A DNA stretch of 64,000 bases from Kiritimatiellia bacterium (GCA_040767085.1 JAXGPF010000015.1:26796-90795); one strand, 5' to 3'; positions 1 through 64,000 are shown, counted from the stretch's first letter. Program-made: numbers and translations. The notes: a model not told the origin generated them from the sequence alone.

Positions 1-403
1 TAGGCTTGCTGGCCTCCGCCCGCGGCAGGCGGATCGTCAGCACCCCCAGCTTATGCCGGGCTTTCACGCCGGCGGCTTCAACCTCGAACGGCAATCGCAG
101 ACTGCGCGTGAAATTGCCCTGGCCGCGTTCGCAGCGATGGCAGACCACGCCTTCCTGCAAATCCTCCGCCTGGCGTTTGCCCTCCAAAGTCAGGACATCC
201 TGGTTGACGTTGATGCTCAGATCCTTGGGGTCCACCCCGGGAATCTCAGCCGTCACCACCATTTCATCCTGTCCGCTCCAGACATTGACAGCCGGAAACT
301 CATCCGCTTCCGCGCCATATCCTTCAAACAACCGATTCATTTCCCGCTGTAAACGCCTGACATCGCTGAATGGATCCAATCCATACATACTGTTGAATAA
401 CAT
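1..403 (-). CDS. Hsp20/alpha-crystallin small heat shock protein (3' end outside window)
   Basis: Manual translation MLFNSMYGLDPFSDVRRLQREMNRLF...PAVNVW...VVTAEIPGVDPKDLSI...ERGQGNFTRSLRLP...GVLTIRLP; AGGAGG RBS upstream of the ATG. Confidence 0.93.
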   Translation of the reverse strand, partial: MLFNSMYGLDPFSDVRRLQREMNRLFEGYGAEADEFPAVNVWSGQDEMVVTAEIPGVDPKDLSINVNQDVLTLEGKRQAEDLQEGVVCHRCERGQGNFTRSLRLPFEVEAAGVKARHKLGVLTIRLPRAEASKP

Positions 404-463
404 TGCCTAACCCTCCTGTTAACCATCCGGGGGTTAATCCCCCGAATTTCATCATAATTTAAA

Positions 464-479
464 AGCAAATACCATGCCA
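464..479 (-). promoter_or_regulatory. sigma54 (-24/-12) promoter of hsp20
   Basis: Minus strand TGGCATGGTATTTGCT, with exact GG-N10-GC spacing. Confidence 0.8.
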
Positions 480-546
480 TGAGCGCAATATTTTTATTAT
501 ACCTTGTATTTCAATATATTATCAAAACCTCAACAAACAACTAATA

Positions 547-602
547 GCGTCATATTGGCTCTTATCAAAATATTTAAGAAAAGCAGAGTGACATTATGAC
601 GC
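547..602. promoter_or_regulatory. Putative enhancer (UAS) for an NtrC-family activator
   Basis: GCGTCATATTGGCTC (547-561) and GAGTGACATTATGACGC (586-602) form an inverted pair 70-120 bp upstream of the sigma54 site, with an AT-rich IHF-like tract between. Confidence 0.5.
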
Positions 603-621
603 TTTCCCGCCGAAATGATTA

Positions 622-879
622 CCAACGTCGCGTCATTCTCTGAAAGACGGCGCGGTGCGGCTTGCCCTGCATAGCTTCAGCGTAGCCCGCAGGGAGACCT
701 TGACCTGCCTCAGGGATCCGTATTCATGCTTCAGTAGGGCGGCCAGCTTGCCCGGCTAAGTCCGGCAAAGCCGGACTTCGCCGGGCGTAGCCTTGGCAAA
801 GCCTGGGTCCTTGGCCGCTTCTGATCCAGGACGGCGCGCAAGGCGCGTGAGCGTGCCGCCGAGAATGACGCAACCCTGG
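622..879 (+). mobile_element. MITE-like element, copy 1 (divergent)
   Basis: Imperfect TIRs CCAACGTCGCGTCATTCTC / GAGAATGACGCAACCCTGG; shares CGGCTTGCCCTGCATAGC and GTCCGGCAAAGCCGGACT with copies 2 and 3. Confidence 0.7.
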
Positions 880-927
880 CGGAATGCCGCGGGCGGAGCG
901 ATGGCGGACGGGTGGTGAAGGCAGGAA

Positions 928-1662
928 TTATCGCCGGTTGACTTTGAAATCACAGACGAGTGGCAGATGGTCGGAATAAAGGACGCGTGGGATGCTGAAA
1001 TCGGTAATGGCGATCTCAGGGCTATGCAGGATAAAATCCAGTTGCCGGCGCGGCGCCCAGCTGGGGAAGGAAGGCTGGCCGAACGGGAAAACGCTGGCCA
1101 AACCGCTGGCGGCCATGAAGAGGCGTATTTCGCGGTCGCCCCAGAAGGCGTTGAAATCCCCGGCGACGATACAGGGTTTGGACGTATGGCGCACGAGCGC
1201 ATACAAATCGCTCAACTGGAAATGCCTGGTGCGGAAGCGCAGGGAGAGATGGACGAGAAAAATCACCACCTGTTCCAACTCCAATTCGATGACCAGGCGC
1301 TTGACTCCTTTGGTGAAATAAGGGAATTTCTGGCGCTGAATGGCGGAGTTGCTCAAAAAGGCGTTCGCTTGCTGGCGCATTAACGGCACACGCTGGACCC
1401 AGGAAGCCCGGTCGTATTTGGATTGAAAAACATGGTAATGCCCCAGGGCTTCGGCCATGATCGCCGCCTGATTTAAGCGGCGCGAGCGATATGAGCCGGC
1501 ATCAACCTCGATGAGCCCGACTACATCCGGCGCCTGGCTGCGAATGAAGCGGATGATATTCTCCATGTTGCCGCCGGTGCGGCCCAGGTAACCGCTCCAG
1601 GGCAGGTGCAGAGGCCCGCCGCTGCCGGTACCGTAACGCAGGTTGTATAGCAGTAAACGCAT
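928..1662 (-). CDS. Endonuclease/exonuclease/phosphatase (EEP) family protein
   Basis: MRLLLYNLRY, PDVVGLIEVD, VHLSL, IVAGDFN, LDFI and SDHLPL motifs; start reassigned to ATG 1662. Confidence 0.88.
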   Translation of the reverse strand: MRLLLYNLRYGTGSGGPLHLPWSGYLGRTGGNMENIIRFIRSQAPDVVGLIEVDAGSYRSRRLNQAAIMAEALGHYHVFQSKYDRASWVQRVPLMRQQANAFLSNSAIQRQKFPYFTKGVKRLVIELELEQVVIFLVHLSLRFRTRHFQLSDLYALVRHTSKPCIVAGDFNAFWGDREIRLFMAASGLASVFPFGQPSFPSWAPRRQLDFILHSPEIAITDFSIPRVLYSDHLPLVCDFKVNRR

Positions 1663-1757
1663 CGCTTGACATGCGGCCCGTGAAATGCCGCGATTGTTCC
1701 GGTCCGTAATATTTCTGCCGGTGCCGGCGCTTGCGCCGCGCCAGCAGCCCGGCCGGC

Positions 1758-3035
1758 TCAGTCGCCGGCGGGGTGGCTGCCGTCGGATATCAACCCGGCC
1801 GCCGCGCCCCAAGCCGCGCCATACACGGCGGGTAGCGGCGCATGCTGCTTCTCCGCGAGGGCGCGGCAATCCTCGTATTCCGGGGCCGCCTTGATCTCCC
1901 GCCCCTGCCAGGCGCCGATCTTGACCCGCACCGGGCCATAGGGCGTGCAGACCTCGGCGGCCCGGCGCGCGAGGACGGTGCGCTGGACGCGATGTTCCCG
2001 GATGCCGAAAGTGGTGCTTTCCCGGAAGATTTCGTTCAGCATCTCCAGGCGCTGCTCCAGCCGGCACAGGACCGTCAACAAAACTCCCGGCCGCTGTTTT
2101 TTCATCTGCACCGGCGTGACAAAAACATCCAGTGCGCCCCGTTCCAGAATCCGCCCGGCCAGCGCTCCCAACAGTTCGGGTGAAGCGTCATCCAGGTTGC
2201 ACTGCAATTCCAGGCAATCTTCCGGGGCATCTTCCGTGCCGTCGCCGTCGCGTAACACGGCGCGCAACAGGTTCGGGCGCCCGCGCAGTTGCGCGTGGCC
2301 GAAACCATAGCCGGACCGGCGGATGCAGCCGGCTGGCGGCCGCGGCAGGGAACGCCACGCGGTCAGCAGCGCCGCACCGGTGGGCGTCACCAATTCGAAC
2401 GGTTCGTCCGTGGGCACGGTGGGGAAGTCCCGCAGCAGTTCCACGGTGGCTGGCGCGGGCGAAGGCAGCACTCCGTGGGCGCACTGGATCGTACCGCACC
2501 CCAGCGGCAATGGTCCGACGGCAACCGCGTCCACGCCGAGCATCTCGCGCGCCAGGCAGGCGCCGACGATATCCACGATGGAATCGACCGCGCCGACTTC
2601 GTGAAAGTGGATTTGTTCCGGCTCGACTCCATGCACCCTGGCTTCTGCCAGGGCCAGGCTTTCAAAAACGCGCAGGCTCATGGCGCGGACCGCCGGCGGC
2701 AAATCGGCGGCCGCTACGATCCGGCGGATCTCCGGGAGGCCGCGGTGCGGCGCATGGCCATGGACATGTTCATGGCCGTGATCATGTCCATGATCATGGT
2801 CGTGATCATGTCCATGATCGCGCGCGCTGGCCGCATCCGCCCCTACCCGCACGCGCACCTGGGTTCCCTGGAATCCGCCGAAGACACCGGCGACGGCGTC
2901 GATGGCGAACTCGCCGATATCCAGCGTCCGCAGACGCTGCTGCAATTCGTCCCGGCCGGCGCCCAGATCGATCAAGGCTGCCAGGATCATGTCGCCGCTG
3001 GCGCCGCCCACGCTTTGAAATTCCAGGATATTCAT
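1758..3035 (-). CDS. larC: Nickel pincer cofactor biosynthesis protein LarC (Ni insertase)
   Basis: GASGDMILAALIDLG, His-rich insert, HFHEVGAVDSIVDIVG, TPTGAA, MKKQRPG, ESTTFGIR, PEYEDC. Confidence 0.95.
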   Translation of the reverse strand: MNILEFQSVGGASGDMILAALIDLGAGRDELQQRLRTLDIGEFAIDAVAGVFGGFQGTQVRVRVGADAASARDHGHDHDHDHGHDHGHEHVHGHAPHRGLPEIRRIVAAADLPPAVRAMSLRVFESLALAEARVHGVEPEQIHFHEVGAVDSIVDIVGACLAREMLGVDAVAVGPLPLGCGTIQCAHGVLPSPAPATVELLRDFPTVPTDEPFELVTPTGAALLTAWRSLPRPPAGCIRRSGYGFGHAQLRGRPNLLRAVLRDGDGTEDAPEDCLELQCNLDDASPELLGALAGRILERGALDVFVTPVQMKKQRPGVLLTVLCRLEQRLEMLNEIFRESTTFGIREHRVQRTVLARRAAEVCTPYGPVRVKIGAWQGREIKAAPEYEDCRALAEKQHAPLPAVYGAAWGAAAGLISDGSHPAGD

Positions 3036-3775
3036 GCCGGCGTCCTGTTGATCATGCCGGCAGCCACGCCGGCGCCGAAGCCGTTGTCAATGTTCACCAC
3101 CGTCACCCCGGGCACACAGGAATTCAGCATTGCCAGCAGCGCGGCCAGCCCCTGTAGTCCCGCGCCGTAGCCGGTGCTGGCAGGCACGGCAATGACCGGG
3201 CAGGCCACCAGGCCGGCAAGCACCGAAGGCAGGGCGCCTTCCATGCCTGCCACGGCTACCAGTGCCCGGGCCCGGCGCAATTGGTCCAGCCGCCCCAACA
3301 GGCGATGCAGGCCGGCCACACCGATGTCATACGCGCGTTCCACGCGCGCGCCCATCCATTCCGCTGTCACGGCGGCTTCTTCCGCCACGGGTATATCCAC
3401 CGTGCCGGCGCAAACGACCGCCACGCAGCCGGCCGGCGCGGGCGCATCGGCAGGCGGGACGGTAATCGCGCGGGCCGCCTCATGGAAAACGGCGGACGGC
3501 AGGCGCCGGCGTGTCTCGGCGTACTGTTCGGCCGAAGCGCGAGTGGCCAGGGCCGGCTGTCCCGCGTCATGCAGGGCGCGCATGACCGCCGCGATTTGCG
3601 CGCCGGTTTTACCCGGGCAGTAAACCACTTCGGGAATGCGGCAACGGCGCCAGCGGTCCAGATCCACCTGGGCGAACCCCAGGTCCCGGGCGGCAGCGCC
3701 GGACAGTATCTGCTGCGCTTCCGCCGCAGTCAAATCCCCACGCGCCACCTGCTCCAGTAGTGTCTTCAAATCCAT
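3032..3775 (-). CDS. larB: Nickel pincer cofactor biosynthesis protein LarB (PurE-like)
   Basis: PEVVYCPGK, AGTVDIPVAEEA, DIGVAGLHRL, AGMEGALPSV, VNIDNGFGAG. Confidence 0.95.
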   Translation of the reverse strand: MDLKTLLEQVARGDLTAAEAQQILSGAAARDLGFAQVDLDRWRRCRIPEVVYCPGKTGAQIAAVMRALHDAGQPALATRASAEQYAETRRRLPSAVFHEAARAITVPPADAPAPAGCVAVVCAGTVDIPVAEEAAVTAEWMGARVERAYDIGVAGLHRLLGRLDQLRRARALVAVAGMEGALPSVLAGLVACPVIAVPASTGYGAGLQGLAALLAMLNSCVPGVTVVNIDNGFGAGVAAGMINRTPA

Positions 3776-3777
3776 GG

Positions 3778-4668
3778 TCAGGAGGCGGCCGCCACGCGTT
3801 CGGCGCGGCCGGTCTCGATGGAACGGCGGGCGGCCGCCATGATGGCCAGGCCTTCAAAGGTAGTCCGCAGCGTCACCGGCGCGGGCCCGCCGTTGAAAAA
3901 CTTTTTCATAACGCGCATGATTGCCTGCTTGTTCACACTGGTATCGCAGACAAATTGATGCACCCTGCTTTCGCCCTTGAATCCGCCCTGAACGCGGCCG
4001 CCGTAGCTGCCGCATTTTTTCACGATCTCCAGCAAGCCCTGGCGTTCCTGGCCGTAATCCACCGCCGCCACGATCCCGTTGGCCGTTTCCATGGCCTGGA
4101 CGGACTGCGGGCCGGGCCCCATCAAACTCTGCAGGGCTTCGACCACGTGCACGCCATACCAGATCAGCGAATCGCCGGCCGGGGCAATTCCCAGCGGCCC
4201 GAAGAGATGGGCCAGGCGGACCTCCGGAACGGCCGCGCGGGCGCGCACGATGTCCGGCAGGAACGGGATGGACGAGCCGGACCAGACGCGCGTGCGGTGT
4301 TTTTGCGCCAGGCGCAAAATGGCGCGGCCGTCCGCCAGGCTGCAGGCCAGGGGTTTATCCAGGAAAACCGGCTTGCCCAGTCCCGCCACCTTGCGAAAAT
4401 ATTCCAGGTGATAACTGCCGTCGTTGATTTCCAGCATGATGGCGTCGCAGCCAGCCAGGGCCTCGTCCAGGTTTTCGGTAACCTTGACGCCCAAAGCCGT
4501 CAACTGCGCCCGGCGGGTTTCCATTGTCTGCCGGTTGGTGAATGGCGTCGGGAAACTCAGGCAGGAAACCGCGCGCATGCCCGTCAGCGCGCGGTCCGGC
4601 CCTTGCAGGACGGAGGGATAAGCTACGCTGTGGCTGGTGTCGATCCCGATAATAGCGATCTTGATCAT
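3778..4668 (-). CDS. Gfo/Idh/MocA family oxidoreductase
   Basis: IAIIGIDTSH Rossmann start, KPVFLDKPLA, WYGVH. Confidence 0.85.
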   Translation of the reverse strand: MIKIAIIGIDTSHSVAYPSVLQGPDRALTGMRAVSCLSFPTPFTNRQTMETRRAQLTALGVKVTENLDEALAGCDAIMLEINDGSYHLEYFRKVAGLGKPVFLDKPLACSLADGRAILRLAQKHRTRVWSGSSIPFLPDIVRARAAVPEVRLAHLFGPLGIAPAGDSLIWYGVHVVEALQSLMGPGPQSVQAMETANGIVAAVDYGQERQGLLEIVKKCGSYGGRVQGGFKGESRVHQFVCDTSVNKQAIMRVMKKFFNGGPAPVTLRTTFEGLAIMAAARRSIETGRAERVAAAS

Positions 4669-4699
4669 CTTGCTTTCCTTTGCGTTTGCGGCGGTTATT

Positions 4700-6157
4700 T
4701 TATTGATTAAAAACAGCGGCGCCGGCCATGCCGGCGGCCAGCCGCGCTGGTAATTCGGCGATTGGCAAGCGGATTTGGCGCATGGTATCGCGGTCGCGCA
4801 GAGTGACGGTGTTGTCCGCCAGCGTATCGAAATCCACCGTCACGCCGTAAGGTGTGCCGATTTCATCCTGGCGGCGGTAGCGGCGGCCGATGGCGCCGGT
4901 CTGATCCCAGAAACAAGGCCAGGAGCCGCGCAGCATTTCAAACACCTCGCGGGCCTTGCCGACCAGTTCCGGCTTGTTCTTGACGAGCGGAAATACGGCC
5001 GCCTTGATCGGGGCCAGCACCGGGGCAAAACGCATGACCGTCCGCAATTCATGGCCGGCGGGCGGCGGCTGCCCGTGCGTGGCCGGACGCGGTTCGCCCG
5101 CGCCGCCGGCGGGAACCCACTCCTCGGCGTAGGCTTCGCACAGCGCCGCCAAGGCGATGCGATCAACGCCGGCGGACGGCTCCACCACGTGGGGAATGTA
5201 TTTTTCCTTGGTTTCCTGGTCGAAATACTCCATGGACTTGCCGCTGTATTCCTGGTGCCGGCGGAGATCGTAGTCGCCGCGCGCAGCAATGCCTTCCAAT
5301 TCCTGCACCCCAAACGGGAAGGCGTACATGATATCCACGCAGGCGCTGGCATAGTGGGCCAGTTCGCCGGGGGGGTACACATACTGGCGCAGGCGGCCCG
5401 CCGGCAGCCCGATGCGCTGGTACCACTCCATGCGCCGGGCAACCCAGTATGCGTGCCATTCCTGATCCGTGCCGGGCTTGATGAAATATTCCAGTTCCAT
5501 CTGCTCGAATTCGCGCGAACGGAAGGTGAAATTACGCGGGTTGATTTCGTTGCGGAACGCCTTGCCGACCTGGGCGATGCCGAAGGGCACCTTCTGACGC
5601 GATACCGCCAGCACATTCTGGAATTGGACGAAGATTCCCTGGGCCGTTTCCGGGCGCAGGTAAGTTGCCGATGAAGCCTCCTCCACCGGCCCGATGAACG
5701 TCTTGAACATCAGGTTAAAGGCGCGCGGCTGGGTCAACTCCGCGGATTTGCAGGCCGGACACCGCATGCCTGGCGGCAGGGCGAAACCGCCTTCGGTTTT
5801 GACCAGTTGCGCGCCCTGTTCCTCGCAGAGCATGTCCGCGCGGAAGCGTTTACGGCAGGCGCGGCAATCCACCATCGGATCCACGAAGCCGGCGGTATGG
5901 CCCGAAGCTTCCCAGACCCGGGGATTCATGATGATGGCGCAATCCAGCCCGACCACGTCCTCGCGCGTCTGGACGATGTCGCGCCACCAGGCTTCGCGGA
6001 TGTTCCGTTTCAGTTCGCAGCCCAGCGGTCCGTAATCCCAGAAACCGTTAAGCCCCTCGTAGATTTCCGACCCCTGGAAGATGAATCCGCGCCGCTTGCA
6101 CAGCGATACCAGCGCGTCCATCGCCACCCGGGGTTGCTCTTCAGGATTTGCATTCAT
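4700..6157 (-). CDS. glyQS: Glycine--tRNA ligase (alpha2 type)
   Basis: LCKRRGF, YLRPETAQG, FRNEINPRNFTFRSREFEQME, IGRRYRRQDEIGTP. Confidence 0.97.
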   Translation of the reverse strand: MNANPEEQPRVAMDALVSLCKRRGFIFQGSEIYEGLNGFWDYGPLGCELKRNIREAWWRDIVQTREDVVGLDCAIIMNPRVWEASGHTAGFVDPMVDCRACRKRFRADMLCEEQGAQLVKTEGGFALPPGMRCPACKSAELTQPRAFNLMFKTFIGPVEEASSATYLRPETAQGIFVQFQNVLAVSRQKVPFGIAQVGKAFRNEINPRNFTFRSREFEQMELEYFIKPGTDQEWHAYWVARRMEWYQRIGLPAGRLRQYVYPPGELAHYASACVDIMYAFPFGVQELEGIAARGDYDLRRHQEYSGKSMEYFDQETKEKYIPHVVEPSAGVDRIALAALCEAYAEEWVPAGGAGEPRPATHGQPPPAGHELRTVMRFAPVLAPIKAAVFPLVKNKPELVGKAREVFEMLRGSWPCFWDQTGAIGRRYRRQDEIGTPYGVTVDFDTLADNTVTLRDRDTMRQIRLPIAELPARLAAGMAGAAVFNQ

Positions 6158-6333
6158 AGCCTGCCATCGTGCCTTTTCCAGCGGGCGCGGTCAAGCAAAA
6201 ACCAGCCGTCAATCCTGAAAACTCCAGCCGCGGATCGTCCGCCATGATGCGGCGCAGCGCCTGCTCGATATCCCGCAGCAGGATCATCCTGTCCCGGCGG
6301 TCCACGCCCAGCCGCCCTGCCGCCAGCGCCGCT

Positions 6334-7299
6334 TCATCGCGGTTCCCAGCGCCGGAACAGGCAGAGGGCGCCGCATAACAGGGCGGCAATGTACAAACCG
6401 GCGTACACCGCCACCGCCGCGCAATATGCCAGGGAAATGCCGCCGCCGCCCGCCAGAGCTTCCACCACCCAGAAATCCTGCCAGGCGGGCAACAGGCTCA
6501 GCAGCGCCCTCAGGCCGGACCCGACCGGGGCGCGCTGCGCCAGGTAATCCACCAGGGCTCCGGCGGCCAGCATGCCCAGGTACGCCACGGCGGCCAGGTG
6601 CAGCGGCCAGCGCACGGTCAAAAGCACCGTCAGGGCCGTCATGACCAGCAAGGCCAGCGTAATCAAGCCGCCCGCCGGCAGCAGCCGCCAGTTCAGGAAA
6701 ACGCCAAACCGGCACCAACCACCGCCGGGATGAATGCACGCGGCCACGGCCAGCGCCAGCAGCATGGCGGGCAACAACGCCGCCAGGGCCGCGCCGGGGA
6801 AGGAAGCCCGGCCGCGGAAATTCAGCCAGGCGGCGCACACGGCCGCTGCCGCCGCGGCGGCGGCGACGGCCAGCAGGATGGCGGCGTCAAATCGCGGGGC
6901 CGGCAGCGCGATGCGGTCGGCCAGCAAGACGCCCGCCATGGCAATCAGGCTGTGCCAGAGGATCAACGCCGCCAACCCGGCGTAACGCCCCAGCAGCAGC
7001 ACCGTCCGGCCGGCCGGGGTGCAGATATTCAGGGCCAGCACGCCCGCGGAAGCCGGCTCGTAAGCGGCCGCGGCGGGGACGGCCAGGGCCAGGAACATGC
7101 CGCTGACGGCAAACAGCGCCAGGGCGCCATCGCGCGCCAGGCGGTTTTCATCCCCCAAGTTGAACGCCACGAGGGATGGCAGCAGCAGCATCAGGCCGAG
7201 CGTGATGGCCACCAGCAGCAGGCTTAATGGCCGGCGGGCAGCCACCTTGACGGCATAAAGCGCCGCGCCCGAAAATTGACGTAAAAATCCGCCGATCAT
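6334..7299 (-). CDS. ABC-transporter permease-like membrane protein
   Basis: Many TM segments; PAGRTVLLLGRYAG resembles the ABC-2 permease loop; start reassigned to ATG 7299, which overlaps the upstream stop. Confidence 0.6.
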   Translation of the reverse strand: MIGGFLRQFSGAALYAVKVAARRPLSLLLVAITLGLMLLLPSLVAFNLGDENRLARDGALALFAVSGMFLALAVPAAAAYEPASAGVLALNICTPAGRTVLLLGRYAGLAALILWHSLIAMAGVLLADRIALPAPRFDAAILLAVAAAAAAAAVCAAWLNFRGRASFPGAALAALLPAMLLALAVAACIHPGGGWCRFGVFLNWRLLPAGGLITLALLVMTALTVLLTVRWPLHLAAVAYLGMLAAGALVDYLAQRAPVGSGLRALLSLLPAWQDFWVVEALAGGGGISLAYCAAVAVYAGLYIAALLCGALCLFRRWEPR

Positions 7300-8018
7300 G
7301 CATTCTCCTCCGCGGGGGGCGACTGCGCGGCGGCGGGGGCGGGTTCGGCCAGCCGGGCCAGAGCGCAGGCGCGGCCATAGCGGCAAAACAACACGGTGCC
7401 CAGCGCCGCCGCCGTGACGCCCCAGGCGCCCCAGGTCCGATTGACCGCCAGCATGCCCGCCGCCGCGCCGGACGCCACGTCCCCGCCGGCGGCTTGCGCC
7501 AACAGTCCCAGCAGCACCGCGCCGTAGATCAGGATCGCGCCGGATTGCGCCGCCGCCCAGCGGCTGGCGGCGCAAGCGCCCAGCCGCTGCAGCAATTGGG
7601 CGGACATCAGATTCAGCAGCAGCATGCCCATCAGCAGCGCCACCGTCAAGGCGTTGTAATTGCCGATGAGAAACGGTTCCAGCGGCCGCGCCCGGTGCCA
7701 GACCGCGAACGGCGCCATGTACAATTGCGCCGCCAGCATCAATCCCGCCGCGCGGGCCGGGCGCAAGTCGCCGCCTGACAATTCCAGGTATTCATAGAGG
7801 CATAAAACCCCCCAACCCGTCAGCAGCGATCCCAGGACATATGCCGGCGCCCGGAGGTCAATTGCATCGCATGACAAAAACGCGCGCGCGCCGTGCAACG
7901 CCGCGGTCGCCAGCACGCCCCAGCCCACCGCGGTAAATCCCCGCGCCAGCAGGCAAAGCGGCGCCACCGTGCCGCCCGGCTGCAATTGTCCGGCATCCGC
8001 GGCCATGTCATCCGTCAT
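7296..8018 (-). CDS. Hypothetical integral membrane protein
   Basis: 240 aa hydrophobic ORF, tightly packed in the operon. Confidence 0.6.
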   Translation of the reverse strand: MTDDMAADAGQLQPGGTVAPLCLLARGFTAVGWGVLATAALHGARAFLSCDAIDLRAPAYVLGSLLTGWGVLCLYEYLELSGGDLRPARAAGLMLAAQLYMAPFAVWHRARPLEPFLIGNYNALTVALLMGMLLLNLMSAQLLQRLGACAASRWAAAQSGAILIYGAVLLGLLAQAAGGDVASGAAAGMLAVNRTWGAWGVTAAALGTVLFCRYGRACALARLAEPAPAAAQSPPAEENA

Positions 8019-8043
8019 TATCCGACTCCCAACTACGCCAGGT

Positions 8044-8778
8044 TTAACTCGTTATCAAGCGCAACGCCGCCGCCAGCGCCAATGCCAGCACCATGCGCCG
8101 GAAGAACACCGGGGAAAGGCGCTTTAAAATTTCCCTCCCCAACAGCGCGCCCGCGGCTACCGCCGGCGCGCAGGCCAGGTCCAGCAGCAGGGTGCCACGA
8201 TCGATCATGCCCAGGTGGCAATATAATGGAACTTTAATGCAGTTGAAAATAAAAAAATACCAGGCTGCGGTGCCCATGAAGCGCAGTTTGTCGAATCCGC
8301 GGCTGAGCAGGTAAATATTCATGATCGGCCCGGCGACATTGCCGACGGTGGTGGCGAACCCGGCCAGGGAACCCATCCCCACGGTAAACCAGGGCCGCCG
8401 CGGAAAATTGCTCCAGCCCAACCGCTGGCGGCCCCACTCCAACAGGGTCAAGGCCAGGACCAGCGCCCCGAGCATGAACTTCAATTGCACGTCATTGACC
8501 GTCCGCAGGAACCAGAAGCCCGCGGCGATGCCCAGAAGGACGCAGGGAAACAGCGCCCACAGCCGCACCCAATCCGCATTCCGCCGGTAATATCCGAGGG
8601 CGAACAAATCGCCCATGATCAGCAGCGGCAGCAAGGCGCCCACCGCCATCCGCGCCGGCAGGATTTCCGCCAGCAGCGCCATGGCCAGCACGCCCACGCC
8701 CGGCACGCCGGTCTTCGCCAGCCCCGCCAGCAATCCCGCCGCCAATCCCACCAGCCACGGCCCGATTCCCTCCGGCAT
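8044..8778 (-). CDS. TauE/SafE sulfite-exporter family protein
   Basis: GLAKTGVPG, LLPLLIMGD, GNVAGPIMNIYLL; about 8 TM segments. Confidence 0.88.
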   Translation of the reverse strand: MPEGIGPWLVGLAAGLLAGLAKTGVPGVGVLAMALLAEILPARMAVGALLPLLIMGDLFALGYYRRNADWVRLWALFPCVLLGIAAGFWFLRTVNDVQLKFMLGALVLALTLLEWGRQRLGWSNFPRRPWFTVGMGSLAGFATTVGNVAGPIMNIYLLSRGFDKLRFMGTAAWYFFIFNCIKVPLYCHLGMIDRGTLLLDLACAPAVAAGALLGREILKRLSPVFFRRMVLALALAAALRLITS

Positions 8779-9780
8779 TTACCACCCCCGGTTTTGCGTC
8801 AGCCAGTAAAAGGCCGGCACGGTCGCCATGCTTAAAACGGTTGACCAGAAAATGGCCCGTGCGCTCAGCAGGTTGTCACCGTTAAAACGTTCGGACATGA
8901 TGCTGGCGCTGATCGCCACCGGCATGGCGGCGATCAGGTAATAAATCTGGCGCGTGGCGTCCGGCACAGAAAACCCCGCCCATGCCAGAATCCAGACGGC
9001 CGCCACGGCCAGGCAGGGGCCGCCGATCAAGCGCGCCGCGAGCACCGCCGCCAGTTCCCCGGGCGGCGGCCGCGCGCCGGCGGCGGTCAGCGCGCCCAGT
9101 TGCGCGCCGGTGATGAGCAAGGACAGGGGAATGGTCAGACTGCCCAGCATGCTCATGGCCTGCACCGCCGCCGCGGCCGCAAACGGCCCCGGGGTCATGG
9201 CCGCGGCGGCGGACGTTTCCAGGGCGCGCGCCGCGGGCCAGATCAGGGCCAGGAGAATGCCCGCCGCCGTGGCCAGCAAGCCGGGATTCCTGAAAAGATT
9301 TTTCACGGCCGCCAGGCTGGGCGCCGCGCCCTGCAGGGTCCAAACGCCAAGGGACCACAGGGCCAACTGCGCGCCGACGTTGAACAGCAGGACGTCCCGC
9401 ACGCCGGCATCGCCGAAAAGGGCTTCGGCGATCGGCAGCGGCAGAAAGATCCAGTTGGGCAAACCGGCCAGGAACACCGCCGTCGGCAGGCGCGGCCGCG
9501 GGCAGAACCACGGCAGCACGGCCCATCCCGCCAGGATCGAGGTCAAGATCACCCCGCCGCCCAGCAGCGGGACGAACCATCCCTGGCGCAAAACGCCGGG
9601 ATCCACCGTGCGCAGCATCTGGGTCAGCACGAGGCATGGAAAAACCAGGTCCACTACCAGGCGGCTCAGGATGCGCACGGCGGCGGCGTTGATGTAAGCC
9701 CGGCGGCGCGCCCACCAGCCGACGGCCATGACCAGGAACATGGCCATTATTTTCAGCAGCACCACGCGGAATTCAGGCAT
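8779..9780 (-). CDS. AEC (auxin efflux carrier) family transporter
   Basis: VFPCLV, PNWIFLPLPI, NPGLLA, PLSLLITG, AMPVA motifs. Confidence 0.88.
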   Translation of the reverse strand: MPEFRVVLLKIMAMFLVMAVGWWARRRAYINAAAVRILSRLVVDLVFPCLVLTQMLRTVDPGVLRQGWFVPLLGGGVILTSILAGWAVLPWFCPRPRLPTAVFLAGLPNWIFLPLPIAEALFGDAGVRDVLLFNVGAQLALWSLGVWTLQGAAPSLAAVKNLFRNPGLLATAAGILLALIWPAARALETSAAAAMTPGPFAAAAAVQAMSMLGSLTIPLSLLITGAQLGALTAAGARPPPGELAAVLAARLIGGPCLAVAAVWILAWAGFSVPDATRQIYYLIAAMPVAISASIMSERFNGDNLLSARAIFWSTVLSMATVPAFYWLTQNRGW

Positions 9781-10705
9781 GGCCGGCGCCTTCCCGCACG
9801 GTGTAAAAACGGCGCCCATCGCATTCGCGCACCGTCAACCGTCCATCCTGGAGCAGTTGTTCCAGGACGCGCGCGGCATCCGCCGGCGCCAGGCTCAAGC
9901 CGGCAGCGACATCGTCCGCCGTGCCGGGATGTCGCTGCAGCATGGCCAGCATATCATCCGCGTTGGCGGCGCGCAGCAGCGTTGTTGCCCGCGGGTGATA
10001 CTCGGCAATGACTTCAGCCGGCGGATGGAAACTGCGGGCAATCTCCGTCAATTCTTCCAGCGGCACCGGCAGCAGGCCGGCCTCCGCCGGCGGACGCGCC
10101 ACGGTGTTGAGCTGCACGCGGTCCGGCGCGATGCGTTCCGCCCAGGCCCGCAAGGCCGCCAGGCTCTCCAGACTGTCATTCAGGTTTTTCACCAGGAAGA
10201 TTTCCAGCCAATACCGGCCGCGAAATTCACGCCGGAAATCCGCCAGGCCTCGGGCCATAACCTCAAAATCAATGCCGGAGCACGGGCGGTTGATGCGGCG
10301 GAACGTTTCCGCGTCGCCAGCGTCGAGTGAAGGCGCCACCAGGTCCGCCGCCAGCAATTCGCCGCGGACGTCCGGCCGCCAGAGCAAAGACCCATTGGTG
10401 ATGACCGCCACCGGGATTTCCGTCAGGCGCTTGATGCCGGCGATCAACTCGCCCAGGCCCGCATACAGCGTCGGTTCTCCGGAACCGCCCAGGGTGATGT
10501 AATCCGGCGCGCAGGCCAGGCGGGCCGCCAACTCGCGCAGAATCGCGGCCGGTGCCTGCCAGGGGCGGCGGACGAGCGTGTGATTGGTCGTGCAGCCGAG
10601 TTGGCAGTAAACGCAATCGTAGCTGCACGCCTTGAAAGGCGCCAGATCGATCCCCAGCGAGCGTCCAAGACGCCGGGAAGGCACCGGACCGAAAACGCAA
10701 CTCAT
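9773..10705 (-). CDS. Radical SAM protein (TYW1-like uncharacterised family)
   Basis: FGPVPSRRLGRSLGIDL, CSYDCVYC, GSGEPTL, ITNGSLL; HTH-like C-terminus. Confidence 0.88.
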   Translation of the reverse strand: MSCVFGPVPSRRLGRSLGIDLAPFKACSYDCVYCQLGCTTNHTLVRRPWQAPAAILRELAARLACAPDYITLGGSGEPTLYAGLGELIAGIKRLTEIPVAVITNGSLLWRPDVRGELLAADLVAPSLDAGDAETFRRINRPCSGIDFEVMARGLADFRREFRGRYWLEIFLVKNLNDSLESLAALRAWAERIAPDRVQLNTVARPPAEAGLLPVPLEELTEIARSFHPPAEVIAEYHPRATTLLRAANADDMLAMLQRHPGTADDVAAGLSLAPADAARVLEQLLQDGRLTVRECDGRRFYTVREGAGHA

Positions 10706-10723
10706 GCCGCTCTCCTTGTTTCC

Positions 10724-11899
10724 CTACATGCTGACAACTTCGCCCATTTTGAAGATCGGCAGGAACATGGAAATGACAATGCCGCCGATCACCACCCCCA
10801 GGAACACCATCAGCAGGGGCTCGATCATGGCGGTCAGGCTGTCCAGCATGGCCTCCACCTCGTCATCGTAGAAATCGGCGATATTCTGCATCATTTCGTC
10901 AATCTTACCGGTTTTCTCGCCGGCGGCCATCATGTGCACCAGCAGCTTGGGGAAACAGGGATGCTTGATCAAGGCCGAGGACAGGGGATCGCCCTGCTCC
11001 ACCGTGTACCGCGCCTGCAGCACCACTTTTTCAAACACCTTGTTGCCCGTGGCCCCGGACACAATCTCCAGGGCGCTCAGGATCGGCACACCGCTGCGGA
11101 GCAGTTGGGCGAAAGTGCGGGCAAACCGGCTGGTGGCGACCTTGCGGTTCAATTCGCCGATCACGGGGAAGCGCAGGGCAAACGCGGAAAGCTGGTAGGC
11201 GCCTGCGGGCGTTTTCATCCACTTGCGCAAGGCGAAGACGCCGGCCCCCAGCGCCAGCACAAGGAAGATGCCGTAGCGGCGCATGAGCCCGCTTAAATCC
11301 ACCATCACCTGGGTCAACCCCGGCAATTCCGCGCCGAATTCAGCGAACATTTCCGCGAACACGGGCACGATGAATAAAATCATGGCGGTGGCAATGCCCA
11401 GTGCGATGCAGAGAACAATCACCGGATAACTCATGGCGGATTTTACCTTGCGCGCCAGCTTGGCGGAAGCTTCCAGGAAAGTCGCCAGGCGGGCGGCGGT
11501 TTCGCCCAATTGCCCGCCCGATTCGCCGGCCCGGATCATATTGACATACAACTGATCGAAAACACTCGGGTAATTCGCCAGCGATTCCGCAAAGGACGAA
11601 CCGGCCTGGAGGTGGTTTTTCAACCCCAAGATCACCATTTTCATGTTCTTGTCGCTGGTCTGGTCTTCCAGCGCGTCCAGCGACTGGATCAGCGGCATCC
11701 CCGCCAGCAGCATGGCGGAGAGCTGGCGCGAAAAAGCCGGCAATTCCTTGTTGCGGATTTTTTTGGCGCCCGCCACCCGGCCGGCGCCACGGTGACTCCT
11801 CCGCGCCCGGCTGGCCGCTTCGCCGGCCGGACGGCCGGCGCCGCGCGCGCCGGCCGCGCCGTCGCGGGATTTCCTGAAGTCATTTCTCACTACAGCCAT
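10724..11899 (-). CDS. pilC: Type IV pilus/T2SS inner-membrane platform protein (PilC/GspF)
   Basis: FSRQLSAML, RAGESGGQL, SAMSYP, GEKTG, IEPLLMVFLG, MFLPIF. Confidence 0.92.
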   Translation of the reverse strand: MAVVRNDFRKSRDGAAGARGAGRPAGEAASRARRSHRGAGRVAGAKKIRNKELPAFSRQLSAMLLAGMPLIQSLDALEDQTSDKNMKMVILGLKNHLQAGSSFAESLANYPSVFDQLYVNMIRAGESGGQLGETAARLATFLEASAKLARKVKSAMSYPVIVLCIALGIATAMILFIVPVFAEMFAEFGAELPGLTQVMVDLSGLMRRYGIFLVLALGAGVFALRKWMKTPAGAYQLSAFALRFPVIGELNRKVATSRFARTFAQLLRSGVPILSALEIVSGATGNKVFEKVVLQARYTVEQGDPLSSALIKHPCFPKLLVHMMAAGEKTGKIDEMMQNIADFYDDEVEAMLDSLTAMIEPLLMVFLGVVIGGIVISMFLPIFKMGEVVSM

Positions 11900-11940
11900 G
11901 ATGATCAATCTTTCTCAAGCGCTGCCGCGGCAGCGCAGGT

Positions 11941-13659
11941 TCATTCGCCGCCGCCGGTTACGCTCAGGATTTCCTCCAGGCTGGAGATCCCTTGCTTGAC
12001 TTTTTCCAGGCCGATCATCCGCAGGGTCAGCATGCCGTTCGCCACAGCCTGCTCGGTCAGGGCCCCGGCGTTGGCGTTCGCCAGAATCAACTGGCGGATG
12101 GCATCGTCCACAATCAGCACTTCCATCAGCGAACTGCGGCCCTTGAAACCGGTGTTGGCGCACTTGGGACAGCCATGCGCAGCAAAAATCTGCGCCCCTT
12201 CCAGCAAGGCGGGATCCAGGTTGTTGATCCGGAGATAATCCGGCGAAATTTCCGCCGGCTTCTTGCAGGCCACGCATAACTTTTTAAACAGGCGCTGGGC
12301 TTGCGCCATGATCACGGAGGATGCCAGCAAGAACGCCTCCAGCCCCATGTCGCGCATGCGCGTGATCGCGCCGGCGGCGTCGTTGGTGTGGAGCGTGCTC
12401 AATACCAGGTGGCCGGTCAAGGCCGCCTTGACGGCAATGGCGGCGGTTTCCTGGTCGCGGATTTCCCCCACCATGACAATGTCGGGGTCTTGGCGCAGAA
12501 TGGCGCGCAAGGCATTGGCGAAAGTCAAGCCGACATCATCGTTGATCTGCACCTGGTTGATGCCGGACAACTGGTATTCCACCGGATCCTCGGTGGTGAC
12601 GATGTTGACATTCGGCTTGTTCAGATCCTGCAGGCAGGAATACAAGGTGGTGGTCTTGCCGCTGCCGGTGGGGCCGGTAACCAGAATGATGCCATGCGGT
12701 TGGTTGATGGCGAACACCAGGGCTTCGTAGGCTTTCTGGTCCAACCCCAGGGCGGAGAGCGTGGGCGCCAGGTTGCTGCGGTCGAGGATACGCATGACAA
12801 TTTTTTCGCCATGCACCATCGGCAGAACGTTCACGCGTAAATCCACTTCCTTGCCCAGGGCCCGGATTTTAAAGCGTCCATCCTGGGGGATGCGCCGCTC
12901 GGCGATGTTCATGTCCGACATGATCTTGATGCGGGAAGTAATGGCCGACTGCAGGTTTTTAGGGGGGCTCGGCACCTCGTACAATTCGCCGTCCACCCGG
13001 TAACGCAGGCGCAGCGCGCGCTCCATCGGCTCGATGTGGATATCGCTGGCGCGCCGCCTCAAGGCTTCCACCAGGATTGAATTGACGATGCGGATCACCG
13101 GCGCGCCCTCGGCGCTTTCCAGCATTTCGTCGATGCTGACATCCTCTTTCTTTTCATGCCCGACTTCAACATCATCGTCGTCCACCATGTTTTTGATAAT
13201 GTCTTCCAGGTTGGGCGACGTCTGTTCCAGAAACTTTTGCAGCAGGTCCTTGACTTCTTTTTCCGCCGCCGCCAGCGGCACGACGGTCAGATCGGTGATG
13301 GCCTGTAATTCCTCGATTGATCCCATGTTGAAGGGGTCGCCCAGCGCCACCGTCAGCACGCGCCCGATCTTGGCAACCGGCACGGCCAACAAGCTTTTCA
13401 GGCGTTCGGCAGGGATCAGTCCCAGCAGTTGGCTGTCAGGCGTGAAATGCGCCAGGGTGATTGGACGCAAACCCAGGTATTCGGCGATGGCGAGGGTAAT
13501 ATTGGTATCCGAAACCAGCTGGTTGGCAAAGAGATATTCTTCCAGGCGGCGGCCTTCCGCCTGGGATGCTTCCAGGGCTTTGTTCAAAGTTTCCGCGTCA
13601 ATTGCCTGGCGCCGCAGCAGAATGGTGGCAATTTTATTGCTTAACGATCCGCGATCCAT
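11941..13659 (-). CDS. pilB: Type IV pilus/T2SS assembly ATPase (PilB/GspE)
   Basis: ASDIHIEP, PQDGRF, GPTGSGKTTTLY, EDPVE, LRQDPD, TGHLVLSTLH, Cys zinc motif. Confidence 0.94.
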   Translation of the reverse strand: MDRGSLSNKIATILLRRQAIDAETLNKALEASQAEGRRLEEYLFANQLVSDTNITLAIAEYLGLRPITLAHFTPDSQLLGLIPAERLKSLLAVPVAKIGRVLTVALGDPFNMGSIEELQAITDLTVVPLAAAEKEVKDLLQKFLEQTSPNLEDIIKNMVDDDDVEVGHEKKEDVSIDEMLESAEGAPVIRIVNSILVEALRRRASDIHIEPMERALRLRYRVDGELYEVPSPPKNLQSAITSRIKIMSDMNIAERRIPQDGRFKIRALGKEVDLRVNVLPMVHGEKIVMRILDRSNLAPTLSALGLDQKAYEALVFAINQPHGIILVTGPTGSGKTTTLYSCLQDLNKPNVNIVTTEDPVEYQLSGINQVQINDDVGLTFANALRAILRQDPDIVMVGEIRDQETAAIAVKAALTGHLVLSTLHTNDAAGAITRMRDMGLEAFLLASSVIMAQAQRLFKKLCVACKKPAEISPDYLRINNLDPALLEGAQIFAAHGCPKCANTGFKGRSSLMEVLIVDDAIRQLILANANAGALTEQAVANGMLTLRMIGLEKVKQGISSLEEILSVTGGGE

Positions 13660-13765
13660 TTAAAATTCCTCCGCGGCATGGCCCGGCCGGCATGCCTGGC
13701 TACTGCAAATATGGCATAACACCGGCAAATTGGCCAGCAAAAAACCAGGCTGTTCGCCCGACATT

Positions 13766-14028
13766 GCAGGGCTGCGTCATTCTCAGAACAGACGGCTCGG
13801 TACGGCTTGCCCTGCATAGCGCAGCACGCAGGGAGAACTCACCCTGCCTGGGAAATCTGCTGGAGGTAGGGCGACGTCTCCGACGGAGCCGTCCGGCAAA
13901 GCCGGACTCGGAGAGCTCGCCCCACCTGGGAAATCTGCTGAAGGGCGAGACCCCGCTCAAAGCGGGGTAAACCTCCGGCTTGTCCCGCCTGGCGCGGGAG
14001 CGAGCCGCCGAAAATGACCCAGCCGTGC
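13766..14028 (+). mobile_element. MITE-like element, copy 2
   Basis: TIRs GCAGGGCTGCGTCATTCTC / GAAAATGACCCAGCCGTGC; flanking direct repeat CCGACATT / CCGGCATT; near-identical to the inverted copy 3. Confidence 0.85.
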
Positions 14029-14036
14029 CCGGCATT

Positions 14037-16679
14037 TTAGGGCACAACGGAAATCATGCCGGCCAACAGCCCCAGGTCGTCCGGGAAGCCGGCGGCGCCC
14101 GAATCCCAGGCCGGCTGAACCTGCATTTCCACCCAGACCCATTCGGGCTCATCCAGCCGGCGGTGAAAAGGGGCCGCCACCCACTGCCATTCCATCGCCG
14201 GCAGCCGGCCGGACCACAGGCAGTCTCCTGCCGCCGTCAGCGTCAAATGCGTGCCGCACGGCGGAGCGCGCGCCAGGAGCAGCAAGCGGCCGGTTGGCGC
14301 CGGCGGCCGCGGCAGCAGGATGGCAGCTCCCGCGCGCGTCCACCGGGCGTCCAGGGGAGGCATATCCCGCTCTGCCAGCGCTTCCGGCGGCGCCGCCGCG
14401 AGTAAATCCAGCGTCAGACGCTGGCCGCTCCACAAGTTGCATCCCGCAACTGCGTCAAGCCCATCCCCACCGGCGGGGGCCTGGCTCACCGGCAGGCGCA
14501 GGACGCGCCAATCCCGATCGAGTAGCTGGCTTATCCCCCGGGCGGAACGCGCCGGATTTACGCCGTCCATAGTCAGTATAAGCAGTTCCTCCGCGGGCGC
14601 GGCCGCCGGCCAGGCCGCGCGAAGAGCGTTCCACCCGGCGCAGCGGATGCGCCATGCGCCGTGCCGCAGGTTAGCAAACCGGCGCAACCCCATGTTGCCG
14701 GCATCGAGCTGCGCGCGGTAAGGTTCGGCCCAATCGCGGCAGCCGGCCGGCGCCTTGTCAGCCAGACGCATGCGATACATGCCCAGGGTCATGGCATTGC
14801 GGCGCACCTCCACCGGCAGGCGGCGGCCAGCCTGCCGCAGCCTCCGGTATTCCCATGTGCCTTGCAGCACGGGCGTGAAAACAAAGCCGGCGCTGACCGG
14901 CGCGTGGAAGGGCGTGATAAAATAAACCGGCACCGCGGGAAATTCGCGCATCAAGCGTTCCAATTCCGCCTCAATCCGCTCATAATTCGCGCGCCGTTCA
15001 TTGTCGATTCCCAACACCGGCAGGTTGAAGTAGTGGTCAAACGGAGCTGCCAGCCGCGAATATTCCACCACCAATGCGCCCTCCGATGCGCGCACCAACT
15101 GCGCAAAGGGCCGTAAAAAGCTTGCGAAGCCGCGGTATTCCGTCAGCTTCAAAAGGTGCATGCGCCCCCGCAGGCCCGCGCCGGCCAGCAGCGCCGCCAG
15201 GACCAGCACGCCCGCCGGCATCAGGCGGCGGCGGACCGCCGGCATGACCGGCAGCAGCCGGACGGCCAGGGCGCCGGCGGCGCCCGCCAGGGCGCTTAAG
15301 CACAAGGCCAGCATGGGAACCGCCGTCACCGCCAGGTAGCGAGTCATCATGAAATCGTTGATGCGGCCGGCAAACAGAATGCCGGGTAAAACCGCTGCCG
15401 CCACCGCCAGTCGCGCCAAGGACTGGCGGGCGGTCATCCCGCGAAGTCGTCCGGCAGGCGGCCAGACGCACCAAACCAGCCAGCCGGCCAGGCCGGCGCA
15501 GGCCGTCGGGCCCGAAACCATGTTGGCCAGCGCCTGGAAGTCGGTCATGTACAAAAAATGCTCCAGGGGCCTGCCCAGCAGCGGCAAACTGCCCGAGGCA
15601 TCACGCCGGAAATAATAAAAAAACGGCAGCAACACGCCGGCCGCTCCGATCAGCCAGGCGGCGGCACGCAACCAGGAAGCCGCGGATGGCGCAGTCCACA
15701 GGCGTTGCGCCGCCCGTCCGGCGGCCAACAAACCGACCGCCGCGGCCGCGCCGGCCAACCAGCCCCGCGGATCGCCCAACATCCGCCACATCAGATGCCC
15801 CAGCCCGTAATAATCGGTGATCCGCCGCGCCTGGTAATCCAACGCAAGAAGCGCCACCGCTGCCACCAGCAGCACGGGCAGCCAGTCCCGGCGCCCTGCC
15901 CCAACCCCGGCGACGATCAGCGCTATTGCCGGAGCGAGGGCATACCAGGCGGTGATGTGAAAAAACGGCGCCAGCATGAGGCAGGCGGCGCCCAGCCAGA
16001 CATCCGGGCCGGGCCGGCGCCGGGCGCGCGGCGCCGGCCCGGCCAACAGGGCCAATCCGGCAAACAACATGCCGGCGGCGATGATTTCCGGGCGCGGCGC
16101 GCGTCCATGCCAGACCGTCAACGGGTTCAACAAAAACAGCCAGAAAGCCGCGAGGCCGCACCAGCGCCATGGCAGGAGGCCGCCGGCCAGTGCGCTCAGG
16201 GCCAGCGCTCCCAGCAGGGCGAAGATGGGCACGACATAGAGTGCCGCATCGGGCGTGCCCGCCAGGCGCGTTGCAACGGCCACCAGCAGGGAATAAGCCG
16301 GCTGGAAATGCGGACCGATCAGCGCCAGGTGTTCATTGCATACCCAAAGGCAGGCATCCTTGGTGGGGCCGTAACCGGAATGGCCGAAGTAAAACTCCGG
16401 CCGCAACTCCGGCTGCACCAGCGACAGGAGATCGTCCACGTAAAAAAAACGGCCCTGCCGGCCATAAGTCACGCCGGCATTCAAGTAGGCGCCGGGATCC
16501 TCACCGCCGAAAATATCCTCATGCGGCCGGAACATCAGGACCGCGGCCAGGGCCAGCATGGCCGTCCATAACCAAACACCGGCGCGGCCACCCAGGGCCG
16601 GCGGCAGGCGGCGCGCCACCCGCCAGGCAGCGCAGCCGGCCATCAACCATAAAAAACCGCCCATTAAAAACACCTGCAT
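14037..16679 (-). CDS. Large GT-C-fold membrane glycosyltransferase-like protein
   Basis: EDPGAY motif in the first periplasmic loop, about 12 TM segments, soluble C-terminal domain. Confidence 0.65.
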   Translation of the reverse strand: MQVFLMGGFLWLMAGCAAWRVARRLPPALGGRAGVWLWTAMLALAAVLMFRPHEDIFGGEDPGAYLNAGVTYGRQGRFFYVDDLLSLVQPELRPEFYFGHSGYGPTKDACLWVCNEHLALIGPHFQPAYSLLVAVATRLAGTPDAALYVVPIFALLGALALSALAGGLLPWRWCGLAAFWLFLLNPLTVWHGRAPRPEIIAAGMLFAGLALLAGPAPRARRRPGPDVWLGAACLMLAPFFHITAWYALAPAIALIVAGVGAGRRDWLPVLLVAAVALLALDYQARRITDYYGLGHLMWRMLGDPRGWLAGAAAAVGLLAAGRAAQRLWTAPSAASWLRAAAWLIGAAGVLLPFFYYFRRDASGSLPLLGRPLEHFLYMTDFQALANMVSGPTACAGLAGWLVWCVWPPAGRLRGMTARQSLARLAVAAAVLPGILFAGRINDFMMTRYLAVTAVPMLALCLSALAGAAGALAVRLLPVMPAVRRRLMPAGVLVLAALLAGAGLRGRMHLLKLTEYRGFASFLRPFAQLVRASEGALVVEYSRLAAPFDHYFNLPVLGIDNERRANYERIEAELERLMREFPAVPVYFITPFHAPVSAGFVFTPVLQGTWEYRRLRQAGRRLPVEVRRNAMTLGMYRMRLADKAPAGCRDWAEPYRAQLDAGNMGLRRFANLRHGAWRIRCAGWNALRAAWPAAAPAEELLILTMDGVNPARSARGISQLLDRDWRVLRLPVSQAPAGGDGLDAVAGCNLWSGQRLTLDLLAAAPPEALAERDMPPLDARWTRAGAAILLPRPPAPTGRLLLLARAPPCGTHLTLTAAGDCLWSGRLPAMEWQWVAAPFHRRLDEPEWVWVEMQVQPAWDSGAAGFPDDLGLLAGMISVVP

Positions 16680-16758
16680 GCAGCCCCCCGGGCATTTGAC
16701 TTGCGGACCATTCTAGCCTCTGTTACACTGCCGGCGCAACCAAAAACCTGTCCCCACC

Positions 16759-17580
16759 ATGAAGACACCCTCCACAGCCAGCCTCCCGCCCGCCGGCGCG
16801 GCCGGCCAGGCCGCGCCCTGGTGGAAAACCTTGGGGCAGATGGCCTGGCACGACCTGCATGCGCGTTATGCCGGCGCCGCGCTGGGCTTGATCTGGAGCG
16901 TCGTCCAGCCGCTGGTGATGGCGCTGATTCTCTGGGTGGTGATCGGATACGGCATGCGGACCAGCCGCATCGGCGGCCTGCCCGGCCTGGCATGGATTTT
17001 ACCCGGCATGGCCGCCTGGAGTTTTTTCGCGGAAGCTCTGAATGCCGGCACGCTGGTACTGCAGGAATATGCATTTCTGGTGAAAAAAGTGCGCTTCCCG
17101 ATCATCCTGCTGCCGCCGGTTAAGATTCTATCGGCCCTGGCAGTCCACCTGGTTTTCCTGGGATTAACCGCGGTTGTGCTGGCGATGCAGGGAGTCCGGC
17201 CGGGCTGGCAGATGCTTTGGCTCCCGTATTACACGGCCGGACTGCTGTCGCTGCTGGCCGGCCTGGCCTGGATCACCGCATCGCTGCATGCGCTGGCGCG
17301 GGATGTCGGGCATGCGGTCAACATCTTCCTGCAATTCGGCTTCTGGCTGACGCCGGTTTTCTGGAGTCCGGAGATGCTCCCGGAGGGCGCCCTGCGGCAA
17401 CTGGCCTGCCTCAACCCCATGTATTACATTGTGGACGGCTACCGCCGCTGCCTGGCGCTCTCCGCCATGCCGGAACTGGGCATGCCGGCGGCCGTCTTCT
17501 GGCTGGAAGCAGGCATCATCGCCTGGGCCGGCGCCCTGATGTTCCGCCGGCTCCGCGGCCATTTTGCCGATATACTGTGA
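16759..17580 (+). CDS. ABC-2 polysaccharide export permease (Wzm-like)
   Basis: RYAGAALGLIWSVVQPL, LVKKVRFP, FWLTPVFW, LNPMYYIVDGYR. Confidence 0.88.
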   Translation: MKTPSTASLPPAGAAGQAAPWWKTLGQMAWHDLHARYAGAALGLIWSVVQPLVMALILWVVIGYGMRTSRIGGLPGLAWILPGMAAWSFFAEALNAGTLVLQEYAFLVKKVRFPIILLPPVKILSALAVHLVFLGLTAVVLAMQGVRPGWQMLWLPYYTAGLLSLLAGLAWITASLHALARDVGHAVNIFLQFGFWLTPVFWSPEMLPEGALRQLACLNPMYYIVDGYRRCLALSAMPELGMPAAVFWLEAGIIAWAGALMFRRLRGHFADIL

Positions 17581-17714
17581 CCGCAAAAAGAGCTTGCGGC
17601 GCGGCGGACGATCGGATATAAATACGAGTTTGTTTCATCCATGCGGTAAATCAATAACCGGCCGGCCATTCGGGACGGCCGGCGCCGCCGCGCCAAAAAA
17701 AGGAGTCTGAAGTA

Positions 17715-18332
17715 ATGGGTATTTTAACGCGCTGGTTTGGGGGCGCCGCCGCCCAGCCGGATTTCAAATTTTCGCCGGAATCCCGGATGTATATTTTCGA
17801 TGCCAGCAAACTGGCCGAGGCTGGAGCGAAAAACGCAGGCGGGGCCACCCCGCGGGATAATTTCGAAACCTTGAAACTCCTGACGCAGTTTGCCGCGCAG
17901 GAAGGCTTGCGCCTGACGGCAGTGCTGACTGGACGCCCCCTGCGCGAGGCCGCGGAAGGCGACAGCTACAAAAACGTCACGGTGCATTACGCGGAAAACA
18001 CCTCCGCCTGCCGTAAGACCATCCTGCAATTGCTGCAAGGCCAGGGCAGCGGGAAAGCCGTGGTCGTGACGGCCGACGCCGAGCTGGAGCGGATGGCCGC
18101 CGCCCAGGGCGCCGAGTGCATGCGTATCGGCACTTTTAAAAAGGCGCTGGAAAACCGCGAATCCCGCGACAACCGCCGGCCGGCCCGGCCGCCGCGCCGC
18201 AATTCCGCCAATACCAACGGCAATGGCGAAAAGCAACCGCCGGACGCCGCGACGCCGGATGGGCCGCCCTCGCCGGCGCCCGCTTCGGATGCCCCGAAGA
18301 AGGAAATCCTCGACCTGATCGATCCGATTTGA
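17715..18332 (+). CDS. NYN/PIN (YacP-like) domain protein
   Basis: YIFDAS ... VVVTADAELERMAAAQGA pattern; low-complexity tail. Confidence 0.5.
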   Translation: MGILTRWFGGAAAQPDFKFSPESRMYIFDASKLAEAGAKNAGGATPRDNFETLKLLTQFAAQEGLRLTAVLTGRPLREAAEGDSYKNVTVHYAENTSACRKTILQLLQGQGSGKAVVVTADAELERMAAAQGAECMRIGTFKKALENRESRDNRRPARPPRRNSANTNGNGEKQPPDAATPDGPPSPAPASDAPKKEILDLIDPI

Positions 18333-18344
18333 CCGGGCCGGTTT

Positions 18345-19145
18345 TTATTCCGCGGCGGCGGTGGCCGGCGGTGCCGGGAAGCGGCCTTCCAGCGCGTCGC
18401 TGACAATTTCCTTGGTGTCGCAGGGGAAATCGCTTTTCAGCAGCCAGCGCAGGAATTTCTGATTATCCCGCGCCAGGTCGCGCAGTTTCTGCCCCAGGCA
18501 TTGTTTGCCGAAATTGACCACGATTTCGCCATCCACCCAGCGCAACTTGCCGGTTTGATCCGCCCAGTCCGGCTGGCGCAGGCTGCAATAATCGTCCAAG
18601 GCGTCCAAATCAGAAGGCAGATCGGAATATTTTTGCAATTGGGCAGCGAGCACCTTCAACGCCGCCTCGCAATCCGCCCTGGCGCCGTGGGCGCCTACGT
18701 GCGCCTCGTTGCAATAGAACGCCAGGGCGGCGGTCAAATCCCGCGGCTCTTTTTTGTGGAAAATGCGCTGGGCGTCGAGCAGGCGCCGGCCGTCCTCCTG
18801 GAAAGTCATGGCGCACCGGGCGAATTCCTCGCGCAACATCAGGACATCGTACCGCACAATTCCGAAACCCGCCAAGTCGCACCCATCCAGCAATTCCCAG
18901 ATGCGGGGCGCCAGTTCGGCAAAGGACGGCTGGCCGGCTACATCCGCGTCGGTGATGCCATGGATGGCCGTCACCACCGGCGGAATGGGGATGCCTGGAT
19001 TAATCCGGAACACATGATCCTCGCGCCGTCCATCCGGCATCAGTTTCAATATTGCCATCTCCACGACGCGGTCAACGCGCGGATTCAAACCGGTGGTCTC
19101 AAGGTCAAGCACCGCCAGCGGGCGGTCCAGTTTCAAAGGCAGCAT
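18345..19145 (-). CDS. DEDDh 3'-5' exonuclease (DNA Pol III epsilon-like)
   Basis: LDLETTG, IHGITD, YDVLML, AHGARAD, NFGK tail. Confidence 0.9.
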   Translation of the reverse strand: MLPLKLDRPLAVLDLETTGLNPRVDRVVEMAILKLMPDGRREDHVFRINPGIPIPPVVTAIHGITDADVAGQPSFAELAPRIWELLDGCDLAGFGIVRYDVLMLREEFARCAMTFQEDGRRLLDAQRIFHKKEPRDLTAALAFYCNEAHVGAHGARADCEAALKVLAAQLQKYSDLPSDLDALDDYCSLRQPDWADQTGKLRWVDGEIVVNFGKQCLGQKLRDLARDNQKFLRWLLKSDFPCDTKEIVSDALEGRFPAPPATAAAE

Positions 19146-19635
19146 ACTTGTTTCCTCCCTTAACATCTTCGCGGCGCCAGGCGGACATACCTCCATCGGC
19201 CGCGGCACATAGTGGATTAAAAGCGGCAGGCTGGCAAGGCTAAATCCAGCGCCGCCAGAATTGGCTGGATGTAAGCCAAATTTGTTGCGGTAGTGCGGCA
19301 GCAGGGATGCCTAGCGCATTCCGTTTGAAAAGCACGGGGAGCGGAATTCGCAACGTGATGGCTCAATTTCGTGCAGGATGGTCTAACCTGGCCGAAATTT
19401 TCGGAATTTACAGGATTGTATCAATAACGGACTCATAAATCGCGCTGAAATCCGCCGTAAAATTAAAGTTAATTCAAATTGCCAACAAATTTGTCTTACA
19501 CCCTGATTGGCTTGAAAAATCAGTTTTTCATTGCCAAGCGTCTTGCGATGATGGTAAAAACTCTGCCGCTGCATGGATGCAGCGCAAATCATTTTGAGCG
19601 GCGCCCGCGCCGCGGACTGCCGCCAGGAGGAATGC

Positions 19636-20601
19636 GTGAGTCTGGTAAAGCATCCCGGGAAGATCAGTCTGGGCATGATCGGCATGACGGAGGGCAACGG
19701 CCATCCGTATTCCTGGAGCGCCATCTTCAACGGTTATGACCGGGAGCGCATGACCGCCGAATGCCCTTTTGCCGGCATTCCGGAATATCTCAACAAGGAG
19801 CCCCCGGACACCCTGCCGATCCGGGGCGCGCAGGTGACCCACATTTACTGCAACTGCCGCCGGGACGCCGAACAGGTGGCGCGGTGCGCCCTGATTCCCA
19901 ACGTGGTGGATGCGCCGGAGGAACTGATCGGGGCGGTGGATGCCGTGATCATCGCCACCGATATCGGGTCCGAACATGTAGAACGAGCCCGCCCGTTCGT
20001 CGAAGCCGGCCTCCCCCTTTTTATTGACAAGCCGTTATGCGACAATCGCGCCGACCTGGCGCGCTTTCACCGCTGGATTGCCGTTGAAAAACGCCCCATC
20101 CTGTCGTCCAGCTGTATGCGCTATGCCAAGGGGTTCCTGCCATACCGCCTTTCCACCAACGAACTGGGACCGCTGCGTTTCGTTTCGATCACCATGTCCA
20201 AGCAATGGGAAACTTACGGCATTCACGCTTTGGAGGGCATCTACGCCATCGTGGGTCCGGGATTCGAGACAATCCGCAATACCGGCACCTTTGAACGCAA
20301 TATCGTACATATGACCCATCGGCGCGGCATCGATATCGTGATCGCCTGCATCCGGGACGTGCAGTACGGCGGCGCGTTGCGCCTGGCGGGGGTCAAAGGC
20401 AACGTCACCGTGGCGGATGGCGACACCTTTTATGCCTTCAAGGCGCAATTGCAGGCTTACGTCGATTTCCTGCGGACGGGACAATACCCCTTCCCTTTCG
20501 CGGAAACCGAGGAGTTGATGAAACTGGTGATCGGCGGCAGCGAAAGCCGGGCCAGCGGCGGCCAGCCGATACAACTGGACGATATCGTCCCGGCCGTCTG
20601 A
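19636..20601 (+). CDS. Gfo/Idh/MocA family oxidoreductase
   Basis: GMTEGNGHPYSWSAIFNG, LFIDKPL, YGIHALE; GTG start after AGGAGG (alternative start 19573). Confidence 0.85.
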   Translation: MSLVKHPGKISLGMIGMTEGNGHPYSWSAIFNGYDRERMTAECPFAGIPEYLNKEPPDTLPIRGAQVTHIYCNCRRDAEQVARCALIPNVVDAPEELIGAVDAVIIATDIGSEHVERARPFVEAGLPLFIDKPLCDNRADLARFHRWIAVEKRPILSSSCMRYAKGFLPYRLSTNELGPLRFVSITMSKQWETYGIHALEGIYAIVGPGFETIRNTGTFERNIVHMTHRRGIDIVIACIRDVQYGGALRLAGVKGNVTVADGDTFYAFKAQLQAYVDFLRTGQYPFPFAETEELMKLVIGGSESRASGGQPIQLDDIVPAV

Positions 20602-20692
20602 AGCCGCCGGCAATCGCCGGTATAAAGGCGCGCCGCCGGACGCCTGGCGGAGCAGCAAACCCACCTGGCGCAGCCAGTGGAAAGGAGACGCG

Positions 20693-21481
20693 ATGGATGT
20701 GCTGGAGAGCCTGTCCCTGAAGGGGAAAGTGGCGCTGCTGACCGGCGGCGCCGGATTGTTCGGGCGGCAGATGACTGCCGCGCTGGCGGAAGCCGGCGCG
20801 GAAACTTACATCGCCGCCCGCGGCCTGGAAGCGTTGGAGCAGGCGGCGGCGGAAGAGCGCGCCCGCGGCTTCAACGTCCACGCGCTGAGACTCGACCTGG
20901 CCGACGAAACCTCCATCCGCGCCCTGCATGCCGAAATCATGCGGCGCGCCGGACGGATTGACGTGCTGGTCAACAACGCCGTCACCCGGTGCGCGACCGA
21001 GGGCTGGGACCAGCCGCTGGCAGCGTATGATCGAAGCCTGCATATCAACGCCTCGGCCCTCTTCCTGCTAACCAGCTTGTTCGCCGGGGAAATGCAAAAG
21101 CAGCGCGCCGGCTCGATTATCAACATCGCGTCCATGATGGGGATGGTGGGCGTCGAATTCGGCAATTACAAGGGCACCGACATGGGGCGCAACCCCTCGC
21201 CCATCTATTCCTACGAGAAAGGCGGCATGATCAATTTCACGCGCTGGGCCGCCAGCCTGCTGGGGCCGCATAATGTGCGGGTGAATTGCGTGTCGCCCGG
21301 GGGGTTCTGGATGCCGGAACATCCCGCCCGGTTCGTCAAGCAATACAGCGAACGCACCCAGTTGGGCCGCATGGCCAACGAAACGGATTTGAAGGGCATC
21401 ATCGTGTTCCTGGGCTCGGACGCCTCAAGCTACATCACCGGGGCCAACATCCCGGTGGATGGCGGCTACACCGCGAAGTAA
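20693..21481 (+). CDS. SDR family oxidoreductase
   Basis: TGGAGLFG, LVNNA, YSYEK (YxxxK), VNCVSPGG, VDGG. Confidence 0.93.
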   Translation: MDVLESLSLKGKVALLTGGAGLFGRQMTAALAEAGAETYIAARGLEALEQAAAEERARGFNVHALRLDLADETSIRALHAEIMRRAGRIDVLVNNAVTRCATEGWDQPLAAYDRSLHINASALFLLTSLFAGEMQKQRAGSIINIASMMGMVGVEFGNYKGTDMGRNPSPIYSYEKGGMINFTRWAASLLGPHNVRVNCVSPGGFWMPEHPARFVKQYSERTQLGRMANETDLKGIIVFLGSDASSYITGANIPVDGGYTAK

Positions 21482-21525
21482 GCTGCCGTTTTTGCATCCA
21501 CGCCGCATCCTTCTGAAAGCCAGAC

Positions 21526-22530
21526 ATGCCAACGCTGCATCAACAGGGCGATTTCGAATACAACCGTTATGACCGCGATTTCTGGCGGCAGGAACTGGAT
21601 GACTTTCTGCCGGCGCGTATCTTTGACGCGCATGCGCATTTATGGACGGAAGCCGGGCAGGGCCACCTGCCGCCGCCGGCCCCGGGCGGGCATTTGCGCA
21701 TGGAAGTGGATTTGGCGGCATTGCAAGCGTGGTCGGCCCATATGTTTCCTGGCCGCGAATGCCATTATCACCTGCTGGCAACTCCTAACCCCGGCATGGA
21801 TATCCCGGCTAACAACGCCTGGCTGAGCCGGCAGGCCGCCGGCGACCCGGCATCCCGCTGCAGCATCGCGGTCGCCCCGCAAATCCCGCCGGAACAACTG
21901 GATGCCATGCTTGCCCGGCACAGTTGCATCGGCGTCAAACCATATCGTTCCTTCGCGGCGGCGCCGGCGGAGGCGCGCATCCGCGATTTCCTGCCGGAAA
22001 GCCAGATGGAAGTTCTGGACAGCCGCGGCAAGGCGGTAACGCTGCACCTATCGCTTAAACAGGGGCCGGCCGATCCTGCCAACCTGAATGATTTGCGGGC
22101 ATACACCGCGCGCTATCCCCGTATCAGGTGGATTCTGGCGCACTGCGCGCGCGGATTCAACGCCTGCCTGCTGGAGAAATCCATCCACGAACTCAAGCAT
22201 ATCCCTAACTTGTGGTACGACACATCGGCCGTTAACGACTTGTACGCCCATTACCTGCTTTTAAAACACGAAGACATCCATCGCATCATGTTCGGTTCGG
22301 ACAATGTGCTGGCCGGCTGCGCCCATGGAAAATATATCACTTATGCCCGCGCCTGGCTGATGTACGACGGCCGCGCGCCGCTGGAACACTGCGATGCGCG
22401 GCCGGTGCCGGTGATTTACGAACAATTGCTGCAACAGAAACGCGCCGCGGAAATGCTGGGATTGGCTAAGACTGACATTGAAAAAGTGTTCGCCGGCAAT
22501 GCTCATGCCTTTTTTCAAACCATGGTTTGA
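21526..22530 (+). CDS. Amidohydrolase_2 family protein
   Basis: IFDAHAH, GVKPY, ILAHCAR, YDTS, MFGSD, GNA. Confidence 0.88.
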   Translation: MPTLHQQGDFEYNRYDRDFWRQELDDFLPARIFDAHAHLWTEAGQGHLPPPAPGGHLRMEVDLAALQAWSAHMFPGRECHYHLLATPNPGMDIPANNAWLSRQAAGDPASRCSIAVAPQIPPEQLDAMLARHSCIGVKPYRSFAAAPAEARIRDFLPESQMEVLDSRGKAVTLHLSLKQGPADPANLNDLRAYTARYPRIRWILAHCARGFNACLLEKSIHELKHIPNLWYDTSAVNDLYAHYLLLKHEDIHRIMFGSDNVLAGCAHGKYITYARAWLMYDGRAPLEHCDARPVPVIYEQLLQQKRAAEMLGLAKTDIEKVFAGNAHAFFQTMV

Positions 22531-22579
22531 ATCCTGCCGGCCAAGCGCCGTTTAACGGCGGAAAACGCGCGGCGGTTCC

Positions 22580-22842
22580 AAAGGGCTGTGTCATTCTCGG
22601 CGGCTCGCTCCCGCGCCAGGCGGGACAAGCCGGAGGTTTACCCCGCTTTGAGCGGGGTCTCGCCCTTCAGCAGATTTCCCAGGTGGGGCGAGCTCTCCGA
22701 CTCCGGCTTTGCCGGACGGCTCCGTCGGAGACGTCGCCCTACCTCCAGCAGATTTCCCAGGCAGGGTGAGTTCTCCCTGCGTGCTGCGCTATGCAGGGCA
22801 AGCCGTACCGAGCCGTCTGTTCTGAGAATGACGCAGCCCTGG
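22580..22842 (-). mobile_element. MITE-like element, copy 3
   Basis: Reverse complement of copy 2; TIRs AGGGCTGTGTCATTCTC / GAGAATGACGCAGCCCT; perfect flanking direct repeat (G)GCGGTTCC. Confidence 0.87.
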
Positions 22843-22976
22843 GCGGTTCCGCAATCGTTCACATAAAAAATTTGACACCGCCCAAAACTTAGGATAAATC
22901 TTAATAAACGCTTGTCTCCGTTGTCTTGAAATTCAGCGGTCAGCGGAGGGAGTTCTACCAAGGAGTCGCCCGGTTC

Positions 22977-24296
22977 ATGCATGACAAGACATCACAGCGA
23001 TACCAGAGTGCCATTGACCTGATCCCCGGCGGCGGCCAACTCTTGAGCAAACGGCCGGAGATATTCGCCCCGGCTCAATGGCCGGCTTATTTTTCCCGCG
23101 CCGCCGGTTGTGAAATATGGGATTTGGATGGCCGGCATTATTACGATTTTTCGCACAACAATGTGGGGGCATGCCTGCTGGGCTACGCCCACCCTGACAT
23201 CACGCAGGCGGTAATGCGCGTGATCAAGGACGGCTGCATGTCGTCCCTGAACCCGCCGGAAGAGGTGGAACTGGCCGAACAACTGCTGGCCATCCATCCC
23301 TGGGCGGAAAACGCCCGGTTTACCAGGGCCGGCGGCGAATCCATGGCCGTGGCCGTCCGCATCGCCCGCGCCACCACCGACCGTTCGGCGGTGGCCATCG
23401 CCGGCTACCACGGCTGGCACGACTGGTATCTGGCCGCCAACCTGGGCGATAACGACGCCTTGCGCGGCATGCTGCTGCCCGGGCTTGAACCGCGCGGCGT
23501 GCCGCGCGAATTGCGCGGCACCGCCATACCTTTCGACCACGGCGATCCGGCAGCGTTTGACGCGGTCATGGAAAAACACGGCCGCCGGCTGGCAGCGGTG
23601 GTGATGGAGCCCTGCCGGCATCATACCCCCCCGCCGGGATACCTGGAACATGTCCGGGCGCGGACACAGGCTTGCGGCGCGCTGCTGATTTTCGATGAAA
23701 TCACCATCGGCTGGCGGATGTATTTCGGCGGCGTGCATATGATGTTGGGAGTCCATCCCGACATCGCCGTCTTCGCCAAGGCCCTGGGCAATGGACATCC
23801 CATCGGCGCCGTCATCGGCACGCGCGCCGCCATGGCCGGGGCGCATTCATCCTTCATCAGCAGCACTTTCTGGACTGAGCGGGTCGGCCCGGCGGCGGCC
23901 CTGGCCGTCCTGCGGCAAATGCGGGAAACCGATGTGCCCGCCCATGTCAGCCGCATAGGCAAAGCCGTGCAGGAAATATGGCGCCAGGCCGCGCGCAAAC
24001 ACGGCGTGCCGGCCTCAGCGCCGGACGCTTTCGCCTGCCTGGCCCAGTTGACATTTGAAAACGATCCAAATAACATCATGCGCACATTATTTACTCAGGA
24101 GATGCTGGCGCAGGGATTCCTGGCCGGCGCCGCATTTTATCCCACCATGGCGCACACGCCGGAACTGGTAGATAAATATGCCGCCGCCATTGACGCGGTT
24201 TTCGGAAAACTGGCGGCATACCAGGCCGCAGGCCACCCGGAAAAATTCCTCCACGGGCCGCCGGCCCATGGCGGATTCAAACGGCTGGTAAAATAA
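22977..24296 (+). CDS. Class III PLP aminotransferase (GSA-aminomutase-like)
   Basis: WDLDGRHYYD, YHGWHDW, FDEITIGWR, FAKALGNG. Confidence 0.9.
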   Translation: MHDKTSQRYQSAIDLIPGGGQLLSKRPEIFAPAQWPAYFSRAAGCEIWDLDGRHYYDFSHNNVGACLLGYAHPDITQAVMRVIKDGCMSSLNPPEEVELAEQLLAIHPWAENARFTRAGGESMAVAVRIARATTDRSAVAIAGYHGWHDWYLAANLGDNDALRGMLLPGLEPRGVPRELRGTAIPFDHGDPAAFDAVMEKHGRRLAAVVMEPCRHHTPPPGYLEHVRARTQACGALLIFDEITIGWRMYFGGVHMMLGVHPDIAVFAKALGNGHPIGAVIGTRAAMAGAHSSFISSTFWTERVGPAAALAVLRQMRETDVPAHVSRIGKAVQEIWRQAARKHGVPASAPDAFACLAQLTFENDPNNIMRTLFTQEMLAQGFLAGAAFYPTMAHTPELVDKYAAAIDAVFGKLAAYQAAGHPEKFLHGPPAHGGFKRLVK

Positions 24297-24313
24297 AAAT
24301 TGGAAAGGATTAT

Positions 24314-25222
24314 ATGCAACCAACATTAGCAGTCATGGCGGCCGGCGTCGGCAGCCGTTTCGGGGGATTGAAACAGATCGAACCGGTCGGGCCGTCCGGC
24401 GAAATCATGCTGGATTATTCGGTGTTTGACGCCATCCGCGCCGGATTCGGCAAGGTGGTCTTCATCATCCGGCGCGATATTGAAAAAGATTTCAAGGAGG
24501 CCATCGGGGCGCATTTCACCGGCAGGATCGAGATTGGCTATGTTTTCCAGGAAAAAGACGCCTGCCTGCCGCCCGGGTATGCCGTGCCGGACGACCGCCG
24601 GAAACCCTGGGGCACAGGGCACGCGATCCTATGCTGCCGGGATGATGTGCGCGAACCGTTCGGCGTGATCAATGCCGACGATTTTTACGGCCGGGACTCC
24701 TACCGCGTCCTGGCGGAATACCTGTCGCGCAAGACGGTGGAAAGCACCGATTACGCCATGGTCGGATTCGCCCTGGCCAACACGCTTTCCGACCATGGGC
24801 ACGTCACCCGCGGCATTTGCGAAGTGGACGCGAACCGCATGCTGCGCAGCGTCAAGGAACGATTCAAAATTGAAAAAACGCCCGCCGGCGCCCGGTACGA
24901 GGACGAACACGGGCAATGGCATCACTTGCGCGGCGGCGAGATCGCTTCCATGAACATGTTCGGCTTCACCCCCGCTCTGTTCCCGGAGTTGGAGCGCAAA
25001 CTGCCGGATTTTCTGGCAGGCGCCCGCGCCAATCCCAAGGCGGAATTCCTGATGCCGGCCATCGCCGACGAACTGATCCGGGAAAAGCGCGCCACCCTGC
25101 AGGTGCTGGAAACATCCGAAAAATGGTTTGGCGTGACTTACAAGGAAGACAAGCCCGTGGTGGCCGCCGGCATCCGGCAATTGATCGCCCGGGGACATTA
25201 TCCGGCGCGGTTATGGCAATAA
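24314..25222 (+). CDS. Sugar-phosphate nucleotidyltransferase
   Basis: MAAGVGSRFGGLKQ, KPWGTGHA, INADDFYG, WFGVTY. Confidence 0.9.
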   Translation: MQPTLAVMAAGVGSRFGGLKQIEPVGPSGEIMLDYSVFDAIRAGFGKVVFIIRRDIEKDFKEAIGAHFTGRIEIGYVFQEKDACLPPGYAVPDDRRKPWGTGHAILCCRDDVREPFGVINADDFYGRDSYRVLAEYLSRKTVESTDYAMVGFALANTLSDHGHVTRGICEVDANRMLRSVKERFKIEKTPAGARYEDEHGQWHHLRGGEIASMNMFGFTPALFPELERKLPDFLAGARANPKAEFLMPAIADELIREKRATLQVLETSEKWFGVTYKEDKPVVAAGIRQLIARGHYPARLWQ

Positions 25223-25325
25223 GCGCCGGCACTCTATCGCTCCGGCCCGGCTGGAAGCCGCCGGCCGACCCGGCGCTTTTCAACCCCAGGCCAGCGCCCG
25301 CCGGGCGCCAGGGAAACTGACGGAA

Positions 25326-26954
25326 ATGAACTGGCTGGACTGGATGGTAGTGGCCGGGTACATGCTCGGCATGTTGGCCATGTCGGCCTGGCTGGGCCGG
25401 CGCCAACGCGATGCCCGGGATTATTATGTCGGCGGCTACCGCATCGGCACGCTGGCCATTGCTTTGTCAACAATGGCCACGCAATGTTCCACCAACAGCC
25501 TCCTGGGCGCCCCGGCCTTCGTCATCGCCGTGGGCGGCTTGCTCTGGCTGCAGTATGAACTGGCCGTGCCCCTGGCCATGATCGCCTGCATGCTGTTCCT
25601 CCTGCCGTTTTTCCGCCAGCAGCGGGTGGTCTCCGTTTATGAATACCTGGAACGCCGGTTCGGCCCCGCCAGCCGCACCCTGCTCTCGCTGCTGTTCCAG
25701 TTTTTACGGGCGTTTTCCACGGGGGTGACGGTGTACGGCATTTCGCTGGTGATCGCCAGCCTCACCGGCCTGCCCTTCTGGGGCGCGGTGCTGTTGATCG
25801 GCGGCATCACCATCGTCTATGATTTCCTGGGCGGCATCCGCGCCGTGATTTTCTCGGATGTGCTGCAAATGGCGGTCCTCTATGCCGGTATCGCCGTCTG
25901 CCTGTTTTACGCCGTCAACCGCACCGGCGGCTGGGCCGAAGTGCTGCGCCTCTTCCCCACCGCGCAGGCGCGGACGCTTGATTTTTCAGGATGGGGTCTG
26001 TCCGATGGGCGCAACTTTGCCTTCTGGCCGATGTTGCTCGGCGGCTTTTTTCTGTATTTGAGTTACTACGGCTGCGACCAGACCCAGGTGCAGCGCGAAC
26101 TTTCCGCGCGGGATGTGGATGCCGCCAACATGTCCTTGTTCCTGAACGGCATCCTGCGTTTCCCGTTGGTGCTGACCTATTGCCTGCTGGGAGTAGCCAT
26201 CGGCGCTTACGCCGTCCGGCACCCGGAATTCACAGCACTGCTGACCCATCCCGCCACCGGCGCCGCGGACTACAACCTGGCCGTGCCGGCGTTTTGCGTG
26301 CGTTATCTGCCCCACGGCGTGATCGGCCTGGTCATGGTGGCGCTATTCGCCGCGGCCATGTCATCCCTGGACTCCACGATCAATTCCCTCTCCGCTGTGA
26401 CCATGCGGGATATTATCGAACGCTTCCTGCTCCGAAGCAGCCTGGCCGGCCGCCGGCAAATAATCTGGGCCCGGCTGACCACCGTCTTCTGGGGCGTGCT
26501 CTGCATGGCCTTCGCATTCGTCGTGGGGGATATCTCCGTCTCCATCATTGAATCCATTAACAAAATCGGTTCGCTGGTCAATGGGCCCATCCTGGGAACT
26601 TTTTTGCTCGCAACACTCACCCGCCGCACCAATGACGGGGGCGCGGTCATCGGCATCGCAGCCGGGTTCGCCGGCAATTGCCTGACGTGGATGTTTCTGC
26701 CAGGAGTATCCTGGCTCTGGTGGAATGTCAGCGGCTGCCTGCTGACTTGCGCGGCGGGGTATGGCGGCAGCCGTTTCTTCCAATCGCGGCGAACGCCCGC
26801 CGCCATAGCGCAACTGGTCTTCCAGCGCGACCGGCGCCGGCAATTCAACTACCGCCGGCATTGGGGCCATTACCAGTTGGCGTTGCTGTTATACTTCCTG
26901 CTGATGCTGGCGGCGCTGCGAGGCATTGAGCTGCTTTTCCGCGCGGGCGCGTAA
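25326..26954 (+). CDS. Sodium:solute symporter (SSS)
   Basis: YEYLERRFG, GGIRAVIFSD, DQTQVQR, AAAMSSLDS. Confidence 0.93.
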   Translation: MNWLDWMVVAGYMLGMLAMSAWLGRRQRDARDYYVGGYRIGTLAIALSTMATQCSTNSLLGAPAFVIAVGGLLWLQYELAVPLAMIACMLFLLPFFRQQRVVSVYEYLERRFGPASRTLLSLLFQFLRAFSTGVTVYGISLVIASLTGLPFWGAVLLIGGITIVYDFLGGIRAVIFSDVLQMAVLYAGIAVCLFYAVNRTGGWAEVLRLFPTAQARTLDFSGWGLSDGRNFAFWPMLLGGFFLYLSYYGCDQTQVQRELSARDVDAANMSLFLNGILRFPLVLTYCLLGVAIGAYAVRHPEFTALLTHPATGAADYNLAVPAFCVRYLPHGVIGLVMVALFAAAMSSLDSTINSLSAVTMRDIIERFLLRSSLAGRRQIIWARLTTVFWGVLCMAFAFVVGDISVSIIESINKIGSLVNGPILGTFLLATLTRRTNDGGAVIGIAAGFAGNCLTWMFLPGVSWLWWNVSGCLLTCAAGYGGSRFFQSRRTPAAIAQLVFQRDRRRQFNYRRHWGHYQLALLLYFLLMLAALRGIELLFRAGA

Positions 26955-26964
26955 CGCCGGCAGT

Positions 26965-27909
26965 TCAGCCGGCCAGTTCCGCGGCCGCGCGTTCCAGCGA
27001 GGGCGCATCCTGGACATTGACCAGGGCGGCGCCTGCCGCGATGCGCTTGATCAGGCCGGATAATACGCGGCCGGGGCCGCACTCGACGTACCGCTGCGCG
27101 CCGGTTTGTTCCAGCGACTGGACGCAGGCGATCCAATTGACCGGCGAAGTCACCTGGCGCACCATCAGCCGCCGGATTTCATCCGGCGCGCCATGCGCGC
27201 GGCCGGTGACATTGGACATCACCGGCTCCGCCGGCTCCTGCAGGGGCACGCTTTCCAGCAAACGGGCGAGTTTTTCCGCCGCCGGCTGCATCAGCGAGGA
27301 ATGGTAGGCGCCGGCGACGCTCAAAGGCACCACGCGCTTGGCGCCGGCATCTTTGGCCATTTTTTCCGCCGCCGGCAGAGCGGCGCGCCGGCCCGAAAGC
27401 ACGGTCTGACCGGGCGAGTTGTAGTTGGCCACTTCCACCCCGGCGGCGGCGGCGATTTCGACTACGCGGCCGGCCTCCAAGCCGATCACGCTCAGCATGC
27501 CGCCGGCCTGGGCTTCGCAGGCCTCCTGCATGAACCGGCCGCGGGCTTCGAGGATTTTCAATCCATCTTCATACCGGACCGCGCCGGCCAGGTGCAGGGC
27601 CGTCCATTCCCCCAGGCTTAGGCCGGCCAGTCCCGCGGGCCGGCCCGCGCCGTCCGGCAGGCGGGCGCGCAGGGCGGCGGCGCAAACCGCGGTAACGGCG
27701 AAAATCGCCGGCTGGCAGATATTGGATTTAATCAATTCCGCTTCCGGCCCTTCGAAACACAAGCGCGCCAGGTCAAAACCCAGCACCGCGTTGGCCTGTT
27801 CGAACATGGCGCGGCAGGCAGGCAAAGTTTCAGCCAGGTCGCGCCCCATGCCCACGAACTGGGCGCCCTGCCCCGCGCAGACCCAGGCTGTTCGATTCGA
27901 TTCCGCCAT
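26965..27909 (-). CDS. fabD: Malonyl-CoA:ACP transacylase
   Basis: GQGAQ, GLSLGE, AYHS, ECGPG. Confidence 0.95.
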   Translation of the reverse strand: MAESNRTAWVCAGQGAQFVGMGRDLAETLPACRAMFEQANAVLGFDLARLCFEGPEAELIKSNICQPAIFAVTAVCAAALRARLPDGAGRPAGLAGLSLGEWTALHLAGAVRYEDGLKILEARGRFMQEACEAQAGGMLSVIGLEAGRVVEIAAAAGVEVANYNSPGQTVLSGRRAALPAAEKMAKDAGAKRVVPLSVAGAYHSSLMQPAAEKLARLLESVPLQEPAEPVMSNVTGRAHGAPDEIRRLMVRQVTSPVNWIACVQSLEQTGAQRYVECGPGRVLSGLIKRIAAGAALVNVQDAPSLERAAAELAG

Positions 27910-27927
27910 CGCCCCGCCCTCCCCTTT

Positions 27928-28944
27928 TTACCATTCCAGCACTGAGGCCGCCCAGGTAAATCCGCCGCCGAACGCTATCAGCAGCACCAGGTCGCCCCGG
28001 CGGATGCGTCCCGCGCGCACGGCCTCATCCAGCGCCACCGGCACAGAGGCGGCGGACATATTGCCGCAATGCTCCAGGTTGACATAGTATTTCTCCTGCG
28101 GCGCGCCCAATCGCTGGCCGATGGCCTGAATGATCCGCAGGTTGGCCTGGTGCGGGATGATACAGGCAATCTCGTCAATGCTGACGCCGCTGCGCTGCAG
28201 CGCCTCCTGCGAAGCGTTGAGCATGGAACTGACGGCGTGCTTGAAAACTTCCCGTCCGGCCATTTTGATGTAATGCAGGCGGTCGCGCAAGGTCTCCGGA
28301 GAGGCCGGGTTACGGCTGCCGCCGGCCGGCATGTTCAGCAGTTCGGAGAGATTGCCGTCGGTGGCCATCACGGTGGACATGATGCCCCGCGCGCCGGGAC
28401 GCGCCTGCAGGATCGCCGCCCCGGCGCCGTCGCCGAAGAGCACACAGGTGGAGCGGTCTTCCCAGTCGGTGATGGAACTGAGTTTCTCAGCGCCGATGAC
28501 CATGACGTTACGGTAGCCGCCGGTTTGAATGAACCGGCGCCCGGTTTCCATGGCGAAAATGAAACCGGAACAGGCGGCTACGAGGTCGAAGCATACCGCG
28601 CGTTCCGCACCGATCGCTTTCTGGACATAGCAGGCAGTGCTGGGGAAAAACATGTCCGGGGTGATCGTACCCACGAGAATCAGGTCCAAATCCCGGGCGG
28701 ACAACCCGGCTTGCTGCAGGGCGCGCAAGGCGGCCTGCGCCGCCATGTCGGAAGTGGCCTGGCCGGCAGCGGCGATGTGGCGTTCCCGGATGCCGGTGCG
28801 GGTGGTGATCCATTCGTCGGAAGTATCCACCATCTTTGCTAGATCGGCGTTGGTCAGGATTTTTTCCGGCAGATACGACCCGGTGGCCACCAAGGCCACC
28901 GCGGGAAGGTCGCGCCCGCCGTTGTTGTCTGCTTTATGATGCAT
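27928..28944 (-). CDS. fabH: 3-oxoacyl-ACP synthase III
   Basis: AACSGF, LFGDGAGA, PHQAN, GNMSAAS, FGGGFTW. Confidence 0.96.
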   Translation of the reverse strand: MHHKADNNGGRDLPAVALVATGSYLPEKILTNADLAKMVDTSDEWITTRTGIRERHIAAAGQATSDMAAQAALRALQQAGLSARDLDLILVGTITPDMFFPSTACYVQKAIGAERAVCFDLVAACSGFIFAMETGRRFIQTGGYRNVMVIGAEKLSSITDWEDRSTCVLFGDGAGAAILQARPGARGIMSTVMATDGNLSELLNMPAGGSRNPASPETLRDRLHYIKMAGREVFKHAVSSMLNASQEALQRSGVSIDEIACIIPHQANLRIIQAIGQRLGAPQEKYYVNLEHCGNMSAASVPVALDEAVRAGRIRRGDLVLLIAFGGGFTWAASVLEW

Positions 28945-29944
28945 GGCCTTCTCCCACAGCCCGGATGATATGTTCGTTCAAATTGAGTTTCACCGAATCG
29001 CACGCCACGCGGATCGCATGAAAGATGGCGCAGGGCGAGGAGGCGCCGTGAGAGATGATGCAGACGCCATTGACGCCCAGCAGCGGCGCGCCGCCGTACA
29101 TTTCCGGGTTCATGTTGGCGCGCAGGGCGCGCAAGGCGCCGCTGAGCAGCGCCGCGCCGGCCAGGCGCACGGGATTGCGGCGGAATTCCTGCTTGATCCA
29201 ATGCCCCACGGCATGCGCCACGCTTTCACTGGTCTTGAGAATGACGTTGCCGACGAAACCGTCGCAAACGGCCACATCGATCTCGCCTTCAAACAGATCG
29301 TGCCCTTCAATGTTCCCGCGGAAATTCATCAGCGGCGCTTCGTGCAGCAGCTTGAAGGCTTCCTTGGTAGTTTCGTTGCCCTTGCTGTCCTCGGTGCCAA
29401 CGCTCATCAGGCCGACCAGCGGGTTGGCGCTCCGGAGAATTTCCCGGGCGTAGAGTGTGCCCATGACCGCAAATTGCACGAGCATGCGCGCCGTGCAATC
29501 GGTATTGGCGCCGGCGTCAATGAGGACAAAGGGTTTGCGCGGTGTGGGCATCACCGTGGCGATGGCCGGGCGGTCGATCCCGGCCAGGGTGCGCAACTTC
29601 AAGGTGGCGGAGGCGACGACCGCGCCGGTGTTGCCGGCGGAAATCATGCCTTGCACCGCGCCGGACTTGACGAGATCGATCGCGCGGTTGATGGATGAAT
29701 CCTTCTTGCGCCGCACCGCCTGAACCGGCGTTTCCTCCATACCGATCACCTCGGCACAGTGGTAAATTTCCACCGACCCGGGAACAGCCCCGCGCTGGAC
29801 GGCCAATTCCCGGCGGATGGCGGTTTCATCGCCGACCAGCACCAGGCGTTCGATCCCCTGCAAACGCCGGGCGGCATCCACAGCGCCGGCGACCACGGCG
29901 GACGGGGCAAAATCGCCTCCCATGGCATCAACGGCAATTTTCAT
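28934..29944 (-). CDS. plsX: Phosphate acyltransferase PlsX
   Basis: MKIAVDAMGGD, SAGNTGA, DAGAN, DGFVGN, GGAPLLG. Confidence 0.96.
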   Translation of the reverse strand: MKIAVDAMGGDFAPSAVVAGAVDAARRLQGIERLVLVGDETAIRRELAVQRGAVPGSVEIYHCAEVIGMEETPVQAVRRKKDSSINRAIDLVKSGAVQGMISAGNTGAVVASATLKLRTLAGIDRPAIATVMPTPRKPFVLIDAGANTDCTARMLVQFAVMGTLYAREILRSANPLVGLMSVGTEDSKGNETTKEAFKLLHEAPLMNFRGNIEGHDLFEGEIDVAVCDGFVGNVILKTSESVAHAVGHWIKQEFRRNPVRLAGAALLSGALRALRANMNPEMYGGAPLLGVNGVCIISHGASSPCAIFHAIRVACDSVKLNLNEHIIRAVGEGHAS

Positions 29945-29958
29945 CGGGCAAGCCTTGG

Positions 29959-30141
29959 TCAATCGGCGTTGATGGTCAGAACCTGGCGTCCCCGGTAGTA
30001 GCCGCAGGCCGGGCAGACCCGGTGCGGCTGATGCGCGTCGCCGCAATTAGGACAAGGCTTGGGAGCGGGGAGCACGCTTTTATGCGCCCGTTTGCACATT
30101 CTTACCTTGCTTTTCGACTTCCTGCGTTTTGGCATTGCCAT
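29959..30141 (-). CDS. rpmF: 50S ribosomal protein L32
   Basis: [10 protein letters not shown] ... [15 protein letters not shown]. Confidence 0.96.
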
Positions 30142-30676
30142 TGGATGTATCCTCCATACTGTCTTGTTTGCGGTCCGTCCGCGCGCCGCCGCCAGGTTTT
30201 AACGCTCCCGGGGAAATGCGTTCCAGCGCCGCCCATACGCCGCCGGTATCCGCGCGGCGCGGCCGGGTACAGCGGCAGGGCGCATGATTCAAATCGGCTC
30301 CGCAGCCGGGGCACAAGCCCCGGCAATCATTCCGGCAAAGCCAATTCGAAGGAAAGCTCAGCATCATATCTTCACGGATATCCGGGGTCAAGTCAATTGC
30401 GGTGTCATCGGCGGTCAATTGAAAAACGCGGGTAAAATCCGGGGCCGCCTGGCGCCGGTGAAACCAGGCCCCGCAACGCGCGCAGAGGCACTCCAGGTCC
30501 AGCGTCAGGCGGCCGCGCACCAGCAATTCATCGCCCAGGCATTCGGCGCGCAAGTCGTAATGCAGCGCGGGGCCGGGCCGGATAAACGGAATCGTCTCCA
30601 ATTCCAGGTCCAGCGCGTCAATTTCGCCGCGCAATTGCTGCGGGCGTTTGCGCAGGGCTGCGGGCTCAAGCATCAT
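30080..30676 (-). CDS. yceD: YceD/DUF177 protein
   Basis: CARC and [13 protein letters not shown] motifs; conserved position upstream of rpmF. Confidence 0.85.
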
Positions 30677-31151
30677 GGAACTTCCGTTGCAGGGCGGTTT
30701 GCACAAAATCCGGCACAAACAGGCTGGTGTCGCCGCCCAGGGCCGCGACTTCACGCACCGTGCTGGAACTGACATAGCTGTAGGTTTCCGCCGGCATTAA
30801 AAAGATGGTTTCGATATCCGGCGCCAGCTTGCGGTTGGTCAAGGCCATCTGGAATTCGTATTCGAAATCGGAGAAGGCCCGCACGCCGCGGATCACCGCG
30901 CGCGCGCCGCGGCGGCGGGCGTAATCCATCAGCAGTCCCTCGAACGGTTCGACTTCCAGCGCGGGCATTTCCGGCAGCAGCTCGCGCGCCATGGCGACTC
31001 GCTCGGCGACGCTGAAAAGGGGGCTTTTGTGGGTGCCGGCGGAAACCGCCATCACTACGCGCTCGAACAAACGCAACGCACGGCGCAAAAGATCCAAATG
31101 GCCCAGGGTCAAGGGATCGAACGTTCCCGGATATATAGCCAACCCGCGCAA
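30666..31151 (-). CDS. coaD: Phosphopantetheine adenylyltransferase
   Basis: YPGTFDPLTLGH, RGVR..SDFEYE, VSSS. Confidence 0.96.
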   Translation of the reverse strand: MRGLAIYPGTFDPLTLGHLDLLRRALRLFERVVMAVSAGTHKSPLFSVAERVAMARELLPEMPALEVEPFEGLLMDYARRRGARAVIRGVRAFSDFEYEFQMALTNRKLAPDIETIFLMPAETYSYVSSSTVREVAALGGDTSLFVPDFVQTALQRKFHDA

Positions 31152-31155
31152 ACTC

Positions 31156-31731
31156 TCACTCCCCGGCGCCGGCGCGCCGATATATGCAAATACGCGTCTC
31201 GCCGTAACAGCGATCGCGCATCAAGCTCCAATCCGGAGACCCTACCGGCTCCAGCCCGCGCGCTTGTTCCAATACCAGCCAAGCGTTGGAGTCCAGCATA
31301 CCCCCTTGCGCCAGCGCTGGCAAGAGTTTTTTAACGCTGGCGCCGCTCCGATCATACGGCGGATCGGCCAAAACCAGGTCGAACATCATGGCGCCCCGCC
31401 CCGGGCGGCCGGCCAGAAAACGCAGGACGTCATCGCAGACACAGACGGCGCCGGGGCCGCCGCCGGTCAACGCTTCAACATTCCTCCGCAGATTGGCGTA
31501 AATCAGCCGGTCACGTTCCACCCACACCACCAGCGATGCGCCCCGGCTCCAGGCTTCCAATCCCAGGGCGCCCGTGCCGGCGTAAAGGTCCAGCACGCGG
31601 GCGCGGTCCAGCCGCCCGATCAGCATGGAAAAGATCGCCGCGCGCACGCGGTCCTGGGTCGGACGCACCGGCCCGGCCGGCACCCGCAATTGCCGCCCGC
31701 GCGCGGCCCCTCCGGTAAGGCGTATCGGCAT
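31156..31731 (-). CDS. rsmD: 16S rRNA m2G966 methyltransferase
   Basis: RPTQDRVR, LDLYAGTGALGLEAWSRGA, DPPY, YGET. Confidence 0.92.
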   Translation of the reverse strand: MPIRLTGGAARGRQLRVPAGPVRPTQDRVRAAIFSMLIGRLDRARVLDLYAGTGALGLEAWSRGASLVVWVERDRLIYANLRRNVEALTGGGPGAVCVCDDVLRFLAGRPGRGAMMFDLVLADPPYDRSGASVKKLLPALAQGGMLDSNAWLVLEQARGLEPVGSPDWSLMRDRCYGETRICIYRRAGAGE

Positions 31732-31819
31732 AATTCCTGGTCTTTCCAGGGCGGGCAACGCCGCCCGGGCAAATTGTTAGAAGAGGGCGGTGCGATGGCC
31801 ATGCAGCCGCTGCCGGAAA

Positions 31820-31848
31820 AATCTACACCGTTGACGGAGTGAAGTCAA
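31820..31848 (-). promoter_or_regulatory. sigma70-type promoter of the rsmD-fabD operon
   Basis: TTGACT-N17-TAGATT on the minus strand. Confidence 0.55.
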
Positions 31849-31892
31849 TACCCCTGCCGCCAGCCGCAGGCCTGGCCATCAAAAAGCGCGCA

Positions 31893-32012
31893 GCCCTTCG
31901 ACAAAGTTCAGGGCAGGCATGCAGGCCCTTCCTCCGGATTGTCACAAATGCGAAATTTTGCAGCCTCTCTTCCCTCTGTCCTCTGCCCCTTTGGGCCTCT
32001 GCGCCTCTACCC
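31893..32012. repeat. REP-like hairpin plus degenerate 7/8-bp tandem repeats
   Basis: GCCCTTCGACAAAGTTCAGGGC (31893-31914); CTCTGCCC/CTTTGGGC/CTCTGCGC/CTCTACCC (31981-32012). Confidence 0.55.
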
Positions 32013-32059
32013 CCTTCCTTGCGCGTCCAGCAGGCAAATAATATAAGCAGAAAATGATT

Positions 32060-32087
32060 TTGACAAACTCGCGTTCGGCTTTATACT
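32060..32087 (+). promoter_or_regulatory. sigma70 promoter of the peptidase gene
   Basis: TTGACA-N16-TATACT. Confidence 0.65.
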
Positions 32088-32156
32088 TCAACCAGAATCC
32101 ATTATGATGCCAGCGCCAGACGATGCCTGCAAATTAATCCCAAAACAGGGGGGAAA

Positions 32157-34340
32157 ATGAACCGCTTGAAATTTATCGCCGCCATGATTGCCTTGGTGTT
32201 TGCGAAAGCTGTTCCGGCAGTCGAACCCGAAAGCGCGCCACTGAACCCAGAGTTCATCCGTTACGTGGAGAAGCAGAAACAGGCGGCCTTCGACCTGTAT
32301 TTGGCCGGCGCGGATAAAAATTACGGGCTCATACCGCTGCTGAATCCGATTCCACCAGCGCCGCCGGTTAAGGAGGAAACTGATCAGCACAAAACTTTTG
32401 CCGCTTATTACGACCTGCGCAATGCCGGCAAAATGACCCCTGTGCGCGACCAGGGCAACGAGGGCGCCTGCTGGGCCTTCGCCACCTTCGGTTCGATGGA
32501 ATCCTGCCTGCTGACGGCGGAGACATGGGATTTTTCAGAAAACAACCTGGTCAATCTTTCCGGATTTGACTGGGGATTCAGCGCCGGAGGGAACATCGAT
32601 ATGTCTACCGCCTACCTGGCCCGCTGGAACGGCCCGGTCCGCGAAAGCGAAGACCCTTATCCGCGCCCGGGCCAAAGCGCCAGCCGGGCGCCGGTTAAAC
32701 ACACGCAGCGAGTTTATATTTTGCCGAAGCGGACCGGTTACACCGCCAATTCGCTGATCAAGCAGGCGATTTTGGACTATGGCGCGGTGTTTACGGTCAT
32801 GAGTTCGCAGTCCGGTTGTCTTCAAGAAAGCACCGCCGGCTATTATTACAACGGCAATCAGGATTGCAATCACGCCGTTACTATCGCCGGCTGGGATGAC
32901 AACTTCAGCCGCGACAATTTCCTGATCAAACCGCCCGGCAATGGCGCCTTCATTGTCAAGAACAGTTGGGGCAAGGGCTGGGGCAAAGCGGGCTATTTTT
33001 ACATTTCATATTACGATACCAGGGTGGCCGAACATAGCGCCGTGGTGCCACGGGTGGAAGCCGTCAGCAATTATTCCCGCATCTACCAATACGATCCGCT
33101 GGGCGCGGTGCGCTGGTTCGGGTACGGCAACCAGACCTGCTGGGGCGCCAATATTTTTGCCGCCGCCGCCACGGAATCCCTGCGCGCTGTCAGTTTCCAT
33201 ACGCCGATTGCCAACTCGAAGGTTACGGTTTACATATACACCGGCTGCGCCGCCAACAGTCCACGGAGCGGTTCGCTCCGCACTACCCAGAGCGCCACGC
33301 TGGCCTATCGTGGTTATCATACTTTAAACTTGAATACTGCCGTCAACCTCGCGTCCGGACAGCGGTTTTCCGTGGTAATCAAGTTTGAGACGCCGGGATA
33401 TAATTATCCCCTGCCCTATGAATGCGCCATCAACGGGTACAGCAGCCGCGCTACTGCCAGCCCGGGACAGAGCTTTTACAGTTCCAACGGTTCTGCCTGG
33501 TCGGATATGACCGGTTATGACCGCAGCGCCAACGTCTGCATCAAGGCTTTGACCGGCACGGGATCGCCCCCGCCCCCGCCGCCTCCCCCGCCGCCGCCCC
33601 CACCCCCGCCGCCTCCGCCCCCGCCAACGGCGGGCATACCCGTTCTGGCGGATTATGACGGCGACCGGCGCGCCGAACCGGCGCTGTACTGGACCGACGG
33701 TAAATTCCGTTCCATCCTTTCCAGCCGCGGTTATGGCGCGCTCGGCGTCACCACTGGGTACAAAGGCGCCCAATACCAGCCCATGCCCGGCGATTTCGAC
33801 GGCGATGGCTTTGCCGATCCGGCCGTCTTGGACCGCTCCCGCCGGCAATACAGGTACTATTCGTCACGCAGAGGATACAAGGCCTATTACCTTAAACAAA
33901 CGTGGTACTGGGCCGGCCTGCGCAACAGCGCCGGGGATGCGGATGGCGATGGATATGCCGACCTGGTTGGCTACGATCCTACTGAAAAAACATGGTATGT
34001 GCTGCTGAGCAGTTACAACTACGGGACTTACGCCTGGCTCGAATGGGGCGGAGCGAACTGGATACCATTCTGCGCGGACTATGACGGCGACCGCTTCGGC
34101 GATCTGATCGCCTATAACACGTCGGATAAGTACTGGTATATCCTTTTATCCACGCGCGGATATGCCAAGTACACCTACCGTTACTTCGGCTTCACTGGAT
34201 TTACTCCGGTGGTAAGTGATTGTGACGGAGATGGCCGGGCTGACCTGGGTATGTACAACACCTCGACGGGGGTCTGGCGGGTTTTGCTGTCCAGCACCGG
34301 CTACCGGCAGTACGTCGCCGCTACCTGGCGCGGCAATTGA
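32157..34340 (+). CDS. Secreted C1A papain-family cysteine peptidase with lectin-like domain, polyproline linker and FG-GAP-like repeats
   Basis: Signal peptide; DQGNEGACWAF, NHAV, KNSWG; ~20 consecutive Pro; DYDGD/DFDGDG repeats. Confidence 0.9.
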   Translation: MNRLKFIAAMIALVFAKAVPAVEPESAPLNPEFIRYVEKQKQAAFDLYLAGADKNYGLIPLLNPIPPAPPVKEETDQHKTFAAYYDLRNAGKMTPVRDQGNEGACWAFATFGSMESCLLTAETWDFSENNLVNLSGFDWGFSAGGNIDMSTAYLARWNGPVRESEDPYPRPGQSASRAPVKHTQRVYILPKRTGYTANSLIKQAILDYGAVFTVMSSQSGCLQESTAGYYYNGNQDCNHAVTIAGWDDNFSRDNFLIKPPGNGAFIVKNSWGKGWGKAGYFYISYYDTRVAEHSAVVPRVEAVSNYSRIYQYDPLGAVRWFGYGNQTCWGANIFAAAATESLRAVSFHTPIANSKVTVYIYTGCAANSPRSGSLRTTQSATLAYRGYHTLNLNTAVNLASGQRFSVVIKFETPGYNYPLPYECAINGYSSRATASPGQSFYSSNGSAWSDMTGYDRSANVCIKALTGTGSPPPPPPPPPPPPPPPPPPPPTAGIPVLADYDGDRRAEPALYWTDGKFRSILSSRGYGALGVTTGYKGAQYQPMPGDFDGDGFADPAVLDRSRRQYRYYSSRRGYKAYYLKQTWYWAGLRNSAGDADGDGYADLVGYDPTEKTWYVLLSSYNYGTYAWLEWGGANWIPFCADYDGDRFGDLIAYNTSDKYWYILLSTRGYAKYTYRYFGFTGFTPVVSDCDGDGRADLGMYNTSTGVWRVLLSSTGYRQYVAATWRGN

Positions 34341-34366
34341 CGATAGGGGCGCCTGTGGCGAACAGC

Positions 34367-37300
34367 CTATTTGGGCAGCAAGTTAAGCGGATCACAGGCT
34401 GCTTTTTTGACAACGATAGAGTCATCCTGAAACTCCGTCGGGGCGCCGCCCTGCTCGACCTGGAGGCCGCTGACCCGCACGGCCGCGCCATCACCGGGCG
34501 TCATTAAGATTCTACGCGCGCCCAAATTCGATTTCCCGCCCGGCGGCAAATTAAAAGAATAATGGTACCGCTGCCATGTTTCCGTCAATTTAAAATTTTT
34601 CTTCGCGCTTTCAATCCCGACAGTCAAAGTGGCGCCCGGCTTTTCGCCGCGCGCATAAAGCGAGAAGGTCATTTCCACCGGCTTGTCGGAAGCCGGCGGA
34701 TAAAACACGCCAAAAGTTCCGCGCGTTTTGTATCCGCGCTCGGCAAATGGGCGCTTGAACATTCTTAAGGACGGATGGCCATTCCAAGTCACCTCCTTAT
34801 CAACAAACCACGACGAGCCCTTCTGCCCGACCGCAGGTTCGGTGCTCAGGCAGAAATACGGCCGGAAGAAATCGGGAATGCCGGGATTGAACTGCCGTTC
34901 AAAGCAGGGGTTGGGGACATGATTTTTTCCCAGCATCAACTGCCGCACAATGCCGGCCACATCCACGGAATTGGCAATTTCATCCTTCACCGGAGTCATT
35001 TCCAGCGCCACTTGCACCGGAACGGACGAACGGGACAGTTTCATCCGATAGGCCCGCGTGCCGTAAGGCTCAATCTTGTCCTTAAACGCTTCACCATCCA
35101 ACGCCAATATCCTTTGTGCCTTTGTGTCTTTGTGAGAGAATTCCGCATGTTTATCATCACAAAACATCCGCGCCGCGCGTTCCAGTCCGCCAACCTGGAA
35201 CTTCGTATCCACCGCATGCGGCATGATATTAACCGCCAGCAGCAGGTAATCGCCGTCCGGATACTGGAACACCGCCGCGTTGACCATTGGAAATTTCTGT
35301 TCATCGGGCTGAAAATTATCAGGTGTATATTTTATTTTTTGTGCTACGTCGCCATTGACCAGCGCTGGCGACATTTCCTTGATTTGGGCGCTGATCGTGC
35401 GCAGGGCATCCCAGGGATCCGGCCCGACCACGCAACTCAAGGCAAAATAAAGCAACCCCCGCGAACCGTAAATGATAGCCGTCCAAGCCTGGCAGAGCAT
35501 GCGGGATTTATTCATGCCGATGGGAGTGCGCGACGTATCCTGCTGGCTGGCGATGGGCACGAACCACATGATCTTGTTATCCTGCCGGCAACGCTCGCGC
35601 AATTGCCATGCGTAATAAGCCGTGCTCAACCCGGGCTCAATTCTGATCCCGGCATCCGGCCTGAACAATTTCGGATAGATATCATATCCCAGGATATCAC
35701 ACCAACGCGTCCAATCATCGCCGGGTGGAATATACGCTGAATACACCATGAGTTGCGGGCGATATGGATCCAAAGGCGTAATGGTGTTCCAATACCGTTC
35801 CGCACCGGCAATTCTTTCCTCGGGGTTGACCAGATTAGGTTCATCCACGTTGTAATAGGCGACAAAATTTTTGTAATCGCGCAAAATCCTGGTGTCGGCA
35901 ATAATCTCCGGCTCTGCCGCATCATACTCCTTTTGCTGGATGGCCAGTCGCTCAGCCAAAGGCAAATCACAGGGTGGCGGCGGCCACATCCCGGGTTTCC
36001 AGCCGATCGGATGCGGTTGGGGCGAGGTCCAGGTAATCACGTTTAATCCGTATTTTTCAGCCAGGTGCATGAAGGCAACCGTATTGGTGGCGCTTTTTGA
36101 CCTGATGATGGTATTCAGGCCGATATCCTCGGCCAGGAACCGGAATAATTCTTCATCATCCTCCTTGCTGCCATTGACGCCCAAACGGCGTTGGAGGGTA
36201 TGCCCGTATAAACCAACCGGGAAAAAAGGCTGTCCATCCTTCAATACAATGCCTTTAATAAAATCCGCCTTGGTTTCAAACCCCGGCCGCGAATCCAATC
36301 GCACTATGTTCACCGTTTGCTGGGCCAATTCATTTCCATCCATGAGAATGCTGATTTTGACCTCGTTAACCCCCTGCCCCAGTTTTGACAGAGGAATTGC
36401 CGGAGTGATCACCGGGCTCAAGCCATTCAATTCCACCATCATCGCGCCTGCCAGCTCCAGGCTCAACTTTGCCGTCCGCAGCATACTTTCCGGCAATCCC
36501 AATTCGACCCGGATATCAGCCGATTCTTCGGAAGTATAATAACTGCGGCCGGCGTAAACTCGTTTCAATACATTTAACGCCGAGGTATCGGCAATGGCAA
36601 ACGATGCCAGTCGATTGCCGTTCTGCGGATCTTCCAGCACAACGGTAATATTACGCTCCCGCCATGTCCCGACCGGCACCATTGGAAATAAATCCAAAAC
36701 GCCGCTCAATGCTACCGGCTGCGTGTAAGTTGTGACAGCGCCCTGCCCGAAATTTTCGATGATTTTTAATTGCGCCGCACCGGTTTTTGGCGTTGCGGTT
36801 GCCAAGGTCAAAGCCAGGCAATAAAAATTCGTACCGGCGTCCCGCCGGACTCCAGTGATAGCCGCTTTTGGGATTATCGGCGCGAATGGGACCTCCGGCT
36901 TGAATCCGCCAAGCCCGCGCAATTCAAAATAATTTCGAAAACTTTGAACGCTGCCCTTATGGCCCGGTTTCAAGACGTGATAAACGCGCTTTTCCTCCAG
37001 CACCGCCCCCATGTCATCCAGGCCGATTTCAACATAATTTCTTAAAATGTTTATCTGGGCGCTGCTCAAATCATCGCCATCCATGGAAATAAGGGGGATC
37101 GCCGCTTCCGCCGCCCAGCCATCAGCCTGCCGCGTGGTCACGGTGCGCCACAACGAATTCCAACCGGCATCGCGTCCGGATTCCGTACACAGCCTGTCCG
37201 CCCGGACATTGGCAAAGCTCAACATGAAATGGCAATAAGTTGTCGAATTGGTGGATGGCCGGATAAATAATTCCACGGATTCGTCGCGATTCACTTGCCC

Positions 37301-37609
37301 TTCGTTTTTCGCGGCTTTTTGGGTTACATGTTCCATCTGGGGATTCCGGCACCGCACCCCCAGATACAGCCAGGTGTTGTCGCGTAACAGTAAAATTTCA
37401 GTTTCCGGCGCCGGGATATCGCTGTTGATTTGATACAGGTTTGCTATTTTGGCGGCTGATCGCCAGGCCGGATCATCAAGTTGGCCGTCTAGCATGGGCG
37501 GCTGGCCGCAGGCGGGTATTTCAACCGGCGGCAAAGCCGCCGCCATTGTAACCAGTCCGCACCCGACCGCCGTGAACGCCGTCAAACCGCACCAAAGTTT
37601 GCCTCGCAT
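34367..37609 (-). CDS. Large secreted glycoside-hydrolase-like protein A (CBM9-like N-terminus, TIM barrel, CBM-like C-terminus)
   Basis: Signal peptide; LDGQLDDPAW...DESVELFI (CBM9/DOMON-like); DGQPFFPVG, NVDEP, DILGYDIYP; family not assignable. Confidence 0.7.
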   Translation of the reverse strand: MRGKLWCGLTAFTAVGCGLVTMAAALPPVEIPACGQPPMLDGQLDDPAWRSAAKIANLYQINSDIPAPETEILLLRDNTWLYLGVRCRNPQMEHVTQKAAKNEGQVNRDESVELFIRPSTNSTTYCHFMLSFANVRADRLCTESGRDAGWNSLWRTVTTRQADGWAAEAAIPLISMDGDDLSSAQINILRNYVEIGLDDMGAVLEEKRVYHVLKPGHKGSVQSFRNYFELRGLGGFKPEVPFAPIIPKAAITGVRRDAGTNFYCLALTLATATPKTGAAQLKIIENFGQGAVTTYTQPVALSGVLDLFPMVPVGTWRERNITVVLEDPQNGNRLASFAIADTSALNVLKRVYAGRSYYTSEESADIRVELGLPESMLRTAKLSLELAGAMMVELNGLSPVITPAIPLSKLGQGVNEVKISILMDGNELAQQTVNIVRLDSRPGFETKADFIKGIVLKDGQPFFPVGLYGHTLQRRLGVNGSKEDDEELFRFLAEDIGLNTIIRSKSATNTVAFMHLAEKYGLNVITWTSPQPHPIGWKPGMWPPPPCDLPLAERLAIQQKEYDAAEPEIIADTRILRDYKNFVAYYNVDEPNLVNPEERIAGAERYWNTITPLDPYRPQLMVYSAYIPPGDDWTRWCDILGYDIYPKLFRPDAGIRIEPGLSTAYYAWQLRERCRQDNKIMWFVPIASQQDTSRTPIGMNKSRMLCQAWTAIIYGSRGLLYFALSCVVGPDPWDALRTISAQIKEMSPALVNGDVAQKIKYTPDNFQPDEQKFPMVNAAVFQYPDGDYLLLAVNIMPHAVDTKFQVGGLERAARMFCDDKHAEFSHKDTKAQRILALDGEAFKDKIEPYGTRAYRMKLSRSSVPVQVALEMTPVKDEIANSVDVAGIVRQLMLGKNHVPNPCFERQFNPGIPDFFRPYFCLSTEPAVGQKGSSWFVDKEVTWNGHPSLRMFKRPFAERGYKTRGTFGVFYPPASDKPVEMTFSLYARGEKPGATLTVGIESAKKNFKLTETWQRYHYSFNLPPGGKSNLGARRILMTPGDGAAVRVSGLQVEQGGAPTEFQDDSIVVKKAACDPLNLLPK

Positions 37610-37639
37610 TAAAACCCCATCCCTGTTATTTCTGTTGAA

Positions 37640-39367
37640 TCACCGCACCTGGAACAACGTTCCGCTTAAAATCAATTCGTAACACCCCATGTCGGCCTGC
37701 CGGACAAAATAATCCCGCCGGGGACGTCCATCCAAATCCATGGCCGCTGCCATCCATGCAAAATTGGTGCCGGCATTGACGCAGGGCGAACCATGCGCCA
37801 GGCGGTAATCGCCGCCTGCCAGGCTCAAGCCGTAACCCGCTCCCGGCGCCGCAAACAACGGATCAACGGCAAGATTGCCCCGGACCCCCTGGGGCAATAC
37901 CGGACTGCAGGAAAAGTGGAACGCGTTGGTGCTGTCAGTGCCGGGCAGATACAAGTCCTGATCGCCAACCCCGGCGGAATTGGAATAGACAATGCAATTG
38001 AAAACGAGATTGCTGGCCACCGCCGCCAGGGCCAGTCCGCCGCCGCCGCCCAGGGTCTGATTGCCCGCGACCGTGCAGGACTCCACCGTGTTCGTTCCAT
38101 CCACGCCGATGTAAATGCCGCCGCCATGATATGTTGCCGTAGAAGATGTCGTCACATTGCCCACGATCAGGCAATTGCGGATTTGGGTTTGCGATTGCGG
38201 GGCGACGTATACTCCGCCGCCGGAACGCCAGGCGCTGTTGGAAACAATTTCACAATATTCCATGACCCCGTTAGTCCTGAAATATATCCCGCCGCCTTCA
38301 TTGTCAACAGCAAGATTACCGGCAATCCGCGAATGTGTGACGGTAATGGCGCCGACATTCCCTTGGTTATACCCGTGTAAAATCCCCCCGCCATACGTAC
38401 CTGCTTCGTTAAAGGTGAAAACGCAATTGCTGATCAACGCGCTCCCTTCCGCATAGGTAGTCAGCCCGCCGCACACCGTGCCTTTGTTGTGCGTCACCGT
38501 GCTGCCAATGAGTTCCAGTTCTGCGTCTTCCACGGCAATGCCGCCGACATAGGCATAGAAGGAATTATTGCTGATGATGCAATCCTGTAACAACGCGCGC
38601 TGTCCTGCAGACCCAACAATCGATATCCCCGCCCCGCGCTTTAACGCGCCGGCATGCCCATTCCCGGAAATCACACAGTTGGACAGGACGGCCAGGCTGC
38701 CGGACGAATTCCGAAACTGGATTCCGCCGCCTGGACCGGCGCTGGTGTTGTCGGCTACCGTGCTGTTCAATAACGCCGCGCCACCGGCAAAAAATACTCC
38801 GCCGCCGCCAATGGTGGCCAACATGACCTCATTGGAAACCACCCGGCAATTGTCGGCAATGGCATTGGCGGACGCCAGATACAACCCGCCGCCGCGATGT
38901 GAAGCCTTGCAGTAAAAAACATTGCAATTGGTCGCCAGCCCGGAATTAAGGTTTATTCCGCCGCCATTAATTCCACCGGTAGCGTTGGGAGCATATCCAT
39001 TGGTCAAGGTGAATCCGTCCAATACCGCCCCGGGGTCATTGAGATACACCAGGCGTGTGTCGTAAGCCGGATCGCGGGTAATCGTCACGCCGGCCGGCGG
39101 ATTCAGTCCGCGGACAAAGATCGCCTCGCCAATCGTGATTTGATTGGTTACAAAATAGAGGCCGTTGGAGACCAGCACCGTGTCGCCGGCGCCGGCGGCG
39201 TTAATGGCGCCCTGGATACTGTTGGTGGGATCCTCCCACTTGGACCCCGCGCCCGTCCCGTTGGTGGTCACAAACCAGGTGGCTTGGGCGGGCGCCAACA
39301 CCGACGGCAGCCACAATCCAACAGCAATCAGCGCCGGACTTAAACCGCGGACAAACATAGTTTTCAT
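37640..39367 (-). CDS. Secreted right-handed beta-helix protein A (choice-of-anchor-Q-like C-terminus)
   Basis: Signal peptide; GGG-x-N-C-x-I-x-x-N repeats; DYRL..GSPCVNAG..DLDGRPR..DMGCYE. Confidence 0.8.
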   Translation of the reverse strand: MKTMFVRGLSPALIAVGLWLPSVLAPAQATWFVTTNGTGAGSKWEDPTNSIQGAINAAGAGDTVLVSNGLYFVTNQITIGEAIFVRGLNPPAGVTITRDPAYDTRLVYLNDPGAVLDGFTLTNGYAPNATGGINGGGINLNSGLATNCNVFYCKASHRGGGLYLASANAIADNCRVVSNEVMLATIGGGGVFFAGGAALLNSTVADNTSAGPGGGIQFRNSSGSLAVLSNCVISGNGHAGALKRGAGISIVGSAGQRALLQDCIISNNSFYAYVGGIAVEDAELELIGSTVTHNKGTVCGGLTTYAEGSALISNCVFTFNEAGTYGGGILHGYNQGNVGAITVTHSRIAGNLAVDNEGGGIYFRTNGVMEYCEIVSNSAWRSGGGVYVAPQSQTQIRNCLIVGNVTTSSTATYHGGGIYIGVDGTNTVESCTVAGNQTLGGGGGLALAAVASNLVFNCIVYSNSAGVGDQDLYLPGTDSTNAFHFSCSPVLPQGVRGNLAVDPLFAAPGAGYGLSLAGGDYRLAHGSPCVNAGTNFAWMAAAMDLDGRPRRDYFVRQADMGCYELILSGTLFQVR

Positions 39368-39499
39368 GCCGCCCCTTTCCGTTAGGTTTGAATTTGAGTG
39401 TGCGGTGTTCAGGGTTCTGGCGTAACACCTGAAAACCTTGAACCTTGCAATATCCAAAAACATGAGCGTTAAATTTGCGCGATGGGTAAATCGCCAAAT

Positions 39500-40306
39500 T
39501 CAGCTCGGTAAATTTGACAATATTCCCCGCAGATGCGAACGCATGGCGTCGAACGCGCAATGCGAACTGCGCGCCTTGTATTTCAAGGTCACATGCTCGC
39601 GCGCGTACTGGCCGGCCTTATCGTTAAACGTCCCCCGGGAAGTCACCAACTGCCCCCAGTTGCCGAAACTCCAGCCGGTGTTGTCTTTGCGTTCGGAAAG
39701 ATTTTTATGCCATTCCTCCGGGAACAATGCCAGCCAGCGCGGATGATCGTTGAGCCAGGTGCCGGTGTAAAGCGTGTCATAGCCGTATTCCCTGGCGCTG
39801 CGCTCCATCAACTCCATGAAACAATCCGGCAAATGGCGCGGATCGTCATAAATGGAGCGGGGCGACAGCGCGTTGGCGATATGGAAGCAGCACCAGTTCG
39901 GCTGCAGGTTGGGCCGGGGCGGATCGTATTTCAGGCTGCGCACGTTCCACTCCGGCGGCAGGTAACCGGGCATGCCGACGCTTTTGGGGTAAAATTCTTC
40001 CGCGCGCGCCAGGGCCAAATCGCGGATTTCGGCGAACATCCGCTCCTCGAATTCATCCGGCGGCAGACCGCCCTGTTCATTCGCGCGGGCGACAATCGGC
40101 CGGCAATCCGGATTGTCCCACCTGGTCTGGTAATCCCGGTAATTCAAGACGTGAAAAAAAAGGGGCGTACGGTCGCGCACCAATTCGCCGACCGGGCTTT
40201 CGGGCATTTTATCCTTCAGCCGGCGCGCGAAATAAAACGACAGGCGCGCCATTTTTTCCACATATTCCCGATGTTCATCCAGTGTTTTAATAATTGGTTC
40301 GGACAT
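39500..40306 (-). CDS. Hypothetical protein (possible GNAT-like fold)
   Basis: 268 aa ORF; FHIAN...TGTWLND only weakly recalls GNAT-like C-terminal domains. Confidence 0.6.
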   Translation of the reverse strand: MSEPIIKTLDEHREYVEKMARLSFYFARRLKDKMPESPVGELVRDRTPLFFHVLNYRDYQTRWDNPDCRPIVARANEQGGLPPDEFEERMFAEIRDLALARAEEFYPKSVGMPGYLPPEWNVRSLKYDPPRPNLQPNWCCFHIANALSPRSIYDDPRHLPDCFMELMERSAREYGYDTLYTGTWLNDHPRWLALFPEEWHKNLSERKDNTGWSFGNWGQLVTSRGTFNDKAGQYAREHVTLKYKARSSHCAFDAMRSHLRGILSNLPS

Positions 40307-40454
40307 ATTGCTTCCCAGGCATTTAAAAAGCCTTGACACCTCTATGCCGCCGCATGGCGGTCCGCCATGTCGCAAAGGATGGTGAAAATTACTCAAAGTT
40401 AGTTGTATATTACTCCGAGTTGATATACAGTAAAGGTCATATTTGACCAAAGGC

Positions 40455-41312
40455 ATGACGGATTTGTTCATGCACGGATATTTCAACGACGTCCAATTCC
40501 TGAACGTGGCGCGCCGCCGGCAATGCGCGCTCAGTCTGGCGCCTTATCGGCACCCAGACCGGGCCTCGCTCGAATTGCTGCGCGCCGGCGGCATGTGTTA
40601 CGTAGTCAACGGGCGCGCATATGACCTGCGCGCGCCGGTGGTGTTCTGGAATGTCCCCGGCAAGACCTATGCCTACCGGGTTGCACCCGGCAGAAGCCGC
40701 GATCATTCCTGGGCGGACTTCGCGGGCGCGCGCGCCCGCCGGATCGGCTTGGCGCTGGACCGGCTCGAGCCGAAAAATTTTATACCGTTGGCCGATCCGG
40801 ATGAATTCGGCATGATTTTCGATGAAATGATCCGGGTGTACCTGTCGGATGACCCGACCGCCGCTTTTAAAATTGCCGTGCATCTTGAAACCTTGGTGGG
40901 GCTGGTATATGATACCTGCCGGAACCAAATTCTGTCGGAAACAGACCAGCCGGCCTGGCACCGGCTGTCGCTGGAAATCGCAGAGCACCCGTTCCGCCCC
41001 TGGGACTTCCACGAACACGCCCGCCAAGCCGGGGTATCCTACACCCATTTCCGCCGCCGGTTCCGCGCGGCCGTCGGCATGGCGCCGCACGATTATCTGC
41101 TTTATTGCCGCGCGCGCAAAGCGGCGCGGGAATTGCAAACCCGCGATGTTTCCATCAAGGCGCTGGCCTACGAGCACGGTTTTTCCGACCCGGCAATTTT
41201 ATCCCGGTTGATCAAATCCAAACTGGGCGTCATCCCATCGTCGCTAGGCCATTTACGCCAGCGCGGGGAAACCAACGGGAGGAGAAATAGCCTCTTGCGC
41301 GAAAACCAATAA
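40455..41312 (+). CDS. AraC family transcriptional regulator
   Basis: C-terminal AGVSYTHFRRRF...SIKALAYEHGFSDP double HTH; cupin-like N-terminus. Confidence 0.9.
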   Translation: MTDLFMHGYFNDVQFLNVARRRQCALSLAPYRHPDRASLELLRAGGMCYVVNGRAYDLRAPVVFWNVPGKTYAYRVAPGRSRDHSWADFAGARARRIGLALDRLEPKNFIPLADPDEFGMIFDEMIRVYLSDDPTAAFKIAVHLETLVGLVYDTCRNQILSETDQPAWHRLSLEIAEHPFRPWDFHEHARQAGVSYTHFRRRFRAAVGMAPHDYLLYCRARKAARELQTRDVSIKALAYEHGFSDPAILSRLIKSKLGVIPSSLGHLRQRGETNGRRNSLLRENQ

Positions 41313-41332
41313 AGGGGATGGGGGTTCATGTC

Positions 41333-42781
41333 TTACAACTCGTCCGGCTGGTATGCCATCCAAGGCTTGCCGATTTTGTCCGGTTTGGCCGGAGCGCGCT
41401 CGGGCTGGAAGCCGGCCAGCATGCCCAGGAATTTTTCCCGGATTTTTTCAAATGCCCCGGTTTCCAGGAAACTGCCGCCGCCGAATTTCGGCTCGTAACC
41501 GCCGCCGCCCGGACCGAACGCCTCCGGCGTGGGGATATAGCCGGCATGGCCGTTGGTCAATTCCGCCACCATGACGCAGGGGAATTTTTTTTTCGCCGCC
41601 GCCTTAACGTCCACCGCCATCTGCGCGAACACCTCGCCGGGCGATGTGAACAGGATCAGGTTCCCGATTTGCATGGCATTAAGCTCGCAATCGAAAATCG
41701 GCTGCTTGCGCATCCGGTTGACCAGCAGCACGGTATCGCGCGCGTAATACCCGATCCGCCACTTGTCCCGGCTTAAATCGTACTTTTCATTCAAATCCGC
41801 CAAAGCGCTCTGGTAACGCGCTTCCGATATGGCGCGATAAGTCAGCGGCAAGATTTCCTGCCGGAATTTCAGCTCGTTAAAACTTTCCGGATCAGGTGCG
41901 CGCAAGGCTTCCACCGCGCCGAACCCCACCCGCTCGCCCAGCACCAGGGCGCGCCGCTCGGTGCGCGGTTCGGGCGCCGGATCAAGATTGTCAATCTGGG
42001 TCACATCGCCGCAGCAGCCGTTTAAAAACACCACGCTCATGCGCGGATGGATGTTGCGCTTGACGGTTTCGCGCATGTAATACGGCCAGTCGGCGGAATA
42101 TCTGTCCTCGGCCGACACGGTGCCATGGCAGGCGAAATTAACCACTGCGCCGAGCATCTCGCCGGCGGCATTAACCGCCCCCAGCGCGGCCAGTTCCTGG
42201 TCCGCCGGCCCGGCATAATCCACAATGTCCGGATTGCCCTTGCCGCCATGCGTCACGGTCAATCCGTTTTTCATCTTGTATCGGCGGTTATAGGCCACAT
42301 TTTCCACCAGGGCGCAGCCGGTGACCAGCCGGACCGGCTGCCGGCGCAGCCAGGCGTTCCAGACCGCGTCCACCAAGCGCTTGCGCAACAGCAGCTTGTA
42401 ATCCGGATCAACCCGCCCGATTTCACGCGCCACCCGCGCCCGGACTGCGGGCTGGATATCCGTCATCTCCATCACTTCCGATTCCGGCATCATCATCCAA
42501 TCGCTTGACACCGGATTGGCATGGGTATGGGATGCGCCGGCGATCAGGCAATCCAGGGGCATGCGCTTTTTCAGTTCGGCCTCGGCGAAATCGATCAAGG
42601 CGCGATCCAGGATGATCATATCCGCGCCGACCAGGGCCACGGTGCGGCCGGCCGACTCGAACACACCGGCGGAAAAGGAAAACGGCGTGTTGACTCCCTG
42701 TTTGAGGCCGTAATCGAATGCCGTGGCGGAGCGTGTATCGTAAAACGGCGTGATATCCGACTCGTAAAACCCGGCTTGCAT
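41333..42781 (-). CDS. Neutral/alkaline ceramidase-like amidohydrolase 1
   Basis: ASHTH, NFACHG, FLNGCCGDV, PGEVF, ELTNGHAGYIPT. Confidence 0.8.
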   Translation of the reverse strand: MQAGFYESDITPFYDTRSATAFDYGLKQGVNTPFSFSAGVFESAGRTVALVGADMIILDRALIDFAEAELKKRMPLDCLIAGASHTHANPVSSDWMMMPESEVMEMTDIQPAVRARVAREIGRVDPDYKLLLRKRLVDAVWNAWLRRQPVRLVTGCALVENVAYNRRYKMKNGLTVTHGGKGNPDIVDYAGPADQELAALGAVNAAGEMLGAVVNFACHGTVSAEDRYSADWPYYMRETVKRNIHPRMSVVFLNGCCGDVTQIDNLDPAPEPRTERRALVLGERVGFGAVEALRAPDPESFNELKFRQEILPLTYRAISEARYQSALADLNEKYDLSRDKWRIGYYARDTVLLVNRMRKQPIFDCELNAMQIGNLILFTSPGEVFAQMAVDVKAAAKKKFPCVMVAELTNGHAGYIPTPEAFGPGGGGYEPKFGGGSFLETGAFEKIREKFLGMLAGFQPERAPAKPDKIGKPWMAYQPDEL

Positions 42782-42805
42782 GGTCTTCCTTTCCAAATAT
42801 TTTAT

Positions 42806-42899
42806 CCGCAAAAGAGCACAAGGATCACAAGGAAACATTGGATGTGGCCGCAGGCGGCCTTGTTCACTTTTTCTTTGTGTTCTTTGCGCTCTTTCGCGG
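42806..42899. repeat. Intergenic imperfect inverted repeat built from 9-bp units
   Basis: CCGCAAAAGAGCACAAGGATCACAAGGA / TCTTTGTGTTCTTTGCGCTCTTTCGCGG, with an inner GGCCGCAGGCGGCC hairpin. Confidence 0.7.
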
Positions 42900-42936
42900 T
42901 GAATTATGCCTTTTTCAAATTACGGCCGCTGCGGCG

Positions 42937-44415
42937 CTACATATCCGCCGGCGGTGAATGCCAGCAACTTTGGCCCGTCCTGGCCATTTTTTCCACCCGA
43001 GGCGGCGGGAGGTCCTGCTCGGGGTGGAAGGCGTTAATCATTGCCGTCAATTTGTTTGTCACCTTGGCCGCCGCATCCACCTCCAGCGCGGTGCCCTGTT
43101 TCAACTGCGGCTCGTAACCGCCGCCCTGCGGCCCGAAAGCGTCGGCGGTGGCCATGTAGCCCATCCAGTCATTGGCCAGTTCCACCGGCATGGTAAATGG
43201 GAACGGGGAGGCCTTTTTGAGGTCCATCCCGGTTTGAGTAAATGTTTCGGCGGGGTTGGTGGCAATCGCCAGGTTGCCGATCTGGACCACGTTCAGATTG
43301 CAGACCGCATGCGGATACAACCGGGCTTTCCAATAATGCAAAACCACGCCCATGGGAAACCAGCAGCCGGGTACGCCGCGTTCCTCCCGGTTCACCAGGT
43401 CCAGCGACTGGCGGTATTTTTCATCGCTGATATCACGCCAGTTAAGCGGCAGATCAACCGCGGCGAATTTCAAGGTCTCAAATGCATGCGCCGGCTCGCG
43501 CGACAGGATGTCAATCACCGGAAACGCCACCCGCTGTCCGAGGATGCGGCACCATTGCTCGCTGAACCGATGGGGTTCCAGGCTTATATTATCAACCTGG
43601 GTAACATCGCCGCAGCAGCCATTCAGGAAGACGGTGACGGTGGCCGGGCTGATTATTTTTTTAATGGCCTCCCGCAAATAATACGGCCAGTCGCCGGATA
43701 TTCCCTCTTTGGACCCGGCGACCGTGGCATGGCAGCCGTAATTTACAAGAACGCCGATGATTTGATCGCGCTGGTTCACCGCACCCAGGACAGTAACTTC
43801 ATCGTCAATCGGGCCGGCATCCCCTGCTATATCAGGATTGCCCTTGCCGGCATGGCTGAAGGTATAACCCTGCTTCATTTTCTGGCGGCGGTTATGCCCG
43901 ACATCACGGACAAGGTCCTTGCCGTTGATCAGCCGGACTTCCTCCAGGCGCTTGGCGGCCGCGACGGCGGCGTCCACTATCCGGTATGGCAGCAGGTCCA
44001 GATACAGTTGGTTGACTTCCGGCGGCACGGCTTCCTGCTTACCGCCGGGATAACGCAAACTGTAAATCCGGCGCCGGAGTTCCGGCTTGATGTCCTCGAT
44101 TTTTTCCACTTCATCCAGCGGCAGCACCCAATCCCGGATGCCCGGGCCGGCGGAATGGGCATGGGACGCGGCGCAGATCAAGCCGTCGAACCCGAATTTT
44201 TGAACCAATATATCGCGCGCCTTCTCCCATACCGGCCGCTGAACAACGCAAAGATCCATCCCCACAATGGCGATTTTCAAATCCGCGGATTGCCATACGC
44301 TGGCGGTCAATTTCGGCGGCGAGGCGATATTGTCAAGCGGACCTTCGTCGAAGCTGGTGCATGACATCATGACCGACGGGCAAATATCAACTTCAAAAAA
44401 ACCGGCTTTAATCAT
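42937..44415 (-). CDS. Neutral/alkaline ceramidase-like amidohydrolase 2
   Basis: ASHAHSAGP, NYGCHA, FLNGCCGDV, ELANDWMGY; paralog of the adjacent gene. Confidence 0.8.
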   Translation of the reverse strand: MIKAGFFEVDICPSVMMSCTSFDEGPLDNIASPPKLTASVWQSADLKIAIVGMDLCVVQRPVWEKARDILVQKFGFDGLICAASHAHSAGPGIRDWVLPLDEVEKIEDIKPELRRRIYSLRYPGGKQEAVPPEVNQLYLDLLPYRIVDAAVAAAKRLEEVRLINGKDLVRDVGHNRRQKMKQGYTFSHAGKGNPDIAGDAGPIDDEVTVLGAVNQRDQIIGVLVNYGCHATVAGSKEGISGDWPYYLREAIKKIISPATVTVFLNGCCGDVTQVDNISLEPHRFSEQWCRILGQRVAFPVIDILSREPAHAFETLKFAAVDLPLNWRDISDEKYRQSLDLVNREERGVPGCWFPMGVVLHYWKARLYPHAVCNLNVVQIGNLAIATNPAETFTQTGMDLKKASPFPFTMPVELANDWMGYMATADAFGPQGGGYEPQLKQGTALEVDAAAKVTNKLTAMINAFHPEQDLPPPRVEKMARTGQSCWHSPPADM

Positions 44416-44440
44416 GTTATTTTCTTTGTAAAGACAAACA

Positions 44441-46216
44441 CTAGCGCAAATTAAACATTGTTCCTCTCGGCACATGTTCATAACATCCCATGTCCGTCCG
44501 GCGAAAGAATCGGTTAATCCGGGGGCGGCCATCCAGATCCACGGCCTCGGCCATCCAGGATTGGTTCGTGCCGGCATTGGCACAGGGCGAACCGCCCGTC
44601 AGCCGGAAGTCGCCGGCGGCAAAATCCGCAAACCCGGGCGCATTGGTGATGTTGCCGTTCCCGGAGTTGGTCAGCGCCGGGCTGCAGGAGTAAAATACTG
44701 GCGCGATATATGACGGGTCGCCCGGCATATCCGGATAATTCAAGCTGGCTGAATTCGAGGCCACCACGCAATTAAAAACCACCATATTATTCGATATATT
44801 CATCCCACCGTAATTATTGGAAACGGAATTGCCGGCAATGGTGCAGGATTCCACCCGGGCATCGAATGGATTCGGCCCGGATTTTACGCCCGTTTCGCCC
44901 GTATAAAACAAGCCGCCGCCGCTTCCATTGGTGGCGGTGATTCGATTATCGGCGATCAAGCAGTTTTGCACGACCACGCTGGCGCTGCCGGTGCAAACCA
45001 GCAGCCCACCGCCGCTGCTCCAATTATAGGCAAGGCTGTTGCTGCTGATCACGCAATTGTGGAAGGACGCCGTGCCATGCGTGTATATGAATGCGCCGCC
45101 GCCGAACCGGCAACGATCGCCGCCATTTTCAATAATTTTGGCATTCACCACCGCGAGTGTTCCGGAAGAAGTTTCCGCGAGCGTATATCCATCGCATAGT
45201 CCCGCCCCTATAACGGTTGTTCCGGCAGCCGCCGCTTGGTTGCCCTTGACAACGCAATTGCTGATCATGGCGCCGCCAGACCGGGATGTCAGATACGAAT
45301 AAATCCCGGCGCCGGCTGTTTTGGCTTTATTCCCGATAATCAGGCTGTCTCGGATTATAGGATAGCCCTCTCTATATATGCCAATCCCGCCACCGCCGAA
45401 TTCGGAAATATTATTGCTGATAATCGAATCGGTTATCAGCATACCCGGGCCAAGAACATATATCCCGCCTCCCACGCTGCCGCCACTATTGGAAGCATAG
45501 TTGGCAGCGATGGTGCAGTTGGAAATCACTCCATTGGTGGATTTGGTGTAAATTCCGCCGCCATTCAGCGGGCAGGCGTTACTGCTGACAACACTATCCA
45601 GCAGGCTGGCGCCGCCGTAATTGCCGTAAATATCGCCGAACATCACCCCGCCGCCTCCCAGTGAAGGGGCCGCGTAATCGCAGGCATTATTGGAAATCCA
45701 GCAGTTGCGCATAATGGAATTGGAATTCCATAACGCCGCGCCGCCGCCAAACCGCGCGTGATTGTTTTTTATAATGCAGTTGGTCGCCAATCCGGCTTCC
45801 ACCAGAATGCCACCGCCACAACCGTATTGATGAACGGCAAGATTTTGCGGATAGCCGTTTTTCAGGGTGAATCCGTCAAACACCGCGCCGGCGCTGCTCA
45901 CCCGCACGCAACGGGTGGAATAATTCACATCCGGATACATGGTGGTGATTACTACGCCCGTCGGCGCATTCATGCCGCGGACCGTTATATCATTGGTGAT
46001 GTAAATGTTGACTGCCTGGGTATAAACGCCCGGATTGACCAGCACTATATCCCCCGCCGCAGCCTTGGCCACGCCATTGCTGATCGTAAGATAGGGATTA
46101 CCGGCCAAGCCGTCGCCGTCCGTATCGCTGCCCGTCGTCGCCACGTAAACCGTGGTCTGGGCGAAAGCGCAGGTTAATGACAGAAACAGCATTCCTGCGG
46201 ATTTGATGAATTTCAT
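44441..46216 (-). CDS. Secreted beta-helix protein B
   Basis: Signal peptide; VYVATTGSD..G...NPYLTI; GGG repeats; DMGCYE. Confidence 0.82.
   Translation of the reverse strand: MKFIKSAGMLFLSLTCAFAQTTVYVATTGSDTDGDGLAGNPYLTISNGVAKAAAGDIVLVNPGVYTQAVNIYITNDITVRGMNAPTGVVITTMYPDVNYSTRCVRVSSAGAVFDGFTLKNGYPQNLAVHQYGCGGGILVEAGLATNCIIKNNHARFGGGAALWNSNSIMRNCWISNNACDYAAPSLGGGGVMFGDIYGNYGGASLLDSVVSSNACPLNGGGIYTKSTNGVISNCTIAANYASNSGGSVGGGIYVLGPGMLITDSIISNNISEFGGGGIGIYREGYPIIRDSLIIGNKAKTAGAGIYSYLTSRSGGAMISNCVVKGNQAAAAGTTVIGAGLCDGYTLAETSSGTLAVVNAKIIENGGDRCRFGGGAFIYTHGTASFHNCVISSNSLAYNWSSGGGLLVCTGSASVVVQNCLIADNRITATNGSGGGLFYTGETGVKSGPNPFDARVESCTIAGNSVSNNYGGMNISNNMVVFNCVVASNSASLNYPDMPGDPSYIAPVFYSCSPALTNSGNGNITNAPGFADFAAGDFRLTGGSPCANAGTNQSWMAEAVDLDGRPRINRFFRRTDMGCYEHVPRGTMFNLR
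44477..45640. repeat. ~1.16-kb direct repeat, copy 1 (copy 2 at 50620-51783)
   Basis: Constant 6143-bp offset; identical translations in several overlapping frames. Confidence 0.9.
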
Positions 46217-46420
46217 ATTTTCCCTCCTATTCACACATTATGCCAACAAAACATTTATACAGAAAAAACTAATGTAAGAGAAGATCGTTTCCTGGCTTCG
46301 ATACTCTGCGGTTCATTATTCGTCAATCTGCGGTTCAATATTGCATGGCGCCTCTCAATGCGTTCAGTGCGCAGCGTGTAACCGTTTCGAGAGGCTTAAG
46401 GCCGGCGCCGCTCCCACATA

Positions 46421-46505
46421 CGGCTCACCATAGGTTCGCCCTCCATCTGCGATTTGAGGTTTTAAATTTGAAATTCAAGATGGAGGGCGAAGCTGTGCTG
46501 AGCCG
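46421..46505. repeat. REP-like inverted doublet
   Basis: CGGCTCACCATAGGTTCGCCCTCCATCT ... AGATGGAGGGCGAAGCTGTGCTGAGCCG, with heptamer-like repeats in the loop. Confidence 0.7.
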
Positions 46506-46547
46506 TTCTGTTTCTTGTATGCATTGATTTTTGCGCAACAGGCTCAA

Positions 46548-49500
46548 TCACTTGTCCGGTAATACCCGCAAGTCAAAATCATCCATCAACAATATCCCGG
46601 CTGTTTGGCCGCGCCGGATGCCCGGGCCGATGACCACCACCCGCGCAAAAGCCGTCCCCGGCCACCAATCCCCGCTTTTGATGGTGCCTTTCAATTCAGT
46701 CCATGCATTCGATATTACTGCATTAACAGTGCCCGGCAAAAAGATTCCATTGCCGCCGGCGCGATTTTCCACCACCGGTGTTCCGGCTGGAAAATTCATG
46801 CCGCAAGCATTTTTCAAAGTTACCAACCAACCTGCTCCCGAGCGCGCGATTTTTTCAATGCCGGGCGGCGTCACATCAAAAGTCAAATTGTTTTCGCCAA
46901 CCCCGAAAGCGGCGGAATATGACGCGCCGGTCTGCCATCCCGAAGCATCTTTCAGATAAAGATCCCGATCGCCTGGCCGGCAAGGCCGGAGCAGTTCGGT
47001 GTGACTGTTTTGGATCGAAGACATATTCAGACGCTTGATCGTCCGTTGTTGGGCATCAGCCATAATCAGGCCGAATATCAGGCCTTGGAACGGGACCGCG
47101 CCCGCCTTGAACCAAGCGCTCAGTTCATAGCTTCGATTGGTATCAACTTCAATCCAATCGGAAAATATGCCGTCAGACTGACCGCGCCAGCAAAATGCGT
47201 ACTCGCCGGAACGGCCTTGACCGCGTTGGACACCAAACTCGCCCCGGGCGGCAAATTCCAGCCCGTCCCAGCCTTCCGCCGAACCGGATTCAGCGCCAGG
47301 ATTTGTTATGATATTATCCGGATCAATGACTACTTTTTTTTTAAGCAACACTGAATCATCCTGGAATTCCGTGGGCGCGCCCCCTTTTTCCAATTGCAAT
47401 CCGCTGATCCATATAACCGATCCGGCGGATGGCGTCATCAAAAACTGCCGGGCGCCCATATTGGCGCTGGATCCCGGAGGCAATTCGAAGGAAAAATGAT
47501 GACGTTGCCAGTCCGCCGTCAAATTACCGATGGTCACCGGTTGAACCCCGTCAATCCTGAACCACAGAGTTGACTTGGCATCCTCGCTCCTGGCGAAAAA
47601 TGAAAAAGTCATTTTGACCGGTTTGTCAGATGGCGGTGGATAGGCCACAAAAAACATGCCGCGAGTCTTGAATCCGCCGGCTGCAAGATCGCGTTTGAGC
47701 ATCCGCAGTGACGGGCGGCCATTCCAGAGCACCGCCTCATCCACAAACCAATCGCTTTTGCCCTTTTGCCCCCAGAACGGATCCACGCTCAGACAGAAAT
47801 AAGGCCTGTAGAAATCGGGCACGCCCGGATTGGTTTGCTGCTCGAAGCAGGGATTGGGTATGTGGTTTTTGCTCATCATCAACTGGCGCACAATCCCGGG
47901 AATGTCCACTGATGGCGCGCGGTCTTCATCCACCGGCGTCATTTCCACTGCCACTTTCACCGGAACGGTTTTCCCGGCAAGTTGCAACCGATAGGCGCGC
48001 GTCCCGTAAGGCTCGATCTTGTCGGCAAACGCTTCACCATTAAACTCCAATATCCTTTGTGCCTCTGTGCCTTTGCCCCTTTGCCCCTCTGCCCATTTGC
48101 CCCTTTGCCCCTCTTCCGCAAACATCCGCGCCGCGTGTTCCATTCCGCCGACCTGGAATTTCGCATCCACCGCATGCGGCATGATGTTGGCCGCCAGCAG
48201 GAGGTAATCGCCGTCCGGATACTGGAAGACCGCCGCATTGACCATGGGAAATTTGCGTTCCCGCGGGGCAAAATCATCGGGGGTGTAGCGAATGACTTGC
48301 GGAACATCACCATTGACCAGCGCGGGGGTCATCTCCTTGATTTGCGCGCTGATATCCCGCAGCGCATTCCAGGCATCCGGTCCGACCATGGCGCTGATTG
48401 TAAAATAAATGAAACCACGCGCGCCGTAAATTATGGCGGAATAAGCCTGGCAAAGCATGTGCGGTTTGCTCAGACCGACCGGTGACCGGGACGGATCGAG
48501 TTGATTAGATAATGGCACGAACCACATGACCTTCCGATCCCGCCGGCACCGTTCGCGCAATTCCCATGCGTAATACGAGGTGCTCAAGCCCGGCTCGCCG
48601 TGAAATCCGTTCTTATACGGGCAGGGATAAACATCATAGCCCAGGATATCGCCCCAGCGCGTCCAATTGTCGCCATTGGGAATATGCCGGGCATAAAGCA
48701 ACATGAATGGACGGTAAGGGTCCAGCGGCTTGACGGTCTGCCAATACCATTCCGCCGCGGCGATTCGTTCTTCCGGATTCACCAGATTAGGCTCATCCAC
48801 ATTGTAGTATCCGATCAGATTGTCAAAATCTCGCAGGACTTTTGTGTCTTCGATAATCTCCGGTTTGAGTTCTTCGAACCATTTTTTCTGAAAGGCTATT
48901 CGTTCGGCCATCGAATTGGTTTGCGGCGGAGGCGGCCATGTTCCGGGGGTCCATCCGATCGGACGGGGCTGGGGTGAAGTCCAGGTAACCACATCCAACC
49001 CGTATTTTTTTGCCATTTGCATGAAGGCCGGGGCATTGGTGGACCCATCCCCGCGCACCACCATGTTCAATCCGATATCCTCGGCCAAATATTTGAACAG
49101 AGCTTCATCATCTTCGGTGCAACCATTTAATCCCAACCGCCGCTGCAAGGCATGCCCGCAAATGCCGATGGGGAATATCGGGGTTTGCTCCTTTAAAATC
49201 ACGCCCCGGACGAAATCCGCCTTGGTTTCGAATCCAGGCCGCGGTTCCAGCCGGACAACATTTATGGTTTTTGAAGCCAACTCGCGCCCGGCCTTCAAAA
49301 TACGCACGGTGACGGCATTGTCACCGATATGCAACGCCGAAAGCGGGATGGTGGGCGTCATCACCGAACGCAACCCGTTCAATTTTACGACTGCAGTTCC
49401 GCCCACTTCCAGAGACAAAACGGACTGTGACAGCATATTGACGGGAAGACCCAATTCCACGCGAATGTCAGCAGTCGGCTCCACGCTGTAAAAACTCCGC

Positions 49501-50576
49501 CCGGCAAACATGTTTTTTAAAACGTTTAATGCCGCGGTATCGGCGATTACGGCGGAAGCCAGCAAATTCCCGCCCATCGGATCGGTCAAAACCGCCTTTA
49601 TCCGCCGTTCTCGCAGTTCCCCCGCCGGAATCTTCACTTCCAAGTTCACGTCACCCTGCAACTCAACCGTTTGTGCGAACGATTCCACTGCGCCATCGCC
49701 GAAATCCTCCATGATTTTCATCAGCGCGGAACCGGGCGTCGGACTCAGCAATTTGAGTGTCAGGTTTAAACAATAAAGATTGCTCCCGCCTTCCTGGACC
49801 AATCCGGTGACGGCGCCGCCGGCAATCCGCGGCGCGAATGGAATGTCCGGCTTGAAGCCGGACATTTTATGGATTGGCGCAAAACTTGCCTGGTCATGGT
49901 AGCCTTTGCTGTCAGGCCGGATCATTGCGCCAACGCGTTTTTCGCTATGCTTGGCGCCGTATGCATCCAGGGTAACTTCCGTCATATTGCGGCATAGATT
50001 AATTTTCAAATCGCTCAGATTGTCCGATTCAAGGCAATACAGAGGAATTGCCAGCTCCGCGGTCCAGCCGTCCTGATGCCGGATTGTTTCCGAGCGCCAT
50101 GGCGGATTCCATCCCACATCGCGCATCCCGGCGTTATTGCAGCGTTGTTCCTTGCCGACATTGGCGAAATTGAGCATGAAATGGTAATAATGCGCGTTTT
50201 CGTCAGAACCGGGACTCAAGAAGATTTCCAAGGAGTCGTCAGTATGCACCGCGCCATCATGCTCGCTAACCTGTTGGGCTACATGCTCCATATTTGGATT
50301 GGCGCATTGGGCTCCAATGTAAAGCCATGCCTTGTCATGGAGGAGCAAATATTTGGTTTCCGAAGCAATGTTATCGCTTTTGACTGGATAAAGTTTGTCA
50401 ATCTTACCGGCGGTTTCCCAGACCGGATCATCAAGTTTGGCGTTCAGCATGGGCGGCGTGTCGCACTCCGGTATTGCAACGGGCGGCCAATCCGCGGCCG
50501 CGGCCAAAGTCAATGCGCAAACCAATGCAATTGCCGAACAACTGATCAAACGGAAGCAATTCATGTTTTTGCCCAT
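46548..50576 (-). CDS. Large secreted glycoside-hydrolase-like protein B
   Basis: Paralog of A, with an additional C-terminal CBM4/9-like domain (NIITNPGAESG...MDDFDL). Confidence 0.72.
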   Translation of the reverse strand: MGKNMNCFRLISCSAIALVCALTLAAAADWPPVAIPECDTPPMLNAKLDDPVWETAGKIDKLYPVKSDNIASETKYLLLHDKAWLYIGAQCANPNMEHVAQQVSEHDGAVHTDDSLEIFLSPGSDENAHYYHFMLNFANVGKEQRCNNAGMRDVGWNPPWRSETIRHQDGWTAELAIPLYCLESDNLSDLKINLCRNMTEVTLDAYGAKHSEKRVGAMIRPDSKGYHDQASFAPIHKMSGFKPDIPFAPRIAGGAVTGLVQEGGSNLYCLNLTLKLLSPTPGSALMKIMEDFGDGAVESFAQTVELQGDVNLEVKIPAGELRERRIKAVLTDPMGGNLLASAVIADTAALNVLKNMFAGRSFYSVEPTADIRVELGLPVNMLSQSVLSLEVGGTAVVKLNGLRSVMTPTIPLSALHIGDNAVTVRILKAGRELASKTINVVRLEPRPGFETKADFVRGVILKEQTPIFPIGICGHALQRRLGLNGCTEDDEALFKYLAEDIGLNMVVRGDGSTNAPAFMQMAKKYGLDVVTWTSPQPRPIGWTPGTWPPPPQTNSMAERIAFQKKWFEELKPEIIEDTKVLRDFDNLIGYYNVDEPNLVNPEERIAAAEWYWQTVKPLDPYRPFMLLYARHIPNGDNWTRWGDILGYDVYPCPYKNGFHGEPGLSTSYYAWELRERCRRDRKVMWFVPLSNQLDPSRSPVGLSKPHMLCQAYSAIIYGARGFIYFTISAMVGPDAWNALRDISAQIKEMTPALVNGDVPQVIRYTPDDFAPRERKFPMVNAAVFQYPDGDYLLLAANIMPHAVDAKFQVGGMEHAARMFAEEGQRGKWAEGQRGKGTEAQRILEFNGEAFADKIEPYGTRAYRLQLAGKTVPVKVAVEMTPVDEDRAPSVDIPGIVRQLMMSKNHIPNPCFEQQTNPGVPDFYRPYFCLSVDPFWGQKGKSDWFVDEAVLWNGRPSLRMLKRDLAAGGFKTRGMFFVAYPPPSDKPVKMTFSFFARSEDAKSTLWFRIDGVQPVTIGNLTADWQRHHFSFELPPGSSANMGARQFLMTPSAGSVIWISGLQLEKGGAPTEFQDDSVLLKKKVVIDPDNIITNPGAESGSAEGWDGLEFAARGEFGVQRGQGRSGEYAFCWRGQSDGIFSDWIEVDTNRSYELSAWFKAGAVPFQGLIFGLIMADAQQRTIKRLNMSSIQNSHTELLRPCRPGDRDLYLKDASGWQTGASYSAAFGVGENNLTFDVTPPGIEKIARSGAGWLVTLKNACGMNFPAGTPVVENRAGGNGIFLPGTVNAVISNAWTELKGTIKSGDWWPGTAFARVVVIGPGIRRGQTAGILLMDDFDLRVLPDK

Positions 50577-50583
50577 CTTGAAA

Positions 50584-52344
50584 TTACCGAAGATTAATCA
50601 ATATACCGCACGGAACATATTCATAACATCCCATGTCCGTCCGGCGAAAGAATCGGTTAATCCGGGGGCGGCCATCCAGATCCACGGCCTCGGCCATCCA
50701 GGATTGGTTCGTGCCGGCATTGGCACAGGGCGAACCGCCCGTCAGCCGGAAGTCGCCGGCGGCAAAATCCGCAAACCCGGGCGCATTGGTGATGTTGCCG
50801 TTCCCGGAGTTGGTCAGCGCCGGGCTGCAGGAGTAAAATACTGGCGCGATATATGACGGGTCGCCCGGCATATCCGGATAATTCAAGCTGGCTGAATTCG
50901 AGGCCACCACGCAATTAAAAACCACCATATTATTCGATATATTCATCCCACCGTAATTATTGGAAACGGAATTGCCGGCAATGGTGCAGGATTCCACCCG
51001 GGCATCGAATGGATTCGGCCCGGATTTTACGCCCGTTTCGCCCGTATAAAACAAGCCGCCGCCGCTTCCATTGGTGGCGGTGATTCGATTATCGGCGATC
51101 AAGCAGTTTTGCACGACCACGCTGGCGCTGCCGGTGCAAACCAGCAGCCCACCGCCGCTGCTCCAATTATAGGCAAGGCTGTTGCTGCTGATCACGCAAT
51201 TGTGGAAGGACGCCGTGCCATGCGTGTATATGAATGCGCCGCCGCCGAACCGGCAACGATCGCCGCCATTTTCAATAATTTTGGCATTCACCACCGCGAG
51301 TGTTCCGGAAGAAGTTTCCGCGAGCGTATATCCATCGCATAGTCCCGCCCCTATAACGGTTGTTCCGGCAGCCGCCGCTTGGTTGCCCTTGACAACGCAA
51401 TTGCTGATCATGGCGCCGCCAGACCGGGATGTCAGATACGAATAAATCCCGGCGCCGGCTGTTTTGGCTTTATTCCCGATAATCAGGCTGTCTCGGATTA
51501 TAGGATAGCCCTCTCTATATATGCCAATCCCGCCACCGCCGAATTCGGAAATATTATTGCTGATAATCGAATCGGTTATCAGCATACCCGGGCCAAGAAC
51601 ATATATCCCGCCTCCCACGCTGCCGCCACTATTGGAAGCATAGTTGGCAGCGATGGTGCAGTTGGAAATCACTCCATTGGTGGATTTGGTGTAAATTCCG
51701 CCGCCATTCAGCGGGCAGGCGTTACTGCTGACAACACTATCCAGCAGGCTGGCGCCGCCGTAATTGCCGTAAATATCGCCGAATATCATCCCGCCGCCTG
51801 CCACACTGGCATAATTATTCGAAACCCAGCAGTTGCGCATCACCGCATTGGAATTGAACAGCGCCACGCCGCCGCCGCGGAACCCCAGGTTTTCTCTGAT
51901 AATGCAGTTGGTCGCCAACCCGGCTTCCACCAGGATGCCCCCGCCACAGCCGTATTGATGAACGAAAAGATTTTGCGGATAGCCGTTTTTCAGGGTAAAT
52001 CCGTCAAAAACCGCGCCGGCGCTGCTCACCCGCACGCAACGGGTGGAATAATTCACATCCGGATACATGGTGGTGATTACCGCGCCGGTGGGCGCGTGCA
52101 TGCCGCGGACCGTTATATCCTTGGTGATGTAAATGTTGACCATCTGGGTGTAAACGCCCGGATTGACCAGCACGGTGTCGCCCGCCACGGCCTTGTCCAC
52201 GCCGTTGCTGATCGTCAGATACGGATTGCCGGCCGATCCGTTGCCGTCCGTATCGCTGCCCGTCGTCGCCACGTAAATCGTGGTTTGGCCGAATGCGCAT
52301 AATACCGGCAAACAAAGCAGCCAGACTGAATGACATAATTTCAT
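50584..52344 (-). CDS. Secreted beta-helix protein C
   Basis: Close paralog of B. Confidence 0.82.
   Translation of the reverse strand: MKLCHSVWLLCLPVLCAFGQTTIYVATTGSDTDGNGSAGNPYLTISNGVDKAVAGDTVLVNPGVYTQMVNIYITKDITVRGMHAPTGAVITTMYPDVNYSTRCVRVSSAGAVFDGFTLKNGYPQNLFVHQYGCGGGILVEAGLATNCIIRENLGFRGGGVALFNSNAVMRNCWVSNNYASVAGGGMIFGDIYGNYGGASLLDSVVSSNACPLNGGGIYTKSTNGVISNCTIAANYASNSGGSVGGGIYVLGPGMLITDSIISNNISEFGGGGIGIYREGYPIIRDSLIIGNKAKTAGAGIYSYLTSRSGGAMISNCVVKGNQAAAAGTTVIGAGLCDGYTLAETSSGTLAVVNAKIIENGGDRCRFGGGAFIYTHGTASFHNCVISSNSLAYNWSSGGGLLVCTGSASVVVQNCLIADNRITATNGSGGGLFYTGETGVKSGPNPFDARVESCTIAGNSVSNNYGGMNISNNMVVFNCVVASNSASLNYPDMPGDPSYIAPVFYSCSPALTNSGNGNITNAPGFADFAAGDFRLTGGSPCANAGTNQSWMAEAVDLDGRPRINRFFRRTDMGCYEYVPCGILINLR
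50620..51783. repeat. ~1.16-kb direct repeat, copy 2
   Basis: Matches 44477-45640. Confidence 0.9.
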
Positions 52345-52402
52345 TGCGCACCTTCTCTTTTGGGACATGCATACTGGAAAATCTCAGATAAATTATTATT
52401 CA

Positions 52403-55400
52403 TTATTCAGGCAAAACCCGCAATGAAAAATCATCCATTAGCAAAATATTTTTCTTTTCGCTGGACTTCAACCCCAGGACAACAACTTGAGCATAAGCAG
52501 TTCCCGGCCACCATTGTTTCGGGCCGATCGTCCCTTGAAATTCGGTCCACTCGCCCGGTATTGTCACGTTTACCGCGCCGGGCAGGAATATCCCGCCATT
52601 GCCGGCGCGGTTCTCCGTCACCGGCGTGCCGGCCGGCCGGTTCAACCCGCATGGCTTGCTCAATACAACCGTCCAACCATCGTCTTCCCGCCGGACCTCG
52701 TCAATGCCGAGCGGCGACACATCCGGCGTATATTCATTCTCGCTCGCGTCAAAGGCCATGGCAAATGACCGGCTGGGTTTCCAGTTGGCGGCGTTTTTCA
52801 CCCGCAAGATGCGGTCGTCGGACCGGCAGGGCGCGGCCAGTTCCGTCCGGGTGCCTGGCAGGGAAAACACGTTCCAGTGCCGGATCAGCCGCTTTTGGGC
52901 ATCCGCCAGCATCACTCCGAAAATAATCCCCTTGATTGATTCCGGCCCGGCTTTGAACCACCCGCTTAACGCATGAGCCCGGTTGGTGTCAACCGCGACC
53001 CAATCGGAGGACACCCCTTGCGACTGCCCGCGCCAGCAGAAAGCATATTCGCCCGTATGTGCTTGGCCCGGGCGCACTCCGAATTCGCCGAAACGCAGAT
53101 TCTCCAGGCCTGCCCAGCCGTCCGCGGCGCCGGACTCCGCACCGGGATTGAGCAGAAGGTTGTCCGGATCAGCCGTCACTACTTTTTTTTTACGCAAAAT
53201 GGAATCATCCTGGAATGCCGTCGGCTGCCCGCCCTGCTCCACCTGCAAACCTGAAATCCAGATCACATCGTCATCGGATGGGATAATCAACATGGACCGC
53301 GCGCCCAGGTTCGCGCCCGAGCCTGGCGGCAAATCGAAGGTGATGTGATGGCGCTGCCAATCCGGAGTCAAGCCCTTAACCGTGAAAGGCTGGTCCTCGC
53401 CGAAGCGAATCCACAAGTTGGCCTTGGGACTCTGGCTGCGGGCATGAAACGAAAAGGTGATTGGCATCGGTTTATCCGATACCGGCGGATAGAATGAAGC
53501 ATACATCCCGCGTGTTTTGCGTCCGCCCAGATCATACTTGCGTTTGAGCATCCGCAAAGACGGACGGCCATTCCAAAGCGCTTCATTGTCCACGAACCAA
53601 TCGCTCTTGCCCGGCTGGCCCCAGAACGGATCCACGCTCAGGCAGAAATAAGGCCTGTAGAAATCAGGCACGGCCGGATTGGTTTGCTGCTCGAAGCAGG
53701 GGTTGGGCATGTGGTTTTTGCTCAGCATCAACTGGCGCACAATCCCGGGGATGTCAACTGATGGCGCGCGCTCTTCCTCTACCGGCGTCATTTCCACTGC
53801 CACTTTCACCGGCGCGGGCGAACCGGACAGTTTCATCCTGAAGGCGCGTGTGCCGTAAGGCTCAATCTTGTCGGCAAACGCTTCCCCATCCAACTTTAAT
53901 ATCCTTTGCCCCTCTGCCCCTTTGCCCCTTTGCCCCTCTGCCCCTTTGTCCCCCTGCCCCTCGCTGGCAAACATCCGCGCCGCGCGTTCCAGTCCGCCAA
54001 CCTGGAACTTCGTATCCACGGCGTGCGGCATGATATTGGCCGCCAGCAGCAGGTAATCGCCATCCGGATACTGGAACACCGCCGCATTGACCATGGGGAA
54101 TTTGCGTTCCCGCGGGGCAAAATCATCCGGTGTGTAGTGAATGCTTTGCGGGACATCGCCATTGACCAGCGCGGGGGTCATCTCCTTGACCTGAGTGCTG
54201 ATGGCGCGCAGGGCATCCCAGGCATCCGGTCCGACCACGCAACTCAAGGCGAAATAGATCAAGCCGCGCGATCCGTAAATCATCGCGGTGTACGCCTGAC
54301 ACAACATATGCGCCTTGCTCAGACCGATGGGCGACCGGCCGGGATCCAGGATATTGGACAGGGGCACAAACCACATGATCTTGTTGTCCTGCCGGCACCG
54401 CTCGCGCAGTTCCCATGCGTAAAACGCCGTGCTCAACCCCGGCTCGCTGTAAAAACCGCTGACATGCGCGCGCGGATAGACATCATAACCAAGAATGTCG
54501 CCCCAGCGCGTCCAGTTGTCGCCGTGGGGAATATGCTTGGAATATAGCAGGAATAACGGGCGGTAAGCGTCCAGCGCTTTCACCGTCTGCCAATACCACT
54601 CGGCAATGGCAATCCGTTCATCGGGATTGATCAAGTTTGGCTCGTCGAAATTCCAGTATCCGAAAAAATTTTTATAATCGCGTAGAATCTTGATATCGGC
54701 GTCCCGGTAAGACGCCCCCTGGTCATAACTTCCCCTTTGAACTTCAAGGCGCTTGGCCAGCGGCATGTCCGGCGGCGCCTGCGGATCAATCAGATTTACC
54801 GGATATCCCAGCTTGTTGCAGAAGGTCGAGTAATTCCAGGTGACGACCATCAAGCCATATTTTTCCGCCAGGTCCATAAAAGCGGCCGCATTGGTGGCGC
54901 CGCCGCTGCGCACCACGAGATTCAGCCCCACATCATCCGCCAGGAATTGGAAGACCTCTTCGTCATCTTCCAGGCTCCCGCGGGCGCCCAGCCGGAATTG
55001 CAAGCTATGCCCGCAAATCCCCACCGGGAAAAAAGGTTCCTGATCCTTTAACAAGACGCCCCGCGTGAAATCGGCTTTGGCCTCATACCCCGGGCGCGGC
55101 GCCAACCGGATCAGATTAATCGGCCGGGCGGCCAATTCCATTCCATCCAGGAGCACCCGCACCATGACTGCATTATCTCCGAATTTCAGGGCCGACAAGG
55201 GCACTGCCGGCGTCATAACCGGCGTCAACCCCTTAATTTCAGCAACCATCTTGCCGTCCGCTTCCAGCACCAGCGCGGCCCGCGCCAGCATATTCGAAGG
55301 CAATCCCAGTTCCACGCGGATTCCGGCGGATTCTTCGCTGGTGTAATAACTGCGCGCGGCAAATGCTTTTTTAATGATTTTCAACGCCGATGTGTCTTCA

Positions 55401-56434
55401 ATCTGTCTGGATGCCAGTAAATCGCCAGTATCCGGATTGCACAAGACGACCTGGACCAGGCGTTCCTGCAAATTGCCGGCCGGAATCTGCAAATCAAGCT
55501 CCAGCGCCCCCCGCACTTCCAGCAATTGCGCATGGCGCTCGACCGCGCCGGCGCCGAAATCCTCGACAACCTTCAATTGCGCCGCGCCCTCCACCGGCGT
55601 GGCGGTGGCCAGGGTCACACGCAAATCATAGAAATTACTGCCGCCATCCTGCCGGACCCCGGCAATGTCCGCCGCCGCAATCCGCGGAGCGAAGGGCACC
55701 TCCGGTTGTAATCCGGCCAAGCCGGCCACCGGGCAAAAATTGGCCGGATGATGGAAGCCGCCTTGGCTGCCGGATTTCAGCATGCTCAACACCTTGCGTT
55801 CATTTTGTTTGGCGCCGTAATCATCCAGTTCAACTTGGACCATGGTGCGTCCGAGGCTGATTGTCAGCCCACTCAAATCGTCCTGCCCCAGGCAGAACCA
55901 GGGGATGGCGATTTCCGCGCTCCAGCCGTCCTCCCCCCGCCGGGTGGCGGTCCGCCAGACGGGATTCCAGCCGATATCGCGCAGGCCTGCCTGGTTGCAG
56001 CGTTGTTCCTTGCCGACATTGGCAAAATTCAACAGAAAATGATAATAGTCGGCGGCCGGATCGGCGGACGGCCGGATCAGAATTTCCAGCGCCGCATCAT
56101 GATGCACCGCGCCGTCATGCTGGAATGCGAGCTGCGGCACATGTTCCATGTTGGGATTGGCGCATTGCGCGCCGATGTAAAGCCAGGCATTGTCGCGCAT
56201 CAGCCATAAGGTGGTTTCCGGCGCCGGCTCAGCGCTGCCGATCTGATAAAGATGTTCGATTTTAGCGGCGGATGCCCAGGCCGGATCCTCCAGCGCGCCG
56301 TCCAGCAGCGGCGGCTTGCCGCATACCGGGATATTCAAACTTGAAACATCCGCGCCGGCATCGTATGCGATACCGGCGCTCGCCAGCATAGCCAATAACC
56401 AGCCCCATTGCGCCAGTCTATTCATCGTTATCAA
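52403..56434 (-). CDS. Large secreted glycoside-hydrolase-like protein C
   Basis: Paralog of A and B; NFDEP, DILGYDVYP. Confidence 0.72.
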   Translation of the reverse strand: MITMNRLAQWGWLLAMLASAGIAYDAGADVSSLNIPVCGKPPLLDGALEDPAWASAAKIEHLYQIGSAEPAPETTLWLMRDNAWLYIGAQCANPNMEHVPQLAFQHDGAVHHDAALEILIRPSADPAADYYHFLLNFANVGKEQRCNQAGLRDIGWNPVWRTATRRGEDGWSAEIAIPWFCLGQDDLSGLTISLGRTMVQVELDDYGAKQNERKVLSMLKSGSQGGFHHPANFCPVAGLAGLQPEVPFAPRIAAADIAGVRQDGGSNFYDLRVTLATATPVEGAAQLKVVEDFGAGAVERHAQLLEVRGALELDLQIPAGNLQERLVQVVLCNPDTGDLLASRQIEDTSALKIIKKAFAARSYYTSEESAGIRVELGLPSNMLARAALVLEADGKMVAEIKGLTPVMTPAVPLSALKFGDNAVMVRVLLDGMELAARPINLIRLAPRPGYEAKADFTRGVLLKDQEPFFPVGICGHSLQFRLGARGSLEDDEEVFQFLADDVGLNLVVRSGGATNAAAFMDLAEKYGLMVVTWNYSTFCNKLGYPVNLIDPQAPPDMPLAKRLEVQRGSYDQGASYRDADIKILRDYKNFFGYWNFDEPNLINPDERIAIAEWYWQTVKALDAYRPLFLLYSKHIPHGDNWTRWGDILGYDVYPRAHVSGFYSEPGLSTAFYAWELRERCRQDNKIMWFVPLSNILDPGRSPIGLSKAHMLCQAYTAMIYGSRGLIYFALSCVVGPDAWDALRAISTQVKEMTPALVNGDVPQSIHYTPDDFAPRERKFPMVNAAVFQYPDGDYLLLAANIMPHAVDTKFQVGGLERAARMFASEGQGDKGAEGQRGKGAEGQRILKLDGEAFADKIEPYGTRAFRMKLSGSPAPVKVAVEMTPVEEERAPSVDIPGIVRQLMLSKNHMPNPCFEQQTNPAVPDFYRPYFCLSVDPFWGQPGKSDWFVDNEALWNGRPSLRMLKRKYDLGGRKTRGMYASFYPPVSDKPMPITFSFHARSQSPKANLWIRFGEDQPFTVKGLTPDWQRHHITFDLPPGSGANLGARSMLIIPSDDDVIWISGLQVEQGGQPTAFQDDSILRKKKVVTADPDNLLLNPGAESGAADGWAGLENLRFGEFGVRPGQAHTGEYAFCWRGQSQGVSSDWVAVDTNRAHALSGWFKAGPESIKGIIFGVMLADAQKRLIRHWNVFSLPGTRTELAAPCRSDDRILRVKNAANWKPSRSFAMAFDASENEYTPDVSPLGIDEVRREDDGWTVVLSKPCGLNRPAGTPVTENRAGNGGIFLPGAVNVTIPGEWTEFQGTIGPKQWWPGTAYAQVVVLGLKSSEKKNILLMDDFSLRVLPE

Positions 56435-58463
56435 CTCCTTTGATCAATTTCTCCACTGCCGCCAATTTATCTCCCAATACCGCGCCTTTTTGACGGGCCT
56501 GCTCCTGCATGTATTCCGACAGATACTCCCGGTTGGACGCCAAGCGGGTCTGCAGATACAGGTTGAACATATCCTGCAAGCGATCAAACGCCTGGCGCGC
56601 GGCGCCGGCCTGGTACTGGTCCGACAATGATGCAATAAAATCATGGCCGGCCTGTTCCAGCCGGCAATACGCCAGCAGCAACTGCGATTGCGCGATCAGG
56701 TCAGGCGCATTCAGTTTTTCGGCCAGTTTCAAGGCCCGCCCGGCCTGAAGCGCGCCGGCTGGCAATTCGTCCGGATTGACCAGGGAATCATCCCATTTTT
56801 TATCCCTGGCCATTTGCGCCAGGTTGTTAAACCAGGACAAGCCGGAGCTTGGCCAGCATTTTGGCAGGCGCACTGCCTGCGGCATATCCATGGCGGCAAT
56901 CCACGCGACAAATCCGGCCGGATCGGCATAGCCCTGCCGGCAGGCCCAGGCTTCGGCAAATTCGCCGGCAGTGCGCCCTGACGCATTCCAGGAATATTCC
57001 GCCAACGCGCAAAGCTGATACCGGTATTGACGGTAAAACTTATCCGGATTGCCGCCGCCGGCGCCGGGGGTAAACTGCCATGCGCCGATATACTTGCCGT
57101 CAACGATCTGCTGCATGCGGGCGCGAACGTGTTCGGAACGATAAGCGGCTGTCAGCGACACCACGTTCATCCGCGAGATGCGTTTGCCTGATCCGGCATA
57201 GTCGGCCAGCAGCCGTCCGTCCGGGCCGTCGCACCCCATGGAGGGGCGCATCGCGACATCAGGGGGCAGGATGTCCATGATGGTTTTGATTTCCTCGTCC
57301 GGGTAACGCTCCGTCAATGGATGCCTGGCGCTGGCCAACCCGCCGCGGCCGAAAAACACGCTGAGTTTCAAATGCGGGTATGACTTTTTAGCGGATTCCC
57401 ATGCGGCTATGGCCGCCTTGACTTCCGCCACGTATTGTCCGGTTTTGACGCAATTTTCGCATTCGCAATGCGCGGCGGGATATTCACTCATCCAGATCAT
57501 GACTTCGGATGCCCGTTGCGCCGCAAGATCAGCCATGACCACAGTCAGAATTTTCACCAAATCCGGATTGGACGCGCATGGCACCCGCTGTTGCCCGCCG
57601 GCTTCGCGGGAGGCCGGATTCCATGCCGCATCCCCCTTGCCCGGCAGCTCCGGATAAAATTTTAAATACCCCGGCTTGTTCTTTTCCCAATAATCGTAAT
57701 GCGAGGTGCCGCGCACCAATTCCGCGCCGTATTCGCGGGCATGGTCGAAAGGGGATATCCATTCCGCGCCGGCTTGCCGCGCCAGGATATCCGGCGGATC
57801 GGGATGGACGCCGGCTTCATCAACGGAAAATCTCACGCTCAAAAAAAACCGGTTCATCTTCAGGGATGCCAGCCATGGAATTTGCTTTGCCGGCATATGC
57901 CAGAATCCGCGCTCTTCCAAGTCCGGCCAGTCCACGATGCAGGCCACGGGAATTTCAGCCTGCGCTGGAGTCAGATGCCGTTCCAGCCACTGGGCAAGGG
58001 TGCGCGTGCCGTAATACAGCCCGCGTTCATTCACCGCCGCCACAACCAGCCGGTCCGCGCCAACCGGCTGAATCACATATGCTTGATCGGAGTTCGGAAC
58101 ATCCTTCAGCCGGGCGCCGGCGGGAACCTCAATTCCATCCAGTCGGCCCTGTTCATCCATTAATCCGATCAGAATTTCATAATTCTTGGCGGCCGGCTCT
58201 ATCCCGGCCTTCTCCCGGAACAAGGCAACAACATTTGAAACCGCAATTTGTTCCAACCCGGCCGCGCCGGGCCGGCCCCGGATGCCGACCTCAGCGGGCT
58301 TTATCTTTCTTATTTCAGCAATGGAAATTTCATGCGGCAAGGGCATCAGTTCCCGCCGCCAGGCCGCTGCACCGGCCTGGTCCAGCTGCACCAACTCGCC
58401 GGCCGCCCCAACCGCCATCGATAGCGCTGCCACCGCCAAGGCCATCACTGTTGATTGATTCAT
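56418..58463 (-). CDS. Secreted protein with GH20 domain-2 (hexosaminidase-like N-terminus) and an unassigned catalytic domain
   Basis: LMPLPHEI, DQAYVI, GLYYGTRTLAQ, IVDWPDLEERG; CECENC. Confidence 0.7.
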   Translation of the reverse strand: MNQSTVMALAVAALSMAVGAAGELVQLDQAGAAAWRRELMPLPHEISIAEIRKIKPAEVGIRGRPGAAGLEQIAVSNVVALFREKAGIEPAAKNYEILIGLMDEQGRLDGIEVPAGARLKDVPNSDQAYVIQPVGADRLVVAAVNERGLYYGTRTLAQWLERHLTPAQAEIPVACIVDWPDLEERGFWHMPAKQIPWLASLKMNRFFLSVRFSVDEAGVHPDPPDILARQAGAEWISPFDHAREYGAELVRGTSHYDYWEKNKPGYLKFYPELPGKGDAAWNPASREAGGQQRVPCASNPDLVKILTVVMADLAAQRASEVMIWMSEYPAAHCECENCVKTGQYVAEVKAAIAAWESAKKSYPHLKLSVFFGRGGLASARHPLTERYPDEEIKTIMDILPPDVAMRPSMGCDGPDGRLLADYAGSGKRISRMNVVSLTAAYRSEHVRARMQQIVDGKYIGAWQFTPGAGGGNPDKFYRQYRYQLCALAEYSWNASGRTAGEFAEAWACRQGYADPAGFVAWIAAMDMPQAVRLPKCWPSSGLSWFNNLAQMARDKKWDDSLVNPDELPAGALQAGRALKLAEKLNAPDLIAQSQLLLAYCRLEQAGHDFIASLSDQYQAGAARQAFDRLQDMFNLYLQTRLASNREYLSEYMQEQARQKGAVLGDKLAAVEKLIKGVDNDE

Positions 58464-58665
58464 GCGTTCTCCTTCACAGATGATTGCATTACAATTGCGC
58501 AACTTGCAAAATCTGAATTTTGCCAGGCAAAATCATTGTTGGAAAATTTATCAAATAAAATTTACATAATATTGGCCGGCTGGCAATGGCGGATTTGATC
58601 AATCACATGATGGATTTGTCCATTGGCCGGTTCCCGGGACGACACGCGGACATTGTGAAAAACAG

Positions 58666-58714
58666 GGAGCCAGCTGTCGGGATCGAACCGACGACCTGCT
58701 GATTACAAATCAGC
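58666..58714 (-). other. tRNA-Thr(TGT) 3' fragment, att site of the integrated element
   Basis: GCTGATTTGTAATCAGCAGGTCGTCGGTTCGATCCCGACAGCTGGCTCC has the anticodon arm, T arm and 3' acceptor strand, but no D arm or 5' strand. Confidence 0.88.
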
Positions 58715-58836
58715 GGAATACTATTAATTTTATTGATTATATTGTTGACAATATGCTTTCTGTATGCTTTTATATTTGCAGTAATGAATAGAAAAGCAAG
58801 CGACCGCAAACAAGCGCAACATACAGGAAGCACATC

Positions 58837-60129
58837 ATGAAACACCGCACCGGCTATCTTTTCCAACGCGGCAAACAGTATTATCTCCAATACCGCATTG
58901 AAGGCAAGACTATTGTTGAACGCCTGGGAACCGACAACAAGGACGAGGCCGAAAAGATGCGCGCGGAAAAAATGCGCGCGTTCACCACTGCCGCCCGCGC
59001 TGATGCTCTGGCTGTCATAAAAGATAAATTGTCCGATGCCAAGACCGAGGCGCAGACCGCCAAAGATAAAGCCAACCCACCGCTTAACATTGCCGGCGCA
59101 TGGCGCGCCTACGAAGCCGCCAGCAATCGCCCGGACTCAAGCGAGCGAACATTATACGGTTATGAATGTTCGTGGAAACGCTTTGCCGCCTGGATGCACG
59201 ACAAGCACCCCGGCAAGCTCTTGATGCGGGACATTGACGCCGACACCGCCGCCGCATACGCCCAGCACCTGGCCGCGGAAAAGGTAAGCGCCAGCACCTT
59301 TAATCAGCATATCGGACTTTTGCGCTTGGTATGGCGTTGCCTGGCCGGCCAGATACGCGGAACCGGCAATCCCTGGATGGACATTGCTAAAAAGCGCGCG
59401 CAACGTCTACAGCACCGGCACAAGGCCATCACGGCAGAACAGTTTGACAACCTGCTTAAAGCCGCCCCGGACGCCGACATCCACGACTTGCTTTTTGTGC
59501 TTGGCTGGACTGGCCAGCGCCTGGTTGACGGCGTAATGCTCCGCTGGGATGCTATAGACTTTAAGCGCAGAGTAATAACGCTGCACCCGGTCAAAACCGC
59601 CCGCACCGGCAAGGCCGTTCATATCCCCATCATGCCCCCGCTGGCTGAATTGTTCCAGAAGCGCCGCGAAATGGTAACGGGCGCGCAGGTATTCCCGGAA
59701 CTTGTGCCCGACTACGAACGCGACCGCAGCGCAATTTCCAAGCGGATACAAAAGACATTTGACAAGGCCGGACTATCGCCACGGGACAACTTGCCGGGAT
59801 TGAAACGGGCAGTTGCGTTTTATGGCGCCCACTCACTCCGCCATTTTTTCGCCACCCAGGCACTAACCGCCGGGATACCGGGCGAGATTGTGAAGCGTAT
59901 CACCGGCCACACATCCGACGACATGCTGGAAGGCTACCAACACATTGATGCGGCCATGATCGGCGGTCTGGCGGACAGAATAGGCAACGGGCATACCCCC
60001 ACCGCCCCGACCGCCCTACCCGCCCCGGCCACCGACTGGCGCGCCCAGGTGCTGGCCCTGGCCGACCGGCTGACCGCCAGGACGTGGAAGGCTGTTCGGG
60101 AAGAAATGCGCGACCTGGCCGGCGGCTGA
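58837..60129 (+). CDS. Tyrosine recombinase/integrase
   Basis: Arm-binding-like N-terminus; TGQR, K (PVKT), HSLRH, GH, Y catalytic set. Confidence 0.93.
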   Translation: MKHRTGYLFQRGKQYYLQYRIEGKTIVERLGTDNKDEAEKMRAEKMRAFTTAARADALAVIKDKLSDAKTEAQTAKDKANPPLNIAGAWRAYEAASNRPDSSERTLYGYECSWKRFAAWMHDKHPGKLLMRDIDADTAAAYAQHLAAEKVSASTFNQHIGLLRLVWRCLAGQIRGTGNPWMDIAKKRAQRLQHRHKAITAEQFDNLLKAAPDADIHDLLFVLGWTGQRLVDGVMLRWDAIDFKRRVITLHPVKTARTGKAVHIPIMPPLAELFQKRREMVTGAQVFPELVPDYERDRSAISKRIQKTFDKAGLSPRDNLPGLKRAVAFYGAHSLRHFFATQALTAGIPGEIVKRITGHTSDDMLEGYQHIDAAMIGGLADRIGNGHTPTAPTALPAPATDWRAQVLALADRLTARTWKAVREEMRDLAGG

Positions 60130-61293
60130 TCACCCGTCCGAGGAACCGCGAACGGGCGTTTTTTTGTAAGTCCGGGCGTCATTTTTCGCGTGTGCAAGCT
60201 CTTGTAATTCTACGACAGAAATTTGCCAGTCACACGCAGAGCAACGCACCACACCACCGGACACCGATGCCAGGGCGCCGCATTGCAGGCACGCCAAATC
60301 AGGACGCGCCACAACAGGATTAAGCACGGCTGGATTTTTGCCAAAGATTTTTTCAAGCTCTCGCAGGTATTGACCGCGTAACTTGCGCCGGATTGCTTGC
60401 CATTGCCGATAGCCTTGCATCCGCGTCAGGCCCAGCACCGCGGCCACCGCCGGCGGCGATGGAAGCGCATATTTCAGCTTTGCTTGTGTGTTTTCGAGCT
60501 TGGCATATCGGATAATTCCGCCCAGGATGCGGCGGTTTTTCGGCGCAAATTCTTGAACAATGCGGCGCAACCCGGCATAGTCATTGCCGCGTATCATGCC
60601 GAAAACATAGTCGGAAACCCATTGCATCAGCCGGTCACGCTGTTGATCCGGCGCACTCGTGAACATATCCGCCGGCATGTTGTAGCGTAGCGCGATAGAT
60701 TTTAACAACTCCATATTGCGCGGTATAATCGGCTTGCTACGCCATAGCCAATAAATTCTTTTGCCAATGCGATTTGATAAGACCCGGAACGCCCCGGCAT
60801 AAGCGCCGTCATACCGCCCTCGCGCCGCCGGCTGGTATTCCGAGGCATAGAACATTGATTGCAGATAGTAAACCTCTTTTGCCGTAAGTAGCTTTACCAT
60901 CCCGCGCGCCCATTGCTTGACCGTATCAGGCACCGCCGCCAATGGCACCAGGTCAATTTCATCCGGCACGCCTGGCTTGAGTTGACGCTTCCGGCCCCGA
61001 CGCTTGCAACGCAGATAATCCAGGACGCCGGCGCCCATATTCCAAGGCGGATATTCGCGCCAGTTCCCGCCGTGATCCTGTTCAAAGGCGTATCGCATAC
61101 GGGCAAGGAATTCCACGCCCTGCTGATTGTCCCGCAATGCCGAGACCGCCGCCGCGTCGAATAACGCCGCCCGCCCCTGGCCGCCCGTCCCCGGCATAGG
61201 CGTAATCCGCCCCAGGCGCACCCAATCCGAAAGGGAACGCGCAGAGACTCCCAAAACCCGGCTTGCTTCCCGCGTTGACAGTGTTGTTTTCAC
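60130..61293 (-). CDS. Hypothetical DNA-binding protein (MerR/Xis-like HTH, unknown core, zinc ribbon)
   Basis: LSTREASRVLGVSARSLSDWVRLGRI; CLQC...CSAC near the C-terminus. Confidence 0.65.
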   Translation of the reverse strand: MKTTLSTREASRVLGVSARSLSDWVRLGRITPMPGTGGQGRAALFDAAAVSALRDNQQGVEFLARMRYAFEQDHGGNWREYPPWNMGAGVLDYLRCKRRGRKRQLKPGVPDEIDLVPLAAVPDTVKQWARGMVKLLTAKEVYYLQSMFYASEYQPAARGRYDGAYAGAFRVLSNRIGKRIYWLWRSKPIIPRNMELLKSIALRYNMPADMFTSAPDQQRDRLMQWVSDYVFGMIRGNDYAGLRRIVQEFAPKNRRILGGIIRYAKLENTQAKLKYALPSPPAVAAVLGLTRMQGYRQWQAIRRKLRGQYLRELEKIFGKNPAVLNPVVARPDLACLQCGALASVSGGVVRCSACDWQISVVELQELAHAKNDARTYKKTPVRGSSDG

Positions 61294-61304
61294 TTATGAA
61301 GCAA

Positions 61305-61332
61305 ATGTTACACCGTTACAGTGTGAAGTCAA
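61305..61332 (-). promoter_or_regulatory. sigma70 promoter just upstream of GTG 61293
   Basis: TTGACT-N16-TAACAT containing a TGTAAC direct repeat. Confidence 0.55.
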
Positions 61333-61830
61333 GAGTTTTAACGCGAAGCGGATCGCCGATGCCGTCAAATAGGCAGATTGCTAAAATGCTTGGTATTCCG
61401 CGCCGTTCAGTTGATTTAAAACTTGCCCACCTTAAAGGGTTGATAGGAAAGGAATTAAAATAAAATTATAGTCATATTTTGCCCACCTTCCCCTTTCTTA
61501 TAAGTGAGGGGATATATAGGCGGCGACAAAAGTTCATCGTCATATTGCGCGAGTGGGACAAGAAATCAAGGCTTTATCCTAAGTATAAGACTGTTTTTAA
61601 AAGAGAATTGAGACAAGCCCCCTTTATTTATAAGGGGGTGAAACTTCCGGACGCCTCGACGGTTAGTCATTATGCGCGCCGGACGCCCCCGAACTTTACA
61701 CAGGGGGGCGCATGGCACTATCCGTAGCACAGATTGACGCGGCAATCACAGCGATCAACTGCGGAAGCGATTAGGCTTTTTTTTAAGCAGATATTGAAGA
61801 ACTAAAAATTCAGCAAGGAGGGGGGGCGGC

Positions 61831-62049
61831 ATGAGCGGCACAAACTCAATCGGACAACGGCGGCGGGCAATCGGATTCACGGCGCAGGAACTCGCGGACA
61901 TGATCCGCGCGCAAATTCCCAGCATGACCGAGAACAGGTTAACGAAGATCGAAACCGGGAGACTGAAAGCCAGGCCGGAGGAAAAGGAAATCATTGCCCG
62001 GCTTTTGGGATGCCGGACATGGGAACTGGATTGCGAGGTGAACCAATGA
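61831..62049 (+). CDS. XRE/Cro-like HTH regulator
   Basis: RRRAIGFTAQELAD...LTKIETGR...IARLLG; AAGGAGG RBS. Confidence 0.8.
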   Translation: MSGTNSIGQRRRAIGFTAQELADMIRAQIPSMTENRLTKIETGRLKARPEEKEIIARLLGCRTWELDCEVNQ

Positions 62050-62336
62050 GCGCCGCCAACATCGAAATTGCCCGCCTTGCTATCCGTGGACTTTCGGCAA
62101 AAGACCGCGCCGCCCTGCTCCGGGACTTGACCGCGCAGACCGCCGAACAGCCGCCGGAGCGGTTACTTCGGCGCGCAGCGGTTGCGGCCCGGCTTTCATG
62201 TTCGTTGCGCTTGGTGGACTTACTCGCCGCCCGCGGTCAGTTGACCCGGATTAAACTTCCGGGACGGCAGAGGGGCAATGGATTTTTGCAGTCGGAGGTG
62301 GCGGCCTTGCTGGCCGGCGGAGGCAACCATGGCTAA
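62046..62336 (+). CDS. AlpA/excisionase-like HTH protein
   Basis: RLLRRAAVAARLSCSLRLVD...SEVAALL; ATGA overlap with the upstream gene. Confidence 0.72.
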   Translation: MSAANIEIARLAIRGLSAKDRAALLRDLTAQTAEQPPERLLRRAAVAARLSCSLRLVDLLAARGQLTRIKLPGRQRGNGFLQSEVAALLAGGGNHG

Positions 62337-63735
62337 AATAATTCAATCACCAGCCGGCCAATCACCGGACACCAGCGCGGAGACCGCCTTGCTTGGCGCG
62401 ATCCTGGCCGATTACGGGCGAGTAATGCCAGCGGTGAACGCCGCCGGGATTACAACATCGGACTTTTACAGTCCGGACAACAGGCGGCTATTTTCTGCCA
62501 TGCTGGAAATGTATGCCGCCGGCGCGCCGATTGATACATTGACGGTCAGCCGCAAAACCGGCATGGAAGTCATTGCGCTTGATGCGGTCATGCAGGCATG
62601 TCCAACCCCGGCCCACGCGCAGCACTACATTATCCAGGTGCAGGCCGCCGCCCAGCGCCGCCACCTGGTGGAAATCGGCGCGGAATTGCAGGAAGCGACC
62701 ACGGACGACCGCGACCCGGCAGACATTGCCGCCAGCATCCGCGCGCGCCTGGACGCCATCCAGAGCGCAAATAACCACACATTCCCCCCCATCCATTGGC
62801 ATGACCTTAAAGACTACGAACCCCCGCCAGATCATACCATTGCCGGCGCGGGTATATTACGCCGCAGCGACGGAACGCTGTTGACGGCCGGCACCGGGCA
62901 GGGGAAATCCGTGCTGGCGATGCAGATATGCGTTGATGTTGCCGCCGGTATTCCGATTCTGGGCTGCATCCGCGTCGAAAAGCCAATGCGCGTGATGCTC
63001 ATCGAACCCGAAAACGACAAAATCACCCTTAAACGCGACTTATCCGCCATCATGGCCAACGACCCCGGCCGCCCCGACCCCGGCTTGGTAGATAACAACT
63101 TGCGGATATTCCATGTTTTCAACATGCCCCCCGACCACCTGGCGGCATTTATTCGACAGGAGGCAAGGCGCTTCCGCCCCGACCTGCTGGCAATTGACCC
63201 GTATCAGGCGTTTATGCCGCCGGGCACCGATTTGAATAATTCCGCGTCGTTTTTGTCATTTGTGCAACCGATTCAAAAACTCATTGCCGAGCTTAATTGC
63301 GCGTTGCTGCTTATCGCCCACACCCCAAAGCCACGAGACCGGGAGGCATGGACAGCAAGGGAATCCGTCTACATGGCCGCGGGAACATCCGCCATTTCCA
63401 ACTGGGCACGCGCCAGCATGGAGTTGACCCAGGCGGGCGACCTTGACGGGAAATATCGCTTGCGCTTCGGTAAAAACGCCGAGCGAAACGGATTGACCAC
63501 CGAGGCCGGCGGCATAGTCCGCGACCTTTATATTGAACACTCCGGGAGCAGCAAAGCGCCCTGGTGGAAGTTGTCAGACTCCCAGGAGCCGCCGGCGCCC
63601 ATATCGGCCAAGGGCCATGAGATCATGCGGCTGGCGATAGAGGAGCCGGGATTGTCTTACCGGGAGATTGCGGAGCGCGTCGGATGTTCTAAAGCCACCG
63701 TCGCGACATGGTACCCCAAAAACAAAGAGGATTGA
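62329..63735 (+). CDS. Replication protein: DnaB N-terminal domain, AAA_25/RepA-type helicase, C-terminal HTH
   Basis: AETALLGAIL..DFY..NRRLFSAM (DnaB-N); AGTGQGKS; LLAIDP; HTPK; LSYREIAERVGCSKATV. Confidence 0.82.
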   Translation: MAKIIQSPAGQSPDTSAETALLGAILADYGRVMPAVNAAGITTSDFYSPDNRRLFSAMLEMYAAGAPIDTLTVSRKTGMEVIALDAVMQACPTPAHAQHYIIQVQAAAQRRHLVEIGAELQEATTDDRDPADIAASIRARLDAIQSANNHTFPPIHWHDLKDYEPPPDHTIAGAGILRRSDGTLLTAGTGQGKSVLAMQICVDVAAGIPILGCIRVEKPMRVMLIEPENDKITLKRDLSAIMANDPGRPDPGLVDNNLRIFHVFNMPPDHLAAFIRQEARRFRPDLLAIDPYQAFMPPGTDLNNSASFLSFVQPIQKLIAELNCALLLIAHTPKPRDREAWTARESVYMAAGTSAISNWARASMELTQAGDLDGKYRLRFGKNAERNGLTTEAGGIVRDLYIEHSGSSKAPWWKLSDSQEPPAPISAKGHEIMRLAIEEPGLSYREIAERVGCSKATVATWYPKNKED

Positions 63736-63748
63736 AATGCTCAAAAAT

Positions 63749-63935
63749 CGTTCAGTTTATCGTTCAGTTGACTATCAAAAAATGACCCCAAAAACAGAGG
63801 TCAAGCCCGGCCATAAAAAGGGCGTATCGTTCAGTTCACCCCTTAAGGGGGGTGAACGACTGAACGCTACGAAACGCCCCCTTATTTATGGCGTTCACTG
63901 AACGCTAACTGAACGCTACTGAACGATGACCGAAC
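63749..63935. repeat. Iteron array, putative replication origin
   Basis: CGTTCAGT at 63749, 63761, 63828; ACTGAACG at 63859, 63897, 63908, 63918; central palindrome 63834-63857. Confidence 0.75.
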
Positions 63936-64000
63936 AAGGCAAGAAAATGAAGCCACAAACCTACATCTTAAAGACCGCCGGCGTCGTAGTAACCGGCACT

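Follow-up and report, generated by a model that had tools for sequence, protein, structure and literature searches.

A lineage-restricted candidate glycoside hydrolase family recurrently paired with beta-helix proteins in a Kiritimatiellia genome

The SusC/SusD loci of Bacteroidota are sets of co-directional, secreted glycan-active genes with a dedicated regulator, and many paralogous islands of this kind occur per genome. The same traits were found in a locus of a Kiritimatiellia bacterium, contained in the 64,000-nucleotide stretch of DNA analysed here (the window). In contrast to the Bacteroidota loci, the recurrent partner is a beta-helix protein; a Pfam scan of 41 window ORFs detected no TonB/SusC-type family, in agreement with an earlier note on this DNA, and no SusD-type binder family.

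The large proteins of the locus (GH_A, GH_B and GH_C) resemble the GH42 enzymes (PF02449; Thermus A4 beta-galactosidase 1kwk, Bifidobacterium 4ucf, 5xb7) by their (beta/alpha)8 barrel followed by a beta-sandwich, by the acid/base Glu at beta4 and by the DxYP motif at beta6. They differ from GH42 in having D-E for N-E and a Pro at the nucleophile position, at 12-13% identity, and in being secreted with CBM9 and CBM4-like modules; neither a GH42M trimerisation-domain match nor a CxCxxC cluster after the acid/base was found. The GH164 beta-mannosidase Bs164 (6t5o) is their best structural neighbour, although at low identity. GH20-type hexosaminidases operate by a neighbouring-group mechanism and have a D-E pair after beta4. 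In the large proteins, too, an Asp directly precedes the Glu where beta4 ends and the canonical nucleophile of beta7 appears to be missing, and a GH20b-domain gene heads the operon; unlike in GH20, the barrel gives no GH20 sequence or profile match and its fold neighbours belong to clan GH-A. By analogy, the GH20 likeness concerns the way in which these proteins might work, and not membership. As for the helix proteins, their long right-handed beta-helix is that of Pmp-like/'choice-of-anchor Q' surface proteins and of AlgE4, PL6 and tailspike enzymes, but no catalytic-type acidic or basic residues are conserved on the helix body and no autotransporter barrel is present.

Gene content of the locus

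On the minus strand, the genes follow the order GH20b-domain gene, GH_C/hel_C, GH_B/hel_B, two ceramidase-like genes and, beyond an AraC gene on the opposite strand, a hypothetical gene (o328) and hel_A/GH_A (Table 1). The ORFs confirmed this order as it had been read earlier, as well as the adjacency of each large protein to a beta-helix protein, three copies each. The signal peptides ascribed to both kinds of protein were also recognised, as hydrophobic signal-like N-termini judged by eye in all six.

Table 1. Features of the locus, with positions counted from the first letter of the window
Feature	Position	Strand	Remarks
GH20b-domain protein	56418-58502	-	694 aa from TTG; alternative ATG at 58463, the end coordinate of the earlier note
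GH_C	52403-56434	-	1343 aa
hel_C	50584-52368	-	594 aa
GH_B	46548-50576	-	1342 aa
hel_B	44441-46234	-	597 aa from GTG; likely ATG start 46216
cer1 (ceramidase-like)	42937-44583	-	likely start M57, about 44415
cer2 (ceramidase-like)	41333-42838	-	likely start at 'MQAGFYESDITP'
AraC-family regulator	40443-41312	+	Pfam HTH_18, HTH_AraC
hypothetical o328	39500-40486	-	true start probably internal
hel_A	37640-39463	-	607 aa; likely start M33 at 39367 (575 aa modelled)
GH_A	34367-37609	-	1080 aa, short form; catalytic domain residues about 435-862 = window 35024-36307

The GH20b-domain protein matched PF02838 in Pfam (E 5.2e-8; 34.1 bits for a cut-off of 26.1). Its N-terminal GH20 domain-2 fold is followed by a domain with an 'SE...CxCxxC' stretch, its best match among PDB sequences reached only E 0.18, and nine paralogs are present in the genome. 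The GH20 catalytic domain (PF00728) was detected neither in this protein nor in the large proteins, and no GH20-, GH84- or GH18-type sequence match was obtained for the latter in Pfam and NCBIfam.

The two ceramidase-like proteins, which are 40% identical (BLASTP), scored 19.2 (cer1) and 15.1 (cer2) bits against PF04734 (Ceramidase_alk), below the cut-off of 32.1, and the neutral ceramidase 2zws was reached in the PDB sequences at E 0.7. In the ESM Atlas, 26 of the 30 matches of cer2 belong to one shared set, in whose clusters 16-20% of the members have PF04734. By these sequence scores, cer1 (20 paralogs in the genome) and cer2 are distant neutral-ceramidase relatives at most. Since no signal-like N-terminus was apparent in either translation, any deacylation would be cytoplasmic. 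From the earlier proposal that ceramidase-like enzymes deacylate the products of glycan or glycolipid degradation, the distant PF04734 likeness can be kept, but it lies below cut-off, the proteins apparently have no signal peptides, and a glycolipid substrate is speculative; as amidohydrolases, they may process imported products in the cytoplasm.

The AraC-family regulator (HTH_18, 1.2e-16; HTH_AraC, 1.7e-10) is encoded divergently from the hypothetical/hel_A/GH_A string and convergently with cer2. The AraC control put forward previously is plausible for this hypothetical/hel_A/GH_A sub-operon and speculative for the upstream 17-kb string; the regulator, encoded on the opposite strand, would control at least hel_A/GH_A. 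For o328, no Pfam or NCBIfam match was found, and its one paralog lies within a second HEL-GH-CER-o328 locus, on contig C23. Among 60 neighbours in sister islands, 5 were sialidase-like (BNR_2); GlcNAc 2-epimerase, DHDPS/NanA-like lyase, GDSL esterase, amidohydrolases, GH127, GH42 and GH29 were also encountered.

Fold and catalytic residues of the large proteins

When compared by BLASTP, GH_B and GH_C were 61.5% identical over 1331 aa, and GH_A was 58.1% and 58.2% identical to GH_B and GH_C, respectively; the E-values of all GH, helix and cer pairs in the window were far below chance. The DEP, DILGYDxYP and WFVP motifs noticed earlier are present in all three large proteins as DEPNL, DILGYD(I/V)YP and MWFVP (DEPNL, DILGYDIYP and MWFVPIAS in GH_A; DEPNL, DILGYDVYP and MWFVPLSN in GH_C). 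In GH_C, the signal-like N-terminus precedes a CBM9-like domain, two beta-sandwich linkers, a GH42/GH164-like barrel with its beta-sandwich, a CBM4-like domain and an additional C-terminal CBM-like domain. GH_B has the same architecture and GH_A is devoid of the last domain; two or three CBM-like modules are kept in all copies. Pfam CBM9_1 (PF06452) matched residues 47-182 of GH_B (E 1.1e-6; 29.1 bits for a cut-off of 23.4) and gave no individual match in GH_A or GH_C. Against PDB sequences, the family profile retrieved the CBM9 of T. maritima Xyn10A (1i82) at 1.5e-9 and CBM4-2 at 1.8e-8. By profile comparison, the N-terminal module of the large proteins is CBM9-like.

The catalytic domains of GH_A, GH_B and GH_C gave no Pfam (E ≤ 0.01), NCBIfam or PDB sequence match. 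In 30 remote relatives, Pfam recognised only CBM9_1, Laminin_G_3, CBM_4_9 and similar lectin-type accessory domains, and the barrel was uncovered by any match. In an AlphaFold2 model of GH_A (pLDDT 94.8, pTM 0.93), the domain forms a (beta/alpha)8 barrel and, as in clan GH-A, the acid/base comes behind beta4, D155-E156 (domain numbering) directly following this strand (148-155). Its structural neighbours (VIA) extended over Z 18-27 across GH164, 42, 35, 140, 5, 2 and 158, with GH164 6t5o at the top (Z 27.5, rmsd 3.2, 349 aligned, 15% identity), followed by the GH42 structures 5xb7 (Z 26.7), 4ucf (Z 26.5) and 1kwk (Z 24.9), then by GH35, GH140 and GH5 at Z 21-24.

Among PDB sequences, the family profile aligned with GH158 (8.5e-8) and GH2 (2.4e-5) over beta1-beta6, DE being paired with NE, and with GH164 at E 0.37 only, over the partial region beta1-beta4. 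When compared with 23 GH42 sequences by hhalign, it gave a probability of 96.3% (E 1.7e-9, 384 columns) and paired DE with NE, DxYP with DxYP and the Glu of the GH42 'LLME' motif with P685; the outcome was unchanged when only 40 Glu-type sequences were used. Membership of GH42 was rejected: PF02449 did not match the barrels of the window copies, and the N-E and nucleophile Glu of this family are not present. Only the most divergent paralog of the genome (C23:275207-275569) touches PF02449, at 22.9 bits. The model and the profile comparisons place the catalytic domain in clan GH-A, remotely related to both GH42 and GH164. In agreement with the earlier note, these GH-like proteins could not be placed in a named family, and they constitute a candidate new GH family, unclassified in the sense of Pfam, NCBIfam and PDB only.

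Conservation was followed on 83 sequences (GH_A numbering). E590 and Y645 were found in 83/83, D589 in 81/83 and D643 in 80/83, and the D-E pair is kept by all 36 paralogs of the genome. Judged from these alignments, E590 is the clan GH-A acid/base Glu, in a 'D-E' and not an 'N-E' context. Position 685, with which the GH42 nucleophile aligns, is Pro in 72 of the 83 and acidic in none; three residues downstream, position 688 is Glu in about half of the family (40/83), or else N (19), G (8) or S (6). In GH_A, GH_B and GH_C, this residue is Ser, Asn and Asn, respectively; Glu is absent throughout their subclade, which has 11 members and is supported at 99% (SH-aLRT), and Asn is conserved in the close subfamily. 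On the paralog tree, Glu 688 was lost at least four times, and overall identity across the Glu-less lineages is about 30%. Besides D589, E590, D614 and D643, no acidic residue of the barrel is conserved in the 83 sequences. Since the usual second catalytic residue is missing, glycans may be cut or bound in an unusual way. As D-E also occurs in the Glu-containing members, it does not count as an adaptation particular to the Glu-less clade. The designation as a new GH family stands for unclassified GH-like proteins, but with the caveat, not seen earlier, of a missing canonical nucleophile.

The beta-helix proteins and their association with the large proteins

By BLASTP, hel_B and hel_C were 91.5% identical and hel_A and hel_B 37.8%. 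At the nucleotide level, hel_B and hel_C were 94.5% identical over 1733 nt, about 1.1 kb being identical, which by sequence comparison marks this pair as the only one recently homogenised. The AlphaFold2 model of hel_A (pLDDT 89.3) is a long right-handed beta-helix, whose VIA neighbours were AlgE4 (Z 25.3), then tailspikes, PL6 lyases, NosD and autotransporter passengers (Vag8, pertactin). NF041518 (choice_anch_Q) was found in the helix proteins at E 8e-5 to 2.9e-4 (21-22.8 bits, slightly under the 25-bit NCBIfam cut-off); their relatives are named 'choice-of-anchor Q domain-containing' in the sources and carry PF13229, PF02415 and PF05048. GGG-x-x...N repeats are present. The modelled fold and these matches characterise the helix proteins as right-handed beta-helices with a C-terminal choice-of-anchor-Q-like module. 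In 48 aligned helix sequences, conservation at ≥70% was limited to Cys, Asn and Gly ladders, R105 and the C-terminal module; no conserved acidic/basic cluster was visible on the helix body, keeping in mind that repeat alignments can blur registers. A lyase or epimerase of PL6/AlgE4 type was rejected on the same 48 sequences, which have no conserved catalytic acid/base or Ca-binding residues.

The genome (4.08 Mb) contains 36 GH-like and 78 helix paralogs. A helix gene was located at ≤500 bp from 16 of the 36 GH paralogs and at ≤3 kb from 25; in 1000 trials of random placement, the former count averaged 3.5 and never exceeded 10. The helix gene was upstream in 8 cases and downstream in 8, and this mixed order argues against fixed one-to-one partners. 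In other PVC MAGs, it followed directly downstream of 12 of the 34 testable GH genes and preceded 2, and in one of the 193 proteins of the family (P0044) a GH and a helix are fused in full (helix match E 2e-82). The pairing is real and recurrent, and the proposed linkage with beta-helix genes among homologs was borne out by this PVC neighbourhood survey.

On the other hand, GH and neighbouring helix similarity matrices were not correlated (Mantel r 0.079, reached in 1067 of 5000 permutations): the two families did not co-diversify. A syntenic relative (MAG locus L015) has orthologs of the GH20b-domain protein (79% identical), GH_C (81%), cer1 (89%), o328 (85%), hel_A (78%) and, at the matching position, AraC (82%); it holds only the GH_C-type pair, whose helix is 47% identical, and no GH_B ortholog at that position. 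The earlier idea of an amplified two-gene cassette does not hold as a recent three-fold event: GH_B and GH_C, only 61.5% identical, are old paralogs of a 36-member family, the relative has a single pair, and co-diversification is absent. By its sequence distribution, the family is PVC-restricted, lineage-restricted and heavily expanded, and the description of the system as non-Bacteroidota in style is retained.

Possible modes of action

In our preferred reading, to which we give a probability of about 0.4, the locus is one of many glycan-utilisation islands in this Kiritimatiellia genome, organised around a lineage-restricted family that may be new among GHs and may use a non-canonical mechanism, together with non-catalytic-looking helix proteins. 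The large proteins would have a complex glycan outside the cytoplasm as their target, and the window subclade would dispense with an enzyme nucleophile. Neighbouring-group (substrate-assisted) catalysis would be the likeliest route, the substrate being a sugar with a 2-acetamido or other participating group; E590 would then serve as acid/base and D589 would position that group, as happens in GH20-type enzymes. A non-catalytic role as polymer-binding or scaffolding partner may fall to the helix protein. Repeated loss of the ancestral +3 Glu, if it is the true nucleophile, also fits repeated decay to non-catalytic binders, a point against this reading.

Such decay leads to a doubtful alternative, in which catalysis would have been lost by the window copies and by the remaining Glu-less clades; these GH derivatives would capture glycan, a role comparable to that of surface glycan-binding proteins in Bacteroidota PULs, and Glu-containing paralogs would cut. 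The Glu-less lineages have persisted and duplicated after at least four losses of Glu 688, every copy retains its CBM-like modules, and the window has no SusD-type binder; however, a pure binder has no obvious need for E590, D589, D643 and Y645, (near-)invariant across Glu-less lineages, and Asn 688 is itself conserved in the close subfamily. It is rather improbable that the large proteins form a new clan GH-A family of glycosidases working by ordinary double displacement and that the nucleophile was mis-assigned, the carboxylate coming from a loop, a neighbouring domain or another subunit. Remote profile alignments may slip by a few residues in loops, and in some GH42-like folds the active site is completed by neighbouring subunits. 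Yet the only conserved acidic residues of the barrel are the four cited above, of which D643 pairs with the Asp of the GH42 DxYP motif, a residue other than the nucleophile, and D614 sits immediately ahead of beta5, where the modelled barrel has its bottom. That the adjacency of GH and helix genes carries no specific function, two abundant secreted families merely sharing the glycan islands of the genus, is also unlikely: 4-5 times as many pairs are observed as random placement predicts, several other PVC MAGs also have such pairs and prefer the order GH-then-helix, and one full-length fusion occurs naturally. Shared island enrichment of so many paralogs could nevertheless explain part of it, and this explanation gains from the lack of a mirror-tree signal, from the mixed gene order and from the lower identity of the helix than of the GH gene at the orthologous position in the relative.

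An extended and quite unlikely form of the preferred reading supposes that a GH42-derived clan GH-A family moved wholesale from Koshland two-carboxylate to neighbouring-group catalysis (Asn preceding the acid/base to Asp, nucleophile Glu to Pro, both throughout the family), as a two-component system with the helix protein. If true, this would be the first family of hexosaminidase-type or other substrate-assisted enzymes with a clan GH-A fold, and a dedicated non-catalytic beta-helix partner would present the polymer in PVC bacteria, that is to say a PUL logic without SusC/SusD.

Organization of the gene cluster and its flanks

The gene order that the earlier note had read from the sequence was borne out by the ORF positions, and the motifs DEPNL, DILGYD(I/V)YP and MWFVP were found in each of the three large secreted GH-like proteins, GH_A, GH_B and GH_C. 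The reported absence of a TonB/SusC-type receptor also held, as Pfam detected no TonB or Sus family among the 41 window ORFs scanned.

Features of the cluster and of its flank (positions in the window)
Feature	Position	Strand	Remark
GH20b-domain protein	56418-58502	minus	
GH_C, large GH-like protein	52403-56434	minus	
hel_C, beta-helix protein	50584-52368	minus	
GH_B, large GH-like protein	46548-50576	minus	
hel_B, beta-helix protein	44441-46234	minus	
cer1, ceramidase-like	42937-44583	minus	
cer2, ceramidase-like	41333-42838	minus	
AraC gene	40443-41312	plus	divergent from the hypothetical/hel_A/GH_A string, convergent with cer2
o328, hypothetical gene	39500-40486	minus	
hel_A, beta-helix protein	37640-39463	minus	
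GH_A, large GH-like protein	34367-37609	minus	
Tyrosine integrase, HTH_17/MerR-like 387-aa protein, DnaB-N/AAA_25 helicase-like protein (C-terminal HTH)	58837-63735		cluster flank at contig end

Housekeeping genes (PlsX, FabH, FabD, T2SS E/F, ProRS) occupy the window's left 31 kb, and no tRNA was found in the window. In spite of an integrase and of a drop in GC from about 0.63 to 0.55 in the cluster, a strain-specific mobile island was ruled out as a recent insertion, because its flanks (integrase, peptidase, AraC) retain 79-82% identity (integrase 79%) at the orthologous cluster of a relative.

Three further observations concern the surroundings. Directly beside GH_A, a 727-aa protein (32157-34340, plus strand) combines a papain-type Peptidase_C1 domain with a 'Lectin_like' domain (E 2.5e-50) and FG-GAP repeats; it is 80% conserved at the same position in the relative. 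GC is high (0.66-0.69) and the AT skew strongly positive (0.25-0.29) at positions 6001-10000 and 14001-16000, which coincide with minus-strand ORFs having no Pfam family (6334-7575, 7296-8018 and an 880-aa ORF at 14037-16679). Finally, a LarC-type nickel insertion protein (1758-3775, minus strand; PF01969, E 1.9e-129) adjoins an AIR-carboxylase/LarB-like gene, a pair which suggests nickel-pincer cofactor synthesis.

Fold and catalytic centre of the large proteins

GH_A, GH_B and GH_C share 58-61.5% identity, and their central segment of about 430 residues had no match in Pfam, NCBIfam or PDB sequences. In 30 remote relatives the barrel was likewise uncovered by Pfam, which recognized only CBM9_1, Laminin_G_3, CBM_4_9 and similar lectin-type accessory domains. 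Searches of PDB sequences with GH_B, cer1, hel_A and the GH20b-domain protein gave nothing significant, and the ESM Atlas returned unnamed clusters only, plus one with PF02449 in 10% of its members. The family is thus unclassified relative to Pfam, NCBIfam and the PDB. It is also rare and almost confined to a few PVC lineages: a word-indexed search yielded 59 clusters among 5.8 billion, each from Kiritimatiellia, Lentisphaerae or unnamed sources; 366 representatives were found at E <= 1e-3 among 1.84 billion proteins, 89 of them at <= 1e-30; and among 301 sampled genomes of the phylum a match at E <= 1e-10 occurred in only three (the window's genome, one congener and one member of another family).

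An 83-row alignment was used for the AlphaFold2 model of residues 435-862 of GH_A, which is confident (pLDDT 94.8, pTM 0.93) and consists of a (beta/alpha)8 barrel with a beta-sandwich behind it. The Foldseek comparison proposed in the earlier note, which could place these proteins in no named GH family, recovered the clan GH-A fold, but only through distant chains of GH30, GH5, GH140, GH51, GH39 and GH157 (TM 0.44-0.62, 8-13% identity). In an exhaustive VIA search the barrel was closest to GH164 (6t5o; Z 27.5, rmsd 3.2, 349 aligned residues, 15% identity), followed by GH42 (Z 24.3-26.7), GH35 (23.6), GH140 (22.9) and GH5 (about 22).

When the family profile was compared with PDB sequences, the N-terminal module proved CBM9-like (1i82, 1.5e-9) and the module after the barrel CBM4-2-like (3jxs, 1.8e-8). 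The latter match explains the C-terminal module better than a phage origin, which was rejected; that idea had come from weak NCBIfam 'GTA_spike_fiber' hits on this module (19.6-24.5 bits vs 36), which reflect a jelly-roll likeness. In the same comparison, strands beta1-beta6 of the barrel matched GH158 (8.5e-8) and GH2 (2.4e-5), the family D-E falling on their N-E. A single GH42 sequence was uninformative in hhalign (probability 0.5%), and a profile of 23 GH42 sequences from genomes of the same class was used instead; it aligned over 384 columns (probability 96.3%, E 1.7e-9).

In this GH42 alignment, D-E (D589 and E590, GH_A numbering) lies on the GH42 N-E acid/base and D643-x-Y645-P on the GH42 D-x-Y-P. 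These residues are nearly invariant among the 83 aligned sequences (E590 and Y645 in all 83, D589 in 81, D643 in 80). The Glu of the GH42 beta7 'LLME', the nucleophile of GH42, falls on P685 of the family, a position that is Pro in 72/83 sequences and acidic in none. Three residues further on, residue 688 is Glu in 40 of the 83 sequences, Asn in 19, Gly in eight and Ser in six; GH_A has Ser here, GH_B and GH_C have Asn. The GH42 register was unchanged when the profile was restricted to the 40 sequences with Glu at this residue. Since the nucleophile position is Pro and residue 688 is Ser or Asn in the window copies, these proteins appear to lack both the canonical nucleophile and the sole nearby candidate substitute, while the predicted acid/base and the remaining pocket are strongly constrained. 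In a tree of the 36 paralogs of the genome, Glu at 688 is the widespread state and has disappeared four times or more; the window copies all fall in an 11-member clade without this Glu (99% SH-aLRT support).

Association of GH-like and beta-helix genes

The window's genome (4.08 Mb, 95% complete) holds 36 ORFs with the GH-like barrel, 78 beta-helix paralogs, 20 ceramidase-like genes and nine GH20b-domain genes, as counted with phmmer (E <= 1e-5) on ORFs of at least 150 aa. Its GH-like genes lie within large co-directional islands. A helix gene is present within 500 bp of 16 of the 36 GH-like genes and within 3 kb of 25; in 1000 trials of random placement, the number within 500 bp averaged 3.5 and never exceeded 10, against the 16 observed. 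The survey of PVC neighbourhoods that had been suggested was carried out on 45 loci from about ten other MAGs (Kiritimatiellia, Victivallales, Lentisphaerae and 'uncultured Verrucomicrobiota'), in which 46 GH-like ORFs reached 800 aa or more and were counted, fragments being dropped. A helix gene was found directly downstream in 12 of the 34 ORFs with enough downstream sequence and directly upstream in two of 38. Furthermore, among 193 proteins of the family, P0044 (1552 aa, locus L035) alone joins the GH-like protein and an entire helix protein (E 2e-82) in one continuous chain. The linkage claimed in the earlier note is borne out by these data, and the GH/helix pairing is real.

The fusion gene (L035:143-4801, plus strand) is itself followed by another, separate helix gene (L035:4889-6631, plus strand). 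Contig C23 of the window's genome carries a second locus with helix, GH-like, ceramidase-like and o328-type hypothetical genes. Complex prediction for the GH_A catalytic domain with hel_A residues 29-575 scored 0.00 against a mark of 0.32, with controls not run, and bears neither way on binding. A tie between the Glu-less state and a helix neighbour was also considered and rejected: in a hand count leaving out the ambiguous copy C24:45873, a helix gene lay within 500 bp in 8/17 Glu-type and 8/18 Glu-less copies, which is no correlation.

The further claim of a two-gene cassette amplified three-fold did not survive. It is contradicted by the 36 GH-like paralogs, by the single GH_C-type pair of a relative and by the 17 adjacent GH/helix pairs, whose similarity matrices are uncorrelated (Mantel r 0.079, a value reached in 1067/5000 permutations). 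On the syntenic contig of the related MAG (loci L015 and L011), the order is integrase, GH20b, GH, helix, cer1, cer2, AraC, hypothetical, helix, GH and peptidase C1. In the first half, the GH protein is 81% identical to GH_C, the adjoining helix only 47% to hel_C, cer1 89% and cer2 88%; in the second, the values are 82% for AraC, 85% for the hypothetical protein, 78% for the helix (to hel_A), 74% for the GH protein (to GH_A) and 80% for peptidase C1. As the relative has one GH_C-type pair, with a helix so distant from hel_C, the window has gained GH_B and one helix gene, and the helix beside GH_C has been exchanged.

Between the proteins hel_B and hel_C the identity is 91.5%, and hel_A shares 38% with each of them. 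At the nucleotide level hel_B and hel_C reach 94.5%, against 69% for GH_B and GH_C, and about 1.1 kb is 100% identical (about 44535-45634 in hel_B, about 50680-51780 in hel_C). Such a pattern indicates either that a helix gene was recently duplicated or converted between GH paralogs that are old, or that the MAG assembly collapsed here.

The helix family is broad (536 matches among 8000 scored candidates), with relatives named right-handed parallel beta-helix, choice-of-anchor Q or outer membrane repeat in their sources. hel_A was modelled as a long right-handed beta-helix (pLDDT 89.3). Its structural neighbours, led by AlgE4 (Z 25.3), include tailspike depolymerases of phages, PL6 lyases, NosD and passengers of autotransporters, a list that does not tell an enzyme from an adhesin. 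Across 48 aligned sequences, only Cys, Asn and Gly ladders are conserved on the helix body, and the conserved polar residues (R522, S527, W538, D544, R550, D559, Y563, E564) belong to a C-terminal choice-of-anchor-Q-like module. We read the helix proteins as a putative non-catalytic scaffold or binder, from repeat alignments that blur the registers. The three window proteins and most of the 48 relatives stop about 10 residues past a conserved 'DMGxYE', in a short tail with a near-invariant Gly and a terminal Arg (about 37640-37670, 44441-44470 and 50584-50615), which could be a sorting or anchoring signal.

Interpretation and glycan context

Taken jointly, these results suggest, with a probability of about 0.4, that the large proteins are extracellular glycan-active enzymes, that the window subclade dispenses with an enzyme nucleophile and that the helix proteins are their non-catalytic partners. 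Neighbouring-group participation would then be the simplest route, with E590 as putative acid/base and D589 orienting the participating group. It is unlikely, though worth serious attention, that the Glu-less copies are lectin-like dead enzymes; their repeated origin speaks for it, and the D-E kept in 36/36 paralogs of the genome against it. Quite improbable is the explanation that the window proteins are ordinary hydrolases whose nucleophile was mis-placed in this analysis.

An adjacency of GH-like and helix genes with little specific meaning, which is not exclusive of the other two explanations, also seems doubtful. The lack of correlation between the two similarity matrices speaks for it; against it stand the excess over random placement, the recurrence in other PVC MAGs and the fusion protein.

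Among the neighbours in 13 other islands of the window's genome, 60 that had no assignment were put through Pfam; five were BNR_2 sialidase-like, and the other matches comprised a GlcNAc 2-epimerase, a DHDPS/NanA-like lyase, a GDSL esterase, amidohydrolases, a creatininase-family protein, GH127, GH42, GH29, GntR/LacI-type and AraC regulators and transposases. This content suggests complex glycans of host type or microbial origin, with abundant amino and nonulosonic sugars, but singles out no one substrate. In these sister islands (L056-L068, on contigs C22, C25, C28, C3, C23, C26 and C6), GH-like and helix genes are mixed with BNR_2 and other glycan genes, together with many further proteins of 400-1350 aa without a Pfam family.

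The proposal that the ceramidase-like enzymes deacylate the products calls for revision. ESM Atlas features support a distant ceramidase relationship for cer1 and cer2, but both fall under the Pfam cut-off, and any deacylation would take place in the cytoplasm, as neither protein shows a signal-like N-terminus. In the GH20b-domain protein, 'WMSEYPAAHCECENC' follows the GH20b domain and resembles the 'NE....CxCxxC' of the GH42 consensus; this part may be another GH42-like barrel. Three of its nine paralogs abut GH-like genes.

In the full-text literature, no description of the GH-like family or of the GH/helix pairing was found. The available passages of a preprint on Kiritimatiellia synteny count 6,811 hypothetical genes in CAZyme clusters and mention neither the GH-like nor the helix proteins (10.64898/2026.10.06.756941). 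What emerges is a putative family that has the clan GH-A fold but a non-canonical centre, and that recurs beside a beta-helix partner. If this is true, it would be a candidate for a new CAZy family, represented by about 366 clusters among 1.84 billion proteins and by 36 copies in one 4-Mb genome, and its catalytic centre, off the clan GH-A rule, would offer a test case for a change of glycosidase mechanism on a fixed fold. The family may be a source of amino-sugar or sialo-glycan activities entirely overlooked by current annotation. Should the Glu-less copies be dead binders, the locus would instead clearly illustrate an enzyme that has turned into a lectin repeatedly. The beta-helix partner would give a handle on how Kiritimatiellia capture glycans without Sus-type machinery.
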